DNA from: Catajapyx aquilonaris
Lineage: Eukaryota
Reading direction: 5' to 3'
NCBI GenBank assembly: GCA_000934665.2
Contig: JYFJ02000732.1
Location: forward strand, 62,001-111,508
Length of the DNA: 49,508 bases
Shown: piece by piece, positions 1-49,508 of the stretch
How positions within the stretch are numbered: position 1 is the stretch's first letter
How the letters are laid out: the number at the start of each line of letters is the position of its first letter
Notes under the pieces: model-generated
The model's database searches: none
Told to the model about the DNA's origin: nothing
The model's input: the letters and a program-made list of their open reading frames with translations, nothing else
Position numbers and translations under genes: made by a program

Positions 1-514
1 TGTGATGTGTTGTCAGCCATCCACGCTCCAAGCATGTCTCTCACATCTTGGTTTGATACATCAACCGATCCCTGGCTTTGGGAATCTCGGGGCTTTCCGT
101 GCACGAGCTTCAATCCTGGCCACATTTCGGCCAAATTCTTAATCACTTTGTGTGCAAATTCTCGTCCGTTATTGCTCTGAAGTATAAACGGAGCACCAAA
201 GATACAAAAGATGTCCATTACTTGATAAGCCACTTCCTCAGCAGTTTGAGTTTTCAATGGACGAAGAACTGTAAATTGAGTTATATGATCTTGATAATTC
301 AAAATGAAACAATATTCCCCATCTCGTTCTGACTGCATGTTGATCAGATCTATTTGACATCGAGAATTCATGTCATTCGAAAGAATTGGCTGAACTACCA
401 ATCTCCGTTTGGCTGCTTTCTTCTTTAACTGACATTTCTTGCAAAGAGATATATAAAGTTCAATAACTTTGCGAGTAACATTGGAATACTTTGTCTTCAA
501 TTCAGCTTCCATGA
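1..514 (-). CDS. Exon of gene 1: integrase zinc-binding C-half plus rve-like core, KRBA2/SCAND3/Ginger type; runs off the window edge
   Basis: Manual translation (not in the ORF track): MEAELKTKYSNVTRKVIELYISLCKKCQ...MNSRCQIDLINMQSERDGEYCFILNYQDHITQFTVLRPLKTQTAEEVAYQVMDIFCIFGAPFILQSNNGREF...WPGLKLVHGKPRDSQSQGSVDVSNQD. Phase-1 acceptor tttcag ends at 515. Confidence 0.9.
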
Positions 515-1008
515 CTGAAATGAATAAGGAAAAAAAACTAGTAAAACTTCTGTTGTGCACGTAAGGTTCTGTCATGTTTTCTCTCTCTGTCATTCATGCA
601 CAGAGCAAACAATTTTATGCATTTGAATATTTTATATTTTGCCTTTTTAGGCCAAAAATATTTTGCTGTCAGCAAAAAATTTATTTTTTAATTACATTTT
701 CATGCATGTATACTAGCACAAAAGGTGACTGTTTCCAGTAGATTATAACTAATTCTAAAATAGTTGCGGACAAAAAAATTTTAAACTGTGGTAAACCTAA
801 TATTCTGTGAGCATAAAAGTCAGCACGTAGTGGCCTACAACATATTGCAGCATGGAACCAGACTTGCTAAAATGCTGAACCTGTCAAAAGGCGCTGGCTA
901 CACAAAAAATTTCATTTCCATCCGCAAAGTTGCCCAAAATGGCTGAATAGACTTACAAATCCATAAAAAATCCATTAAAAATCATTAATACAGGTGTTAT
1001 TTACTTAC

Positions 1009-1404
1009 TTCTGCTCTTTTTGTGTCCAAGGCTAAGATGCACAGATTCCAATATATCAAAAAGTTCATCACTGGTACAGAAGTAACGCATGTCCGAACCA
1101 CTTTTACGTGCACCACCGTCAACGAGCTTTTCTGTATCTCCAATTTTCACCACACCGTATCTTTTAATACGTCGGTACTGCTTCGATGTCAAATGCTGAT
1201 TGTTCCGTCGTAATTCATGAGCTTCTTTCACTTCACATAAAATTGTTTGGTAACGGTCAGCATCAAGCATAATGCATCTATCATTACTTGATTCCAACAA
1301 CTCTGTCAGTTTCTCATAAAAAATTTCCTTCACACTTTTGACAGCAGCCGTGGCTACGGACGTCCTACTCTGCTCACATTCATTTGCCAAATTCAGACAG
1401 CTGA
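1009..1404 (-). CDS. Exon of gene 1: N-terminal part of the integrase-like protein (His half of the H2C2 motif)
   Basis: ORF 1001..1429 ends ELFDILESVHLSLGHKKSR. Phase-1 donor a|gtaagt at 1009/1008 joins in frame to the exon at 514. Phase-1 acceptor tttcag at 1405. Confidence 0.8.
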
Positions 1405-1817
1405 CTGAAAGAAGACAAGGGAGGCTCACAACATGTTGATCATGTTCAATGGGGAGAAACTTCCCATTTTGCAGAGTGGGAAATCAGAACCAGCCACAAC
1501 ACAAAATTCACATTGTGGCTATTTCAAAACGACCATGACCAGAAATTTCCATCTGTGGTCATTACGCATAGCCGACAATGCATTGTAGTCATTCTCTTCA
1601 CAAAATGAACATTTTAGAGGTATGTCATCCTGGTCCCAAGTACTCGATCGCGAATCAGGATAATGGTTCTCAAAAAATGTAGAAAGTGGACACCATTGCC
1701 CAAAATCTTTTGCGTCCCCCACAATTGTGTTCAGGTACCCCAGTTTGAAAACCACTGCCCTAATCAAACCTGACTCATGTTACTGGCAAACAATTCATTA
1801 ATGGAGAAGAAGCCTAC

Positions 1818-2124
1818 CAGTGTTAGCGGCATCATTCTGCTGGGTTGCCCTGCTTGAACTGCTTGATGTAGGGACACTATCTGCATTGACGTCATGGTCT
1901 TGCTGACTCCTTGCTTCCAAAACCGATTTCACCAGAGAGGCGTGCTTCGATTCCAAGTGACTCCTGAGGTTCGCGACAGAAGAATCGAAGGACACGTCTT
2001 CCTTGCATATGTTGCACTTGGCACGTTTGTTTGGCAACTGGGTGTAGTGATTCCAGATGGGACTTCTTTTCATCCGCTTCCTTGAAGGTTCTTCACTCGC
2101 ACTTGTAGATTCAATGTCCTGGCC
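1818..2124 (-). CDS. Exon of gene 1: BED-type zinc finger
   Basis: RSPIWNHY...AKCNICKEDVSFDSSVANLRSHLESKH fits the BED pattern W-x-[HY]...CxxC...NL-x-x-H-L-x3-H. Phase-0 acceptor aaacag at 2125, phase-1 donor g|gtaggc at 1818/1817. Confidence 0.85.
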
Positions 2125-2871
2125 CTGTTTGGTAAGTCAAAAGGTAATTTTAATGTCCCACAAAGAGTCATATTCTGCTATTCTCAACCCTAGCTTGAAT
2201 TTTGTCCCATTGCTACTTTATGCACCAGAGCAAGGTAGATCTTCAGGATGATTTTCTTCCCTTTTTATTAACTGTTACATTTAAAAAATAGTTTTTCCAT
2301 TCCCACTTCATGTACTTCTTTTTTTTAAGTACAGTAACTAGAAAATAATTACAGAGTACACAATTCGGAAACATATCAACAGCATGTAAAGTCCTTAGTG
2401 TTTTCCCAATGTTAAAGCCACGTGTTGATCAGCGATGTCGCAGTGATGATGTCACCAAATGATGAGACCATTTGTTTGGGGCGATAATACAAGGTGAAGG
2501 GAAACTCGCTGACAATTGCCAGGTAAACTTATAGTACTCGCAAAACTAATATAGGGATGTGCAATTAGTTTTTGGCTCCGTTGCATACCGTGCAAAGAAA
2601 TAAAAAAACTATGACAAATGTGCTACGTGTACAAGCCCTCTACTATCCATTTTTTACATACTGGCCCCTATGTTTGACAGCGCATATCACATGAACGGAT
2701 AATTCAAAATAATCATAGGACTGTGTCGTCATAATCTCTTTACGGGGTAGCCTTCGATGACCAGGCACACCCACCTGACCATCTCATATGACAACAATGA
2801 AACAAATAGGAATAATTGGGCAAGGCCCTCAAAATTTGACGGCTCTCTCTTCAAGATCAAGAGACACTCAC

Positions 2872-2931
2872 CTGTGCAGAAGATGCCTCATCATTACTGG
2901 ACTCACTGGGGCATTCATTTTCTGATGTGCA
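2872..2931 (-). CDS. 60-nt symmetric linker exon of gene 1 (CTSENECPSESSNDEASSAQ)
   Basis: tttttccag| acceptor and cag|gtgagt donor, phase 0-0, open frame. Confidence 0.6.
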
Positions 2932-3003
2932 CTGGAAAAATAGATGCATTAGGGGACCTGCACGCTAAGAAATATACGGTCGGGTCTCCTGAAACATGCC
3001 TAC

Positions 3004-3318
3004 CTCCAATTTCGGAACAGCGTCGGGCTTTAATACCCGCCTCTTCTGATCAGGTCTGCAGGGAAATAGTGACTGCTTCTCAAAGTGAGCAATGCAAACC
3101 CGATGATGCGACTTTGGCTCATAGGTTGGTGGTAAATTCAGAGACGAGAGCCATTGTCGCATCAATTCGGGCTGTCCGCAGGGAAATGTGAAAAAAATGT
3201 CACATGGTTGGTCGCTTATTTTGTAACGGTGCTGACAAACTACACAAAAGCGACCCCTATATGCACCTATACTGGAACCTCCCTGCTGATCCATGCTACC
3301 ACCACGATCCATGCCCTG
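3004..3318 (-). CDS. Exon of gene 1: THAP (C2CH) DNA-binding domain
   Basis: CVVC...FFTFP...RQWL...RVCIAHF...LKPDAVP carries the THAP signature and AVP box. Phase-0 acceptor ttccag at 3319, phase-0 donor gag|gtaggc. Confidence 0.88.
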
Positions 3319-3889
3319 CTGGAACAAGGTGAAGATATAGCACGTGTTTTTCTGGGGAAGTGCTAAGATAATGTTAACAGATGTTGTGATGGCCAACGGA
3401 GCGGCCAGCTGATAGCAGTCGACGTCAATCCCCCACTTTGATCCCTCACCCTGGGGTTACCGTTCCACGTAGCAAAAAACGGATTGCACCATCGGATTCA
3501 TGAATTTTTACCCTATTTTTAGAGACCAACTTGTTTTTGGAGTGGAGTGTCCCCTTTAAAGAGTAGAGGGACGGATGGTAAAATACGAGGTAAAGTGCAT
3601 GGGTGTCGTACCCGGATTCTTACTCTGAGGGGATTAGATCGCCTATTACACATGGACGACATGTTAGGGGACCAAGGACCTCGTGCTGACAGTATTGCCG
3701 GAACTTTGATGGCCCCCGTATGCATTAACTATGCAACAGAGCCCAAAACTAATTGCACATCCCTGTATTAGTTTTACGAGTACTATCAGTCTACGTGGCG
3801 ATTGTCCGTGAGTTTCCCTTCACCCTGTATACTTGTTTACTTTCGATGTGATTGTTGCACCATCGCTGGTCATATGTAGCTTAACTTAC

Positions 3890-4120
3890 ATAATTTGTGC
3901 ATTCCTGAGGGGCTGCCAAGGGGTCAACAGTAGCATCAGTGGCTGCAGGCAAGACGCACAGCGGCTCTTCATCTGGCGGTTCCTCCTTAACCATGGCCCG
4001 TACGGATGAAGGGCCACTAAATGTCGACAGAGCTTCCTCCTTGAGTGCCACTCGCCAAGTTTCCTCCGTCGTGATCGCCTCCTCTTCTACTTTGACTTCC
4101 CCTTGAAGCGTGGCTGACAT
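3890..4120 (-). CDS. First coding exon of gene 1: acidic psiKxE/W/DPL module
   Basis: MSATLQGEVKVEEEAITTEETWRVALKEE...VKEE...VDPLAAPQECTNY. Acceptor tttcag|ggccATG, phase-0 donor tat|gtaagt. Confidence 0.8.
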
Positions 4121-4260
4121 GGCCCTGAAATGGAAGCGCCGATGACAGTGCAACGTACGTGGATGTGTTTGTGGAGCGAGAACCCCGTTGAAACGAGGCT
4201 GGAACTCACCAGAAGGACTCGACCGCAACCGACGCCAACACTTCTTCTTCACGACTGATG

Positions 4261-4345
4261 GGCCGCCATCTTGGATCAATACAGCTGGGAACGCGGGCGC
4301 ATTCCCGTCGCTGGCCATCCGTTCCTTTGTCCGAACCGCGATGGC
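4261..4345 (-). promoter_or_regulatory. Family core promoter copy (gene 1)
   Basis: + strand GCCGCCATCTT, GGGCGCATTCCC, GTTCCTTTGTCC. Exon-1 donor GTGAGT at 4209-4204. Confidence 0.65.
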
Positions 4346-5243
4346 CTTAAACGCTATCGTCGTGGCAATCGCTGCTTCGGCTCCATGGACAATGTCCAGT
4401 TTGGGGATTTCTCCTAGCTGGGCAACCACAGAAATTATGAAGCTGTACGGGCCAAATGAAAATGCTTTTTATGAATCCTGCCATTCAAGTGTCCCACGAC
4501 TATACGTAAAGAAAACCACAAGAATAATAATAACGGACACCAAACAGTTCTATATATTATCGACACAGGTCTGCTCTCTTCGACAGTCAATTCAACAACT
4601 CCTCCATTCCAAAAAAAAAAACCCTACACACCAAATAAATTGGTCCTATAGCAACAGTTACCGTGACACAATCCACCAGACAACAATACCTGTTGGCAGA
4701 ACTGGTACACTACAAAAAGAATGGCCACCAGAACCCCCAAGAGGAAGACCACTGTTCGATCCCAGCCGGCCATAGGAGCAGATAACCACAACTCGTTCAG
4801 TGACGACTGAAAGTTACCTGTGTGTTGGCCAATGGAATTTCAAAGATTAATCATTAACGTAGGCGTGTAGACCCATCGTCTCTGGCAATGCCTGAAAATA
4901 CAGCTCTGGTGTTGCTCTCAGGTTTGCGATGGTATGGGAAGGCTAGGAGGGCTAGGAAAACAAGCATGCTTAGTTGGTGATGCATCAAAATTGTATCAGG
5001 ATACTTTAGTCTATGTTAGTAAGCCGGAAAAGCGACACGGTCTCTGAGGAAGAACAAGCATGTACCTTTTATACTTAATCCCATGTTCATTATACCAATC
5101 GCGGGCACCCTTTTCGGAGGACGCCCAATTTTCCATTTATTCTTCATTTCCAAATCGCGAGGTGATTGTAGTAGTTGTCCTATAAGAAAAATAACATTTC
5201 ATAAATATTACGTGCTTACACATTTTTGGTGCCTTTGACATAC

Positions 5244-5453
5244 CTCGGTATCATTCTGGTTACCCACTAAGGGTTAACCGCAGGCATCTGGTGACCACCA
5301 ATTTTTCCTCTGTTGTCTTCCACTTACTGTTAGTAGAACAAAGAGCCATTTCAACAGTGGGCAAATCAAGATCAAGGCAAGAGGACAATTCTTCCTTTGT
5401 CATCTTCCACATCTCCTGGCGATCCCTCTGGCGATCATCACGTCAAATGCCAT
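5244..5453 (-). pseudogene. Degenerate, frameshifted copy of the acidic-module exon
   Basis: cag|ATG start. Fragments EMWKMTKEELSSCL, EEKLVVT and NPLVGNQNDTE|gtatgt lie in more than one frame. Confidence 0.5.
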
Positions 5454-6631
5454 CTGTGAAAAAATGACAAATCAGAAGTTGCATCAAGTGGAAATACACG
5501 TCTTCTGGTCTTACTATCGACATGGCAATCCAGTCAGCATTATCTATTTTGACCCATACCCTTCCGCAGGCAAAACCAGGCAAAGAAGAGTCGGGAAGAA
5601 GTCAGTCCACAGCAGAAAACCTATGAAATTCTCACTGTCAGGAAATGAGGACCATTGCAATAGCACGATATGTTCTCACAAATTGTGTAACTCGCCTACA
5701 TCAAGGTAAAGGGTGCAGGTTAGGACAATATTAGTCACAGTGTTGCAAATATATACGCACAAATATATTTTATTACCCTCTGCAAATGACAAACTTAACA
5801 CTGATACCCCATCAGCGTGGCATAATATGACTATTGACACTACTAAGTCTTTCAGCACCCTGACGGCACCCAAGTGTTTCTGAGCATATTGAATCACTTT
5901 CATCTCTCTCTGATATCTGTAATATGCCACCACTGTACAGTACCTATCTTCTCAAGTGAGTTTGTGGTTAATGATCACATCTCTGAAAAAAACTATGGGC
6001 ACAGGACGTGTCTCGCCATACACCATTGGCCGCAAAACTTCACTATGTTTCCCAGTGGGCAACAGTTTTTCCTTTGCTTTCGCAAAGCGCAGGCAGAGTC
6101 TTGATCGCTTGGAAGGAAGCTACGCCTGTGTGCAGGGAATTAAGGGACTACTTTGTAGAAGCAGCCGCAGTGCACTGGGCTGGAAAGGACAACAGTGAGG
6201 CTTTTATTTAGGTCAGGAGAGCTGTCAGAATATGTGCATGCCTTGCATTATTAATGAGCAAATTGTTATGCCCAAATAAAATCTCCATATTATTCACATG
6301 ATTCCAAACTGATGGGAAAGTGAAGAATGGGCAGTTTTCCATATCATATTAACTCTTTTTCCTTTCACATGCAGATGCTGTAACCTGCCTTGTGATGGTG
6401 CAATGAGATGAGAAGTGATGTAGCACAATTTCAATGCGAGCGGAAAGGCCCTGCACTTGTACCAGAGAAGTCAACAGCATGGTAATGTTCTGTTAACAAT
6501 TTAGCATACCTAAAAGTTTCGTTATGTCCACAGGGAAGCATTACAAACTCTTGTTACAACGACTGGGACCATGAGCAATGATGAGGAACAGTAGGATGTG
6601 AATAACTGACCAGCTTTCCAGTGCTGCTTAC

Positions 6632-6902
6632 CTCACTGGTGCTGTCCTGAGTAACTGCTAAGGGATCTGGACCATCACCAGTGTCTTCCGGAATTGTGAA
6701 TACTAACTCTTCTTCATCTTCCGCTTCCATCTTGACCTCGTGTTTGTCCTCTTCTACAATAGTGCAGCCCGTATCACGTTTGGCCTTTTCCTTCTGCACC
6801 CATTTCCATGCCTCTTCCAGAGTTATCAATTGCTCTTCTTCTTCTTCCTCCTCCTCCTCCTCCTCCTCCTCCTCCTCGACTAAAGGTGGGATTGACTTGT
6901 CT
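6632..6902 (-). CDS. Internal acidic-module exon with poly-Glu, downstream of the SIX exon (gene 2)
   Basis: LITLEEAWKWVQKE...EVKMEAEDEEELVFTIP...PDPLAV. Phase-2 acceptor ttttccag matches the SIX exon donor; phase-0 donor gag|gtaagc. Confidence 0.75.
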
Positions 6903-7361
6903 CTGGAAAATATCATTACGGTGTTGAGGTAACGATGCAGAGTACAGGAGGCTGAAGTCCACAGCAGGTGAAATATGCTAAGAGCAAAGCATCCTATCAA
7001 GTGTGTAAGGCTATTTGAAACTTTTAAAATAAAGGTAATTTGCATCATTTTGGTCCAAATATCTATGTTCTGTATCCTTGGTGTGCAGTTCTAGCTTTCA
7101 CTAATAGCTGCCACAAAATACTGCACCAAAAATCTCAGTTAACCAGACAAAGCAGGTGTCTTCCAGATTTCATATCTAACTTCTAGGATTATTTTTGAAA
7201 ATCTGGATGAGCTCAGGGCTCCAAAGTTTGCTCCAAAGTTTGACACATATTACGTACCAGTAAGCTTAATTTGCCTCCTCATTTAGTACACGTTAAAAGA
7301 AAGTAAAATACTGGTACCAATTTTTTTTAAAAAAAGGCAATTTGGAAAGCTCCTTGCATAC

Positions 7362-7831
7362 CTTTGTGAGACTAGCGTAACGGTTCTGTCCATAGTTCTG
7401 TCCTTATTATGTCTATCAGGCTTGCTTCTCTGTCTCCTGTTCTTGAACCAGTTGGTGATTTGGAGGTTAGTGAGACCAGTGAGCACTGACAGCTCTTTCT
7501 TTTCCCTAAGAGATGGGTATGGCTTGATCCTATACCACTTCTTCAGGATGGCTCGGGACCTCTCCTTTAAGGAGTACAGCATCACTTCGCCGTCCCAGAT
7601 GGTGCGGGGCAGGGGGAACTTGCGCCTCACCCTGTACTTGTCCACTGCGCTCAGGGGACGGCCACGGAGACTTTCTACTTCCATGTAGTGGGCTTTGAGC
7701 CACAGAGACTGCAGCTTAGCATGGTTATGCGCTGAGAAGTGGTGATCCTCCAGCAGGCAATACAGCTCTGCAAAGTGCCCCTGGTGGAAGGCTTCCAGTG
7801 CTTTGTCCACCAGGATGCTCTCCTCCACCAC
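7362..7831 (-). CDS. Divergent Six1/2 (sine oculis)-like exon: truncated SIX domain plus K50 homeodomain (gene 2)
   Basis: [15 protein letters not shown]...[27 protein letters not shown]...[11 protein letters not shown]...TGLT...NWFKNRRQR. Phase-0 acceptor tttaag, phase-2 donor ag|gtatgc. Confidence 0.9.
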
Positions 7832-8276
7832 CTTAAAGTTTAAATAAAGAAAGGGGTTAACAGAAACTTCATGAATCCAATGTAAATTGAGTAAAACCAT
7901 GATTCAAAGTGTCTAATATCTTACTAAAGAGCACATTCTTAGTAGTTCTGTTAACTTACTCAACATACTGGTTCATAATACTGATTTCTATTATACACTA
8001 GATGACAGATTGCCGTGATTGAGACTACAACATTTTCTTCCTCCAAGTACTCTGTTCAGACACCATATTCTGATTGCATGCTATTTGCCGAGGCCAGTTC
8101 TAACTGTAGCAAGAGAAGTTTAACATTGCGTAATTAAAGCAAGAATTACTGTAGCACCTCGGCAATTTCAATGTCTTTAAACCAGGTGATGGTCATGCCA
8201 TACCAGTAGTGCAAATTTTCATGTCAATTTCTTTCTACTTGCACAGAACAGCAGTTATAATGATAAAATACCCGAC

Positions 8277-8471
8277 CATTTTTTCTGCTGCGGAGGCTTT
8301 AGGATTTCCATGCATCTTTTTTTTCTTTCTTCTGAAATTCCTCGTCATTTTTCTGCATCGAGGCTGCTTCTCTGCTTCCAAGACTGGCTCAGCACCAGGT
8401 GACCAGAGCAGATTATTACATCCAGCAATGCAGAGTTTCTTCGCAGAACCTGCTGCCAGTACTGAGAATGT
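8277..8471 (-). CDS. Probable 195-nt phase 0-0 exon of gene 2 with a basic NLS-like stretch
   Basis: ttatttcag| acceptor, open frame TFSVLAAG...NFRRKKKKMHG...EKM, weak donor |gtcggg. Confidence 0.5.
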
Positions 8472-8937
8472 CTGAAATAAAAAAAATCACATAAGTATGT
8501 TTTCTTAAGATGGAAATTACGCAAATCACATGCCAGAAAAATTCCAAGATATTTTTTAAAAAGCCATCTAAAAATTCAGGAAAGGTTCTCAGGTTGTGCA
8601 GAGTTGTGCAAATGTGACTTAAAAAATGCCCAAACTGAGGGTTATCACCTTTTGTCACCATACCCCACAAGCGATGAAAAAAAGTCCCAGTATCTGCTAC
8701 AAATAATTGTACACACCAGTGGCCAATAAGTGAAATAAAATACACTAATAAAATTAGAGAAAATAACTACACACAACTACCAGATGAAGACAACATCACA
8801 CCTACAAAAGAAAATCCTTACTTCCATATACAGCTTGATTAGATTTTCATGTGTTGCGGCATCATTTTCTGCAGAAGGTACAAGGAATGCCATTGAAGGC
8901 TTCTAGAACAACCTTACTAACACCAAAAATTGAGGTA

Positions 8938-11011
8938 CAGTATAACTTCTATAAGTCGAATCTCCATGGGACCGGAAAAAAACCTTCGAGTTATAGAAGA
9001 TTCGAGTTAGAGAAGTTTGAAATTTTTAAAGCACATAACTCTATAAGGAAGCCTACCTTTATGTCCAGAGACGAAAGGTGTTCAAAACTTCTGAATAACA
9101 TACTGTCACTAATACACTACTAATGTTCCTCATTGCTTCGTCGTAAAAAAAAAAACTCCGTAACGGCCATTTATTGCTTAGTCTGCGATTGACTCTCACT
9201 CTGAATAAATGATTCAATAGTCACAATTGAATCGAACACTTCTCTTGGAACGTCGGATCGCGATTCCAGCCACACACGGAGACTTGACACTATTCTGTTA
9301 GCTTCTCTCACTGTCGGGGGCACTGTCTGTGGTTCAGGGTCATCGTCGGAGTCGTCATGTAAATCTTCGCCTTCAGGCTCTTTTTTCTGCGCCACTCTGC
9401 GAAGAATATCTTCTTCCATGGCGTGTGATGCAACTGTAACTCCACTGTCAATGTTGGCATACACATCAAACGTGACCTCGTCAGGTACGACCAAATAATC
9501 GCGCACTCGTTCCCAGGATTCGTCATTTTCGTAGCAACTATCTTCATTTTCTATCTGTTGATCACCTTCCCTAATGAAGCCAGCTTTATGGAAGCAGTTG
9601 ATTAGAGTCGATGTCTGGACTTCGTTCCATGCTGCTGCGATATCTCGGCAGCAATCCAAAAGGGAAATAGTGGGTGCACTGCTGGCACCTTCATCCAAAG
9701 CTTGTATGATCCGCTGAATTATTCTTCTTCGGTACTTGTGCTTCAGGTTCTTAATGATTCCCTGATCCAAGGGCTGCAGCTTGGACGTAGCATTCGGAGG
9801 TAAAAACACGACCTTGATGGCCTTCAACACTACTGACGTTACTTTTGGATGGGCAGGGCAATTGTCGACAAAAAGCAAAATTTGTCGCCTTTCAGACGCA
9901 AATTTTTCGTCGAGACTTACCAGCCACTCCTCGTAAATCTCCGAAGTTATCCATGCCTTCTTATTGGTTTTGTACGTCAAAGGCAGAGATTTAAAGTTCT
10001 TAAAGCAGCGCGGATTTTTCGCCTTGCCAATTAGAAGAAGCGGAAGTTTTTCGGTACCTGCCATGTTGGATCCCACCATGATGGTAACCCGCTCTTTGCT
10101 ATGCTTTCCACCGTAGCACAGGTCATCTTTGAAAGCCAATGTTTTGTCAGGAAGGCATTTAAAAAATAAACCCGTTTCACCAGCGTTGAAAATGTCACTG
10201 TCACTGTATCCACGCAATAAATCTGGTAACACTTGCGATCTCCATTCTTCGCAGTCACTCTGATTCACATCTGCACTTTCCCCACAAGCCTTTTTGAAGA
10301 CGATGTTATTTCTCGTTTTGAACTTGTCCAGCCACCCGACACTTGCTTGAAAATCGTTGTGCCCAAGTTGTTTGGCAAAGTTTTCAGCTTTTTCACGCAG
10401 AAGAGGGCCAGACAATCGAATGTTTTTCTTCCTGAGTGTCATCATCCATATCAATATTGCTTCTTCCACTTCGGGATATCTCACCTCTTTCATGCGCTTT
10501 CTTGATGACTCGCCTGTTGACTCCACTGCTTCTAGTATTGCTTCTCGGTTCTTCAAAATTGATGAGAGTGTGCTGGCAGGTATTCCGAATGCTGCAGCAA
10601 CATCCTTCTTTTTTCCGCTACCCCTCTCCACCTCCCGTATTAATTTGGCCTTGTCTTGCAGGCTCAGGGTCTTTAGCTTGCGCTTCGCCATCGACATCTA
10701 CTGACAGGCAAGAGCCCAGCCACTGTGGTGGAGAATACTCACTGAAATTTTGAACACAAAAGCTTCAACGACCAATATCTGCACCCAAACCAATGACGCA
10801 CATGGCATAACCATACCGTTTCGTTTAAGACGGCCAGGAAAGCAAGGATTACACGTGGCGAGTTACTCGGCGCAGTTGGGGGTTATGCTTAAATTCGAGT
10901 TAGGGAAGTTTATTTCCTATTCTTTTACATTGTGACCAACCAAGCTCATCATTTTCTTCGACTTATAGGGAACTTCCACTTAGGGAAGTTCGACTTATAG
11001 AAGTTTTACTG
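8938..11011 (-). mobile_element. Full-length Tigger/pogo DNA transposon in an intron of gene 2
   Basis: 23-bp TIRs CAGTA[T/A]AACTTCTATAAGTCGAA with 1 mismatch. TA at 8936-8937 and 11012-11013. Subterminal TTCGA[C/G]TTA repeats at both ends. Confidence 0.92.
9171..10697 (-). CDS. Tigger/pogo (TIGD4/TIGD6-like) transposase, 508 aa: CENP-B HTHs plus DDE_1 domain, first catalytic Asp replaced by Gly
   Basis: FGIPASTLSSIL; ASVGWLDKFKTRN; IFNAGETGLFF (canonical NADETGL); LFVDNCPAH; LQPLDQGII. Confidence 0.92.
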   Translation of the reverse strand: MSMAKRKLKTLSLQDKAKLIREVERGSGKKKDVAAAFGIPASTLSSILKNREAILEAVESTGESSRKRMKEVRYPEVEEAILIWMMTLRKKNIRLSGPLLREKAENFAKQLGHNDFQASVGWLDKFKTRNNIVFKKACGESADVNQSDCEEWRSQVLPDLLRGYSDSDIFNAGETGLFFKCLPDKTLAFKDDLCYGGKHSKERVTIMVGSNMAGTEKLPLLLIGKAKNPRCFKNFKSLPLTYKTNKKAWITSEIYEEWLVSLDEKFASERRQILLFVDNCPAHPKVTSVVLKAIKVVFLPPNATSKLQPLDQGIIKNLKHKYRRRIIQRIIQALDEGASSAPTISLLDCCRDIAAAWNEVQTSTLINCFHKAGFIREGDQQIENEDSCYENDESWERVRDYLVVPDEVTFDVYANIDSGVTVASHAMEEDILRRVAQKKEPEGEDLHDDSDDDPEPQTVPPTVREANRIVSSLRVWLESRSDVPREVFDSIVTIESFIQSESQSQTKQ

Positions 11012-11176
11012 TATATTCTAATAGCCACACCAAGCCATAACCACATTATACAACATGCTAATCTGAATGCAACATGATTGGTGAACATGCTCGGAGGGAA
11101 GAATAATCCAAGGCACATATCACACTACACTATACATTTTCAAATATACTTAGCTCACAACTGGGTTGACCATTTA

Positions 11177-11322
11177 AGGTGCGTTTCCAAGTCAGTGATT
11201 TGATGATCGAAGTCATCGCTAAGGCTGAGTACCCCAAATAACCAATATTGTTTGAGGCGAAAATTGACTGTTAGTTTCAGCCTTGTCGACACTCGTCGAA
11301 TTGCTCACATGTAAATGCCCCT
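11177..11322. mobile_element. PIF/Harbinger-like MITE
   Basis: Ends AGGTGCGTTTCCAAGT...ACATGTAAATGCCCCT with TTA on both sides. Relatives near 14846, 22465 and 24010. Confidence 0.6.
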
Positions 11323-11754
11323 TTAGTGAACTCTCCAGTTAAATAAAATGGCTTACAATTACGTTGGAAAACCCAATGCACGAGAGAAAATTGAGCACAT
11401 CGGGAATGTTAATAACCGAAATACGGCCACATTTTGTTGAAGGTGTGTGATACACAAAGTAGGTGCTGCCTGTTTGTCCTGGATCAACATGCCATAAAGG
11501 CCTACCTTTTAAATTAAATCTCCCATGATACATAATCCAACCACCATTCTTTTCCAATGCAACAGAACTTTGTGCAGGCTACTTCATGCACACAGGCGGA
11601 GTGCAGAATCTACTAGGCCTTACGTGGACCAAACATGCCAATGATATGATTGCGCCTACTCAAAGCCCATTCAGCGTGTGACCCATAATCACAAGTATCC
11701 ATGCTTTCTGTAACGTCAAGTTTCAAAGTGGCGTAATCATCGTTAGGGACGCAC

Positions 11755-11931
11755 CTTACTGGTGGTGGCATCGTGTGCAACGTCTGAGACTTCCGAACTC
11801 CCTGATGGTATGCCAACCAGTTCTTCCTCCGCTGCCTCTCTCTTCATCGCCAACTTCCAGTTCATCTCCTCAATAGTAATTAGCTCCTCATCCTCCTCCA
11901 CCTCCTCCTCCTTCTTGATCCTCAGATCCAT
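11755..11931 (-). CDS. First coding exon of gene 2: short acidic module
   Basis: MDLRIKKEEEVEEDEELITIEEMNWKLAMKRE...EEELVGIP. Acceptor tttttccag at 11939, phase-0 donor aag|gtgcgt. Confidence 0.75.
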
Positions 11932-12070
11932 TTTACTCCTGGAAAAATTAAACCCAGATGTAATCCTGACGCTGCAGGGAAGGATTTCCAGGCTTCAGCT
12001 GGACTCCAAACCTGGTGAAAACCCTCCAAAAAAGAGGAGGAAGCTTCTCTACGGGCGTGGCCTCCTTTTA

Positions 12071-12240
12071 GGAGACGCCATCTTAGGTTACAGCAACGGG
12101 CGCGTTCCCATCCCCGCCACAAAGGAAAGCCAGACCAAACTTGTTCCTTCGTCCAGACATGAACCACCAGTAGCCGCTCTTTACAACCACCTGTTACAGT
12201 AGCCGCTACTAGTTGTTACTCGCTATCCGCTATTTGCTAT
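12071..12240 (-). promoter_or_regulatory. Family core promoter copy (gene 2)
   Basis: GACGCCATCTT, GGGCGCGTTCCC, GTTCCTTCGTCC, repeated TAGCCGCT/CGCTA. Confidence 0.7.
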
Positions 12241-12341
12241 CTTATATTCAGACGACATTATTGAAGTGATATGCGCAGTCACATTAATGTAAATAGTTTT
12301 TACAACATTTTAATGCAAAGTTGGGCGCAATACGCTGCCAG

Positions 12342-14249
12342 TTACAGGCGTACAATGGGTACTTTCGGGAGAATCAGTACTTGTCTCTCTAAAGCGTCTA
12401 CTCTGGCCGCCAACTGCCTGGCATCTCTCTCCCTCTGCTCCTCCAGTCGTAGGCGCTTCATCTCCACCTCCAGCCTCTTCTCTTCCATGTGAAAGCGGCC
12501 CTTCTCCAACTGCAGCCTCTGCTCTTCCGTACGAAGGCGGCCTCTCTCCACCTCCAGCCTCTCCCTCTCCAGCACTACCAACAGCTGGGGGCCGTAGTCA
12601 GTATTTGAAGCCCTTTGATTTGTTAGGAGGAGGCTCTGCTGCAACTTATTCACTGAGGAGGCGAGAGGGAATATGTCACCAAGATTACCCATCAGTGCAA
12701 ACAGTTGTTTCTTACCTGCAGCAAAAGATGCTTCTGGAGATGGAGTGGACACTGACTGGGCACCACAGATGGCAGCTTCCCCATGACCACTGGTGGTAGC
12801 TTCCACTTCTTCTTCTTCTTCTTCTTCTTCTGAAGTAACATCTAGTGTCACTTCAGGCACAACTGTTGCATGGGCAGTCTGTGACATAGGCCAGCGTGCC
12901 GGATTCTCCCTGGCTCGATCCACGGCTTCCTGTGCGGTTGTGTCACGCCACTCCGCTCTGGCTCCTTCTGAAGACTCCCTTCTGATTAGCTGGAGGACCT
13001 TCTTCTCCAAATTGGTTAGCTTCGGTACGGGAGGTGCTCTCTCGGCGCCAAGTTTTTGCAGCATTACGACATTGGCCTTCAGCTTGCACTGCAAAATTCA
13101 AACAATTAGTTGAATAATATCCTGTCTCCTGACTGAGTAATATCATTTGCATATACAATTCCTTTAAAATGTGATCTCCCCCTAACAACCTGCGTACCTC
13201 TCTGCGCAGGTACTTCCATTTTTTCCTGGCCTCCTCCCCAGTCCGGTCATTGATTTCAATGGCATTCACAACTTTGGCCACTTCCTCCCATGCGGCCTTC
13301 CTTTCCTGATGGGGATTTCGTACTTCAAAATCCCACGTCCCTTCCCTCAGGTTCTTCCTGGTCTCTAGCTGCCGGACCAGAACCTCCACCTCACGCTCCG
13401 TCCAATTTGGACGCCGAATCTTCTTTGCTGGACATTTCTCCTCCACTATTTGGAACCTTCCCCGAACCAAAATTGCAGTTAAATAAAAATAATGAGGAGC
13501 AGATGCGACAGTAATAGTTTACCTAACATACCAATCAGAATACACATTCACAATACCCATTACTTCAATTTCCATTTTGAAAGCAAATAATGCAAATTCT
13601 CTTCTTGTTAATGAGGAAAAACATGCAGGCATGTCATCACTAATTGCCTTCATTGAATTCAACAAGATTACTTAAAATAACTGCTGGTATTTCTACTGGA
13701 CTTCTGTAATGGGTTTCCAAACATATACCTTTTCTGTCCCTCCTGACTAATCCCAGCATGTTGTACTTGGCCCTCCTGCATACTTTCAACAAGATCTTCC
13801 TCTTGTGGCACCTGGAAACATAAATTCAGTATCAGTAGATGAAAGTAATAATACACCAGCTTACAATGGATTGTTCCATCGATTCTGCTTATGCCTGCAA
13901 CCAGTTTCAGGTAATCATAAGCAACATTGTAGCAACATGTCCTTATTTTAATCCATGTTGTCACGTTCAGTGATTTTGGCCATTGCGTCTATAGTTTCAG
14001 ACGTACCATACTTGCGTCTCCGCCAGCAATTGACAAGGGGTCGTCCTCATCATCTGCATGCGGAATGGCTCCCACCCACTCCTCCTCCTCCAACTTCACC
14101 TCGTCCGCATTAACGGCCATGCTAATGACGGTCGAGTAATCAACGGCGCAGTATGGCGCCTGTCCCTCCTTCATTGCCAGCTCCCAAGCACCTTCATCAG
14201 TCACCAAATCATCGTATGCCCTTTTGTTGGCAGCCACTTCCATCGACAT
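12342..14249 (-). CDS. Gene 3: acidic module + Myb/SANT-like DNA-binding domain + coiled coil (MSANTD4/NAIF1-like)
   Basis: Phase-compatible exons 14249-14007, 13811-13729, 13456-13198, 13088-12342. RRPNWTEREVEVL...AAWEEVAKVVNA...RTGEEARKKWKYLRR; C-terminal ERERLEVE...EEKRLEVE heptads. Confidence 0.85.
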
Positions 14250-14470
14250 TGTCCTGGAAAAATAATTGAGTTACTTATTCACTGAAAAGAGGACCTTTTC
14301 AGGTGCTGCTTACACTGCAGGGGTGGGCAGGATCAATCGACGAGTGATGCACGGTGCAAGGGCACGATCCGGACAACCTGTTACTATGAATGCGGAACCG
14401 GATTGAAGAATGTGAAGAGCACAACAGCCAGAAACAAGATTTTTGGCACGCAAAAATTAGCAAGAAAAAT

Positions 14471-14540
14471 GAGCGTGGGCGCGTTCCCACCACTGCACTA
14501 CCCCGAACCGTTCCTTCGTGCAATGGTCCGTTCCCTATTT
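14471..14540 (-). promoter_or_regulatory. Partial family promoter copy (gene 3)
   Basis: GGGCGCGTTCCC and CCGTTCCTTCG are present; the GCCATCTT box is absent. Confidence 0.5.
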
Positions 14541-14845
14541 ATACAAGTGGTACAGACATCATAAAAACAATATGACCTCCTTCGCCCAGTTATAAACCCA
14601 TTTAACTATTAACTACAAATAATTAAAAAGACGCACCATACATCATGTGTACCAATGGGAGCGCAATACACATTGTCAGCACATTCATTCTCAAGTAATC
14701 ATCCAAAACAGTAAAAATAATCTCACGCAATCTTCTCAATATCTCTTTTAATTATCCAACAGTCATACAAATCTCTGACTTCATGCCATGTGATGAAATA
14801 ATCCGGACAATAAAAACTCTGTAAAATTCTGTTGGCTGTAACTTC

Positions 14846-15000
14846 AGGTGCGTTTACATGTGAGCGATTTGACCGTGTGATGTCATTGCCGAGCGATGAA
14901 TCCTATTGTTTGGGGGGAGAATCTATTGTTACCACGATTGTTACTTTTGCCCCAAACAATTGGATTCATTGCTCACATATCAAATCGCTCACATGTTTAC
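14846..15000. mobile_element. Palindromic MITE, same family as 11177 and 22465
   Basis: Starts AGGTGCGTTTACATGTGAGCGATTTGA; inverted TCAAATCGCTCACATG at about 14980-14995; inner inverted arms. Confidence 0.6.
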
Positions 15001-15151
15001 TGTTGGCGATTCTTCTTTGACGGTTACACCTGAATACATTCTCTCCCGATTATACACACTCAATTTCCATAACGAAGCATTTCTTCCATTACATTAATTA
15101 GAATGTATGATCACACAGACACAGTCAAGGTATTTAAATATTTCTCTACAA

Positions 15152-16150
15152 CTAGGAGGGTAGTAACTTCCCTGCTGTATGCAATGCCACATGTCTTTTT
15201 AAATGACCTCTCTGACCAAACCTTTTCTGACACACTGGACAAGCATGTGGCTTCACTCCTGTGTGCAGCATTGCGTGTGACTTTAAATGAGACACTTGCG
15301 TAAACCTTTTCATGCAAATCTGGCAAGACAAAGGCTTTTCTCCTGTGTGAGTCAACTCGTGTCTCTTCAGTTCAGAGGTCCCACTAAACCGTCTCTGACA
15401 TACACTACATACAAAGGGCTTCTCACCCGTGTGAATCACCATGTGCCTCTCCACATGAGCTTCCCTACTGAATGATTTACCACAACGCTGGCAGGTATGA
15501 AGCTTTTCCCCAGTGTGTGTAGCCATGTGTGATTTCAAATGAGCAGATCTAGAGAATTTTTTGGGGCACATCTGGCAGGAAAATGGCTTCTCTTCTGAAT
15601 GGCTTACCATATGTCGTTTCAAGTTAAACAGTTGACTAAACACTTTCTTACACAATTGGCAAACACTTGACTTCCGTCCATCACCTGTCTTCCTTTGCAC
15701 TTGCACCTCTGTTTTTCCACTAACATCATCACCTGCCTCTTGTGCTACCTGCAAGAGGGAATAACATTCTAAATGACTGGTTATTTATGATGAGATGCAT
15801 ATCACTGCATTACTTCACATCGGAAAATTCAACCTTGGCTCACGAATTATTATTAGAGCTGAAAATGGTACAGTCTCTTATTATGATGAGTTTTACCCAT
15901 GTGGTGCACTCTACTGACATACCTCACTGGTGTTCCCATAAGGGTTGCCTAGAGGGTCCTCCGCATCCTCCGTAGGCAAAGTGAACAACATCTCCTCCTC
16001 CTCCTCCACTTTAATGCCAGTAGTTTCCTTAATAACAACATAATGGTGTGTCGGACACTCTTCCTTCACTTCAGACTTCCACATCATCTCGCCAGTTGCC
16101 TCTTCTTCATCCTCCTTCATCTCCTCCTTGACGATCAGTGACAAAGACAT
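15152..16150 (-). CDS. Gene 4: acidic module + 6 C2H2 zinc fingers
   Basis: Exons 16150-15923 and 15748-15152, phase-0 intron (gag|gtatgt ... ttgcag|), TGEKP linkers. Confidence 0.9.
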
Positions 16151-16450
16151 GGTCCTAGAAAATCGGTAACCATATAATTTCCCAGTGTATATATTTTTTT
16201 GGGGTTAAAAGCCCTAATAAATGGACATGCTGGGGAACAAATTGCTCTAATCATGATGTGCTCATTCCATCACTTTTTTTCGCTGAGGGCCAACCGACGC
16301 CCTTCTACCACTTCACACCCACGCATTACTCACCGTCAAGAGATGCAGATGCAGCGTCCGCCTCCAGCTCTAGGAAAGCTTAGAACGGCTTCGAAAATAA
16401 CAAAAATGTCAAGAATACAAGAGAAAGATGTCCGTTGAGAGAGAAAAAAG

Positions 16451-16600
16451 GACGCCATCTTGGAAAGGGTGCGTTCCGTACTCTCGTTCTATCAAAACCG
16501 GTCCGTTCCCTTGCCAAAGCGATTTTTCACTGGTATTAACCGCTATTGTATAATAGCCGCTACTTTGGATAACGGCTCTAAGAGTTATTCGCTATGTTGT
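16451..16600 (-). promoter_or_regulatory. Family core promoter copy (gene 4)
   Basis: GACGCCATCTT, GGGTGCGTTCC, CCGTTCCCTTG, AACCGCTA/TAGCCGCTA. Exon-1 donor GTGAGT at 16333-16328. Confidence 0.7.
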
Positions 16601-17262
16601 TTATAGTTCATGCGAACTAGGAAAAATTGCACGTTAAAATAATTGTGTGAATACCAAATTGTTAAGACTTTGTGCTGTTACTTGAAGCTAATGCAAAATT
16701 GTACAGTACCAGCAGTTCACAACCCAGGACACTGCGGCACAGCTGCAGTAGTGTGCATTGTATTGTAACTGAGCGTCTCGCACCAATGCAAACAAACTCT
16801 TGTTTTTTTTCATGAATATACTCAAGACTCTTGAAAACATCATATATTTTTATTAACGAACTTTTCACAAAATTACAAAAATTCTGACGATATATAAAAA
16901 TTAGGTATGTACGCTTATTCTTCCGGCTTCAGTCACTTAGATAAATATCCACCGTTCATAAGTAAGCAACTCTGTTTGAACTCTCCACCCATCAGAATCT
17001 CTCAGAGAATATTTAACACATTTTTTTATTATTTTTTTTTGCACAGGAATTGTCTGTGCCTGTACTTTACACAAAATAAAAAGAGTCAAAATAAATCTAC
17101 CTTTTCTGCAATTGCGAGGAAACGAAAGCACCCCTTGTGCACACTATCACATGTTCAAATACGTTTATTCATGCCTGTTAAGGTAACGGCTTTTGCTCCA
17201 TATGGGCAAATCAAAGCCATTTCTAATCAGACGTCTGATAAAAAACTTCATCTGACAATACA

Positions 17263-18758
17263 CTATCTCGCATTATGAATCTTCCTGTGCTTATTCAAGC
17301 TCCAAGGCGCACCAAACTTTTTATGGCATATCTGACAATCATAATTCTTTTCTCCTGTGTGGGTGACCATGTGCTTTTTCAAGGATGCTGCCTCAAGAAA
17401 AGTTCTCTCGCACAACTGGCAGGAAAATCGCTTTATGCCCGTGTGAGTTTGCATGTGCCTTTTCAAACTCGATTCCACTGCAAATGCTTTCTGGCATGTT
17501 GCGCATGTATGAGGCTTCTCACCCGTGTGACACGCAATATGTCTTTTCAATAAATTTGGAGTTATAAACTGTTTCGAACAAAATTGGCAGACATGTCCCT
17601 TCTCTCCCGTGTGAAAGGAAATGTGTCTTTCCAAATGAGATATCCTCGCAAACCTTTTCGCACAAAATGGGCACACATGTGGCTTTTCACCTGTATGAAT
17701 CATCATATGTAACCTCAAATAATTTGACCTCTTATACTTTTTATGGCAAATTTGGCATGCATGTACTCTCTGATGATCTTGGGCCTGGGTCGTCTTTTCC
17801 AACCTTCCAACAGCAGGTTTTGCTTGCACCACCTGAAATGTATGCGAAATCAGTGATTTAGCAGATGCCAAACCATACACACCTATTGTGCCTAAGACCA
17901 AATCTAGCCTGCTTACGTACATAGTGTGCGACTAAATTCGAAAGCATAGCTGAGCAGAACGTTTCTGAATTATTCAACCACACTTCCAAGATGTCTAAGG
18001 AGTATACCATTTCCTGTCATTTTTATGCTCAATAATTCCTCTGTTGCTCTGTACACAAGTCAACATGCCAATATAAAAAATTGTGCTTAGATTTTCATTG
18101 CTGCACCAAATATTATGATTCAATTTTTTCATAACCTCTAAATGCCACAATTCCCAAGTAACTACATAATAACAAGCTTGTTGTGCAAAAATTATTGGTA
18201 ATCTCTACAGACTCTTATCGAGTTGATGCACATGTTTCACTATGTGGAATAGTACTACGTATGTATTAACCGTAAAAGTAATGTCGCACTGTTATGCTAT
18301 GTGATGGCGTCCATGACTTGTTGTTTAGCATGGGTTGTGGATTCCGGAATGTTGCCAAATTAACACTCGTAACTCGGCAGCGCCCACACTAAACAAGTCG
18401 CGGACGCCATCACCAGTGCGACATTACTTTTGCGGTTAATAGTACAAGATTTACAAGAATTATGGCAAGCAGGATGGGCATAATTTTTAGTACTCATGAT
18501 CAGGCCCATATGTACCTCATTGTCGTCCTCCTGAGCATCAGATAAGGGGTCGCTCAAATCCTGGATGGCCTCTGGCATGTTGACTGCCAACTCTTCATCT
18601 TCTGCCTTCACCTCATCATCCAAGGAATCTTCCTCGGAGGTTGATGGCCCTTCAAAGCACGGCGACGAGGGGGTCTCCTCCTTCACCACGCACTTCCACA
18701 TCTCATCTGCAGTCATCAAGGCCTCCTCCTCCTCCTCCACCTTGACATGCACTGACAT
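17263..18758 (-). CDS. Gene 5: acidic module + 6 C2H2 zinc fingers
   Basis: Exons 18758-18516 and 17832-17263, phase-0 intron (gag|gtacat ... tttcag|). Confidence 0.88.
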
Positions 18759-19045
18759 TGCCCTTTCAAAATAAAAATAAAAGCCTTTTGAGTGACACTT
18801 GGATGCAACAGGTCATGTACAAAATAAAAGTGCTTCACGGCCCACTCATAGCCGCACCATGCGCTTCTTTCCAACCCCAGCGTCTCCCAGTGTCCAGCCA
18901 ACTCACCCTGCGACGGCAGAGACGACGACGGGCCCAGTAAAGTGCGTGGAAAGGGCGAGGAAACGCCCCGAGAGGCTGACAAGTCATCAAGATTTCTCCT
19001 TGAGATAGCAGCAGATAAGGCAGCCATTGATTAAAGGTGCGTTCC

Positions 19046-19326
19046 AATCACCGCCGGTCCTAAACCAAGGAACGTTCCTTCGTCCAAATGCGAATCACCA
19101 CCGGTCCGAAATTAAGGAACGTTCCTACGTCCAAATGCGAATCACCGCCGGTCCTAAACCAAGGAACGTTCCTACGTCCAAATGCGAATCACCGCCGGTC
19201 CGAAATTAAGGAACGTTCCTACGTCCAAATGCGAATCACCGCCGGTCCTAAACCAAGGAACGTTCCTACGTCCAAATGCGAATCACCGCCGGTCCTAAAC
19301 CCAGGAACGTTCCTTCGTCCAAATGC
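19046..19326. repeat. 47-bp tandem repeat x6 inside the gene 5 promoter
   Basis: Units start at 19046, 19093, 19140, 19187, 19234, 19281. TAAACCAAGG and GAAATTAAGG variants alternate. Each unit has the palindrome AGGAACGTTCCT. Confidence 0.95.
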
Positions 19327-19507
19327 AAATAACCGCTACTTTACCAGTCGCAGCTACTCATCATTCCAGCTGCTATTTTCGTTATTCACCTAGTAAAATA
19401 AATAAAAGTAAATAAATGTGTTTCTTATTGAAATATCATAAATCAGTTTTCCCTCACCACTGGAAACTCCTAATATGAAATCACGGCAGCAAAATCGTTT
19501 GACTGAT

Positions 19508-22500
19508 TTATTTCGAATCGGTGTGAAGGAGACGCCACAAGGTCTTTCCCCTCATGCTGGGACTGCAATCGTTTAGTTGGAAAAAATAGGTGCCAATGAA
19601 GTTGAAGAAATTTCTGCAACATTCAGGGAAGTCGAGCCAAAAGGTGTAACGTGATGCAAAGAGGCAGAGCGTTGCTTCCTTTCCGTCCGTGCACGTACAT
19701 ACTTCCTGGCCGTCAATGAGCAGGTTGAACGAGTCGGCCAGAAATATGTTGTCGGACATGTAGCGCAAGATGGGGCGACCACCAACTTTGTCACCAGACA
19801 TCTGAATTATTCCAAACATAAAAGTTAATATTGTGCTAGAACTTGGAATAATGTGGCTTGGTAGCACACAAAGAAGTTGCTATTTCATTATCCAGTGATT
19901 CAGTTGATAAACTGGAATTTTAGTACATAAACAAACAAAAATGTGTGTTCTCATTATTAAAATTCTTACAATAAAGAAACAGGATCTTACCATTCTTTCA
20001 TGGCAAAAAAAATCCTCCCAGTCTTCTCCTAATTTCACTATTGCCAGTAGCACAGCAGCAAAGGCCTTTGCCGCCACGAACTTTTCATCGTTTTGGACAG
20101 TCATTGACACCGCAAGGGCTCCCAGGATGTCCCTCACTTTTTGAGTCTTTTGTGATTCTCTACCACATATTTTTGGAACCAGCATTGAAACATTCTCAGT
20201 AAAAATTTTAGAAGGATCCTGGATCCCCTTCAACCTGGAAAATTCCTTCACAATCTGCGAAAACAAGGTTTTGCTATCAATATGGATTCCATGAAAGAGT
20301 GTGAAATATCAAGTTTGCAATAAAAAGTCTTTGACATTTGAACAGATATGGACTGGATCTCACTGATGAACTTTTGGTTACACTTATTTAAGTTATTACG
20401 GTGTAGCCATACCTCTTCTGCTCTGAAAAGTGCAGGGAATTCCCTTCTGATTTGCGACAATTCCGCTCCCCCTTCAATGAGCAATCGTCGCTTGAACAAT
20501 GTGATTCCCATCCTCTCAGATATGCGGTCAAAGTCTGGAAACCTCTGCAGAAGAGATGACGTTGGTTGAAACACTCAAGAGACAACCTGCAGTAAAACTT
20601 TCTGGTAATACTTACCACTGCCATTTCGTTTTCCATCCACTTTTGATGTTCCTTTGTGGAAGCAACGTCCTCGCCTTCTGGCAGGATAATATCTACTCTT
20701 GTGATTTTTTGTGGCCTGGAACCTTGATCCTTCAACCTCTTAAGACCAGAATTGCTGCTTGAGCCGTCTACTGGCAGAGAGCCGTCTTTCTTCCTGCGTG
20801 ATCTTTCATTACGAAATTTCACACTTAGAGCATATCTCCATGATGCCTGTAAACATTGATCATTCGAGTACTTACAGTATGCAAGGTATGCACTACGATT
20901 ATCACTAATGTTACAGTCTGATTGCACAAGTGTCAAGACCTCCTGTTTTCTCCAAAGTAATTTGGCCAATGCAATACTTACAAAACTGTCTAGATCCAAA
21001 GTTAGCGGATATAGTATGTCGGGCATAAAATTTAAAAACAAATAATCACTGTAATTAACAGTTATTATTTTTGTTCATTGTCCCATGAAATTTCATTACC
21101 ATTGGTGCATTTTTGTTCAATAATTCCAGAGTAATAGTGATTGGGGTCTTACACTTCCAATATTATCGTTGACTTGTCTAGCACTGACAGGATCTTGCAG
21201 AAGTGGATATTGCATGACAAGTGCATCAGCTGCCTCCTTGTATTGCCAAGATGTCGGATTCCTGCAAAAGAAAAGGAAAAAAAAGTATTGTCAGACTCAT
21301 TACTTTTCAACAGACAATAATTATGCAACATGGTATTATCTGGGGTATTACTAACCAAATATTATGCTTCACCAATTCTTCAAACACGTGTTGTACAATT
21401 TTTATCCTTGCTTTGTGAATTGCTGAGTGTGAACCACTAACTGCATGGGATACTAACTCGGGGCTTAAATGGGGAATGCTAAGGGGCCTCGGCCAATTTC
21501 CTCTGTCATTACTAGGCAGTGCTTCGACACTACTTTGCAAATCATTCCTATGATCATCACATGGATCAGCATTTCTAGGTGACATGACACTTTCACCAGA
21601 TGTGTTGCCTTGGGAATTGCTTGTTTGTGCTGAATGAGTTCGCGGAGTTGCCCTGAAACAGAATATGTAACCATGAACTTACTAATAAGCAAACTACTGC
21701 TCCCCTTGCCTTGAATTCACCTGGTAGCAACTGACGAGAGCTGATTCAAAATGCTGTCTGTCAACCAACGTAAAACATCATAAACAGGTAGCATTTTGAA
21801 CCAGCGCTCTTCAATTATGACATACCCAACGTAAATTCGAGCTTCAAGTAGCTTGCATTCATCGGACACAGTCTCACTGTCAGAGTCAACATCTGCGTAA
21901 GCATCAAATTCAGCACTGTGTTCTGCCAGCAGCAATGGCACGTCTTTAGCGACATGGAATTTTTCCCTGATTCTTTCCTTTATGCTGTCCACTTTGCGGG
22001 AAGAAACCTCGATGATTTTTCTTCTTCCTTCAAAGGCCACAAGAAACCTTATCCTGCAATGTAAGAAAGTGAAACACATCATTTTCCAAAACATCCAGAT
22101 AGTTCAGAACCAGCTTAGGAAGCCCCATGTTGATGTAGTGGTTTGATGGCAATAAGTATAAGTACTAGGCTATTCTGTACCAATGTATGAACTATGGGCG
22201 TTATTACTTCCCTAAAATTATGGAGTACTGCACTGCAATTCGGCATCTGAGATCGCATCAAAACTACATTCAACTCTGCCCCTTCGTGACCCGAAGTATT
22301 GAAATTGCCGCGAGTGGGATCGCATCGAAAATTCGAATTGCATGATTTGCATTGGGTGTTCGATTGTGACGCATCCTCGGTCAAAAGTTGAGCGCACATC
22401 CTGTTGTTATGCAACAAATCGGGCAGACGTCGCACCAAAATTGCATGATTTGTACACGGCCTAAAGGTGCGTTTACATGCAAGGCGCGATGTCATCGCCG

Positions 22501-22868
22501 AGCGACGATCACGCTTGGCGATCTACTCACTCACATGTAAATGAACCTTAAAGCAAGAATTTGGAAATGGGTCGTACAGCAAAAGTGGAAAGTGAGCAAT
22601 ATGTATGTAAATTTTTTTTTGCAGTATCTCACTGTTTACCTTACCAACTGCTAAGGGATAATTCATCCCGTCAGCAGCATCTGGAATTGTTAACCAACCT
22701 CTCCTTTGTTGTGTTCTCCTTAATGTGGCCAGTGGTGTCTTCAACAGTCCTTGCAGGTTCAACGTGCAACGTGGAATCCTCCATATGCATCAACATCCAG
22801 GTCTCCTCCGCAGTGAAACACTTGTCTTCCTCCTCCACCTCCTGCTTGACTCTTGGCATCAGTGGCAT
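19508..22868 (-). CDS. Gene 6: shortened acidic module + multi-exon SAMD3-like (CACTA/EnSpm accessory-type) protein
   Basis: Phase-consistent exons from 22053 to 19508 encode NPTSWQYKEAADALVMQYPLL, SWRYALSVKFRNER, LPEGED, MGITLFKRRLLI..FPALFRAEE and LFASRYTFWLDFP..FFNFI. Acidic exon ATG at 22868. Family assignment is from recalled motifs. Confidence 0.65.
22465..22548. mobile_element. PIF/Harbinger-like MITE, short copy
   Basis: AGGTGCGTTTACATG...CATGTAAATGAACCT with TAA on both sides. Confidence 0.65.
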
Positions 22869-23190
22869 TGTCTTGAAGTGAGAAACTACGCCAGTCCTTT
22901 AATATCCTGTCCTTCTCCTGCTTGACCCACCCCCAGTAACACATGCAGCGGCTATAGACAGCCTCGTAAGAATAAGAAGCACAATAATCACACACCCTCT
23001 TTTGGCATAATTACTGCATAAATTATCGACCGGATCCCAACATTTTCATTGAACCCTGGACATTCGCGTGTCGCTCTGATACTCACAATGCAGACGGAGA
23101 GGCCCTCGGGTCCTCAGCAGATTTCGGCAGTTGGGTGGGCCACCAATTAAAAAAATAAACCAGGAAGCGACGACTAGGCCTGCCAAATGA

Positions 23191-23360
23191 AAGACGCCAT
23201 CTTGGATGCTGCTGCTGCTTGTGGGGTGCGTTCCCACCCCCGCGCTGAAAGGGGACGCTCCCGTTCCCTAGACAAAGGAACGCCTTGCAGGCCATTAACC
23301 GCTACTTGAAAATAGCGGCTACCCACGATCGCTGCTATTTTCTTGTAGTTCTCGCCTATC
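23191..23360 (-). promoter_or_regulatory. Family core promoter copy (gene 6)
   Basis: GACGCCATCTT, GGGTGCGTTCCC, CCGTTCCCT, AACCGCTAC, TCGCTGCTA. Exon-1 donor GTGAGT at 23086-23081. Confidence 0.7.
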
Positions 23361-24465
23361 TCATCGGGCTGTTCTTTGAATCAAAAATGATCTGAATCAA
23401 ACCTCACGGATACAGACAACAATCTGAAAAAAAAAGCTTCACCACTATGCCCACGCCACAGTCCTCAGTGGAGGTGAAATTCTTACTTTTCTCCCCATAA
23501 AATAACTTTCTAAATTATACGACACAGACTGTATTATGATATTAAACAGGTAATAATTATAGAGAGCATGATGTAATGCCACCAGTCCCACATTTAAATT
23601 TGGATATGTAAGTTTGTACTCACTTTGTACTCACTTACCTATAAAATGGCAGTGATGACTTATTTTAAGGATTTGTGTACATCAAAAATGATTAAAATCG
23701 ATTGTTTATTAAGCAACAAACATGCCACGGAAACTGAATAACATTACACAATGCCTCTGAATAATGTGGTCACAGCCATTCAGCGGTGGCACACGGGATA
23801 GGAACAAAGCTATACAGAAAGTTTGTACTGAATAATACACACAAAATAATGTCATGGCACAACAAAAGGCATTCTTTCTCCAAATTGATGATTCATGTTA
23901 CACACATCAACAAGTGAACCGTATTACTGATTGTGTTGTGTCTACTCCAATGTAAATGCACAACTATCCCCATCAATAGTCATATTAGACCTTGAAGGAC
24001 AACTAACAACCAGCAGTATTCCCAAAGCGAGATCACCGCCGAGCGGTGCGTCGCTGGGTAACCCGAGTAACCAGGATTATTATTGTTTGTGGCGAAAATC
24101 GATTGTTACCTTCACCCCTTCACCTCAAACATAATTATTGGATTCATAGCTCGGCGATGACATCCCGCGATCAAGTAGCTCACAGGTAATAATAAACGCA
24201 CCTTAATTCGGGCCACAACTGGTTTTGCTCTTGCGACATGTCCAAAGCCATCAAGCATGAGCGCATAGCATTTACATCATATACACACTCCCTCTGACTT
24301 AGCTCACTACAGCCTACAGTTTTAAAAAAAAGTGGAGGTTTAAAAAAAATTATTTCATTTATCAATCCCCGTGCGAAGAAAGGGTCCCCTTGATACAACA
24401 ACATCACGAATTTTTGTCCCCTTGATAGTCATCAATATTTCATTCCACACATATAAAGGCTTGAC

Positions 24466-25551
24466 TGCACTTCAGCCCCCCCAAAATATTGCAGGTTTCT
24501 ATACATTTCCTGGAGCTCCTCCATGGGCTGAGTCGAATGACACTATTCCTTGGGTGGAGAAACGTTTCGTTAAAGAGTAATCGAATTATGAAGTTGCAAG
24601 TAATTAACAATGAATAAATTAAAATAAGCAAGTGTTCCATTGTTGACACTGTGTACTCCTTTCGCAGGGTTTGGGTATTCCCCATGGTAACGTGAGGGTT
24701 GCCACGGAAATGTGTTGGGAGGTCACCTGAAATACGATAATAATAAACAGTTCTGTTCTTGCTGGTTAATTTGAGACAGGGGAATGGGTCACAGGGATGA
24801 TGGAGGTGCGCTTTGTGTTGGTGATGCTGTATGGCTTTTTGTAACCGCAACAGTACTGTCCATAAGATAGGCCTGTATCCGCTGAGGATAGGGCTGTATC
24901 CGCAACGAGTGAAGGTTAGGTTTGGTTAGGTTGGGTTAGTACCTCGTACGCTGACGATAGGGCTGTATCCGCTGACGATAGGCATGTATCCGCTGAAGAT
25001 AGGCCTGTGTCCGCTGACGATAGGGCTGTATCCGCAACGAGTGAAGGTTTGGTTTGGTTAGGTTTGGTTAGTACATCGTACGCTGACGATGGGGCTGTAT
25101 CCGCTGAAGATAGGCCTGTATCCGCTGAAGATAGGCCTGTATCCGCAACGAGTGAAGGTTAGCTTTTGTTAGGTTGGGTTAGTACATCGTACGCTGACGA
25201 TAGGGCTGTATCCGCTGAAGATAGGCCTGTATCCGCTGAGGATAGGGCCGGCGGTAACTTCGTCTACTGGTAGGGCCACCCAAGTCGGACAGGTCTTTGG
25301 GGTGGGAGACCGGCTTAGAGAAATGCCACGCCTTCATCTCTTTTTTTAAACAATACGAATAAACAGTTGCAACAATGGAACACACTTGCTTATTTTCATT
25401 TATTCATTGTTAATTACTTGCAATTTCATAATTCAATTACTCTTTAACGAAACGTTTCTCCACCCAAGGAATAGTGTCATTCGGCTCAGCCCATGGAGGA
25501 GCTTCAGGAAATGTATAGAAACCTGCAATATTTTGGGGGGGCTAAAGTGCA
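24466..25551. mobile_element. Non-autonomous element with about 180-bp inverted repeats and an internal minisatellite
   Basis: 24466-24645 is the near-identical reverse complement of about 25370-25551 (TGCACTT[C/T]AGCCCCCCCAAAATATTGC...). No clear TSD. Confidence 0.75.
24866..25247. repeat. Compound minisatellite: 21-bp GATAGG[G/C]CTGTATCCGCTGAN units with three TTAGG-like blocks
   Basis: Directly visible; GCAACGAGTGAAGGTT...GGTTAGTAC block occurs three times. Confidence 0.9.
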
Positions 25552-26379
25552 TCCTTACCAAACTGGACGTATTGATAACTTTCTTTTTCAATAAAGATAA
25601 CCGGATACCACTTTGATGTTCTCCTTCTTCAGCCTGAGCCATCTGCGCAACTTACCTTTGGGATACTTTCGCTCCACCCATCATCATCAGCTGCCAGTAC
25701 AAAATATGATCAAACAGCACATGCAGCCAGCATGAATGAAATAGTGCTGCTCCAACGTAAACGAAGAATATGTTTTCTGTAACGAATTGCATTACAGGAA
25801 AAAAAGGGTGAAAAATTAATAGTAGCCCGCATTCGATCACTTTTGTTTTACTGTATTTAGACATTTAAAAATAAATATACACTTACTAGTGTGTAATTAC
25901 ATTCGTGTAATTAAGTTCTTAGGCCCTTAGGGTGTATCCTATGCAATTTCACGGTTATAAATAATCTTTACGTACATTAATAATTATTTAACCGTTAGTA
26001 TAGTTTGGAGAAGTGGCCTTATAGTCAAAGCAACTGCACCAAGATCATAGGATTATGAGTACGAAGACTGTCATGAATTAAGGTTGATGAGGTCATGAAG
26101 GTCTGATTTGGTTGGGACACTTTGCATGGATTGGACCATTTTGTGATAAGCAATATTTTGTGTAAACTCTGCTATGTACATAATGGGAATCTTCAAAGCG
26201 CTTCGTTTTAGTACTACCAAGGTATTACTGATTATTAATTTAGATTTTGATGTGATCTCCTTCGCCTGATTGAGAAGTTACCAGTTAGCCTTTAAAGCAT
26301 ATTTTGAACATTGTTTTATTCACGAGAAGTTAACACAATAATCTTACTGTTAGTGTAGTCTTCAATATGCGTGTGCTCC

Positions 26380-28377
26380 TTATTTACCTTTAAATGATAG
26401 TTGATCTGTTCTGCCTATACTGGAGAAAAAAAGTTCAGCCATGAAAATTGCGGGACCAAGTAGACATGAAAATACAAGCCAGAAATAAATAGTGCCTCTC
26501 ATCTGGATAATGTTCAATGACATCGATGTCTCGTACAAAACGTTGTTTTTTCGAGAATTATTTACTCCCATCATCAGACACGCATGTTCAAACATCCTTC
26601 TCAATTTGTCCAGAATACCCGAATCCCTGATGTAAAGTATAAACCTGCTAACTATGGGTGATATTAAGCTGTACTTCTCGGTCAGTATACCTGCTAGTAC
26701 TAGGATGTCACTTTCTGGTGCAATCTTGGTGGCCAAATTCCCCGACTTATCCGCGAACTGGTAGCTTCCAGCTGTCAGAACATCTTGGACAGACACGCAG
26801 GAGTGGTCTGTGTCTATGGCTGCCAAGACACAAGTGTTCAAGTCGATATGGTCCACCATATCTTTGGCTATTGAAGCAAATGAATCCAGATTGGTCAGGA
26901 CACTGCTCATATAGGGCTTCATGAAAAGAACCGTTCCCCACGTCCATTTCGGCCATTTCTGGCTCTCCGAAAAGTATGTGGGCAAATCCTCCAATTCAGG
27001 GCTGGCCAAAAACGCGAAGTAAAGAGCCTCGTAACCGCAAATTATCACTAAGGAATACGCCCACCAGAAAGAGATGAATATTCGGGCAGGTTGGCTGCTC
27101 GGAACCTGGTTTGGATTTTCCTCGATCAGGGTGGAAAATAGATATCTCAAGGAATAGAGGAAAAGAGAAGGAGGAGGACGAGTAGTAGTGGAGAAGGGCG
27201 GGCTTAGAAGGGAACCACTTTTTAGTATTTGACATAAAATCAGGCTGCTAATTGTACTTGCCACAAATATAAGTGCCCACATGCCAGGAGTGTACGGCTG
27301 AATGATCGATTTCCAGGAGTAGCTTATCCGTGGAGATCGAGTTATGAAGGTGAAAACGGCAAACCCATCCGGATGAGGGATGTCAGCTACCAAGGTCATT
27401 TCGTCGCGTAACATGCTTACACCAATAACTGCATTTTTCTTAACGATCATTCCCGTAGTACCGGAGTAATTCCCGTCGGGCAAAGGGACGTCGGGAATTT
27501 CCCCATCTTCCAACACCGGGGAATCCATTTTCCAGTCAAAATTCAGAGCCTCACTGATCGGTAACATTGTTGCAACATACGTAAACATGGGCAACTGACT
27601 ATCCAGAATATATTTTAACTCACTCTTGTCTAGCTCAAACGGCAACGATCCGTTCAGAAACCTATTGTGTAGATTCCTGGAATAATCCGGGAACAACTCT
27701 TCAAGAGTCTGTTGCTGATGATCCGCACCGTACGAACCAGCAGTGTTGACCACAGCCGGATGACCTCCGTGGCAGAAGTGACAGTTGCTGAGCAGCGAGA
27801 GTGTCCTGGTGTGGTTGTGGTAGATCATCCCGAGGGAGAAGAGCATCCTCTCTGCGTCCGGGTGCAAGAGGACGTCCCTCACCACACTGGATGATGGTCC
27901 ATCAGATGAAGGCGTCCAGAAGATGAACCTGTCCCTGTTGGTCTTGATCCGGACGATGGAGGCCAGGTGTCGGAGGAAGGGCCTGAGGTGGTGGCGGGGC
28001 TGGCCCCGGGGCAGGGCCAAGAGGAACAGCCCGCAGTTGTGGAGGTGCCTGGCCCTGGGTCTCTCCAGCCAAGAGAACCAGTACTCAGGTCTGTTGGGGG
28101 TGGACTGAGGCAGGGATGGTGACCACCGGATGGACAGCACAGGAGATGAAGAGGACTGGACCTGTTTCAGGAGGGGGGTCATCTGATGGTCAAATGAGGA
28201 GTCCTGACCTGTGGCCAGCACCAGGAGGCAGTCAGGGTCCTTCTTCTGGATCCGGAGCACCAAGGATGCCACCAGAGAGGCCTCTTCTTCCTCCGCTGGA
28301 TTGATCCGCATTCCACTCACTCGCAACTCTCCTTCACCCAAACACAAGAGAACAAGGGCCAACAGTGCTCGATCCAT
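26380..28377 (-). CDS. Intronless divergent ionotropic receptor (IR/iGluR-related chemoreceptor)
   Basis: Likely start MDRALLALVLLCL (signal-peptide-like). IIQPYTPGMWALI (M1), RIFISFWWAYSLVIICGY..LASP (M2), IRDSGILDKL, SLNIIQMRGTIYFW (M3). Confidence 0.85.
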   Translation of the reverse strand: MDRALLALVLLCLGEGELRVSGMRINPAEEEEASLVASLVLRIQKKDPDCLLVLATGQDSSFDHQMTPLLKQVQSSSSPVLSIRWSPSLPQSTPNRPEYWFSWLERPRARHLHNCGLFLLALPRGQPRHHLRPFLRHLASIVRIKTNRDRFIFWTPSSDGPSSSVVRDVLLHPDAERMLFSLGMIYHNHTRTLSLLSNCHFCHGGHPAVVNTAGSYGADHQQQTLEELFPDYSRNLHNRFLNGSLPFELDKSELKYILDSQLPMFTYVATMLPISEALNFDWKMDSPVLEDGEIPDVPLPDGNYSGTTGMIVKKNAVIGVSMLRDEMTLVADIPHPDGFAVFTFITRSPRISYSWKSIIQPYTPGMWALIFVASTISSLILCQILKSGSLLSPPFSTTTRPPPSLFLYSLRYLFSTLIEENPNQVPSSQPARIFISFWWAYSLVIICGYEALYFAFLASPELEDLPTYFSESQKWPKWTWGTVLFMKPYMSSVLTNLDSFASIAKDMVDHIDLNTCVLAAIDTDHSCVSVQDVLTAGSYQFADKSGNLATKIAPESDILVLAGILTEKYSLISPIVSRFILYIRDSGILDKLRRMFEHACLMMGVNNSRKNNVLYETSMSLNIIQMRGTIYFWLVFSCLLGPAIFMAELFFSSIGRTDQLSFKGK

Positions 28378-30146
28378 CTCTCCGGACTGCCACACTGTTC
28401 GATTTCTGCCCCATTTATATACCTCGACTCCAATCGCCAAAAGTTGACCAAATAACCATCAGTCATCACATTTTAACTCTCATATGCAGCTCTCTGATAC
28501 GTTGCATTTAGTTTTCCGAGTGCTACAAGTCGTGCGATATTGCACGACGCCTAATAATTAGCAATCGCTAAAATATTTCACTCCGACAGATTACATGGGC
28601 AACGAATGTTGCATGCTGTCATGTCAACTGATGTCTTGACAATAGGGGGCTGTCATTTTTGTTTCGCTTGACAACACTGGAGATGAATTGTAGGTATTAC
28701 GGATGTCAATTGCAGTGTATTTTTCCTAAAGTGCCTGTAAGTGAGCACTTTGAGTAATATTTCATTCATGAGCCATCGTTATTTTCTTACATAACTGTAA
28801 GGTTCGAATGAAAATGGCCCTTGAACCCTTCATGGATATAGTGAAGTAAATGTGTGAAATGCTGAGACAAAAATCAATTGAATGGTCCAACAGTGACTAT
28901 GATCTCAAATATGTCAGATTGAAAAAAACTAATCATATCGTTATGTGCAACATACCATGAAAAGGACGAGAACATAAGCAAATGGAAGCAGAGCATGAAG
29001 TAGATTAACTGCAACTAATGAGACATCTCAATTATTTGATTCGATTGCATGATCACAATAGCAAATAAAAAACAAAGGATACATTAGGCTTATATAATGT
29101 TACAAGTTAGTATTGTTAGCAGAAAAGACGACCACCTTTTTCTGGATTTATTTTTGACCACTCAACAGTACTACTGTCATCACATTTTGATTTAAGAAAA
29201 ACATCATTACGCGCCTTCCTCATCTTCATCCCAGAATGGGTTATGTTGTGCACCACAAAGCGACGATATCTTCCTGCCGAAGACTATTGCGGCAGTAGTG
29301 GCATGGGAAGCCTCCACAAGCCACATCAGCATGTCGGGGGAATCCATCCTAAAAAAGTGAAGCCCTGGAAATGATCAAATCTGGCATGACTTCTCCTGAG
29401 CAATGGTGCCTCTGCTACTTCCAAAAACTGGTCCAGAGCAGCCAAAAGGGACTGGAGCTGCATTGAGAAGTGCACACCAGCCCAAAACGTGCCGAGACGC
29501 TATGAAATATGCCACACCCAGTGGCGGATCTGCTTTGAAACTATAATGAAGCTGGGCGCACACATGGCCGCATCAACCTCTTCCTCCCCGCCAGCTGCAC
29601 CCAAAACGAATTGGTGCAAAATCGGAGCCTTTTCATTGTTATTAAACCCAAGCAGGAAGAAGAGCCTGTTTATTACACCTGCGGTACATAAACAAACAGC
29701 GTACATAACGTTTACTCAGCATAAATGTCAGGTCATCATGGTGATCCCCAAGAGAGAAGTTGGTCCTGTGAATATCTTGGCCGATGCTCCAGAGTGTGGC
29801 ATTCCAGTGTTCTAAGTGGTTTCTCCTCCAGTGAACGCCTTCAATGAGTCGGTACTCCCAATATTCAGATTATGGTACGGTGACAGGGCAATAACATACA
29901 AATGGCAGACGAAGTGAATGTGTGAGAAACACTGCATGCAAACCTTGGGAAAAATTGATAGTTTTTGACATTATGCAATTTATCGGGCACATCACTGGAC
30001 AGACTCCGGGTTGTTATGCCAGTATTTCTGGATACTTTAAACGAATGTATCACTAAACTATTTCTGACTTAGATGACAATTACACGGCTTATCTGCTGAA
30101 CTAGTCATCACTTGGTGTGTCAACGTGAGCTGCACTTTAATTAGTG

Positions 30147-31158
30147 TTAAGTGGCAGGTACATTGTTCCTCCCAGTGTGAACTTGCAAGTGCTGTTTGAG
30201 ATGCCATGAAAGTGCAAAACTTTTTTGGCAAAACTGGCAAGAGTACCGTTTCCCTCTGGTATGAACTTTCCTGTGCTGTTCCAAATGCCACCACGTGGCA
30301 AATTTTTTGGGGCATAATTGGCAACGAAATGACTTGTCTTCTGTGTGAATCTTTACGTGTTCTTCCAAATGCTCTAGTGTAGCAAATTTCTCCTCACAAA
30401 TTTCGCACGATAACAGGCTGCCTTCCTCACTTACCCGACGACTAAACAAGTTCTCTCCCGTATGAGTAATCATATGCCTTTTCAAATCAAAAAGCTCCCT
30501 AAATTTTTGATTACATATCTCACAACTCAATGGATTATCCTCTATATGAGTCATCATGTGGTCCTTCAAGTGCCCTAAACGACAGAACGTCCTTTGGCAT
30601 AAGTGGCAGGTAATTTGCTTCGTAACATTGTGAACTTTCATGTGCATTTTCAAGTACATTAACTTTGTAAATTGCCTCTGGCACAACTGACAAAAGTGTG
30701 ACTCCTCTTCTCTGTGAATCTTCATGTGCTGCTTCAAATCAACTAGCACTGCAAATTTCATCTTACAATTTCGGCAACAAAACACATTGTCTTTCTCACT
30801 AGTACAATCTTCTAACTGTGTTCTCTTCTTTCCATGACCATTGTCGGATTTCTCCCGCACCATCTGAAATATGCATTACATCATGAGTTAGCTGCCTGAT
30901 TGCTTTCCACCAACGATGCCATACCCTGCTGGTCCCTTCAGTACGACAGACGTCCAGTGGGTCGTCCGCATCCTCAGCAGCGTCTGGTGTTGCCACAACC
31001 AGCTCTTCTTCCACCGGCTCCAGCTTAACCTGGCAGACTTCCCCAGAGCAGTTCCTCGCATGCTCTTCCATACTCATCAGCAACTCCCAAGTGTCCTCTG
31101 CAGTTGTTGTTCCTACTGCTTCCTCCACCTCCTCCTTAATAACCACCTCACCCGACAT
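30147..31158 (-). CDS. Gene 7: acidic module + 7 C2H2 zinc fingers
   Basis: Exons 31158-30925 and 30863-30147, 61-nt phase-0 intron. Confidence 0.9.
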
Positions 31159-31276
31159 GATTCCGGACTGCCAATTGCTTGCTGATCATGCGGACACTAA
31201 TTGCGAATTATTCTGTCCCGCCCACAAGGCACAAACGGGCGATGTTTCAGGAGAAATCAGCTCAAGAAGTCAACGG

Positions 31277-31430
31277 GCGGCCATCTTGGAAGAATAATAT
31301 TGGCGGGGTGCGTTCCCACCGCCGCAAACACAGTCTGTTCCTTGTCCAAGGGTGGACGTACTTAACCGCTACTTCAAAGCGTGGATCAGGTCGCTGCTAC
31401 CATTCCTCTCATTATCCGTTATTAGCTATT
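31277..31430 (-). promoter_or_regulatory. Family core promoter copy (gene 7)
   Basis: GCGGCCATCTT, GGGTGCGTTCCC, GTTCCTTGTCC, AACCGCTAC, TCGCTGCTAC. Confidence 0.7.
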
Positions 31431-32465
31431 CTTTTTTTCCAAGGTGCTTGATTTTAATGCACTGGTTCAAACCAGGTTTCTCTATTGCATCAATGGTTAC
31501 TTGAGTACATTAAAAATGGGAAATAATTGCGTGTCACATGTGCAGCTTCTCGAGGTTTTATTACTCTATTTATATTCCTGCTGTGACTTTTGAGAAATAT
31601 AAATCTTTGAGAGTGCTCCAAGTCAACTTTCCATGCTCCTCTAAAAGAGTAGCACCCAATATTTAGTGTGTAAAGGATTTAGTGTCTGGAACTTGCAAAA
31701 CCTTAAACTTAATTACATAATTCATGAACAGTTATTTTCTTCAAGGGCCCGACAAACCCTTCGAATATGAATGTGTCATGTCCTTATCACTGGAATTTTT
31801 GAATATCCTATGGCGATTTATTGTGTATACATTCAGAGATATGCAGTTTTAAAATTTATTCGCTCTTCATATCATTGCATCGCCATTTTACAGCGAGTGA
31901 AAAATTACAATTACTTGCATCCATGCGCACTAGACACTTTGGATTGTCACAACTGAATGAGATTCTGCCGCAGAAAAAATAACCGGTCCATTGCAGCGCT
32001 GAAACTAATAAAGAACTGGTTATAAATGTTTCAACAAATGCATAATATATCTGCCATTAGAATGATGTGCCGGCTGCGAAAAACATCACATAACTGAGTC
32101 AACATGTAATTTCAAATAAAACAGCAAAAACATGTGGGGAAAAAAATCAGTTTTTTTCAATGCATGGAATATTGTACACAACACTGGCATTTGCAACAGG
32201 ATGTTCATTGGTAACCACCATAATGATTGACATTGAATATTGTCTAAGGACAAAAATTATTTGAAGTGATGTGATGTGACCAATATTGCTTGCTCCTGTT
32301 CGAATTCACAAGTTTTCCAATTATGTGAATTACAAAATACCTTTCTGGCAGGCATATCGCACATCACAAACACGGTTTGTCTCATGTAAGTTCGCATGTG
32401 CTTTTTCAAATAACGTGGATCACAAAAAAAAATATCTGGTAAACCTCTCACATGAGTGGATTTTC

Positions 32466-35239
32466 TCACATATGAATTCGCATGTGAGTTTTCAAATGAT
32501 ATGAATCACTAAATTTTTTCTGGCACACCTCACAAGTAAATGGTTTTTCTCCTGTATGGATTTGCATGTGCCTTTTTAAATGACTTAAATGACGAAATTT
32601 TTTGTGGCACATATCACAAGAGAATGGTTTTTCTCCTGTATGCATTAGCATGTGAGATTTCAAATCATGTGAATCACGAAACTTTTTCTCGCAAACCTCA
32701 CAAATAAATGATTTATTCCTTGTATGAATTCGCATGTGCTTTTTCAAAACACTTGAATGGCTACATTTTTTCTGGCACACATCACAGGTAAATGGTTTCT
32801 CTCCTGTAGGCATATGAATTAGCTTGTGACAATTTAAATTACCTATATTACAAAATTCTTTCTGGCACACATTACAAATAAATGGATTCTCCCTTGTATG
32901 AACTAGCATGTGCCTTTTCAAATCACTTGGAATATAAAAGGTTTTCTCACAAACCTCACAAATAAATGATTTATTCCCTGTATGAATTCGCATGTGCTTT
33001 TTCAATGCACTTGAATCACTAAATTGTTTCTGGCACACCTCACAAGTAAATGGTTTTTCTCCTGTATGAATTCGCACGTGCCTTTTCAAATCATTTGAAC
33101 GGCTAAATTTTTTCTGGCACACCTCACAACTGTATGGTTTCTCTCCCGTATGATTTTTCATGTGAGTTTTCAAACTACTTGAATCACGGAATCTTTTCTG
33201 GCACACCTCACAAATAAGTGGATTTTCCCCAGAATGAATTTGTTTATGAATCATCATGTGAATATTCAAATCATCCTGAGTACCAAATAATTTCTGGCAT
33301 ATTGTGCACTCAAATGAATTCCTTCCATCGCATACTTCCCTGTTCCTTTCCTCTTGGAGCCCTTTCTTTTCTTTGCCATTTTCAGTTGTCATCTGCACGA
33401 GCTGGAAGGTGAATTACAGTAAATAAAGACGTTGTAGCACATGCCAGCAGATTGTACAGTCACAGATTGATTTTAATTTTTAATTTCTTGATAATGGTAC
33501 ATGATGCCCAATTTTTAAAGCCACATATTGCTCACATAAAGTATTTAATTATTTAGTAAAATCTGCTGGTTGCACAATGTGGCAACACTGCACTCCCGAT
33601 CATCAATGCAAATAATTATGATTAATTCTCGGGTGGGCCAGATAATCTGAAGATGGTCCTAGACACTACAAAAATGAGCTATGAGGAGGTTATGAAGTTG
33701 AGTGTATTACAAACCACGTAACTTGCAATAGATAATTAGTTCGAATTATGGAAAGAGTCAGTTACGTTTATTTGTGTGTGACATAGCCGACATACATTAT
33801 TTCAGAATTCTACGAGTATTTCTAAACTTTTTTTTTTTTTGGGTGATGCTGCGCAGATAACAAGCAATATGGATAATCAGTAGTTCAGTAGATTACACTG
33901 TGGAATATGCTTGTCAGGCTTTTTTAAATTTTTTATTTCAATAAAATTATCGTTCATAAACAACCTGTGACTCAAAAAATAAGCCACCATTACCACTGTC
34001 AGAAAAATAAAATAAAAATTCTGAAAAGTTCCTAGTGCTTGCTGTGGTCTTTCCAAGTAGGAAAAAATAGGCAAATTCTCACCTTTCATGCACAGGTTTT
34101 CCCTACACTGTAAACCACGAAGCATTAAAAGAGCATCACTACTCAGTTTTCCATAAGGCAACAATTTTTAATGCTCCATGGGAGACTCAGTAGTGATGCT
34201 CTTTTAATGGTCCACTGTTTACAGTGTAGTAAGTGTACTAAGAGAACAGATATTTAAAAACTGAGTTTCACTTTTTCATCTCATGTTATTAAGAACTAGC
34301 AGGTTACCCGGCAATGTTGTGGTGGTCAGGATATCCATATCTACATTCTTTTTAGGAAGTTTGTTTTTATTTGCATTCTACACTTCCGACCATGGGTGTC
34401 CAATCTCAAATTGCTTCTCTAAGCATCCCCATACACACCCTAAAAGTATGTCCCAGGAAACACCCTGTATACCTATACACTCGCTATGCCTTCAAGCTGG
34501 ACTTTTATGGGCCATTGTGTAATAGGCTTACTGAAAACAACAAGCCAAAGTTTGTCATTTGTGTCTTTCGATATTGTTGTCGGATAATGGTGCAACGAGA
34601 GAAGGTATAGGGTGTTGTGCGAGTAAGGCTCATTTTCAGAAGCTGCAACATGCAGCATCAAATTCCTCGAAAAAAGTAACCCGGAGTATACTAGTTTAAG
34701 GCGATGTAGGGGCATTCATTCCCACCATTGATTTCTATAGCATACAAACACACCCACACAGGAGGTTCTTGATTTGGATTGATGATTTGATGTGACCTTA
34801 GTGTAAAATTATATTGCAATTTGAGCCGATTGCATACCTGACTAACGCTTCCAGAACCAACTCCTAGAGGGTCATCCAAGGGGTCATCTTCATCTTCGAC
34901 CACCCCAGACATGGCTGACACCTCCTCCTCCTCCTCCTCCTCCTCCTCCTCCTCCTCCTCCTTCTTGATCTCACGAAGCGTGTCTTCAATGAGAGTACAG
35001 CCATCATCAAGGCAATAAGAAGGGGTCTCCTCCTTCAAGGGAACCTGCCAGGTCTCCTCCGTTGTGATGTCCTCATCTTCTTCTTCCTTCACTTCTGCCT
35101 TCTTTATAAGAGTAGAGTCATCATCAAAGCAAGAAGGGTTCTCCTCCTCCAACCTCAGCCTCCAACTCTCCTCATCCACTGTGATGTCCTCCTCCTCCTT
35201 CACTTCCCCTTCCTTCTTTATCCTCAGGATCAAAGACAT
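32466..35239 (-). CDS. Gene 8: internally duplicated acidic module + 10 C2H2 zinc fingers
   Basis: Exons 35239-34838 and 33392-32466, phase 0 (cag|gtatgc ... gtgcag|). Confidence 0.85.
34106..34226. mobile_element. Palindromic MITE with CACTG termini (animal CMC/EnSpm-like)
   Basis: TA|CACTGTAAAC...GTTTACAGTG|TA, inner arms CATTAAAAGAGCATCACTACT / AGTAGTGATGCTCTTTTAATG. Confidence 0.7.
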
Positions 35240-35627
35240 GGTCCTGCAAACACAAGGGTGGATTTGATATGGCCATAGAAGGAGATACGATCATGCAAAC
35301 AGCAAAGTGATACAGGTCGATAATTTAATTGGTGAAGATCTTATGTGCGCCTGCCTTGCTTCAGTACTTTCATTCCACCAAGAAAGTTTTACTACCTTTT
35401 ATTTTTGGCAGCAAGAAAAAATTTTGGGCTATTCTTTCCCTCCATAGGCCCTCGGAAGGAAGAGCAGCTGTTTGGCAACGCCAGGGAATCCTGGCAGGGC
35501 TTTATGTTGGTTGTGGCTCGGTTGCGGAGGCCGCTGTTGGGACCCTGTACTTACTTTTACCTACTGTGGGCTGTATCGGCAAGGAAGGGAGATAAGGTCA
35601 CATGGTAGGTTGGTACAGGGTAGGCAC

Positions 35628-36032
35628 TTATTCTCCCTTCCCTTCTCCCAAGGCGTACCGTAGTCCATATCTTCCTGTTTTCGTACAATCTTGGGCCTGG
35701 GTTCCGTTCTTTCCACTCCCACAATCTGCTCTCTCCCGCACCATCTGAAATATGCATTGCATTACATCATGAGTTAGCTGCCTGATTGCTTTCCACCAAC
35801 GATGCCATACCCTGCTGGTCCCTTCAGTACGACAGTCGTCCAGTGGGTCGTCCGCATCCTCAGCAGCATCTGGTGTTGCCACAACCAGCTCTTCTTCCAC
35901 CGGCTCCAGCTTCACCTGGGAGACTTCCCCAGCGCAGTTCCTCGCATGCTCTTCCATACTCATCAGCAACTCCTCCGCAGTTGTTGCTCCTGCTTCTTCC
36001 GCCTCCATCTTGACAACCACGTTCCCCGACAT
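35628..36032 (-). pseudogene. Truncated duplicate of the 5' part of gene 7: acidic exon and start of exon 2, no fingers
   Basis: Exon 36032-35811 closely matches 31158-30925. The exon starting at 35744 loses similarity near 35683 and stops at 35628. Confidence 0.8.
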
Positions 36033-36153
36033 GATTCGGCTGAAGTGCCAATTGCTTGCTGATCATGCGGACACTAATTGCGAATTATTCTGTCCCGCAC
36101 ACAAGGCACAAACGGGCGATGTTTCAGGAGAAATCAGCTCAAGAAGTCAACTG

Positions 36154-36300
36154 GCGGCCATCTTGGATGAATATTATTGGCGGGGTGCGTTCCCACCGCC
36201 GCAAACGCAGTCCGGTCCTTGTCCAAAGCTGGACGTACTTAACCGCTACTTCAACGTGCGGATCAGATCGCTGCTACTCTCATTAGCCGTTATTAGATAT
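36154..36300 (-). promoter_or_regulatory. Family core promoter copy (duplicate of the gene 7 promoter)
   Basis: Closely matches 31277-31430. Confidence 0.7.
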
Positions 36301-37429
36301 CCTTTGCCCAATGTGCACCTTCCCATGTACTTTCTGGTTTAATTAGGCTTGCATGAGCGGTAATTTTGAGTACATTAAAAACAGGGGGGGAAATCAAGTA
36401 TTAAAATCGCGCTTTTCAAGAAGTGACACGGTCTGTTCTAGGGAGGACGGGCACTCCAACACACAACATTTCATTTCCTTAAAAACATGAAGCACATAAA
36501 CAAAGCAACCTCACAAACTCTTTTATTTTTAGACAAATTATCGCCTTCACAATAATACATTATTTTAGTAATTGATCATTTATAATGTAATAATACGACA
36601 TATTTGGTCACTCCCCGCCCCCATCTCATTCCATTCCTCATCTTCGTCAAGTCCTCATGGACTGATTTTCTTGTATATTGACCTCATTTTTTATTGTTAC
36701 AATTTGGGAGTTGTACGGTATATACCAGAATATAATGTAAAAACTTCAAATAATATCCGTGGACTGAATTAGTGACAAGTTTATGCTGTCACAAAGTCAT
36801 CCAGCAAAACTAAGAAAGTTACCTAACACCCTCGTATCTCCTACAAACATTGTTCATTATCGCATCATCTTATATCATTCTTTAGCTCATGTCTGTATAT
36901 TCAGAAATACAGTATGTACCATATATTTGATGGCATATAAGACGCAGGACGATTTTTTGAGTCACTTTCTGGGGAGAAAAGTGCGTCTTTTGTGCTGTGA
37001 AGTACTGTGTCAGAGTTACGGTGACCCGACCATAAAGGCCCTGCGCCAACGCTGTGAACTGTATGAAGTACTGTAATTGTTTTACTCTCTTTGCACCTGT
37101 GCCGGTCGTTACTAGGGATAGTCCTCGAACACAGAGCCAACACACCTTGCACTTTGCAAACTTGGAATATGGGCAGGAGTATGACCGCCAACAATGATTG
37201 AGGAATGAGACATGCATGAGCCTTCCAAGCTGGCCTCTAGGTGGCATCTGCCCACCTACTGGGACCAGTTTTAGTCAGGTAGCTAATAATATTGTCGCGA
37301 GATATTAGAAAAACTTATTCCTCACACAGTCACACTTACTGTATTTCAACTGTATGAATTTGCATGTCAGTTTTCATTAGAGTTGAATCCTAAGTTTTTT
37401 TCTGTCTCACCTCACAAGTAAATGGGTTT

Positions 37430-38902
37430 TCATCCTGTATGAATTTGCATGTGAGTTTTCAACGTACTTGAATTACGGAATTTTTTCTGGCAGACCTCAC
37501 AAGTAAACGGTTTGTCTCCTGTATGAATTCGCATGTGAACTTTCAAGTTACTTGACAGACAAAAACTTTTCTGGCACACGTCACATGAAAATGGTTTGTC
37601 TCCTGTATGGATTAGCAGGTGACTTTTCAAACTATGTGAATAACGAAATTTTTTCTGGCACACCTCACAAGTGAATGGTTTTTCTCCCGTATGAATTAGC
37701 ATGTGACTTTTCAACTTATTGGAGTCACGAAATATTTTCTGGCAGCTCTCACAAGTAAATGGTTTTTGTCCCGTATGAATTTGCATGTGCTTTTTCAATG
37801 TACCTGAATCGCTAAATTTTTTCTGGCACACATCACAGGTAAATGGTTTTTCTCCGGTATGACTTCGGATGTGAATTTTCAACAAATTTGAATCACGAAA
37901 TTTTTTCTGGCACACATCACAGGTAAATGGTTTTTCTCCTGTATGATTTCGCATGTGAATTTTCAATCCATTTGTATCACGGAATGTTTTCTGGCACACC
38001 TCACAAATAAATGGCCTCTCTCCTGTATGAATTATCAGGTGATTTTTCAAACTATGTGAATAGCGAAAACTTTTCTGGCACACCTCACAGATGAATGGTT
38101 TTTCTCCCGTATGAATGAGCATGTGAATTTTCAGCTTATTGGACCCACGAAATATTTTCTGGCAGACTTCACAAGCAACTGGTTGTTCTGTATGGATTAG
38201 CATGTGCCTTTTGAAACTACTTGCATAACCAAATTGTATCTGGCACACCTCACAAGTGAATGGTTTTTCTCCTGTATGAATTCGCATGTGCCTTTTGAAA
38301 CTACCTGAAGCGCTAAATTGTTTCTGGCACACCTCACAAGTAAATGGCCTATCTACCATCGTATGACACTGCATGTGAGTTTTCAAATCGCTTGACTTGC
38401 GGAAAATTTCCTGGCAAATATGACAGGAATTTCTTCCCCTATGAAGTATCATGTGAATCTCCAATTCATGCAGAGAGCCGAATAATTGCTGGCATATTCC
38501 GCACTCATATGGGCAGCTCCTTCCCTTCTCGTCATTTTCTCCGGCGTCTTCATCGGTCTCTTGAAAGATCTATAATGTGAATCAGTTTAATGCAAATTTA
38601 CATTGCACTTTCAGCAGATGACATACCCCACTATTCCTTCCTGAACCAACAGCCAAAGGGTCATCTTCCTCGTCATCCTCCCTAGACGTGGCCACCACCA
38701 TCTCCTCCTCCTCCTCCTCCTCCAGTGGCTCCTTCTTGACCTCACGATGAGTGTCTTCCATGGGAGTAGAGTCGTTGTCCACCCATTCCGGGGTCTCCTC
38801 CTCTTTCATATTGGACTCCCAGCTGGTCTCTTCCACTGTGACCATCCCACCTCCTTCCTCCTCCTCCTTCACTTCCTCCTTTATCCTCAGGAGCAAAGAC
38901 AT
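37430..38902 (-). CDS. Gene 9: acidic module + 13 C2H2 zinc fingers
   Basis: Exons 38902-38627 and 38569-37430, 57-nt phase-0 intron. Confidence 0.9.
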
Positions 38903-39039
38903 GGTCCTCCACAGTGCCAACGACGATGTGTGGACGAGAGGGGAAGGGGGTAGAGTCCCTCCTCCTCCTCCAGGGACTGTGAGACGCGTTCAAACGAGTT
39001 CCATTCACCCGAAAAGAAGAATCGAAAGAATATTCTTAG

Positions 39040-39200
39040 GCGGCCATCTTTGATTTCTTCTTTTTTTTATTTTTTTTATGCAAATGAGGGTGCGTTCCTA
39101 CCCCCACGCCAGGGTGGAAGGATGGCCTTATGCGCTATTCATAGCGATAGTCGCTGCTACTGCTAAAGCACTGCGACTTCCTTCAATAACGCTATTCGCA
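39040..39200 (-). promoter_or_regulatory. Family core promoter copy with octamer (gene 9)
   Basis: GCGGCCATCTT, ATGCAAAT at 39078-39085 next to GAGGGTGCGTTCC, TCGCTGCTAC, AACGCTATT. Confidence 0.7.
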
Positions 39201-40752
39201 ACTTTTAATGAACAATTATTATTAAAAACTGGGTGGTACCATTTTTTTTGTAAATTATTTCACTCCTGTCTTTGGGTTTGTGTGGCCCATTCAGGTTCAT
39301 TACTGAAATTAACGCCCTGCTCGACAAACGTAGTGGGAGACATTTTTACCGGACCTCTCAGAAATTGACTGTCCAAGGTGTAATCATATTTATTTCAGTT
39401 GTTAACTGTCACATCATCGTTAACTTTGGTGTCCTCCTAACTCAATTTGTTATGATTCATAAATATCCATTCTAAAGCTCAGATAATCTTAATGGAGATT
39501 TTTTAATCACATTTTGTTTATTACCCCCACCACTGCACTCTTTTGGGGTGGGTTAACTGTATATTGGAGAAGGGAAGGTACTGTACAAGGGGAAAGATTC
39601 TCCAGTCGTGTAATATATGGTACCAAATAAATTGACATGATGCGCCAGCTGTGAAAATATCACAAAAGCAATAGGAATTATTCAAACACGCCATTTAAAA
39701 TAAAACAGTCAAAAACATGTGGAATCAGTATTTTCAATGCATCGAAATTCTACACAACACTGGCGTTTGTAACAGGATGCTTATCTGTTATAACCATAAT
39801 GATTGACATTGAATTGTCTAAGCGTCACATCATCATATGACATCACATCATTTGCCTTAAGGCAAATATGGAATGATGTGATGTGACCAATATTGCGTGT
39901 CCTTTTCTGTGCATTGGAATGTGTCTTTTCATGTTACTTCCCTGATTAAATTTATTCTGGTAACATTTGCAAAGAAGTGGTTTCAACCCAGTGCGCCAGT
40001 GCTGTGTGGTCGCATGTGATTCTTCAAATGACTGCGATGAAACTTATTTAGTCAAATTTCACGACTAAATGGTGAGACAGCAGTGTGCTGTCACATACAT
40101 CGTATGACCTTGCATATTACTTGCATGATAAATCTTTATCTTGCATATAAGGCAACTGTATGGTGCATCTTATGCGCGCACATTCCCAGAGGACATTTCC
40201 AAACTACTGCATATGAAGACCTCGGGGGGAGAAACGATCAAGGTCCACCTCAGGTCAAACAGAGATAATCTTATTTTAAATTTCGAATGCCCACAAGGCT
40301 CCATTGTAAATCCCACTTTCGAGGCCTTCCATTGTGACTATTATCATTACTCCACAACGACCTAACTATCATATTCTACACTAGTGAAACTATCTTCTGC
40401 GACATGTGTGACTATCTGCCGACCTGTAAGGGCGCTTTATTTGTGGCAAAAAAATAGATTGTAAATCATTTCAGTACGGCCCTCGTAACTCATTTTTGAC
40501 AAAAAGTGGATCTTGATGATCATTCTATCCCTGAGGTCTTCATATGGGTTACTGATATCCTTCTGGCAAATTTCACAGCCAAGAAGTCTCTCTCTTGTAC
40601 ATGACTTGTACGTACATGTGACTGATCAAATTACTCCCATGACAAAAAATGGTCACAAATAAATGGCCTCTCTCCTGTTTCAATTCACAAGAATTTTCCA
40701 ATTGTGTGGATTACAATATTCTATTACATACCTCACAAACATATGGTTTGTC

Positions 40753-41901
40753 TCATGTATGAATTCGTGTGTGCCTTTTCAAATTATGTGAATCACCAAA
40801 TTTTTTCTGGCACACCTCACAAGTGAATGATTTTTCACCAGTATGAATGCGCATGTGCTTTTTCAAATTATGTGAATCACCAAATTTTTTCTGGCAGACC
40901 TCACAAGTAAATGGTTTTTCGCCTGTATGATTTCGCATGTGAATTTTCAACTCAGTGGAATCACGAAATGTTTTCTGGCACACATCACAAATAATTGGCC
41001 TCTCTCCAGTATGAATTAGCAGGTGCCTTCTCAAACAATGTGAACGACTAAATTTTTTCTTGCACACCTCACAAGTGAATGGTTTTTCTCCTGTGTGAAT
41101 TTGCATATGAGTTTTTAAATTACTGGCATTACCAAACTTTTTCTGGCACACCTCACACTGAAACAGTCTCTCTCCTGTATGAATCAGCATGTGCCTTTTC
41201 AAAACCCTTGATTGACGAAAAATTTTCTGGCACACCGCACATTTAAATGGCCTATCTTCCATATGACATTGCATGTGAGTTTTCAAATCGCTTGACTTGC
41301 GAAAAATATCCTGGCAAATACGGCAGGCATTTTTCCCCCTATGAATTAACACGTGAATTTCCAATTTACGCAGCAGACCAAATAATTGCTGGCATATTCT
41401 GCACTCGTATGGGCTTCTTCCAGAGCAGATGTTCCTCCCCTCCCCTTCCTTTTCTCCTCCATCTTCACCGGTCTCTTGAAAGATCTAAAATGCGAATCAG
41501 ATAATTGCAAATTTACATTGCACTTTCAGCAGACGACATACCCCACTAGTCCTTCCAGAACCTCCAGCCAAAGGGTCATCTTCCTCTTCAACCTCCCCTG
41601 ACATGTCCACAACCATCTCCTCCTCCGCTTCCTCCTTCTTGATCTCGAGGGGAGTGTCTTCCATGAGAGTAGAGCCCCCATCAAAGCAAGAAGGGGTCTC
41701 CTCCTTCAAGGGAATCTGCCAGGTCTCCTCCACTGTGATGTCCTCTTCTTCTTCCTTCACTTCTTCTTTCTTTATAAGAGTAGAGTCCCCATCGAAGCAG
41801 GACGGGGTCTCCTCCTTCAACCGCAGCCTCCAAGTCTCCTCATCCACTGTGACGTCCTCCTCATCCTCCTCCTCCTTCTTTATCCTCACTGGCTGTGACA
41901 T
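40753..41901 (-). CDS. Gene 10: internally duplicated acidic module + 8 C2H2 zinc fingers
   Basis: Exons 41901-41542 and 41484-40753, 57-nt phase-0 intron. The stop falls in a linker (HT*DKP). Confidence 0.88.
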
Positions 41902-42183
41902 GGTCCTGCAAAACACAAGGGTGGAGGTCATGTAGTCATGTCAAGTACCACACAAATCAAAGGGGCAGCTGAAGAGGAGGGACACTTTCTCTCCGAACCT
42001 TTCCTCTTCTTCTTCCCTCCTCACCAGTCCACCTCCCTCATCCAGAGTCCCGATGAGGCCCGGAAAGGGGAAGGGGGAAGAGTCCCTCACCCTCCGGGTT
42101 CCAATCGAACTGATTCCACGGAATCAGACGGGTCCAAACGAGTTCCATTGGCCAAAAAAGGAGAATCAACAGAATATTCTCAG

Positions 42184-42330
42184 GCGGCCATCTTTTTTAT
42201 GCAAATGAGGGTGCGTTCCTGTCGCCGCACCACAGTGGAAGGACGGGCTTATGCGCTATCACTCTACTCCAGAATCACCGCTATCTCTGCAGAACCGCTA
42301 CTTCCTCCAACAACGCTATTCGCAAATTGT
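42184..42330 (-). promoter_or_regulatory. Family core promoter copy with octamer (gene 10)
   Basis: GCGGCCATCTT, ATGCAAAT at 42199-42206, GGGTGCGTTCC, AACCGCTAC. Confidence 0.7.
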
Positions 42331-42673
42331 TACTGTACTTGTCTGCAATACCCTATGCGTACTAATACATAATTAGTGCAAGGAAAAAAACAACAACTAA
42401 ATAATCTGAGAGTTTTCAACTTTAAAAAATTACACAAAAAATCTGCTCCCTTTGAAATAATAATCTCTTATTATAAAGCAGAGTTTGTAATTAAGTGTTA
42501 TGCACCACATTACTGAGCACAACATGCACATAGTTTAAATATTATCAATCACCCAAGCCAGGCTGAAGAACCATTGTAAATTAAATTGCAAACTGCGTTT
42601 GAAAAATCTTACGTTATCTTGCAGTACATAAAAATTATGCTTGCATTGTTTTGAAATAATATCACCACAACAT

Positions 42674-42745
42674 GTACTATATCGCTCAAAAACATAGAGA
42701 TGATTTTGCATTTATCGTCTCTTATATTTTTGAGCGATATAGTAC
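42674..42745. repeat. Short palindrome or MITE remnant
   Basis: GTACTATATCGCTCAAAAA ... TTTTTGAGCGATATAGTAC. Confidence 0.7.
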
Positions 42746-42866
42746 CACTTTCACTGGTGGTAACATTTATATTTTCACATGAGTCCATGTGTGACTGTTT
42801 TATACTTTTAGAAGCCTAATATGGTGCATCAATAAATTGTTTGTGGCATGGCTCAAAAATAAATGA

Positions 42867-43265
42867 TCACTCGGTTGGATGAATTCGCTTGTGCCGTTTC
42901 AAATGACTTGAACTGAGGAATTTCTCCTGGCACACCTCACAATGAAACGGCCTGTCTCCCGTATGAATTTGCCCATGCTGTTTCAAACTTCTAGCATTAC
43001 ACAGTTTTTTCTTGCACACCCCACACTGAAATTGACTCTCTCTGGTGTGAATTTGCATGTGAGATTTCAACTCATGGGCATAACGAAAAATGTTCTTGCA
43101 CACCTCACAAATGAATGGTTCCTCTCCTGTGTGACTTCGCATGTTAGATTTCAAACTGGTTAAATTTCGAAATTCTTTCTGGCAAATACGGCAGTAATGT
43201 TTTTCACTATGAATAATAATTAACATGTGAATTTCCAATTTATGCAGAGAACCAAATACTGCTAC
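42867..43265 (-). pseudogene. Orphan 5'-truncated C2H2 array related to exon 2 of genes 9/10
   Basis: Starts mid-finger (FGSLHKLEIHM). One finger has His replaced by Asn (LKSNMRSH). No in-frame acceptor or own acidic exon found. Confidence 0.65.
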
Positions 43266-43486
43266 TCTCCCATTGGATCAAGCTGGAACAGAATTTGGGC
43301 TCATTTTCGACCCTAATAAATTTTGCTAATTTAGGTGGTGCACTTGTGCGGGTAACATACCACATTGAATGGCATGACATGCAGGTTGTGAAGATATCAC
43401 AAGTGTGAAAGTAGGTCAAACATGTCTCTAAATAAAACACCATAAACAGGTGAAAAATATTACTTTTTCAAAATGCATTTGACATT

Positions 43487-43489
<3 letters not shown>

Positions 43490-43548
<59 letters not shown>

Positions 43549-43887
43549 CCTTGGGTAGTGCCTGACCCTATATAGGGTATGCGGCACGGACCTTTATTAT
43601 ACTTGAAGTACAATGCAGTACAATGCTGGAACCTTGAGCGAATCGCCCGGACCCACGGGCAGGATGACAGGAGGGGATGTGCAAGGTGCAGTGCAATGTC
43701 TTAATGTGGCCATTTTTAGTGAACTCCCCCGGGTGGTTTAGTCTGTAGGAAATACCACCCGAGACGAAGCCAGAGGTGACCCTGAACTCTGCACGAGATG
43801 AAGGGGGTGTCCCCGGGCTGGGATCGAACCCGGGACCTTAACATCCGTGGGCGCATACGTTACCGCAGCACCACTCCGCCTCCCCCT
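43490..43887 (-). mobile_element. tRNA-derived SINE with (ATT)n tail
   Basis: A box-like TGGTGCTGCGG, B box GGTTCGATCCC (43830-43820), tail 43488-43548, 13-bp TSD ATTTGACATTGTA at 43477-43489 and 43888-43900. Confidence 0.9.
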
Positions 43888-44273
43888 ATTTGACATTGTA
43901 CAAAACACTGCTGGCAAAGAATTCTCATTGATTACCACAATTACGATTGACATTAAATTATTGCTTCATGCCAATTTGCAATGATGGGCAATGTTCCCCA
44001 TATGGCTTTTCTGTACCTTCGCATATTATTACTTGGTGATGATACTTCATCTGGCAATATTTGGAACTGAAGGATTTCTCTCAGGCATGGTGGCAAATGA
44101 ATTTTGAAATAAATACATATGTTTGGTAAACTTCGCAACCAAATGGTGTCTCTGAACAGTCTCACATGCGCTTACACAATATATTATTACTTGTGCTTAT
44201 ATCACAAGGCTTATTCTTTCAAACAGTGCAAATTTATGAATTCACATTAGTTTTCCAATTATGAGATTACAAA

Positions 44274-44552
44274 TTTATTTTATTTATTTTTAATGATATT
44301 ACCCCAATAAGTGAATCGGCGCTCCATTAGGGGGGTAGAATACCACCATTTCACCACTCAATCCTTCCTAAATTTTCTTCTCATAAGGATGGGGCCAAGG
44401 ATAAGGAGAGAAGGAAGTGTAGCCTATTGTACGGAAGCGACCCAGGAATTGTCCTTGGAGGGCCATGGAAAACCACAGAAAACCCCGGTCAGGATCGCCG
44501 GCCCTGGGAATCGAACCCAGGACCTCCCAATTACCAGTCAACCTGCTTCGGT
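44274..44552 (-). mobile_element. Second SINE family, 5' end incomplete
   Basis: B box GGTTCGATTCCC, core GGAAAACCACAGAAAACC on +, short A-rich tail, 16-bp TSD ATTATGAGATTACAAA at 44258-44273 and 44553-44568. Confidence 0.85.
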
Positions 44553-44691
44553 ATTATGAGATTACAAAATATTAATAATAAAAATAAAAATAAAAATAAA
44601 ATAAAATATGGCACAGTTCAAATATAAACGATTTCTTTCATTAATGAATTCGCATATGTTTTTTTAAGTGATTTGATTGGCTAAACTCTTT

Positions 44692-47600
44692 CTAGCAGAC
44701 CTCACTAGTGAATGGTTTTTCTCCTGTATGGATTTGCTTGTGCCTTCTTAAATTACTTGAATTACGAAATTCTTTCTGGCAAACCTCACAAGTAAAGGGT
44801 TTTTCTCCTGTATGGATTTGCTTGTGAACTTTCAACCTACTGGAATTACGAAATTTTTTCTGGCACACCTCACAAGTAAAGAGTTTTTCTCCTGTATGGA
44901 TTTGCTTGTGCCCTCTTAAATTACTTGAATTACGAAATTCTTTCTGGCAAACCTCACATGTAAAGGGTTTTTCTCCTGTATGAATACGCAAGTGAACTTT
45001 CAACCTACTTGAATTACGAAACTTTTTCTGGCACACCTCACAAGTGAATGGTTTTTCTCCTGTGTGACTCTGCATGTGAGTCTTCAACTTATTTGATTCA
45101 GGAAATTTTTTGTGGCACACCTCACAAGTGAATGGTTTTACTCCTGTATGGATTCGCATGTGCCTTTTTAAATGACTTGACCTGCGAAAATTTTTCTGGC
45201 ATATGCTGCACTCAAATGGCTTTTTTATATCACATAATCCTCTACTCATTTCCTCTCGGATCCCACTCTCTTCAACTCCGTCTTCACTCCTCACTTGCAG
45301 AACCTGGAATGTAAATTATAGGACATCAATTTCTACACGCTTTCCACCTCCTGTTGGTCATCTGGAAGGCATCCCTTGGTATGAAAGCTCAAGTGGCAGT
45401 CTCACAGATCAACAGACTGTACAATCACATATTTTAGTTAGTACATGAAATGTGGGAATGACAGAAAATAATAATAACGTCTCTGTTGGAAGGACAAAGG
45501 ACATGTGGGGCTCTTGCTGTAAAACTGGGGCCACATGGATTTTGTCTGAAACCAGATCAGTTGATAGGCCCTCACCCTAATTGCTCTGAAGGCCAAAAAT
45601 GATATATGATACCGTTTGTTCATTAGAGGCGCTCCCAATGGGCTCATTTTCATAATGTTGTAGAATGTAGTGTGTCTGATGTTGAGTCGAATGGGCTGTG
45701 AGCTGATTCTCTGTGATAAACCATTTGGAAGTTGTTGTTGTATCGCACTTGCAGTCCCTGTACAAGGTACGATGTTGAACTCAGTTAAGCATCTAGTGCT
45801 GCATGGCGTTTGGTGCACAATAGTCCATGAGTTCACGGAAAGAGAAAATGAATGATTTTTTTTGTTCCCCCGGCATGTAATTTACGAGTGAGCCATTGCC
45901 TTACCCCAGGGCCTGAGTTTCTTTTTCCCCTTTTCCAGTTCCGGAAAAGGGGAAAAAGAACTCAGGCCCTGGGGTAATAAGGCAATGGCTCAAACATTCC
46001 GTCGTCAAGAGGTTAAAAAACTGGAATTCTTTTTGCTTTACAAACGTCCACGGAGTTGGCAGTTTGGCACCACTGCACTGATATTAAAACAACATCCCGA
46101 CCGTGGTAGTCCAGTGTTCGGCTTGTTTACGGCTTCCATTATTTTCCCCCTCCTCTGTTATTGTGAGGTCACCGTGAATAAGACGTGGGTAGAAGGGTAG
46201 GTGGAAGGGGCAAAGGGGTCTTCACGGGAGAGGAGAATGGTGGGTCCTCGTTGACGTCCAGCAAGCGACTGTGGCGTTCTCCCACCCACTGCGCATGCTC
46301 GGAACGGGGGCCAATCGGAGGCGCCGTGGTAACAGTGCGTCATGGATACGATGCAGCAACAATGGACGGGGGCCAATAGGAGGAGGCGGCGGCGGCAACA
46401 ATACGGGGGCGGACCAATCAGAGGGCTCGGCCCCCGTCCGCAAGGATTTTAATATTATAGATGGCTTTTTCTGTTGAGCTATGGTTGATTATTATCCATT
46501 GTTGTCCCTTAATAACTATGGTGACGACACTGTCAGCAGAGAAGTTAAATGAGGCTTCTGGGCTCTCCACCTGTCATCCGAGCAGCTTTGTTCCTTCTCA
46601 GGGCTCCGTGGCAGAAGTGCCTGCTGCTTGCCTGCTACTGTTCGCCCTGGGGTGGCCCCAGGAAGGGGATGGCAGGAGTCGGAATGAGCCCTTTGGCCAC
46701 GCCCCTTTTTGCGCCAATTTGGGTGACTTTTAAACCCACGATAATTAATGGAGGAGTGACATTTTGAGGTGTGATTGAGCTATTCATGTACCAATTTTCC
46801 AAATCCACACCAAGGCTAGGGTCCCATTCATAGCAAACGGGCTGATCCATACTATCTTACAGAGAGAGCAATCGCTTACAGCAAGAGCTAATAACTGAGA
46901 GCCTCCGAGTGCCCTATCCCTGCCGTATTGCATGGTTCCCGAACCTCTCCGCGGAACTGGCGACTCCCCAGACGGGCACGGCCAAATGTAGGCAGCTGAT
47001 TTACACGGGAGGGACCATATCCCGTCTGTCGTCATCACGGTAGTCCCGCCCGACCCCTCCAACCACTCCACCACGGTGATTGAGGCAGCCCCCCCTCCTT
47101 GGAAGAAGGGCCTGCCCATTCGGCCAGTGGCCAATCAGAGACCAGTTTCTTCAGAGGCCCAGAATGGGACACATGGGCTCCTCTTCAGACTAGAAGGTCC
47201 GTGGGGGGCGGGGGGAGGTCAAAGTTGGGGATGAGATTCCCAAAATAGACTGGATCGCCTGGGGGGCACAAACCAGCCGGGCAAGTCAATGGTTTGGGCT
47301 TGGTCATGGCAGCTAGGAGGGGGTCAGATATCATGCTAGATCTACTTTTGACATGCCTGGTATGAATCAGGTATGAAGATATAGGTTTTCGACACCTTAG
47401 AATTCATATTTGCTGTCAAAAGTGCAAAAAGGTGCGTCTTTAAAAAAGTAGCCGGATTAGTTTAGAAAGGCCTCTACCCCCACCTGATATAAGCCGGAGC
47501 CCCTTATTCCTAATCTACCCTCCTTGGGGTCTCTGAGACCCTTATTCCTAATCTACCCTCCTTGGGCGTATCAGGTGGGGGTAGTGGCCTTTCTAAACTA

Positions 47601-48683
47601 ATCCGGCAACTTTTTTAAAGACACACCTTTTTGCACGTTTGACAGCAAATATGAATTCTAAGGTGTCGAAAACCTATATCTTCATACCTGATTCATACCA
47701 GGCATGTCAAAAGTAGATCTAGCATGATAACTTCAACAAGTTTTCTTAATATACACACGGGTTTCCGTGGGCCTGTTTGTGACATGCCTGGTACGAATCG
47801 AGTATGAAAAGATAGGTTTTCGACACCTTAGAATTGATATTTGCCGTCAAAAATGCAAAAAGGTGCGTCCTTAAAAAAGTTTGCGGATTAAGGTTCACTT
47901 CCCTACCTGTGATAAGCCCGAGGAGGATAGATTAGGGAGGGTGTGACTTATCTTACCCCATTCTGGGCAGGGGGGTCAAAGACCAGGAGCCCTGGGGCCT
48001 TTCTTCGCACCCACCCGGACCAAAGGTGATAAGTGAGGAACAGAAAGAGTTGACCCCCTGAAGAAGCCACGCCTCTGTAGGAGGGACAAAGGTTCCCTTC
48101 TTGGTTCGGTCTAGTCGCGCCAGAGGGAAACTAATCTCAACACTTCCCTGGTCCATCAGAGGTTCAGTCACGGCAAAGGACTTGTCACATGCTCTCAGTT
48201 ATTAGCTCTTGCTTACAGTTGAAATAGGCAAACATCATGCAGATGCTGCAAGGGGAACAATTTACGTACAGTGGTTGAATACGTGTAGCAGGAGTGTGGA
48301 TATTTCTATAATATCTTTCCATGCCCAGGTGTTTGATTAGGAATGATGATTTGATGTGGCTTTGGTGTAAAATTATACTGCAAATTCAGAAGATTGCATA
48401 CCCTACTAGTCCTTCCAGAACCTCCTGCCAACGGGTCGTCTTCCTCATCACCCTCTCTGGGCATGTCCACCACCATCTCCTCCTCCACCTCCTCCTCCTC
48501 TGCTTCTTCCTTCTTGATCTCAAGGAGAGTGTCTTCTATGAGAGTGGAGCCACCATCAAAGGAACAAGGGGTCTCCTCCTTCACCCTTAGCCTCCAACTC
48601 TCCTCGTCCACTGTGATGTCCTCCTCATCTTCCTCCTCCTCCTTCACTTCCCCTACCTTCTTCATCCTCAGGATGAAAGACAT
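44692..48683 (-). CDS. Gene 11: acidic module + 6 C2H2 zinc fingers, with a 3.1-kb insertion-rich intron
   Basis: Exons 48683-48402 and 45303-44692, phase 0 (agg|gtatgc ... ttccag|). Fingers 3-4 and 5-6 are a tandem duplication. Confidence 0.82.
45890..45991. repeat. Near-perfect hairpin of about 100 nt
   Basis: GAGCCATTGCCTTACCCCAGGGCCTGAG...TTTTCC, 6-nt loop, then GGAAAA...CTCAGGCCCTGGGGTAATAAGGCAATGGCTC. Confidence 0.9.
46882..48211. mobile_element. Non-autonomous TIR element, P-superfamily-like
   Basis: Perfect 21-bp TIRs CAAGAGCTAATAACTGAGAGC at 46882-46902 and 48191-48211. 7-bp TSD CTTACAG at 46875-46881 and 48212-48218. Confidence 0.82.
47329..47729. repeat. About 160-bp inverted repeat inside the P-like element
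   Basis: Arms 47329-47489 and 47569-47729. The spacer has a duplicated CCCTTATTCCTAATCTACCCTCCTTGGG. A third diverged arm copy lies at about 47780-47890. Confidence 0.9.
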
Positions 48684-48725
48684 GGTCCTGCAAAACACAA
48701 TCGAAACGGAATAAAATAAATCTCA

Positions 48726-48880
48726 GGCGGCCATCTTCCTCTTCTTTTCTCTTTCTTTTTTATGCAAATGAGGGTGCGTTCCTGTCGCCACACCAGTGGG
48801 TGGAAGGACGGGCTTATGCGCTATTAATGCAGATCGCTGCTACTGCTAAAGCACTGCGACTTTCTCCAATAACGCTATTT
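48726..48880 (-). promoter_or_regulatory. Family core promoter copy with octamer (gene 11)
   Basis: GCGGCCATCTT, ATGCAAAT at 48762-48769, GGGTGCGTTCC, TCGCTGCTAC, AACGCTATT. Confidence 0.7.
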
Positions 48881-49402
48881 ATTACCGTAGAATGTAGATC
48901 AATGTTACAAAACATTAATTTTAATGTTTGTGTCACGGCTTTCTGATGTGGCATTTTCTGTGCACTTTTCAATGACGGGCTTTAACGTTAAAAACCCTTA
49001 CACATTAGCCTAATTAAATTGACTTTTTAAATATCGTAGCTCATTGGACTGAGGTTAAACAATATCATCACTTTAAAAAAAATATATATTTAACAATAAC
49101 AGCTTCAAATGTTGTACACCAAAGTGCTGCAGTTTCTGAAAATGTCCACAATAAGCCATGAACATTTTAAAATTCTGTGGTGCAATTTTTGTAATTAATT
49201 TTAACACACTCTTTGGGATTGTGTGGCCCTTCAGCTTCATTACTGAAATTAATGCCCTGCTAAGTAACAGAAAAATGTAGTGGCAGACAATTTTACCAGA
49301 CCTCACAGAAATTCACTGTCCAATAAGGTGTAATCATATTTATTTCAGTCATTAACTGTCAAATCATCTTCAACGTTGGTGTCCTCCTCACTCGGAGCGG
49401 GT

Positions 49403-49508
49403 CATTTCACCGACACCCACCTGGCCGACAGGCCATTTCACCGACAGACATTTCACCGACATACCCATTCCACCGACAAGCCATTTCACCGACAAGGAGT
49501 TCCCCGAC
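49403..49508. repeat. CATTTCACCGAC short repeat array, cut by the window edge
   Basis: About six variant copies with short variable gaps. Probably the end of a non-autonomous element. Confidence 0.7.

Follow-up and report, generated by a model that had tools for sequence, protein, structure and literature searches.

KRBA2 and SCAND3 are the textbook examples of cellular genes derived from Ginger2 transposons, and both are mammalian. SCAND3 additionally has a C-terminal part taken from a hAT (Buster-like) transposase. The integrases of both genes derive from GINGER2, and KRBA2 encodes its effector and its integrase in different exons (Llorens et al. 2012, PMC3575427). Ginger2/Tdd elements are bounded by TIRs of about 50-180 bp and flanked by a 4-bp TSD. 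The termini of Ginger elements are given as TGTNR in an excerpt of Bao et al. (2010, PMC2836005). KRABINER, SETMAR and PGBD3-CSB are presented, in the excerpted preprint of Cosby et al. (10.1101/2020.05.07.082677), as cases in which a transposon lying in or behind a gene contributed an internal acceptor, so that the DNA-binding part of a transposase was joined to a host regulatory domain. FiNZ and KRAB zinc-finger genes share an exon structure, i.e. a short N-terminal exon followed by an exon holding a C2H2 array (excerpt of Wells et al. 2023, PMC10547256). No description of a THAP-BED-Ginger2 fusion was found in the literature among the titles and abstracts listed.

The gene described here lies on the minus strand of Catajapyx aquilonaris contig JYFJ02000732.1 and crosses the start of the window (the whole 49.5-kb stretch of DNA that was analysed). 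Six exons with GT-AG borders (4120-3890, 3318-3004, 2931-2872, 2124-1818, 1404-1009 and 514-1) were rebuilt from the window, reproducing the exons, splice ends, phases (0,0,0,1,1) and stop-free frame of the original prediction. The exons sum to 1823 nt, giving 607 codons with 0 stops and a frame that is still open at base 1. Phases entering exons 1-6 are 0,0,0,0,1,1, the donors of exons 1-5 read GTAAGT, GTAGGC, GTGAGT, GTAGGC and GTAAGT, and every acceptor is an AG preceded by a pyrimidine tract. The encoded order, in one spliced frame, is an acidic module, a THAP finger, a linker, a BED finger and a KRBA2/SCAND3-type integrase, an architecture claimed beforehand on which Pfam, the gene model and the relatives agree. 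Contigs from one public sequencing run (X1, kind unrecorded), which are RNA-like in covering exons only, bridge two GT-AG introns, intron 3 and an 85-nt 5'UTR intron that is absent from the original prediction; the exon with the start codon at 4120 begins at 4124. The parts of the gene are:

4210-4268, minus strand: 5'UTR exon, upstream end undefined; 60 letters of contig record 8 lie here, on the far side of the intron
4209-4125, minus strand: 5'UTR intron, 85 nt, GT-AG, bridged by an X1 contig (joint 4123/4209, cut +1; CT..AC on the plus strand)
3890-4124, minus strand: exon 1, start codon at 4120, 77-aa acidic module; 234 letters of contig record 8 on 3890-4123 with 0 differences
3004-3318, minus strand: exon 2, THAP C2CH zinc finger, phase 0 to 0, from Pfam THAP and the alignment to structure 2ko0
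2872-2931, minus strand: exon 3, 60-nt acidic/Ser-rich linker, phase 0 to 0, from the gene model; joined to exon 4 by a contig
2871-2125, minus strand: intron 3, 747 nt, GT..AG, bridged by an X1 contig (joint 2123/2871, cut +1)
1818-2124, minus strand: exon 4, BED zinc finger (Pfam zf-BED), phase 0 to 1; contig record 4 on 1818-2123 with 0 differences
1009-1404, minus strand: exon 5, phase 1 to 1; former transposon 5'UTR, then the N-terminal region of Ginger2 with the His pair of HHCC
515-1008, minus strand: intron 5, 494 nt; the closest Ginger2 copies have an intron of ~80 nt at this site, in the same phase
1-514, minus strand: exon 6, running off the window; carries the HHCC Cys pair, then most of the catalytic core of the integrase

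Alignments of X1 contigs also ended at 3890, 2931, 1818 and 1405, all of them exon borders and far above chance, and the exon pieces covered by contigs, as tabulated, showed 0 differences. Contig records 1 and 2 matched bases 1-61 and 70-238 of exon 6 with 0 differences, record 1 extending past base 1. Junctions 1-2, 2-3, 4-5 and 5-6 were bridged by no X1 contig, so that inclusion of the THAP exon and the joint between BED finger and integrase are predictions of the gene model. X1 cover was zero on exon 2 (3004-3318), on 239-514 of exon 6 and on 1009-1172 of exon 5, and these gaps were used as evidence neither way.

Seven or more neighbouring genes, among them six C2H2 zinc-finger genes, have a first exon of the same family as the acidic module. 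A tblastn search with the module gave 38% identity to 18716-18519 (E 7e-5) and to 6826-6635 (E 2e-3). In an alignment of nine modules the residues DPL were invariant and a phase-0 donor followed ∼9 codons past DPL in all nine, and in 6/6 neighbouring modules an ORF encoding a C2H2 array, entered through a phase-0 acceptor, lay downstream. The cluster neighbours consist of a short Glu-rich N-terminal exon and a single exon of tandem C2H2 fingers, with introns of 57–61 nt; in the fusion gene THAP-BED-integrase stands where they have the array, and no C2H2 remnant was found below position 7000 of the window. Transcription would begin close to a motif also found at other genes of the cluster:

4262-4273, minus strand: promoter-proximal motif CAAGATGGCGGC, part of a block common to other cluster genes

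Allowing one mismatch or fewer, CAAGATGGCGGC had six matches, every one on the minus strand, where 0.13 would be expected, and none of 100 shuffles reached six. The alignable block, GGGAAyGCrCCC ... TCCAAGATGGC, recurs ahead of two other module exons, those at 31158 and 36032; blastn of promoter plus first exon against the window returned the self-match only. Beyond the cluster, a nine-module profile searched against 1.84 billion representatives retrieved one 55-aa fragment and nothing else, and the acidic exon had no usable match in Atlas. AlphaFold placed one short helix at residues 18–27 with a mean pLDDT of 62, and because this confidence is low no fold is claimed. Neither a KRAB nor a SCAN domain was matched by Pfam in exons 1-4. 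The acidic exon family is a candidate new effector domain; within 50 kb it is attached to DNA-binding partners of three kinds.

Two further observations concern the surrounding window. The acidic first-exon family also occurs on a SIX-type homeodomain gene 3 kb away. A 692-aa Lig_chan ORF is present as well, for which 8000 candidates gave no scoring match and the nearest Atlas clusters were ionotropic receptors of Arthropoda; combined with the 57–61-nt introns, this gives only a lead to a protostome. Rfam and tRNA scans of the window gave no match.

The THAP assignment of exon 2 rests on a Pfam match over profile positions 1–86 of 87 (E 9.8e-12) and on alignment to the human THAP1 structure 2ko0 (E 6.5e-5), in which the FxFP, W, C-x2-H and AVP positions correspond; the full signature, C-x2-4-C ... 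C-x2-H with the FxFP, W and AVP positions, is present in the exon. In exon 4, zf-BED matched over 43 of 44 profile positions (E 2.3e-11), and the C-x2-C and H-x4-H of the BED signature can be read directly in the translation; the match to the ZBED1 structure 2ct5 was weak (E 0.15). Comparison of the THAP exon with longer proteins yielded no relative among 32 candidates and no orthologue. Neither Pfam family was carried by any of 80 Ginger2 loci or 120 listed related proteins, and the sequences of exons 1 and 3 were absent from 80/80 Ginger2 loci, which places them outside the transposon. Exons 2 and 3 are bracketed by an inverted repeat, with TA adjoining both outer ends:

3730-3830, strand not assigned: inverted repeat arm 1, 101 nt, 89% complementary to 2487-2587
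2487-2587, strand not assigned: inverted repeat arm 2, 101 nt, in intron 3, partner of 3730-3830

X1 depth was 35–83 in bins with the arms compared with ∼3 on the exons, so the repeat is multi-copy in X1. One conjecture was that the two arms are the TIRs of one element by which the THAP exon arrived.

Exon 6 matched Pfam rve with E 4.8e-5 and 24.0 bits, under the Pfam cut-off of 32.6, as do bona fide relatives. It is 70–73% identical to proteins named KRBA2-like or SCAND3-like by NCBI, and its relatives carry the Pfam families Integrase_H2C2, rve and Znf_SCAND3. The HHCC finger, whose H-x4-H closes exon 5 and whose C-x2-C opens exon 6, could be aligned to the Integrase_H2C2 relatives, and exons 5 and 6 are colinear with residues 1-108 and 107-279 of relative P0007, an alignment that locates the exon 5/6 junction with single-residue precision. 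The catalytic triad is not intact, the three positions (D55, N114 and D151) reading D-N-D rather than D-D-E. Position 114 is D in 117 of the 120 listed relatives and N here, and position 151 is E in 119 of 120 and D here; contig records 1 and 2 have the same codons at both. In an alignment with PFV integrase they correspond to the Asp of SDxG and the Glu of VER, which we take to be D185 and E221. A change from Glu to Asp by itself need not abolish catalysis. Since the second catalytic Asp is also replaced, by Asn, integration of DNA has presumably been lost. Further changes include R152V and H143D. The model of exon 6 reached a pLDDT of 48, too low to serve as a query in a fold search.

In all, 8 of 54 conserved integrase columns are altered, and the chance that eight changes on 54 columns would include two of the three catalytic residues is ∼0.054. 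The number of altered columns had been considered as proof of domestication and was rejected after calibration on decaying copies, as three of ten stop-free, gap-free full-length copies had 6–7 deviations at the same 54 columns.

The origin of the integrase exons was traced with an nhmmer profile of 5' ends from TIR-bounded relatives (33 found, of which 23 distinct), which located the following feature:

1467-1618, minus strand: fossil of the non-coding region at the 5' terminus of a Ginger2 transposon, within intron 4 (nhmmer)

The match (1618-1467) covered profile positions 16–158 with E 2.9e-11 and 37.1 bits; a weaker plus-strand match fell in the same region (1438-1535, E 2.1e-5), and all others in the window had E 0.11 or worse. 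The terminal 15 nt of the transposon are unrecognisable at the 5' end of the fossil, while the subterminal region is recognisable. Downstream, the profile alignment shows ACG at 1351-1349 where the transposon has ATG, the bases 1404-1352 of exon 5 are former transposon 5'UTR that is now coding (18 codons, in frame), and the Ginger2 N-terminal region is encoded from ∼1345. For an acceptor at 1404 that would have pre-existed in the transposon, MAFFT gives a hint, an AG in three of four Ginger2 copies, in a stretch that nhmmer leaves unaligned. The site of intron 5 coincides with a 40–150-nt gap, ending in TTTCTTTCAG and followed by TCATGGA, in 57 of the 74 Ginger2 loci with both flanks; eight more distant loci have no gap there. 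L005 and L018, closest to the locus at the DNA level, are elements of 2.4 kb whose TIRs end in TGTTA...TAACA, the TGTNR pattern of Ginger. The window holds only one integrase copy, and the 3' end of this copy lies beyond it.

We consider that the locus is probably a host-transposase fusion, in a cluster of lineage-specific zinc-finger genes, that arose by splicing capture and encodes a sequence-specific DNA-binding regulator rather than an integrase. A Ginger2 cut-and-paste transposon lies downstream of the BED-finger exon, and the acceptor at 1404, within the former element and 5' of its start codon, opens an exon with 18 5'UTR codons; the transposon ATG now reads ACG, and its short intron has been retained and enlarged to 494 nt. 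The upstream exons supply the cluster-type promoter motif, the acidic first exon, the THAP finger, the short linker and the BED finger. THAP, BED and the HHCC/core part of the integrase are predicted to bind DNA and multimerise, and the acidic module may act as an effector also used by the zinc-finger neighbours. The fusion may be young and coexist with the parental isoform, and that its targets are among Ginger2 ends is a guess. The proposal that three transposon sources had been stacked holds for the integrase alone, with its in-place Ginger2 fossil, lost ATG and common intron; for the THAP and BED exons a P, Kolobok or hAT origin is a conjecture. The original prediction also treated integrase exons belonging to a multicopy TIR-flanked Ginger element as evidence against a host gene; this applies in part, as the exons are those of a Ginger element with a recognisable 5' end, but its start codon and two catalytic residues are gone.

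In the alternative that survives best, which we regard as rather unlikely, no selection acts on the fusion: an acidic-THAP-BED gene would have received a Ginger2 copy fairly recently, within an intron or its 3' region, and splicing into this copy would yield, as a by-product, a minor chimeric isoform that has no function itself, with the true downstream exons beyond the window and the open frame a mark of youth. Beyond exon 4, contig record 4 goes on for 83 letters that match nowhere on the stretch; exon 4 therefore has another partner too, as this alternative would have it. The stop-free transposon copies with 6–7 altered columns mentioned above are likewise in its favour, and young fusions are known to coexist with parental transcripts in tetrapods, according to the excerpted account (10.1101/2020.05.07.082677). 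Values of dN/dS of 0.05–0.11 against the closest transposon copies were obtained at a pS of ∼0.7, which is saturated, and may reflect the active life of the transposon. Synonymous sites are saturated against the same relatives, yet the non-coding 5' end of the transposon can still be recognised; this speaks against a very old insertion, and recency again suits a by-product. The by-product reading fits less well with the lost transposon ATG, with 18 former 5'UTR codons that are open and in phase with exon 4, and with the enlargement of intron 5 from ∼80 to 494 nt. The 302 transposon-derived codons contain 0 stops or frameshifts, whereas 7 of 12 close copies have 1–4 stops in 170 codons. Exon 5 is moreover used with an upstream partner: the alignment of contig record 3 begins at 1405, and the 10 letters before it are absent from the intron.

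That two transcription units were wrongly joined, exons 1-4 forming one gene and the Ginger2 remnant being transcribed alone, we consider improbable. Transposons have their own promoters, and the exon 4-5 junction is among those bridged by no X1 contig; against this, contig record 3 starts at the predicted acceptor with non-intron letters before it, the next in-frame ATG after the lost start codon lies inside the N-terminal region, and the frame across the 4-5 joint is open in the predicted phase only. It is scarcely credible that THAP and BED, although common N-terminal DNA-binding domains in other transposase superfamilies, formed part of a mobile Ginger2 variant with extra N-terminal fingers, as the transposon 5' end lies downstream of the BED exon, the related loci and listed proteins lack both domains, and exon 1 is common to the neighbouring zinc-finger genes.

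Returning to the splicing-capture fusion, its sequence suggests that it would work like KRBA2 and SCAND3 yet is no orthologue or member of either, because its N-terminal exon belongs to a different, local family and is not KRAB or SCAN. The likeness to KRBA2 was closer than predicted, in that the surrounding zinc-finger cluster uses the acidic exon family at the N-terminus, as mammalian ZNFs use KRAB. More broadly, and only tentatively, the locus could be an independent re-invention of the KRBA2/SCAND3 design in a probable arthropod lineage, in which promoter and acidic exon of a fast-duplicating C2H2 cluster form a portable effector cassette (an undescribed KRAB/FiNZ analogue), shuffled onto a crippled Ginger2 integrase with THAP and BED and onto a SIX-type homeodomain gene, the fusion being a selected regulator and possibly a repressor at Ginger2 ends.

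With FiNZ and KRAB zinc-finger genes the cluster neighbours share clustering and the short Glu-rich N-terminal exon followed by a tandem C2H2 exon, a structural likeness; no sequence relationship of FiNZ or KRAB to the acidic module was found. The fusion gene would have taken the same splicing-capture route as KRABINER, SETMAR and PGBD3-CSB, which differ in having arisen in tetrapods, with mariner, piggyBac and other superfamilies. To TIR-bounded 2.4-kb Ginger2/Tdd elements with TGTTA ends the HHCC finger and core of the locus are 70–74% identical, and intron position and 5' non-coding sequence are shared as well; unlike them, the locus has lost the start codon, reads D-N-D at the catalytic positions, has unrecognisable terminal 15 nt and is spliced to foreign upstream exons. 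As in SCAND3/ZBED9, the chimera unites three components, namely an N-terminal domain of a ZNF family, a Ginger2 integrase and another module of transposon type, and the Znf_SCAND3 Pfam family is present in relatives of the integrase in the window; here, however, the additions are N-terminal THAP and BED fingers. As in KRBA2, a Ginger2-clade integrase follows an effector exon that an expanding zinc-finger family of the host itself uses at the N-terminus, but that effector is an acidic exon without detected relatives instead of KRAB, two extra fingers (THAP and BED) are present, and an intron inherited from the transposon interrupts the integrase, which in KRBA2 occupies a single exon. A protostome host is probable, and the capture would then be independent of the KRBA2 event. 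Such a second capture, if true, would suggest that a ZNF-family effector joined to a dead integrase is a recurrent solution and no mammalian accident. In the present locus the stages of capture can be followed more easily than in the mammalian genes because the transposon 5' end, intron and mutated start codon have been kept.

The fusion gene at the start of the window takes its integrase part from a Ginger2 transposon that is still present at the locus, with a recognisable 5' non-coding end, a mutated start codon and a retained intron. The gene model was rebuilt from the sequence and is as follows.

1-4273, minus strand: fusion gene (exons and upstream promoter motif region)
4120-3890, 3318-3004, 2931-2872, 2124-1818, 1404-1009 and 514-1, minus strand: coding exons 1-6

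All exon borders have the form AG-exon-GT with a pyrimidine tract at each, the phases agree, and the 1823 nt of coding sequence yield 607 codons with no stops, as expected from the original prediction of a single six-exon spliced frame with GT-AG ends and matching phases. At base 1 the frame has not yet closed, which places the gene's 3' part beyond the window. RNA-type evidence was taken from the contigs of one public sequencing run of unrecorded kind (X1). On the gene, these contigs are confined to exons (with the exception of two intronic repeats), and contigs or their aligned parts stop precisely at exon borders 3890, 2931, 1818 and 1405. The tabulated exon pieces show no differences from the window, the N114 and D151 codons of exon 6 among them, and one contig extends past base 1. 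For the proposed check across the five coding junctions, X1 gave a partial answer: intron 3 (2871-2125; GT..AG, minus strand) was bridged by one contig, whereas no bridging contig was found in X1 for exon junctions 1-2, 2-3, 4-5 and 5-6. One contig also bridged an 85-nt 5'UTR intron (4209-4125) that had not been predicted. Independently of X1, the exon 5/6 joint is supported by alignment to the relative P0007, in which exons 5 and 6 match residues 1-108 and 107-279, gapless at the joint. A further observation is that one X1 contig runs past the exon 4 border and continues with 83 letters absent from the window; exon 4 therefore has an additional partner.

The THAP, BED and Ginger/KRBA2-type integrase domains predicted in this frame were all recovered by Pfam: exon 2 scores as THAP (E 9.8e-12), exon 4 as zf-BED (E 2.3e-11) and exon 6 as rve (E 4.8e-5, under the Pfam cut-off, as are undoubted relatives). 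Many proteins that NCBI names KRBA2-like or SCAND3-like, mostly from insects, share 70-73% identity with exon 6, and these relatives have Integrase_H2C2, rve and Znf_SCAND3. The solved THAP1 domain aligns with the THAP exon, signature positions included, ZBED1 matches the BED exon weakly, and the family profile matches PFV integrase (E 7e-14). Exons 2 (THAP) and 3 are bracketed exactly by a 101-nt inverted repeat (2487-2587 and 3730-3830; 89% complementary), with TA adjoining both outer ends and no other copy of the arms in the window; the arm is multi-copy in X1 (depth 35-83 vs ∼3 on exons). The arms could be the ends of one 1.34-kb TIR element that brought exons 2-3 in; alternatively, they could be two insertions flanking these exons, which could favour their skipping or circularising.

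The transposon source proposed for the integrase was found at the locus itself. The integrases of KRBA2 and SCAND3 fall inside GINGER2 (Llorens et al. 2012, PMC3575427), and Ginger2 is defined by Bao et al. (2010, PMC2836005) by TIRs of 50-180 bp, TGTNR ends and 4-bp TSDs. Our comparison set comprised 80 related DNA loci from metagenome contigs (L001-L080), including 2.4-kb elements with bounding TIRs and ends TGTTA...TAACA. These loci form a large 2.4-kb family in which an intron of ∼80 nt divides the HHCC finger, and many copies contain stops. A profile of the 5' non-coding end (23 distinct copies) matches 1618-1467 (E 2.9e-11), correctly oriented and within intron 4; its other matches in the window were a plus-strand match in the same region (1438-1535, E 2.1e-5) and hits with E of at least 0.11. 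The ACG at 1351-1349 aligns with the transposon ATG, and the former 5'UTR makes up the 18 codons from the acceptor at 1404 to this ACG. Intron 5, enlarged to 494 nt in the window, shares site and phase with the ∼80-nt intron (acceptor TTTCTTTCAG, directly followed by TCATGGA) in 57 of the 74 loci having both flanks; an intron at this site is missing in eight more distant loci. No counterpart of any of exons 1-4 was present in the related loci (0/80), and neither THAP nor BED occurred among the protein relatives listed (0/120). The parts encoded by exons 1-4 thus lie outside the transposon.

Exon 1, a 77-aa acidic module, has 38% identity to two other window exons, and its core motif recurs in four further ones. 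Nine module exons align with an invariant DPL, all nine have a phase-0 donor ∼9 codons past it, and in six a tandem C2H2 exon of 6-13 fingers with a phase-0 acceptor follows 57-3100 nt downstream. The promoter motif CAAGATGGCGGC has six copies, on the minus strand only (0.13 expected), and lies within a longer block common to the upstream regions of two module exons and the fusion gene. The acidic module is the zinc-finger cluster's own first exon. This cluster (15152-48722) holds at least six genes with an acidic first exon and a 6-13-finger C2H2 exon, all on the minus strand, with some introns of only 57-61 nt; a further module copy (36032-35811) has no paired finger exon. The genes have the arrangement reported for the KRAB and FiNZ zinc-finger families (Wells et al. 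2023, PMC10547256). No C2H2 remnant was found in 1-7000. No Pfam family was found for the module, its nine-member profile matched a single 55-aa fragment among 1.84 billion representatives, and the low-confidence fold prediction contains one short helix. A SIX1 SD and homeodomain exon (Pfam E 1e-29 and 2.9e-11) is predicted to splice via canonical sites into a module exon copy (7831-7362 and 6902-6632, minus strand), in frame over 247 stop-free codons, and a third type of DNA-binding domain therefore seems to be joined to the acidic exon.

The window also harbors an apparently intact pogo/Tigger-type transposon (8936-11013) with a 508-aa ORF (CENP-B_N, HTH_Tnp_Tc5, DDE_1) and 25-nt TIRs, 96% alike, that start with CAGTA and have TA on each side. 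An intronless 692-aa ORF (26380-28458, minus strand) weakly resembles ligand-gated ion channels (Pfam E 1.6e-6); a word-based sequence search found no relatives, and the closest Atlas clusters were arthropod ionotropic receptors. Together with the 57-61-nt introns, these clusters hint at a probably protostome host, as a lead only. Another ORF (12943-13518, minus strand) matches Myb_DNA-bind_5 (E 1.1e-11), a DNA-binding domain of the Myb/SANT-like type, which is often associated with Harbinger-derived genes.

Within the integrase, changes were seen at 8 of the 54 columns with 95% or higher conservation across 120 relatives (D58N, K79Q, K89Q, D114N, N121H, H143D, E151D and R152V). Positions 114 and 151 align with the SDxG Asp and VER Glu of PFV integrase, which we take to be its catalytic D185 and E221; the triad, beginning with D55, thus reads D-N-D. 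Only 1 of 119 predicted proteins had as many deviations. The count of eight was rejected as proof of domestication, since 3 of 10 stop-free, gap-free full-length genomic copies reach 6-7; the calculated chance of two catalytic residues among eight random changes is ∼0.054. Against the closest Ginger2 copies, dN/dS was 0.05-0.11 at saturated synonymous sites, a ratio that could stem from the transposon's active life. No orthologue was found among 32 longer protein candidates for the THAP exon. Over the same 170 codons, 7 of 12 close copies carry 1-4 stops, and one copy pair gave a dN/dS of 1.06.

Within a single genome window, and for a gene whose 3' end lies outside it, these data show the structure of the fusion and the Ginger2 origin of its integrase part. 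The capture steps most likely match the route of host-transposase fusions worked out in tetrapods (preprint by Cosby et al., 10.1101/2020.05.07.082677): a Ginger2 transposon would have inserted in or behind the gene, an acceptor inside the element would have coupled it to the upstream exons, and the reading frame of the fusion would then have become fixed. The additional partner of exon 4 and the still recognisable transposon end suggest that the fusion is young and that a parental isoform may coexist. Its product would be a DNA-binding regulator without integration activity, in which THAP, BED and the integrase HHCC/core may bind DNA or multimerise and the acidic exon, also used by the zinc-finger neighbours, may be the effector part.

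No description of a THAP-BED-Ginger2 architecture was found in the literature, judged by titles and abstracts; mixed architectures of other kinds are described in a survey of transposon-derived factors in invertebrates (PMC10027918). Like KRBA2 and SCAND3, the fusion gene places an effector, here a putative one, of a zinc-finger gene family ahead of a Ginger2 integrase. However, it lacks KRAB and SCAN, has additional THAP and BED fingers, and has its integrase split by the transposon intron, and is therefore excluded from membership of KRBA2/SCAND3.

Follow-up and report, generated by a model that had tools for sequence, protein, structure and literature searches.

Three nested DNA transposons in an acidic-exon gene of Catajapyx aquilonaris and a plausible young capture of a Kolobok THAP exon

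The stretch of Catajapyx aquilonaris DNA analysed here (49,508 nucleotides, called the window; positions refer to it unless another locus is named) forms the end of contig C290, and the genome searched comprises 286 Mb in 20,583 contigs. The window carries a row of minus-strand genes, in each of which an acidic exon opens the coding sequence and a DNA-binding part comes next; besides C2H2 arrays, these parts include by Pfam Myb/SANT-like, CENP-B/DDE_1, BED and THAP domains. Transposon-type domains lie just downstream of acidic exons in a long CENP-B/Tc5/DDE_1 frame (9171-10697, minus strand) and in a Myb/SANT-like frame (12342-13518, minus strand). A conserved non-coding block with TATGCAAATGAG, possibly a shared promoter, lies just upstream of three acidic exons (39054-39368, 42114-42365 and 48677-48946), and a single frame of 692 codons with a weak Lig_chan match (26380-28458, minus strand; E 2e-6) stands among the zinc-finger genes. 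The gene of interest has the following exons.

4210 to 4275, minus strand: likely promoter-proximal non-coding first exon, of putative exon status; CAAGATGGCG motif at 4273, donor GTGAGT near 4209
3890 to 4124, minus strand: acidic first coding exon; ATG at 4120, 77 codons, 231 nt, phase-0 donor
3004 to 3318, minus strand: THAP exon; 315 nt, 105 codons, phase 0-0; its Kolobok ATG (3294) and its donor (GTAGGC) are both native
2872 to 2931, minus strand: 60-nt exon, phase 0-0; natively exon 2 of a Kolobok transposase gene
1798 to 2124, minus strand: BED zinc-finger exon; ends in a stop at 1798-1800 or, by a phase-1 donor after 1818, continues into further exons

The acidic exon has 59 related matches genome-wide and no match in Pfam, while the THAP exon matches THAP (E 3e-11, 44.3 bits) and the BED exon matches zf-BED (E 3e-11), its nearest paralogue being only 42% identical. 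The CAAGATGGCG motif, which we take to be a YY1-type promoter motif, also stands ahead of the acidic exons at loci L106 and L110. All exon junctions are phase 0 with AG/GT sites, the splice sites being read from the sequence, and a direct splice from 3890 to 2124 is in frame irrespective of what lies between. Both the path that includes the THAP and 60-nt exons and the path that skips them translate without a stop ahead of the BED exon's own, giving 310 and 185 residues, respectively, if the BED exon ends at that stop. In protein databases no homologue of the THAP exon was found among longer or near-length proteins; the best 150 matches to the BED exon were at most 42% identical, and a gene model for the locus was not found.

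The BED exon is probably not the last of the gene, as judged from the phase-1 donor after 1818, which fits acceptors at 1404 and 514 and leads into a frame resembling an integrase (E 7e-5 to Pfam rve, below the cut-off). Skipping would then yield BED together with further domains, and the original prediction of a switch to BED only was too simple in this respect. A phase-1 splice chain may link the BED exon (window 1818-1 and L062 9999-7181, minus strand) to an integrase-like frame ending in L062. Farther downstream lie a 472-codon frame and a short C-terminal frame, which to us look like a hAT transposase; BED may be the first exon of the hAT itself, the integrase element having inserted behind it.

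The intron between the acidic exon (donor after 3890) and the BED exon (from 2124) holds the THAP and 60-nt exons within layers of transposon sequence, the outer of which are as follows.

2412 to 2489, no strand assigned: left half of the outer palindromic MITE-C; TTAA at 2412-2415; 78-81% identical to five places on four other contigs
2490 to 2587, plus strand: left terminal inverted repeat (TIR) of MITE-A; about 17 further bases up to the family TTAA are missing
3556 to 3827, plus strand: MITE-A rightward of its internal TTAA (at about family position 121), through the right TIR; 246 of 272 aligned bases match the consensus
3830 to 3884, no strand assigned: right half of the outer MITE-C; ends in TTAA 3881-3884, 5 nt into the intron

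The inverted repeat runs over 2487-2587 and 3730-3830 with 89% identity, the element proper being 2490-3827 with TA at 2488-2489 and 3828-3829. Its 98-bp repeats are the left (2490-2587) and right (3730-3827) ends of one 448-bp MITE-A copy. The genome search for MITE-A gave 1402 first-look candidates, 40 of which were scored; among the best 29 other loci, 21 were two-ended at about 400-455 bp, 6 were enlarged (about 680-1240 bp) and 2 were one-ended. The consensus and the arm comparison were drawn from 19 of these 29 non-self loci, omitting the six enlarged and two one-ended copies and loci L025 and L029; TA and CAGGGTG ends are present in most of the 19, and the family is presumably Tc1/mariner-type. 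The left arm is 96% identical to the left-end consensus and 93% to the right-end consensus, the left-arm identity being inflated since the loci were picked by left-arm likeness; the right arm is 96% identical to the right-end consensus and 91% to the left-end consensus. Identity between the two arms (0.89) compares with 0.88 within ordinary copies (s.d. 0.03, range 0.82-0.93, 19 copies).

MITE-C copies are bounded by TTAA with AG ends, and the flanks carry the motifs GATCAGCGATG at 2427 and CATCGCTGGTC at 3861. In a genome-wide search the right flank alone finds only itself; as a continuation of the left flank, it extends the alignment in all four intact MITE-C copies by a gain of 23-25, which was matched by 1, 1, 4 and 0 of 500 random flanks. 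The structure is thus one MITE-A insertion at TA within MITE-C, and the proposed nesting in an older palindromic MITE was thereby upheld. TA ends alone are insufficient to tell one insertion from two; two independent MITE-A insertions, the alternative raised against the original prediction, were ruled out by arms that are of left type and right type in the correct order and by flanks that rejoin. A MITE-C copy elsewhere (L070, 1289-1615) contains an internal 64-bp unit repeated four times.

Inside MITE-A lie the two exons described above and the following further segments.

3431 to 3555, minus strand: 5' TIR of a Kolobok element; TTAA at 3556-3559, AG terminus; 84-91% identical to the ends of many TTAA-flanked copies
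3319 to 3430, minus strand: shortened Kolobok 5' untranslated region; ends in the acceptor TTCCAG (3324-3319)
2588 to 2853, no strand assigned: unassigned filler of 266 bp; holds the end of another MITE, 39-43 bp (2637-2678), and a repeat fragment of 66 bp (2727-2792)

On the minus strand AGGGGACACT directly follows TTAA 3556-3559, and the likeness to a Kolobok terminus that had been suspected from it was borne out by the family TIRs; the coordinates, inverted repeats, TA ends, phase 0-0 exons, flank motifs and TTAA terminus were likewise found as originally described. The THAP exon has 75 genome matches including itself. A Kolobok TIR lies near 25 of the best 29 of its 74 non-self matches, the set analysed here, and the 60-nt exon region is matched by BLAST in 7 of these 29. 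The copy closest to that of the window, L061/L076, is bounded by a TIR and a TTAA on either side, and its THAP frame contains a stop; the window THAP exon is 90% identical in nucleotides to TIR-bounded L061 over 230 bases, and in the alignment of the 5' region with L061 about 100 bases are lost in the window, where the tract is more T-rich.

The same THAP exon heads the gene of L118 (1324-7879, G000:C4650), a near-complete, TTAA-bounded Kolobok of 6.5 kb, which agrees with the Kolobok origin of THAP that had been put forward. It begins with a TIR, the THAP exon, the GTAGGC donor and a 72-nt intron, after which come several 60-nt exons in tandem, a transposase frame and a frame on the opposite strand; the repeated unit is the intron plus the 60-nt exon, and an inserted 560-bp TA-MITE is also present. 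The transposase frame matches the Mutator-like profile PF20700 (E 2e-13) and the opposite-strand frame matches P2RX7_C/KolX (23.7 bits against a cut-off of 23.5), both assignments, DDE and KolX, being made with general Pfam profiles. Homology of the window to L118 spans 3559 to about 2854, ending 17 bases past the donor of the 60-nt exon, and both exons and three of the four splice sites are on this ground plainly native. The THAP and 60-nt exons and the 72-nt intron that parts them are therefore the opening of the Kolobok transposase gene itself and not captured host DNA.

The available text of PMC9587614 describes Kolobok Kol0 as having a TTAA target, RR/YY ends and a KolX that resembles the P2X7 ballast, and that of PMC6004289 ascribes to Kolobok a DDE transposase, THAP, H2CH and T2-MITEs. 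By the traits given there (TTAA, RR/YY ends, THAP, DDE and KolX) the family is a Kol0-type Kolobok. The window copy itself has no second TIR, DDE or KolX, being a one-ended 5' fragment. The filler at 2588-2853 matches none of the Kolobok copies compared and is single-copy apart from its two short fragments; locus L128 likewise has no tie to the Kolobok copies compared.

The internal TTAA of MITE-A carries Kolobok-type MITEs at four other loci (L033, L034, L037 and L039) with three different inserts, and is thus a recurrent target. That these composites are copies of each other was considered and rejected, since the inserts differ except in L034 and L037 (95% identical) and the differences that the copies have in common fit a subfamily. 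Together with L097, in which two Kolobok ends meet on one TTAA near 1174, these loci suggest that Kolobok-type MITEs prefer targets like their own ends. A Kolobok THAP copy with its 5' TIR is also found just downstream of a frameshifted acidic-exon/zinc-finger gene (L091, 2065-1300, G000:C1026).

The composition of the interior bears on the Pack-like element proposed originally. TIRs and a TA target do enclose a coding fragment, yet the closest relative of that fragment is a Kolobok copy bounded by TIRs, and its exons and intron are laid out as in the transposase gene, so that a true Pack element with a captured fragment of a host THAP gene is extremely improbable. Pack-TYPE interiors derive from host chromosomes according to the available text of PMC6379663, and the structure in the window is accordingly one of nesting, the interior being the start of another transposon's own gene inserted at a recurrent TTAA. 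Nor does MITE-A travel with the family: MITE-A repeats surround other THAP copies in 0 of 49 stretches, the genome searches having scored the best candidates only.

The last count also weighs against delivery as a unit, by which a MITE-A::Kolobok composite would have formed and been trimmed elsewhere before its MITE-A ends moved it into the intron. Both ends and TA are present as this would require, and the decayed repeat fragments in the filler suggest an older history; against it, the composite has no second copy, the filler is single-copy save for the two short fragments, and the other composites hold different inserts, their common differences fitting a MITE-A subfamily. We consider such delivery very unlikely.

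The intron holds three nested DNA transposons, MITE-C, MITE-A and Kolobok. MITE-A entered a TA of MITE-C, and a THAP-bearing Kolobok entered the internal TTAA of MITE-A in the sense direction of the host gene. A deletion, still a postulate because the filler is unexplained, would have removed the 3' part of the Kolobok (DDE, KolX and the 3' TIR) with about 17 bases of MITE-A. What survives is the start of the transposase gene: coding exon 1, intron 1 and exon 2, with the splice sites that belong to them. With the AG upstream of the Kolobok reading frame brought into register by small indels, the acidic exon would splice onto THAP, and the native phase-0 donors would lead on to BED. The MITE arms would be a by-product of the nesting; their pairing may lower inclusion, and a selected switch is not required. 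On these grounds it is somewhat probable that the locus encodes a young host-transposase fusion in which exonisation has made THAP an optional internal cassette.

The acceptor at 3319 is also transposon-borne: its AG is found in 15 of 29 other copies, while the adjacent motif occurs without it in 8 and is missing from 6. In none of the 15 AG-bearing free copies is there an open phase-0 reading into THAP, the frame being wrong in 10 and interrupted by stops in 5, and the window copy is open; an indel would give the frame by chance in one case of three, and the 15 free copies represent only about three lineages. The family motif GGCATATC appears as GGCATGGATC in the window copy only, a unique 2-base insertion; with this insertion and a 15-base gap relative to L061, the acceptor stands 24 nt from the native ATG.

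The alternative is a neutral fossil, in which the nest is always removed with the intron and the in-frame acceptor and open THAP frame are products of chance. Secondary inserts are frequent in MITE-A (6 of the 29 top copies are enlarged), its TTAA is a recurrent target, and a stable stem around both exons could hide them entirely. Open THAP frames are moreover common: most free copies are without stops (24 of the 34 top THAP rows), so that an open frame is weak evidence of use. The unique insertion that yields phase 0, where 0 of 15 free copies have it, speaks against a fossil, as do four intact internal splice sites with homology that ends just beyond the last donor. The same is true of an open in-frame path in all three copies that lie directly behind an acidic exon. 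We regard the fossil as rather doubtful.

Pairwise substitution rates were also compared. The window THAP against L076 gave a dN/dS of 0.16 (76 codons; Sd 12.5/50.1, Nd 8.5/177.9, P=1e-4), a value that is not branch-specific and spans divergence before the insertion. Distant transposon pairs gave 0.34-0.38, and much of the low window value therefore predates the insertion, as selection acting on active transposon lineages could bring about. A decay of about 4% per copy since insertion would predict about 14 replacements, against the 8.5 and one stop seen, a difference that is only suggestive.

The two other copies behind an acidic exon are at L110 and L106, where the exon lies directly upstream of THAP. 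In L110 (8582-6805, G000:C404) a TIR-less Kolobok THAP exon stands in phase 0-0 between acidic and C2H2 exons; in L106 (9322-5990 and 5254-3768, G000:C4572) the acidic exon is followed by a host-like stretch fused in frame to THAP and by a 63-nt exon, with further Kolobok exons and a cut transposase after THAP. In the paralogue next to the L106 gene, this exon start is joined to another long frame, which has no Pfam match. The L110 and L106 THAPs form a clade separate from the window copy (bootstrap 100), and THAP was thus recruited at least twice; against their nearest relatives they show dN/dS values of 0.91-1.16, with no sign of constraint.

The original prediction also held that pairing of the repeats in pre-mRNA could skip both exons. 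When 2100-3920 was folded as pre-mRNA, the arms were nearly fully paired (92.6 expected arm-arm pairs), the predicted arm duplex reached -149.8 kcal/mol and the MITE-C halves lengthened the stem toward the upstream donor. The arms begin about 62 nt past that donor and leave about 365 nt to the BED acceptor, the loop between them being 1142 nt; any element with 98-bp TIRs would fold likewise. In this model arm pairing may bias splicing toward skipping.

A structure-controlled switch would go further: with THAP exonised, arm pairing would set the ratio of THAP-plus to THAP-minus forms, perhaps with a circular by-product. It is compatible with the fusion, of which it is a refinement. The predicted duplex encloses both exons, the frame is kept on skipping, and inverted Alu pairs in primates act likewise (available text of PMC10901737 and PMC13019027). 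Against this, arm identity equals the family background and thus gives no sign of selection on pairing, and each arm is closer to its own side's consensus, which argues against homogenisation. The two other acidic-THAP genes are without such arms, and transcription reaches the THAP acceptor about 730 nt ahead of the second arm, so that the acceptor may be committed first. We judge the switch unlikely. In its fullest form, in which a single nested insertion would have given both an in-frame Kolobok THAP cassette and, as looping MITE arms, its own off-switch while the old protein was kept, the proposal is quite unlikely; were it true, the THAP form could be tried at low level or under regulation, and a TTAA hot spot in an abundant MITE would offer a repeatable route of exon birth in a family of acidic-exon transcription factors.

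The locus is a well-resolved transposon nest and plausibly a young capture of a Kolobok THAP by the acidic-exon gene family. If spliced, it would be an invertebrate-type parallel to KRAB-transposase capture, young enough for its donor family, its acceptor and the indel that set the frame to be legible still; if unspliced, it is an ordinary transposon nest. It also offers, on a small scale, a natural experiment on whether exons that lie between the ends of one MITE are skipped under the control of those ends. The ingredients (Kolobok THAP capture, nested MITEs and loop-out skipping) are each known, and a literature search that covered few subscription journals found no paper combining the three.

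Several known systems are close, compared here with the available text of the sources. The family shares with Kol0 and the T2-MITEs the TTAA target, RR...YY ends, an N-terminal THAP and many short MITE derivatives, and its relative L118 adds the DDE frame and the KolX-like P2X7-ballast frame. The window copy differs as a one-ended 5' fragment within another MITE, and the Catajapyx family differs from the Kol0 described in that its gene has introns and its second exon is short and repeated. In the Xenopus domestications of PMC6004289 the transposase reading frame is kept entire, whereas here THAP would be an internal cassette of a host gene. Pack-MULE and Pack-CACTA elements (PMC6379663) likewise have TIRs around coding sequence without a transposase of their own; in contrast to Pack-TYPE elements, the interior here is mostly the MITE's own plus another transposon, and has no second copy. 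Inverted repeats in flanking introns can form a stem around exons here as in the skipping of TBXT exon 6 by inverted Alu elements (PMC10901737, PMC13019027), but the arms are two ends of one DNA-transposon MITE with 98-bp arms rather than two retroelements, they predate the exons, and any effect of theirs on splicing is hypothetical.

P element/Kolobok transposons account for 21.3% of tetrapod host-transposase fusions in the available text of bioRxiv 10.1101/2020.05.07.082677, which describes the KRABINER route as an intronic insertion, a transposon acceptor and a frame-setting indel. In contrast to fusions of the KRABINER type, the head here is an acidic exon without a Pfam match and not KRAB, what would be captured is a phase 0-0 cassette, internal to the gene and with the transposon's own donors, inside unrelated MITE arms, and the case is a prediction from sequence. 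With KRABINER, SETMAR and PGBD3-CSB it nevertheless shares the intronic insertion, a transposon acceptor just upstream of the reading frame and a small frame-setting indel; and, as in fusions of the KRABINER type, a DNA-binding domain would have been captured by a head exon of a zinc-finger family, one head being reused.

Follow-up and report, generated by a model that had tools for sequence, protein, structure and literature searches.

A recurrent acidic first coding exon with its promoter in a minus-strand gene cluster of Catajapyx aquilonaris

The gene cluster and its 5′ cassette

The window analyzed here is a stretch of 49,508 nucleotides of Catajapyx aquilonaris DNA (contig JYFJ02000732.1, positions 62,001 to 111,508). 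It appears to hold a series of animal genes arranged head to tail, every one on the minus strand, that begin with a common homologous 5′ cassette. The cassette would consist of a core promoter, in several copies a short predicted non-coding exon 1 and a short intron, and a first coding exon. This last exon, with its ATG 3–9 nt past an acceptor and its end in phase 0, would encode an acidic region of 59–134 amino acid residues, here called the module. Seven copies are predicted to precede arrays of C2H2 fingers (6–13 fingers), and three to precede a THAP–BED–integrase series, a SIX domain with a homeodomain, and a Myb/SANT-like domain. Between each intact cassette and the next promoter block lies exactly one DNA-binding unit. 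The features are given in Table 1, with copies named by the position at which the acidic exon begins.

Table 1. Features of the cluster, in order along the minus strand; all lie on that strand.
Feature	Positions	Details
Promoter blocks, 48683 gene	48727..48782	GGAACGCACCC, octamer-like ATTTGCAT, YY1/TISU-like AAGATGGCCGC
Acidic module exon, 48683 gene	48402..48683	94 aa, ATG 48683, phase-0 donor GTATGC
C2H2 exon, 48683 gene	44695..45303	6 fingers, phase-0 acceptor 45303, intron ~3.1 kb
C2H2 ORF, no cassette of its own	42870..43277	3 fingers
Promoter blocks, 41901 gene	42184..42219	
Acidic module exon, 41901 gene	41542..41901	120 aa, T-x-EE-x-W unit duplicated internally
C2H2 exon, 41901 gene	40756..41484	8 fingers, 57-nt intron, phase-0 acceptor
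Promoter blocks, 38902 gene	39040..39098	
Acidic module exon, 38902 gene	38627..38902	92 aa
C2H2 exon, 38902 gene	37433..38569	13 fingers, 57-nt intron
Partial duplicate with acidic exon 36032 (35811–36032)	35683..36305	88% identity to 30802–31434
Acidic module exon, 35239 gene	34838..35239	134 aa, internal duplication
C2H2 exon, 35239 gene	32469..33401	10 fingers, phase-0 acceptor 33401
Promoter blocks, 31158 gene	31277..31316	
Acidic module exon, 31158 gene	30925..31158	78 aa
C2H2 exon, 31158 gene	30150..30863	7 fingers, 61-nt intron
Promoter blocks, decayed 22868 cassette	23193..23234	
Decayed acidic exon 22868	22633..22868	Frameshift between ‘ERLV’ and ‘IPDAAD’
Run of abutting ORFs, shifting frames (‘SAMD3-like’ unit)	19511..22522	Looks like a broken long ORF
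Promoter core block, 18758 gene	19035..19045	1 mismatch
Acidic module exon, 18758 gene	18516..18758	81 aa
C2H2 exon, 18758 gene	17266..17832	6 fingers, phase-0 acceptor 17832
Promoter blocks, 16150 gene	16451..16477	Then GTGAGT donor of non-coding exon 1
Acidic module exon, 16150 gene	15923..16150	76 aa
C2H2 exon, 16150 gene	15155..15748	6 fingers, phase-0 acceptor 15748
Promoter core block, 14249 gene	14477..14487	
Acidic module exon, 14249 gene	14007..14249	81 aa
Candidate linker exon	13729..13811	83 nt, enters phase 0, leaves phase 2
Myb_DNA-bind_5 exon, then C-terminal ORF	12345..13456	Acceptor 13456 in frame with linker exon
Promoter blocks, 11931 gene	12074..12108	
Short acidic module exon, 11931 gene	11755..11931	59 aa, without DPL, phase-0 donor GTGCGT
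Tigger/pogo transposon	8936..11013	30-nt inverted ends, intact 508-aa transposase ORF
SIX-type exon	7362..7831	SIX1_SD profile positions 39–113 plus homeodomain; phase-0 acceptor, phase-2 donor
Acidic module copy 6902	6632..6902	No ATG or promoter
Decayed module remnant	5263..5453	Frameshifted
Promoter blocks, 4120 gene	4262..4305	GTGAGT donor 52 nt later
Acidic module exon, 4120 gene	3890..4120	77 aa, donor GTAAGT
THAP exon	3004..3318	Phase-0 acceptor 3318/3315, phase-0 donor
BED zinc-finger exon	1818..2124	Pfam
Exon upstream of integrase core	1009..1404	In predicted splice path
Integrase core (rve) exon	3..514	Pfam; runs off window

An earlier note on this DNA had listed 13 minus-strand starts of one exon, and all 13 are real exons. 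The ATG that it placed shortly after an acceptor is found in 12 of them, 3–9 nt past an AG, but not in copy 6902. There, the position is the acceptor itself, no ATG follows the AG, and the nearest ATG, at 6916, is upstream of the acceptor. With neither an ATG nor a promoter, copy 6902 was rejected as a first exon. Similarly, the phase-0 donor at the exon end is present as a GT in 12 of the 13 exons but is lost in 22868, where the canonical GTA now reads ATA; this exon is also frameshifted and has YPL in place of DPL. The decayed copy reported at 5453 is a tentative identification (ORF 5263–5442, E 0.015–0.026). In all, 4 of the 14 copies (22868, 5453, 36032, and 6902) are defective or orphaned. 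The 36032 exon lies in a 641 bp duplicate, which, in addition to this acidic exon, carries a promoter, a copy of exon 1, the intron, and the opening bases of a ZF exon but no finger array. It is an orphan partial duplicate. It follows from this duplicate that the cassette can be copied as one unit.

The promoter had been described as portable, and motif analysis agrees that a homologous promoter accompanies the exon. The core promoter, about 100 bp in length, has four conserved blocks, ATAGCGnTTAAG, AAGGAACGG, GGGAACGCRCCC, and CCAAGATGGCG[GT]C, the last of which matches the YY1/TISU consensus. The sequence GGAAYGCRCCC has 13 matches in the window versus 1.58 expected. Eleven of the matches are on the minus strand, at distances of 99–366 nt upstream of all but two of the 13 exons. 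The YY1/TISU-like sequence AAGATGGC has nine exact matches versus 1.93 expected, all on the minus strand and 54–335 nt upstream of nine exons. The motif scan found no YY1-like block upstream of the 14249 exon, no promoter block belonging to the 35239 exon, and none for copy 6902. Following the YY1-like element, the predicted exon-1 donor is GTGAGT in three copies and GTGAGG in a fourth. In the 48683 gene, the element is just 54 nt from the ATG, and no clear exon-1 donor is seen for 31158 and 36032; therefore, the pre-ATG “acceptor” may be unused in these three copies.

Conservation of the acidic module

The modules contain 10–36 Glu plus Asp residues per exon, and the longest run of E has 16 residues. 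Alignment of the 13 exons bears out the shared motifs of the earlier note, as follows. The T of T-x-EE-x-W is present in all 13 exons, the W in 12, and DPL in 11, being missing from 11931 and 22868. Across the copies, the same order and spacing hold for the T, the W, the ψ-K-x-E sites, an E-E-E-[LM]-V patch, and DPL, with ψ-K-x-E recurring at three positions in the module alignments. The spacing from DPL to the donor is exactly nine codons in nine copies and ten codons in two (31158 and 36032).

The ψ-K-x-E sequence is the SUMO-acceptor consensus. There are 38 ψ-K-x-[ED] sites in the 13 exons versus 5.6 ± 2.3 in 1000 shuffles (maximum 14), counts that are not independent events because the copies are paralogues; 38 of the 65 module lysines lie in this context. 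Among 111 unrelated poly-ZF proteins, one of them a FiNZ-bearing cyprinid protein, the N-terminal regions contain 300 such sites versus 88 expected. SUMO consensus sites are a frequent feature of poly-ZF N-termini at large, so they do not single out the module.

Might the exon simply encode an acidic leader of low complexity whose apparent conservation reflects recent duplication and whose motifs have no specific function? The Glu-rich composition, the runs of E, and HMMER bias scores of up to 30 bits on the acidic exons fit such a leader, as do the 65–75% identity among four young paralogues and the acidic, K-x-E-rich N-termini of other poly-ZF proteins. However, the diverged copies, at 32–42% identity, are recovered by cross-validated profiles after bias correction. 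A profile from the four young copies finds the other nine at E values of 4e-10 to 0.035, above the rest of the 1275 six-frame ORFs of the window, and a profile from eight diverged copies finds the other five at 3e-11 to 5e-24. The full module profile matches these exons only, among the same 1275 ORFs. Further, dN/dS is 0.21–0.47 in eight of eight paralogue pairs among the young copies, despite dS values of 0.35–1.1, and the retained order and spacing of the motifs, including the fixed distance of the donor from DPL, also argue against a leader of this kind, which we judge highly improbable. From the sequence comparisons, the 13 exons are homologous beyond shared composition, and the notion that the exon is a distinct, constrained module is supported.

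AlphaFold predicts that the module is mostly disordered, with a single short helix at residues 17–24, around T-x-EE-x-W; confidence in the model is low (pLDDT 60.5), which makes the disorder itself a weak prediction. Activation domains typically are acidic, with Trp and hydrophobic residues, and one alternative is that the module is such a domain and activates transcription instead of repressing it, the ψ-K-x-E sites serving only to dampen its activity. The abundance of Glu and Asp, the nearly invariant Trp in the short predicted helix, and the hydrophobic patches within acidic runs are what would be expected of such a domain. In contrast, the layout of the family (clustered poly-ZF genes, duplicated in tandem, with hypervariable contact residues) is that of known repressor families, as passages of PMC10547256 describe them. 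An activating role seems unlikely, though it deserves some weight.

DNA-binding units downstream of the cassette

All of the cassette-to-domain junctions described here are predictions made from the DNA. In-frame splice paths join seven cassettes to C2H2 arrays, with phase-0 acceptors before all seven and with predicted introns of 57 nt to 3.1 kb between cassette and array. Among the 59 fingers, the base-contact positions −1, 3, 6, and 2 show the highest entropy. The C2H2 ORF at 42870–43277 is either a fragment or a further exon.

Besides C2H2 arrays, the cassettes had been said to precede THAP/BED/integrase, SIX-homeodomain, Myb/SANT-like, and SAMD3-like domains. Pfam identifies C2H2, THAP, BED, rve, SIX1_SD plus homeodomain, and Myb_DNA-bind_5, but the SAMD3-like fusion finds no support. 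The 22868 cassette is frameshifted with its donor lost, and the ORF run at 19511–22522 is broken and matches no family, with no Pfam match at E ≤ 1 and no usable Atlas match.

Three cassettes reach non-C2H2 binders in frame along the predicted paths. From 4120, the path passes through the THAP exon, the BED exon, and a further exon to rve, in frame and with consensus signals at each step. The further exon, 1009–1404, has no Pfam match and may be the integrase N-terminal zinc-binding region. From 11931, the path enters the SIX exon in phase 0, and the SIX domain there is without its first third. Copy 6902 would be in frame with the donor of the SIX exon because the 6902 acceptor needs 2 nt. The element at 8936–11013 has DDE_1, HTH_Tnp_Tc5, and CENP-B_N domains plus terminal inverted repeats, which identify it as a Tigger/pogo transposon; it sits within the predicted intron of the 11931 gene and was rejected as a fused domain of that gene. 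From 14249, the path runs in frame through the 83-nt exon to the Myb exon, whose acceptor has a poor pyrimidine tract.

THAP, BED, rve, and Myb_DNA-bind_5 are domain types typical of transposons, and the non-ZF “fusions” could be coincidental. That is, transposon-derived ORFs and a SIX fragment may have landed in a ZNF cluster, the acidic exons being orphaned or the units using their own starts. The cluster does take up insertions and fragments, as seen in the intact Tigger in the 11931–SIX interval and the orphan partial duplicate; the 22868 and 5453 cassettes have decayed, one ZF fragment is without a cassette, and the THAP exon has internal Met codons that would permit its own translation. 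Nevertheless, the 4120, 11931, and 14249 cassettes are intact (ATG, frame, phase-0 donor, and promoter) even though they share only 32–41% identity with the young copies, whereas decay is evident in copies that are not used. Introns with consensus signals interrupt the downstream units, which continue the reading frame of the cassette; in the Myb ORF, no Met lies ahead of the domain, and only the cassette’s own promoter block precedes the THAP, SIX, and Myb units. On this evidence, coincidence is rather doubtful.

Proposed role and comparison with known effector modules

The explanation that we favor, and consider reasonably likely, is that the genes of the cluster share a 5′ cassette before their DNA-binding exons and that the module is their common effector arm, with SUMO-based repression as its most likely activity. 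The functional motifs would be the three ψ-K-x-E sites, the T-x-EE-x-W helix, an acid-flanked hydrophobic patch followed by Pro, and D-D-P-L placed nine residues before the splice donor. SUMO on the ψ-K-x-E sites, possibly along with a SUMO-interacting hydrophobic patch, would recruit repressive chromatin factors. The probable source of new combinations is local duplication of a gene’s 5′ part, of which 35683–36305 is an example caught in the act, and copies that go unused, such as 22868 and 5453, decay. We infer that the predicted junctions are spliced in vivo, that the module is SUMOylated, and that the proteins repress. A bolder proposal, which we offer tentatively as a possibility short of likely, is that an undescribed module moves with its own YY1/TISU-type promoter, is spread by partial duplication, and recruits silencers directly via SUMO, bypassing a TRIM28-like adaptor. 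On that proposal, the module would be an independent route to targeted chromatin repressors, its partners being C2H2 arrays, transposon-type binders, and a truncated SIX homeobox gene.

Large, fast-evolving ZF families rely on a lineage-specific N-terminal effector, namely KRAB in tetrapods, ZAD in insects, and FiNZ in carp-like fish, and the origin, spread, and action of such effectors outside tetrapods is a largely open field. The locus offers a compact module with mutable motifs (three SUMO-type lysines, one Trp, and DPL), a promoter inherited along with it, and a partial duplication that shows how the cassette can be redeployed. If the THAP–BED–integrase, Myb/SANT, and SIX fusions are expressed, they would parallel mammalian KRBA2 and SCAND3, and in the SIX case a developmental homeobox fragment would have been wired to a ZNF-type effector. 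Passages of PMC3575427 describe KRBA2 and SCAND3 as fusions of KRAB or SCAN to transposon-derived domains.

The earlier note recognized no named domain in the module, and the searches agree, finding no relative in Pfam, the PDB, or 1.84 billion protein representatives. The 84-position module profile finds nothing at E ≤ 0.001 among those representatives, fish and tetrapod proteins included. In Pfam, KRAB (PF01352) is matched by none of 11 exon ORFs at E ≤ 0.01 and, with the threshold relaxed to E ≤ 1, by none of the 13 exons, and the module exons have no ZAD (PF07776), SCAN (PF02023), or BTB match.

FiNZ, as set out in passages of PMC10547256, is a 28-aa, Glu-rich N-terminal sequence encoded by a separate exon that precedes the ZF exon in clustered cyprinid genes; it is restricted to cyprinid fish, and its authors call its mechanism unknown. 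This layout, with one acidic exon preceding one ZF-array exon, holds, by prediction, for seven of the seven ZF genes here. More generally, clustered paralogues, a separate exon, and a predicted in-frame connection with a DNA-binding exon support a match to the layout of a ZNF-associated N-terminal module. One alternative is that the module belongs, in diverged form, to a described family, namely cyprinid FiNZ or a KRAB-like box. The shared layout would fit, and so would the three ψ-K-x-E sites within 30 residues of the cyprinid protein P0095, the sole FiNZ representative compared, and the Atlas clusters nearest the module, which come from chordates and include, at rank 7, a KRAB cluster (score 0.79). 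But the hhalign probability for P0095 against the module alignment is 0.9%, with the alignment falling outside the FiNZ stretch, the module profile scores P0095 at a HMMER E of 7, and the Pfam and profile searches above found no KRAB match or other relative. Membership in a described family is the least probable of the alternatives, and very improbable.

The module is like FiNZ, as the passages of PMC10547256 portray it, in having a short Glu-rich N-terminus without similarity to known domains, encoded by a single exon in a large clustered ZF family. It is unlike FiNZ in its length, in its T-x-EE-x-W and DPL motifs, in the lack of a detectable sequence relationship, in its predicted position before non-ZF binders as well, and in its shared promoter. 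It resembles the KRAB of tetrapod KZFPs as an N-terminal effector exon of clustered poly-ZF genes with hypervariable contact residues and, by prediction, in being joined to an integrase-type domain. KRAB, however, is a folded box, unlike the predicted mostly disordered module. According to the passages of PMC10547256, KRAB acts through TRIM28.

ZAD is a zinc-binding, Cys-based domain whose conserved Cys pairs hold zinc; neither module alignment has a conserved Cys column, and the module has no PF07776 match. Both occur N-terminally in C2H2 proteins and are lineage-expanded, and ZAD of the insect ZAD-ZNF genes is folded and homodimerizing, per the abstract of PMC7913770. As for the promoter, the 12-mer YY1/TISU consensus, as quoted in published papers, is exact at 4262–4273 and has one or two changes upstream of eight more cassettes. 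In TISU genes, according to one of those papers, translation starts at the ATG that the element contains, whereas here that ATG opens a tiny upstream frame, which in the young copies, e.g., has three codons followed by a stop. The module is probably a lineage-specific, SUMO-dependent effector that is analogous, not homologous, to KRAB, ZAD, and FiNZ.

Constraint on the module exon

Each of the 13 minus-strand coordinates put forward in the earlier note translates to an open acidic exon. This exon is referred to here as the module, and together with its homologous promoter as the cassette; copies are named by their minus-strand start. The boundaries ascribed to it, an ATG just after an acceptor and a phase-0 donor at the end, each hold in 12 of 13 copies. 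The ATG lies 3–9 nt past an AG, with a pyrimidine tract before it in most copies; the exception is 6902, whose listed start is the acceptor and which lacks an ATG downstream. The phase-0 GT donor ends every exon except that of 22868. In the 11 copies bearing the DPL motif, the distance from DPL to the donor is nine codons in nine copies and ten in two. In two alignments of the module (A1 and A2), the T of a T-x-EE-x-W motif never varies and its W is kept in all copies but one (12 of 13); [IV]-K-x-E sites recur at three positions, and the alignments also contain D-x-D-D-P-L and an E-E-E-[LM]-V-x2-[IM]-P patch.

A profile built from the four young copies (41901, 48683, 35239, and 38902) scores the other nine (E 4e-10 to 0.035) better than any other of the 1275 six-frame ORFs in the window, and one built from eight diverged copies finds the remaining five (E 3e-11 to 5e-24). 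Outside the 13 exons, the sole match of the full profile among window ORFs is a remnant (see the table). There are 38 psi-K-x-[ED] sites, compared with 5.6 ± 2.3 in composition-preserving shuffles (n = 1000, maximum 14), and 38 of the 65 module lysines stand in this context; since the copies are paralogues, these counts do not represent independent events. By the cross-trained profiles and the shuffle test, the likeness is more than low complexity. Constraint beyond low complexity is further borne out by dN/dS values (Nei-Gojobori) of 0.21–0.47 in all eight young paralogue pairs, at dS of 0.13–1.1.

A promoter shared among the copies

Self-comparison of the window confines upstream DNA likeness to the young copies and one 641-bp duplicate. 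Alignment of the upstream regions of three young copies gave a conserved block of ~150 bp, elements of which also occur upstream of diverged copies. The sequence GGAAYGCRCCC, with at most one mismatch, has 13 matches in the window versus 1.58 expected. Eleven of these are on the minus strand, at distances of 99–366 nt upstream of every exon but 6902 and 35239, and the two plus-strand matches, with one mismatch each, are located elsewhere. AAGATGGC has nine exact matches versus 1.93 expected, all on the minus strand and 54–335 nt upstream of nine exons. These two elements substantiate the promoter that the copies had been said to have in common. Two more blocks, ATAGCGnTTAAG and AAGGAACGG, occur in the same order upstream of cassettes, and an octamer-like block is found in the three young promoters only.

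The AAGATGGCGGC element corresponds to the YY1 consensus and to the TISU element, as given in bioRxiv 10.1101/2024.07.09.602649 and PMC9658832, respectively. The ATG inside it opens a very short frame, which in the young copies consists of three codons and a stop (e.g., 39040–39050 and 48727–48737, minus strand) and may be a regulatory upstream ORF. Downstream of the element, GTGAGT donors in 4120, 16150, and 22868 and GTGAGG donors in 41901 define a predicted non-coding exon 1. The leader may be unspliced in three copies: 48683, where no more than 54 nt separate the element from the ATG, and 31158 and 36032, which lack a clear donor after it.

Direct evidence that the cassette was copied as a unit comes from the 641-bp duplicate, which is 88% identical to the 5′ end of the 31158 gene and contains copy 36032. 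It spans the promoter, leader, module exon, intron, and first bases of the zinc finger (ZF) exon and carries no finger array; as a gene, 36032 is an orphan. The duplicate lies just upstream of 35239, which is itself without a promoter block, and one may speculate that it now drives 35239.

Repeats are also present near the promoters. An inverted repeat pair immediately upstream of the 18758 promoter core block may be a small inserted element, and dispersed repeats lie 0.3–1 kb upstream of several cassettes.

Downstream domains and predicted splice paths

Pfam identifies eight C2H2 arrays among the downstream minus-strand ORFs, along with the domains marked Pfam in the table. Of the domains named earlier, C2H2, THAP, BED, integrase, SIX-homeodomain, and Myb are confirmed; the SAMD3-like one is not. 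Exactly one DNA-binding unit follows each intact cassette before the next promoter block.

Features of the window by position
Feature	Position	Strand	Basis or remark
Integrase core (rve) ORF	3–593	minus	Pfam, below gathering score
BED ORF	1801–2136	minus	Pfam
Direct repeat, 101 bp, 89% identity	2487–2587; 3730–3830		
THAP ORF	2968–3456	minus	Pfam
Module remnant	5263–5442		Full module profile, E 0.015
SIX1_SD (positions 39–113) and homeodomain	7286–7903	minus	Pfam; homeodomain intact
Tigger/pogo element, complete	8936–11013	minus	30-nt inverted repeats 8936–8965 and 10984–11013, 90% complementary
Pogo/Tigger transposase, intact	9174–10697	minus	Pfam
Myb_DNA-bind_5 ORF	12946–13518	minus	Pfam
Inverted repeat pair, 103 bp, 91% identity	19046–19148; 19234–19336		
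Abutting ORFs after 22868	19511–22522		
Intronless 692-aa ORF	26383–28458	minus	Lig_chan, E 1.6e-6, 28.4 bits (cut-off 30.8)
Dispersed repeats, 81–82% identity	32101–32248 / 39685–39822; 39245–39443 / 49186–49393		
Trinucleotide repeat	43431–43700	minus	One frame a run of ~25 Leu
Only stretch at ~51% G+C	46000–48000		
Local direct and inverted repeats	47346–47936		

In all seven ZF genes, a phase-0 acceptor is predicted from the sequence just upstream of the array, giving cassette-to-ZF introns of 57, 57, 61, 174, 683, 1436, and 3098 nt. The G+C-rich stretch with its local repeats falls inside the 3.1-kb intron predicted for the 48683 gene, and the trinucleotide repeat lies between two ZF units.

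For three non-ZF binders, fusion to the cassette is plausible but unproven. From 4120, a predicted in-frame chain with consensus signals runs by the junction 3890/3318 into the THAP exon, from its donor at 3003 to the BED acceptor at 2124, from the BED donor at 1817 to an acceptor at 1404, and from a donor at 1008 to the rve acceptor at 514. The rve match falls below the gathering score because its ORF is cut by the window end. On the strength of this intron chain, the THAP-BED-rve unit is predicted to be an intron-bearing gene, and its interpretation as a transposon copy was set aside. The 101-bp direct repeat occupies two successive introns of this predicted gene.

The 11931 exon is predicted to be in phase with an acceptor at 7831 before the SIX ORF. 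Within the intervening 3.9 kb lies a Tigger element with an uninterrupted 508-aa transposase (CENP-B_N, HTH_Tnp_Tc5, and DDE_1); bounded by inverted repeats, it is an insertion rather than a fused domain, and it looks recently active. A search of 72 flanking minus-strand ORFs did not recover the part of the SIX domain that it lacks, the first 38 positions of the profile. A phase-2 donor of the SIX exon at 7361 matches the acceptor of 6902, which needs two bases, so 6902 may belong to the SIX gene as a 3′ exon, although such a match would arise by chance about one time in three. The 14249 exon is predicted to join an 83-nt exon (13811–13729) and then, through an acceptor at 13456 with a weak pyrimidine tract, the Myb frame, all in frame.

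The claimed SAMD3-like fusion of 22868 finds no support. Its module is frameshifted, DPL has become YPL, and the donor is lost (GTA to ATA). The ORFs that follow abut one another but change frame, as the pieces of a disrupted long ORF would, and have no Pfam match at E ≤ 1 and no usable ESM Atlas match.

The window is of eukaryotic DNA and has no tRNA or Rfam matches. The intronless 692-aa ORF, mid-cluster and without a cassette, may be a divergent gene of ionotropic-receptor-like type. Its channel match is sub-threshold, and no relatives came up at E ≤ 1e-5.

Relation to known families and possible function

That the module belongs to no named domain agrees with the searches: none of the 13 exons has a Pfam match at E ≤ 1, and the 84-position profile has no match at E ≤ 0.001 among 1.84 billion representatives. 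PDB gave a single chance-level match (E = 0.62), a word-seeded phmmer-type search of longer proteins found none with the module, and it is missing from all 120 of the best ZF-array homologues (best E 0.012). Not even self-hits were obtained in the protein libraries, so the host's proteins are probably absent there, and the lack of relatives is weak evidence of novelty. A search of the literature by words brought up no described equivalent that matched. One cyprinid protein among the 120, P0095, bears a FiNZ-type stretch; kinship with it was rejected by profile comparison (probability 0.9%). Clusters of unnamed chordate proteins stand closest in the ESM Atlas (0.93, low recognition, 1575), and a KRAB cluster lies at 0.79; both serve as leads only. 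The ZF array itself shares ~35–55% identity with proteins of arthropods, fish, amphibians, and mammals alike, and points neither towards nor away from an arthropod host.

The earlier interpretation, a portable cassette possibly analogous to KRAB in arthropods, is partly supported: what was observed is confirmed, the shared promoter adds to it, and one of the claimed fusions does not hold up. The 5′ cassette made up of module and promoter is real and under constraint, seems not to have been described before, and follows the logic of a ZNF effector.

AlphaFold2 on A2 gave a low-confidence model (pLDDT 60.5, pTM 0.17) in which the one helix spans residues 17–24 around the Trp; rather than a folded box, the module looks like a disordered region with short linear motifs. 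Its densest and best-conserved feature is psi-K-x-E, then acidic residues, a combination that we take to be the negatively charged extended form of the SUMO-acceptor consensus; the acid-flanked hydrophobic patch resembles a SUMO-interacting motif. Across 111 unrelated poly-ZF proteins, FiNZ stretch included, the N-terminal regions hold 3.4 times as many psi-K-x-[ED] sites as expected (300 versus 88). Such sites are thus not unique to the module, and their excess would fit a general SUMO-based logic. For Drosophila, bioRxiv 10.1101/533091 and PMC10672805 describe SUMO-dependent recruitment of SetDB1-type silencing.

The main functional rival, that the module is an acidic activation domain, appears rather unlikely. 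A SUMO-dependent repressor arm of the cluster's DNA-binding proteins is tentatively favoured, at somewhat short of an even chance, by the motif layout, the poly-ZF excess, and the variability of the cluster's 59 fingers, which is greatest at positions −1, 3, 6, and 2, the same as in families diversifying their targets.
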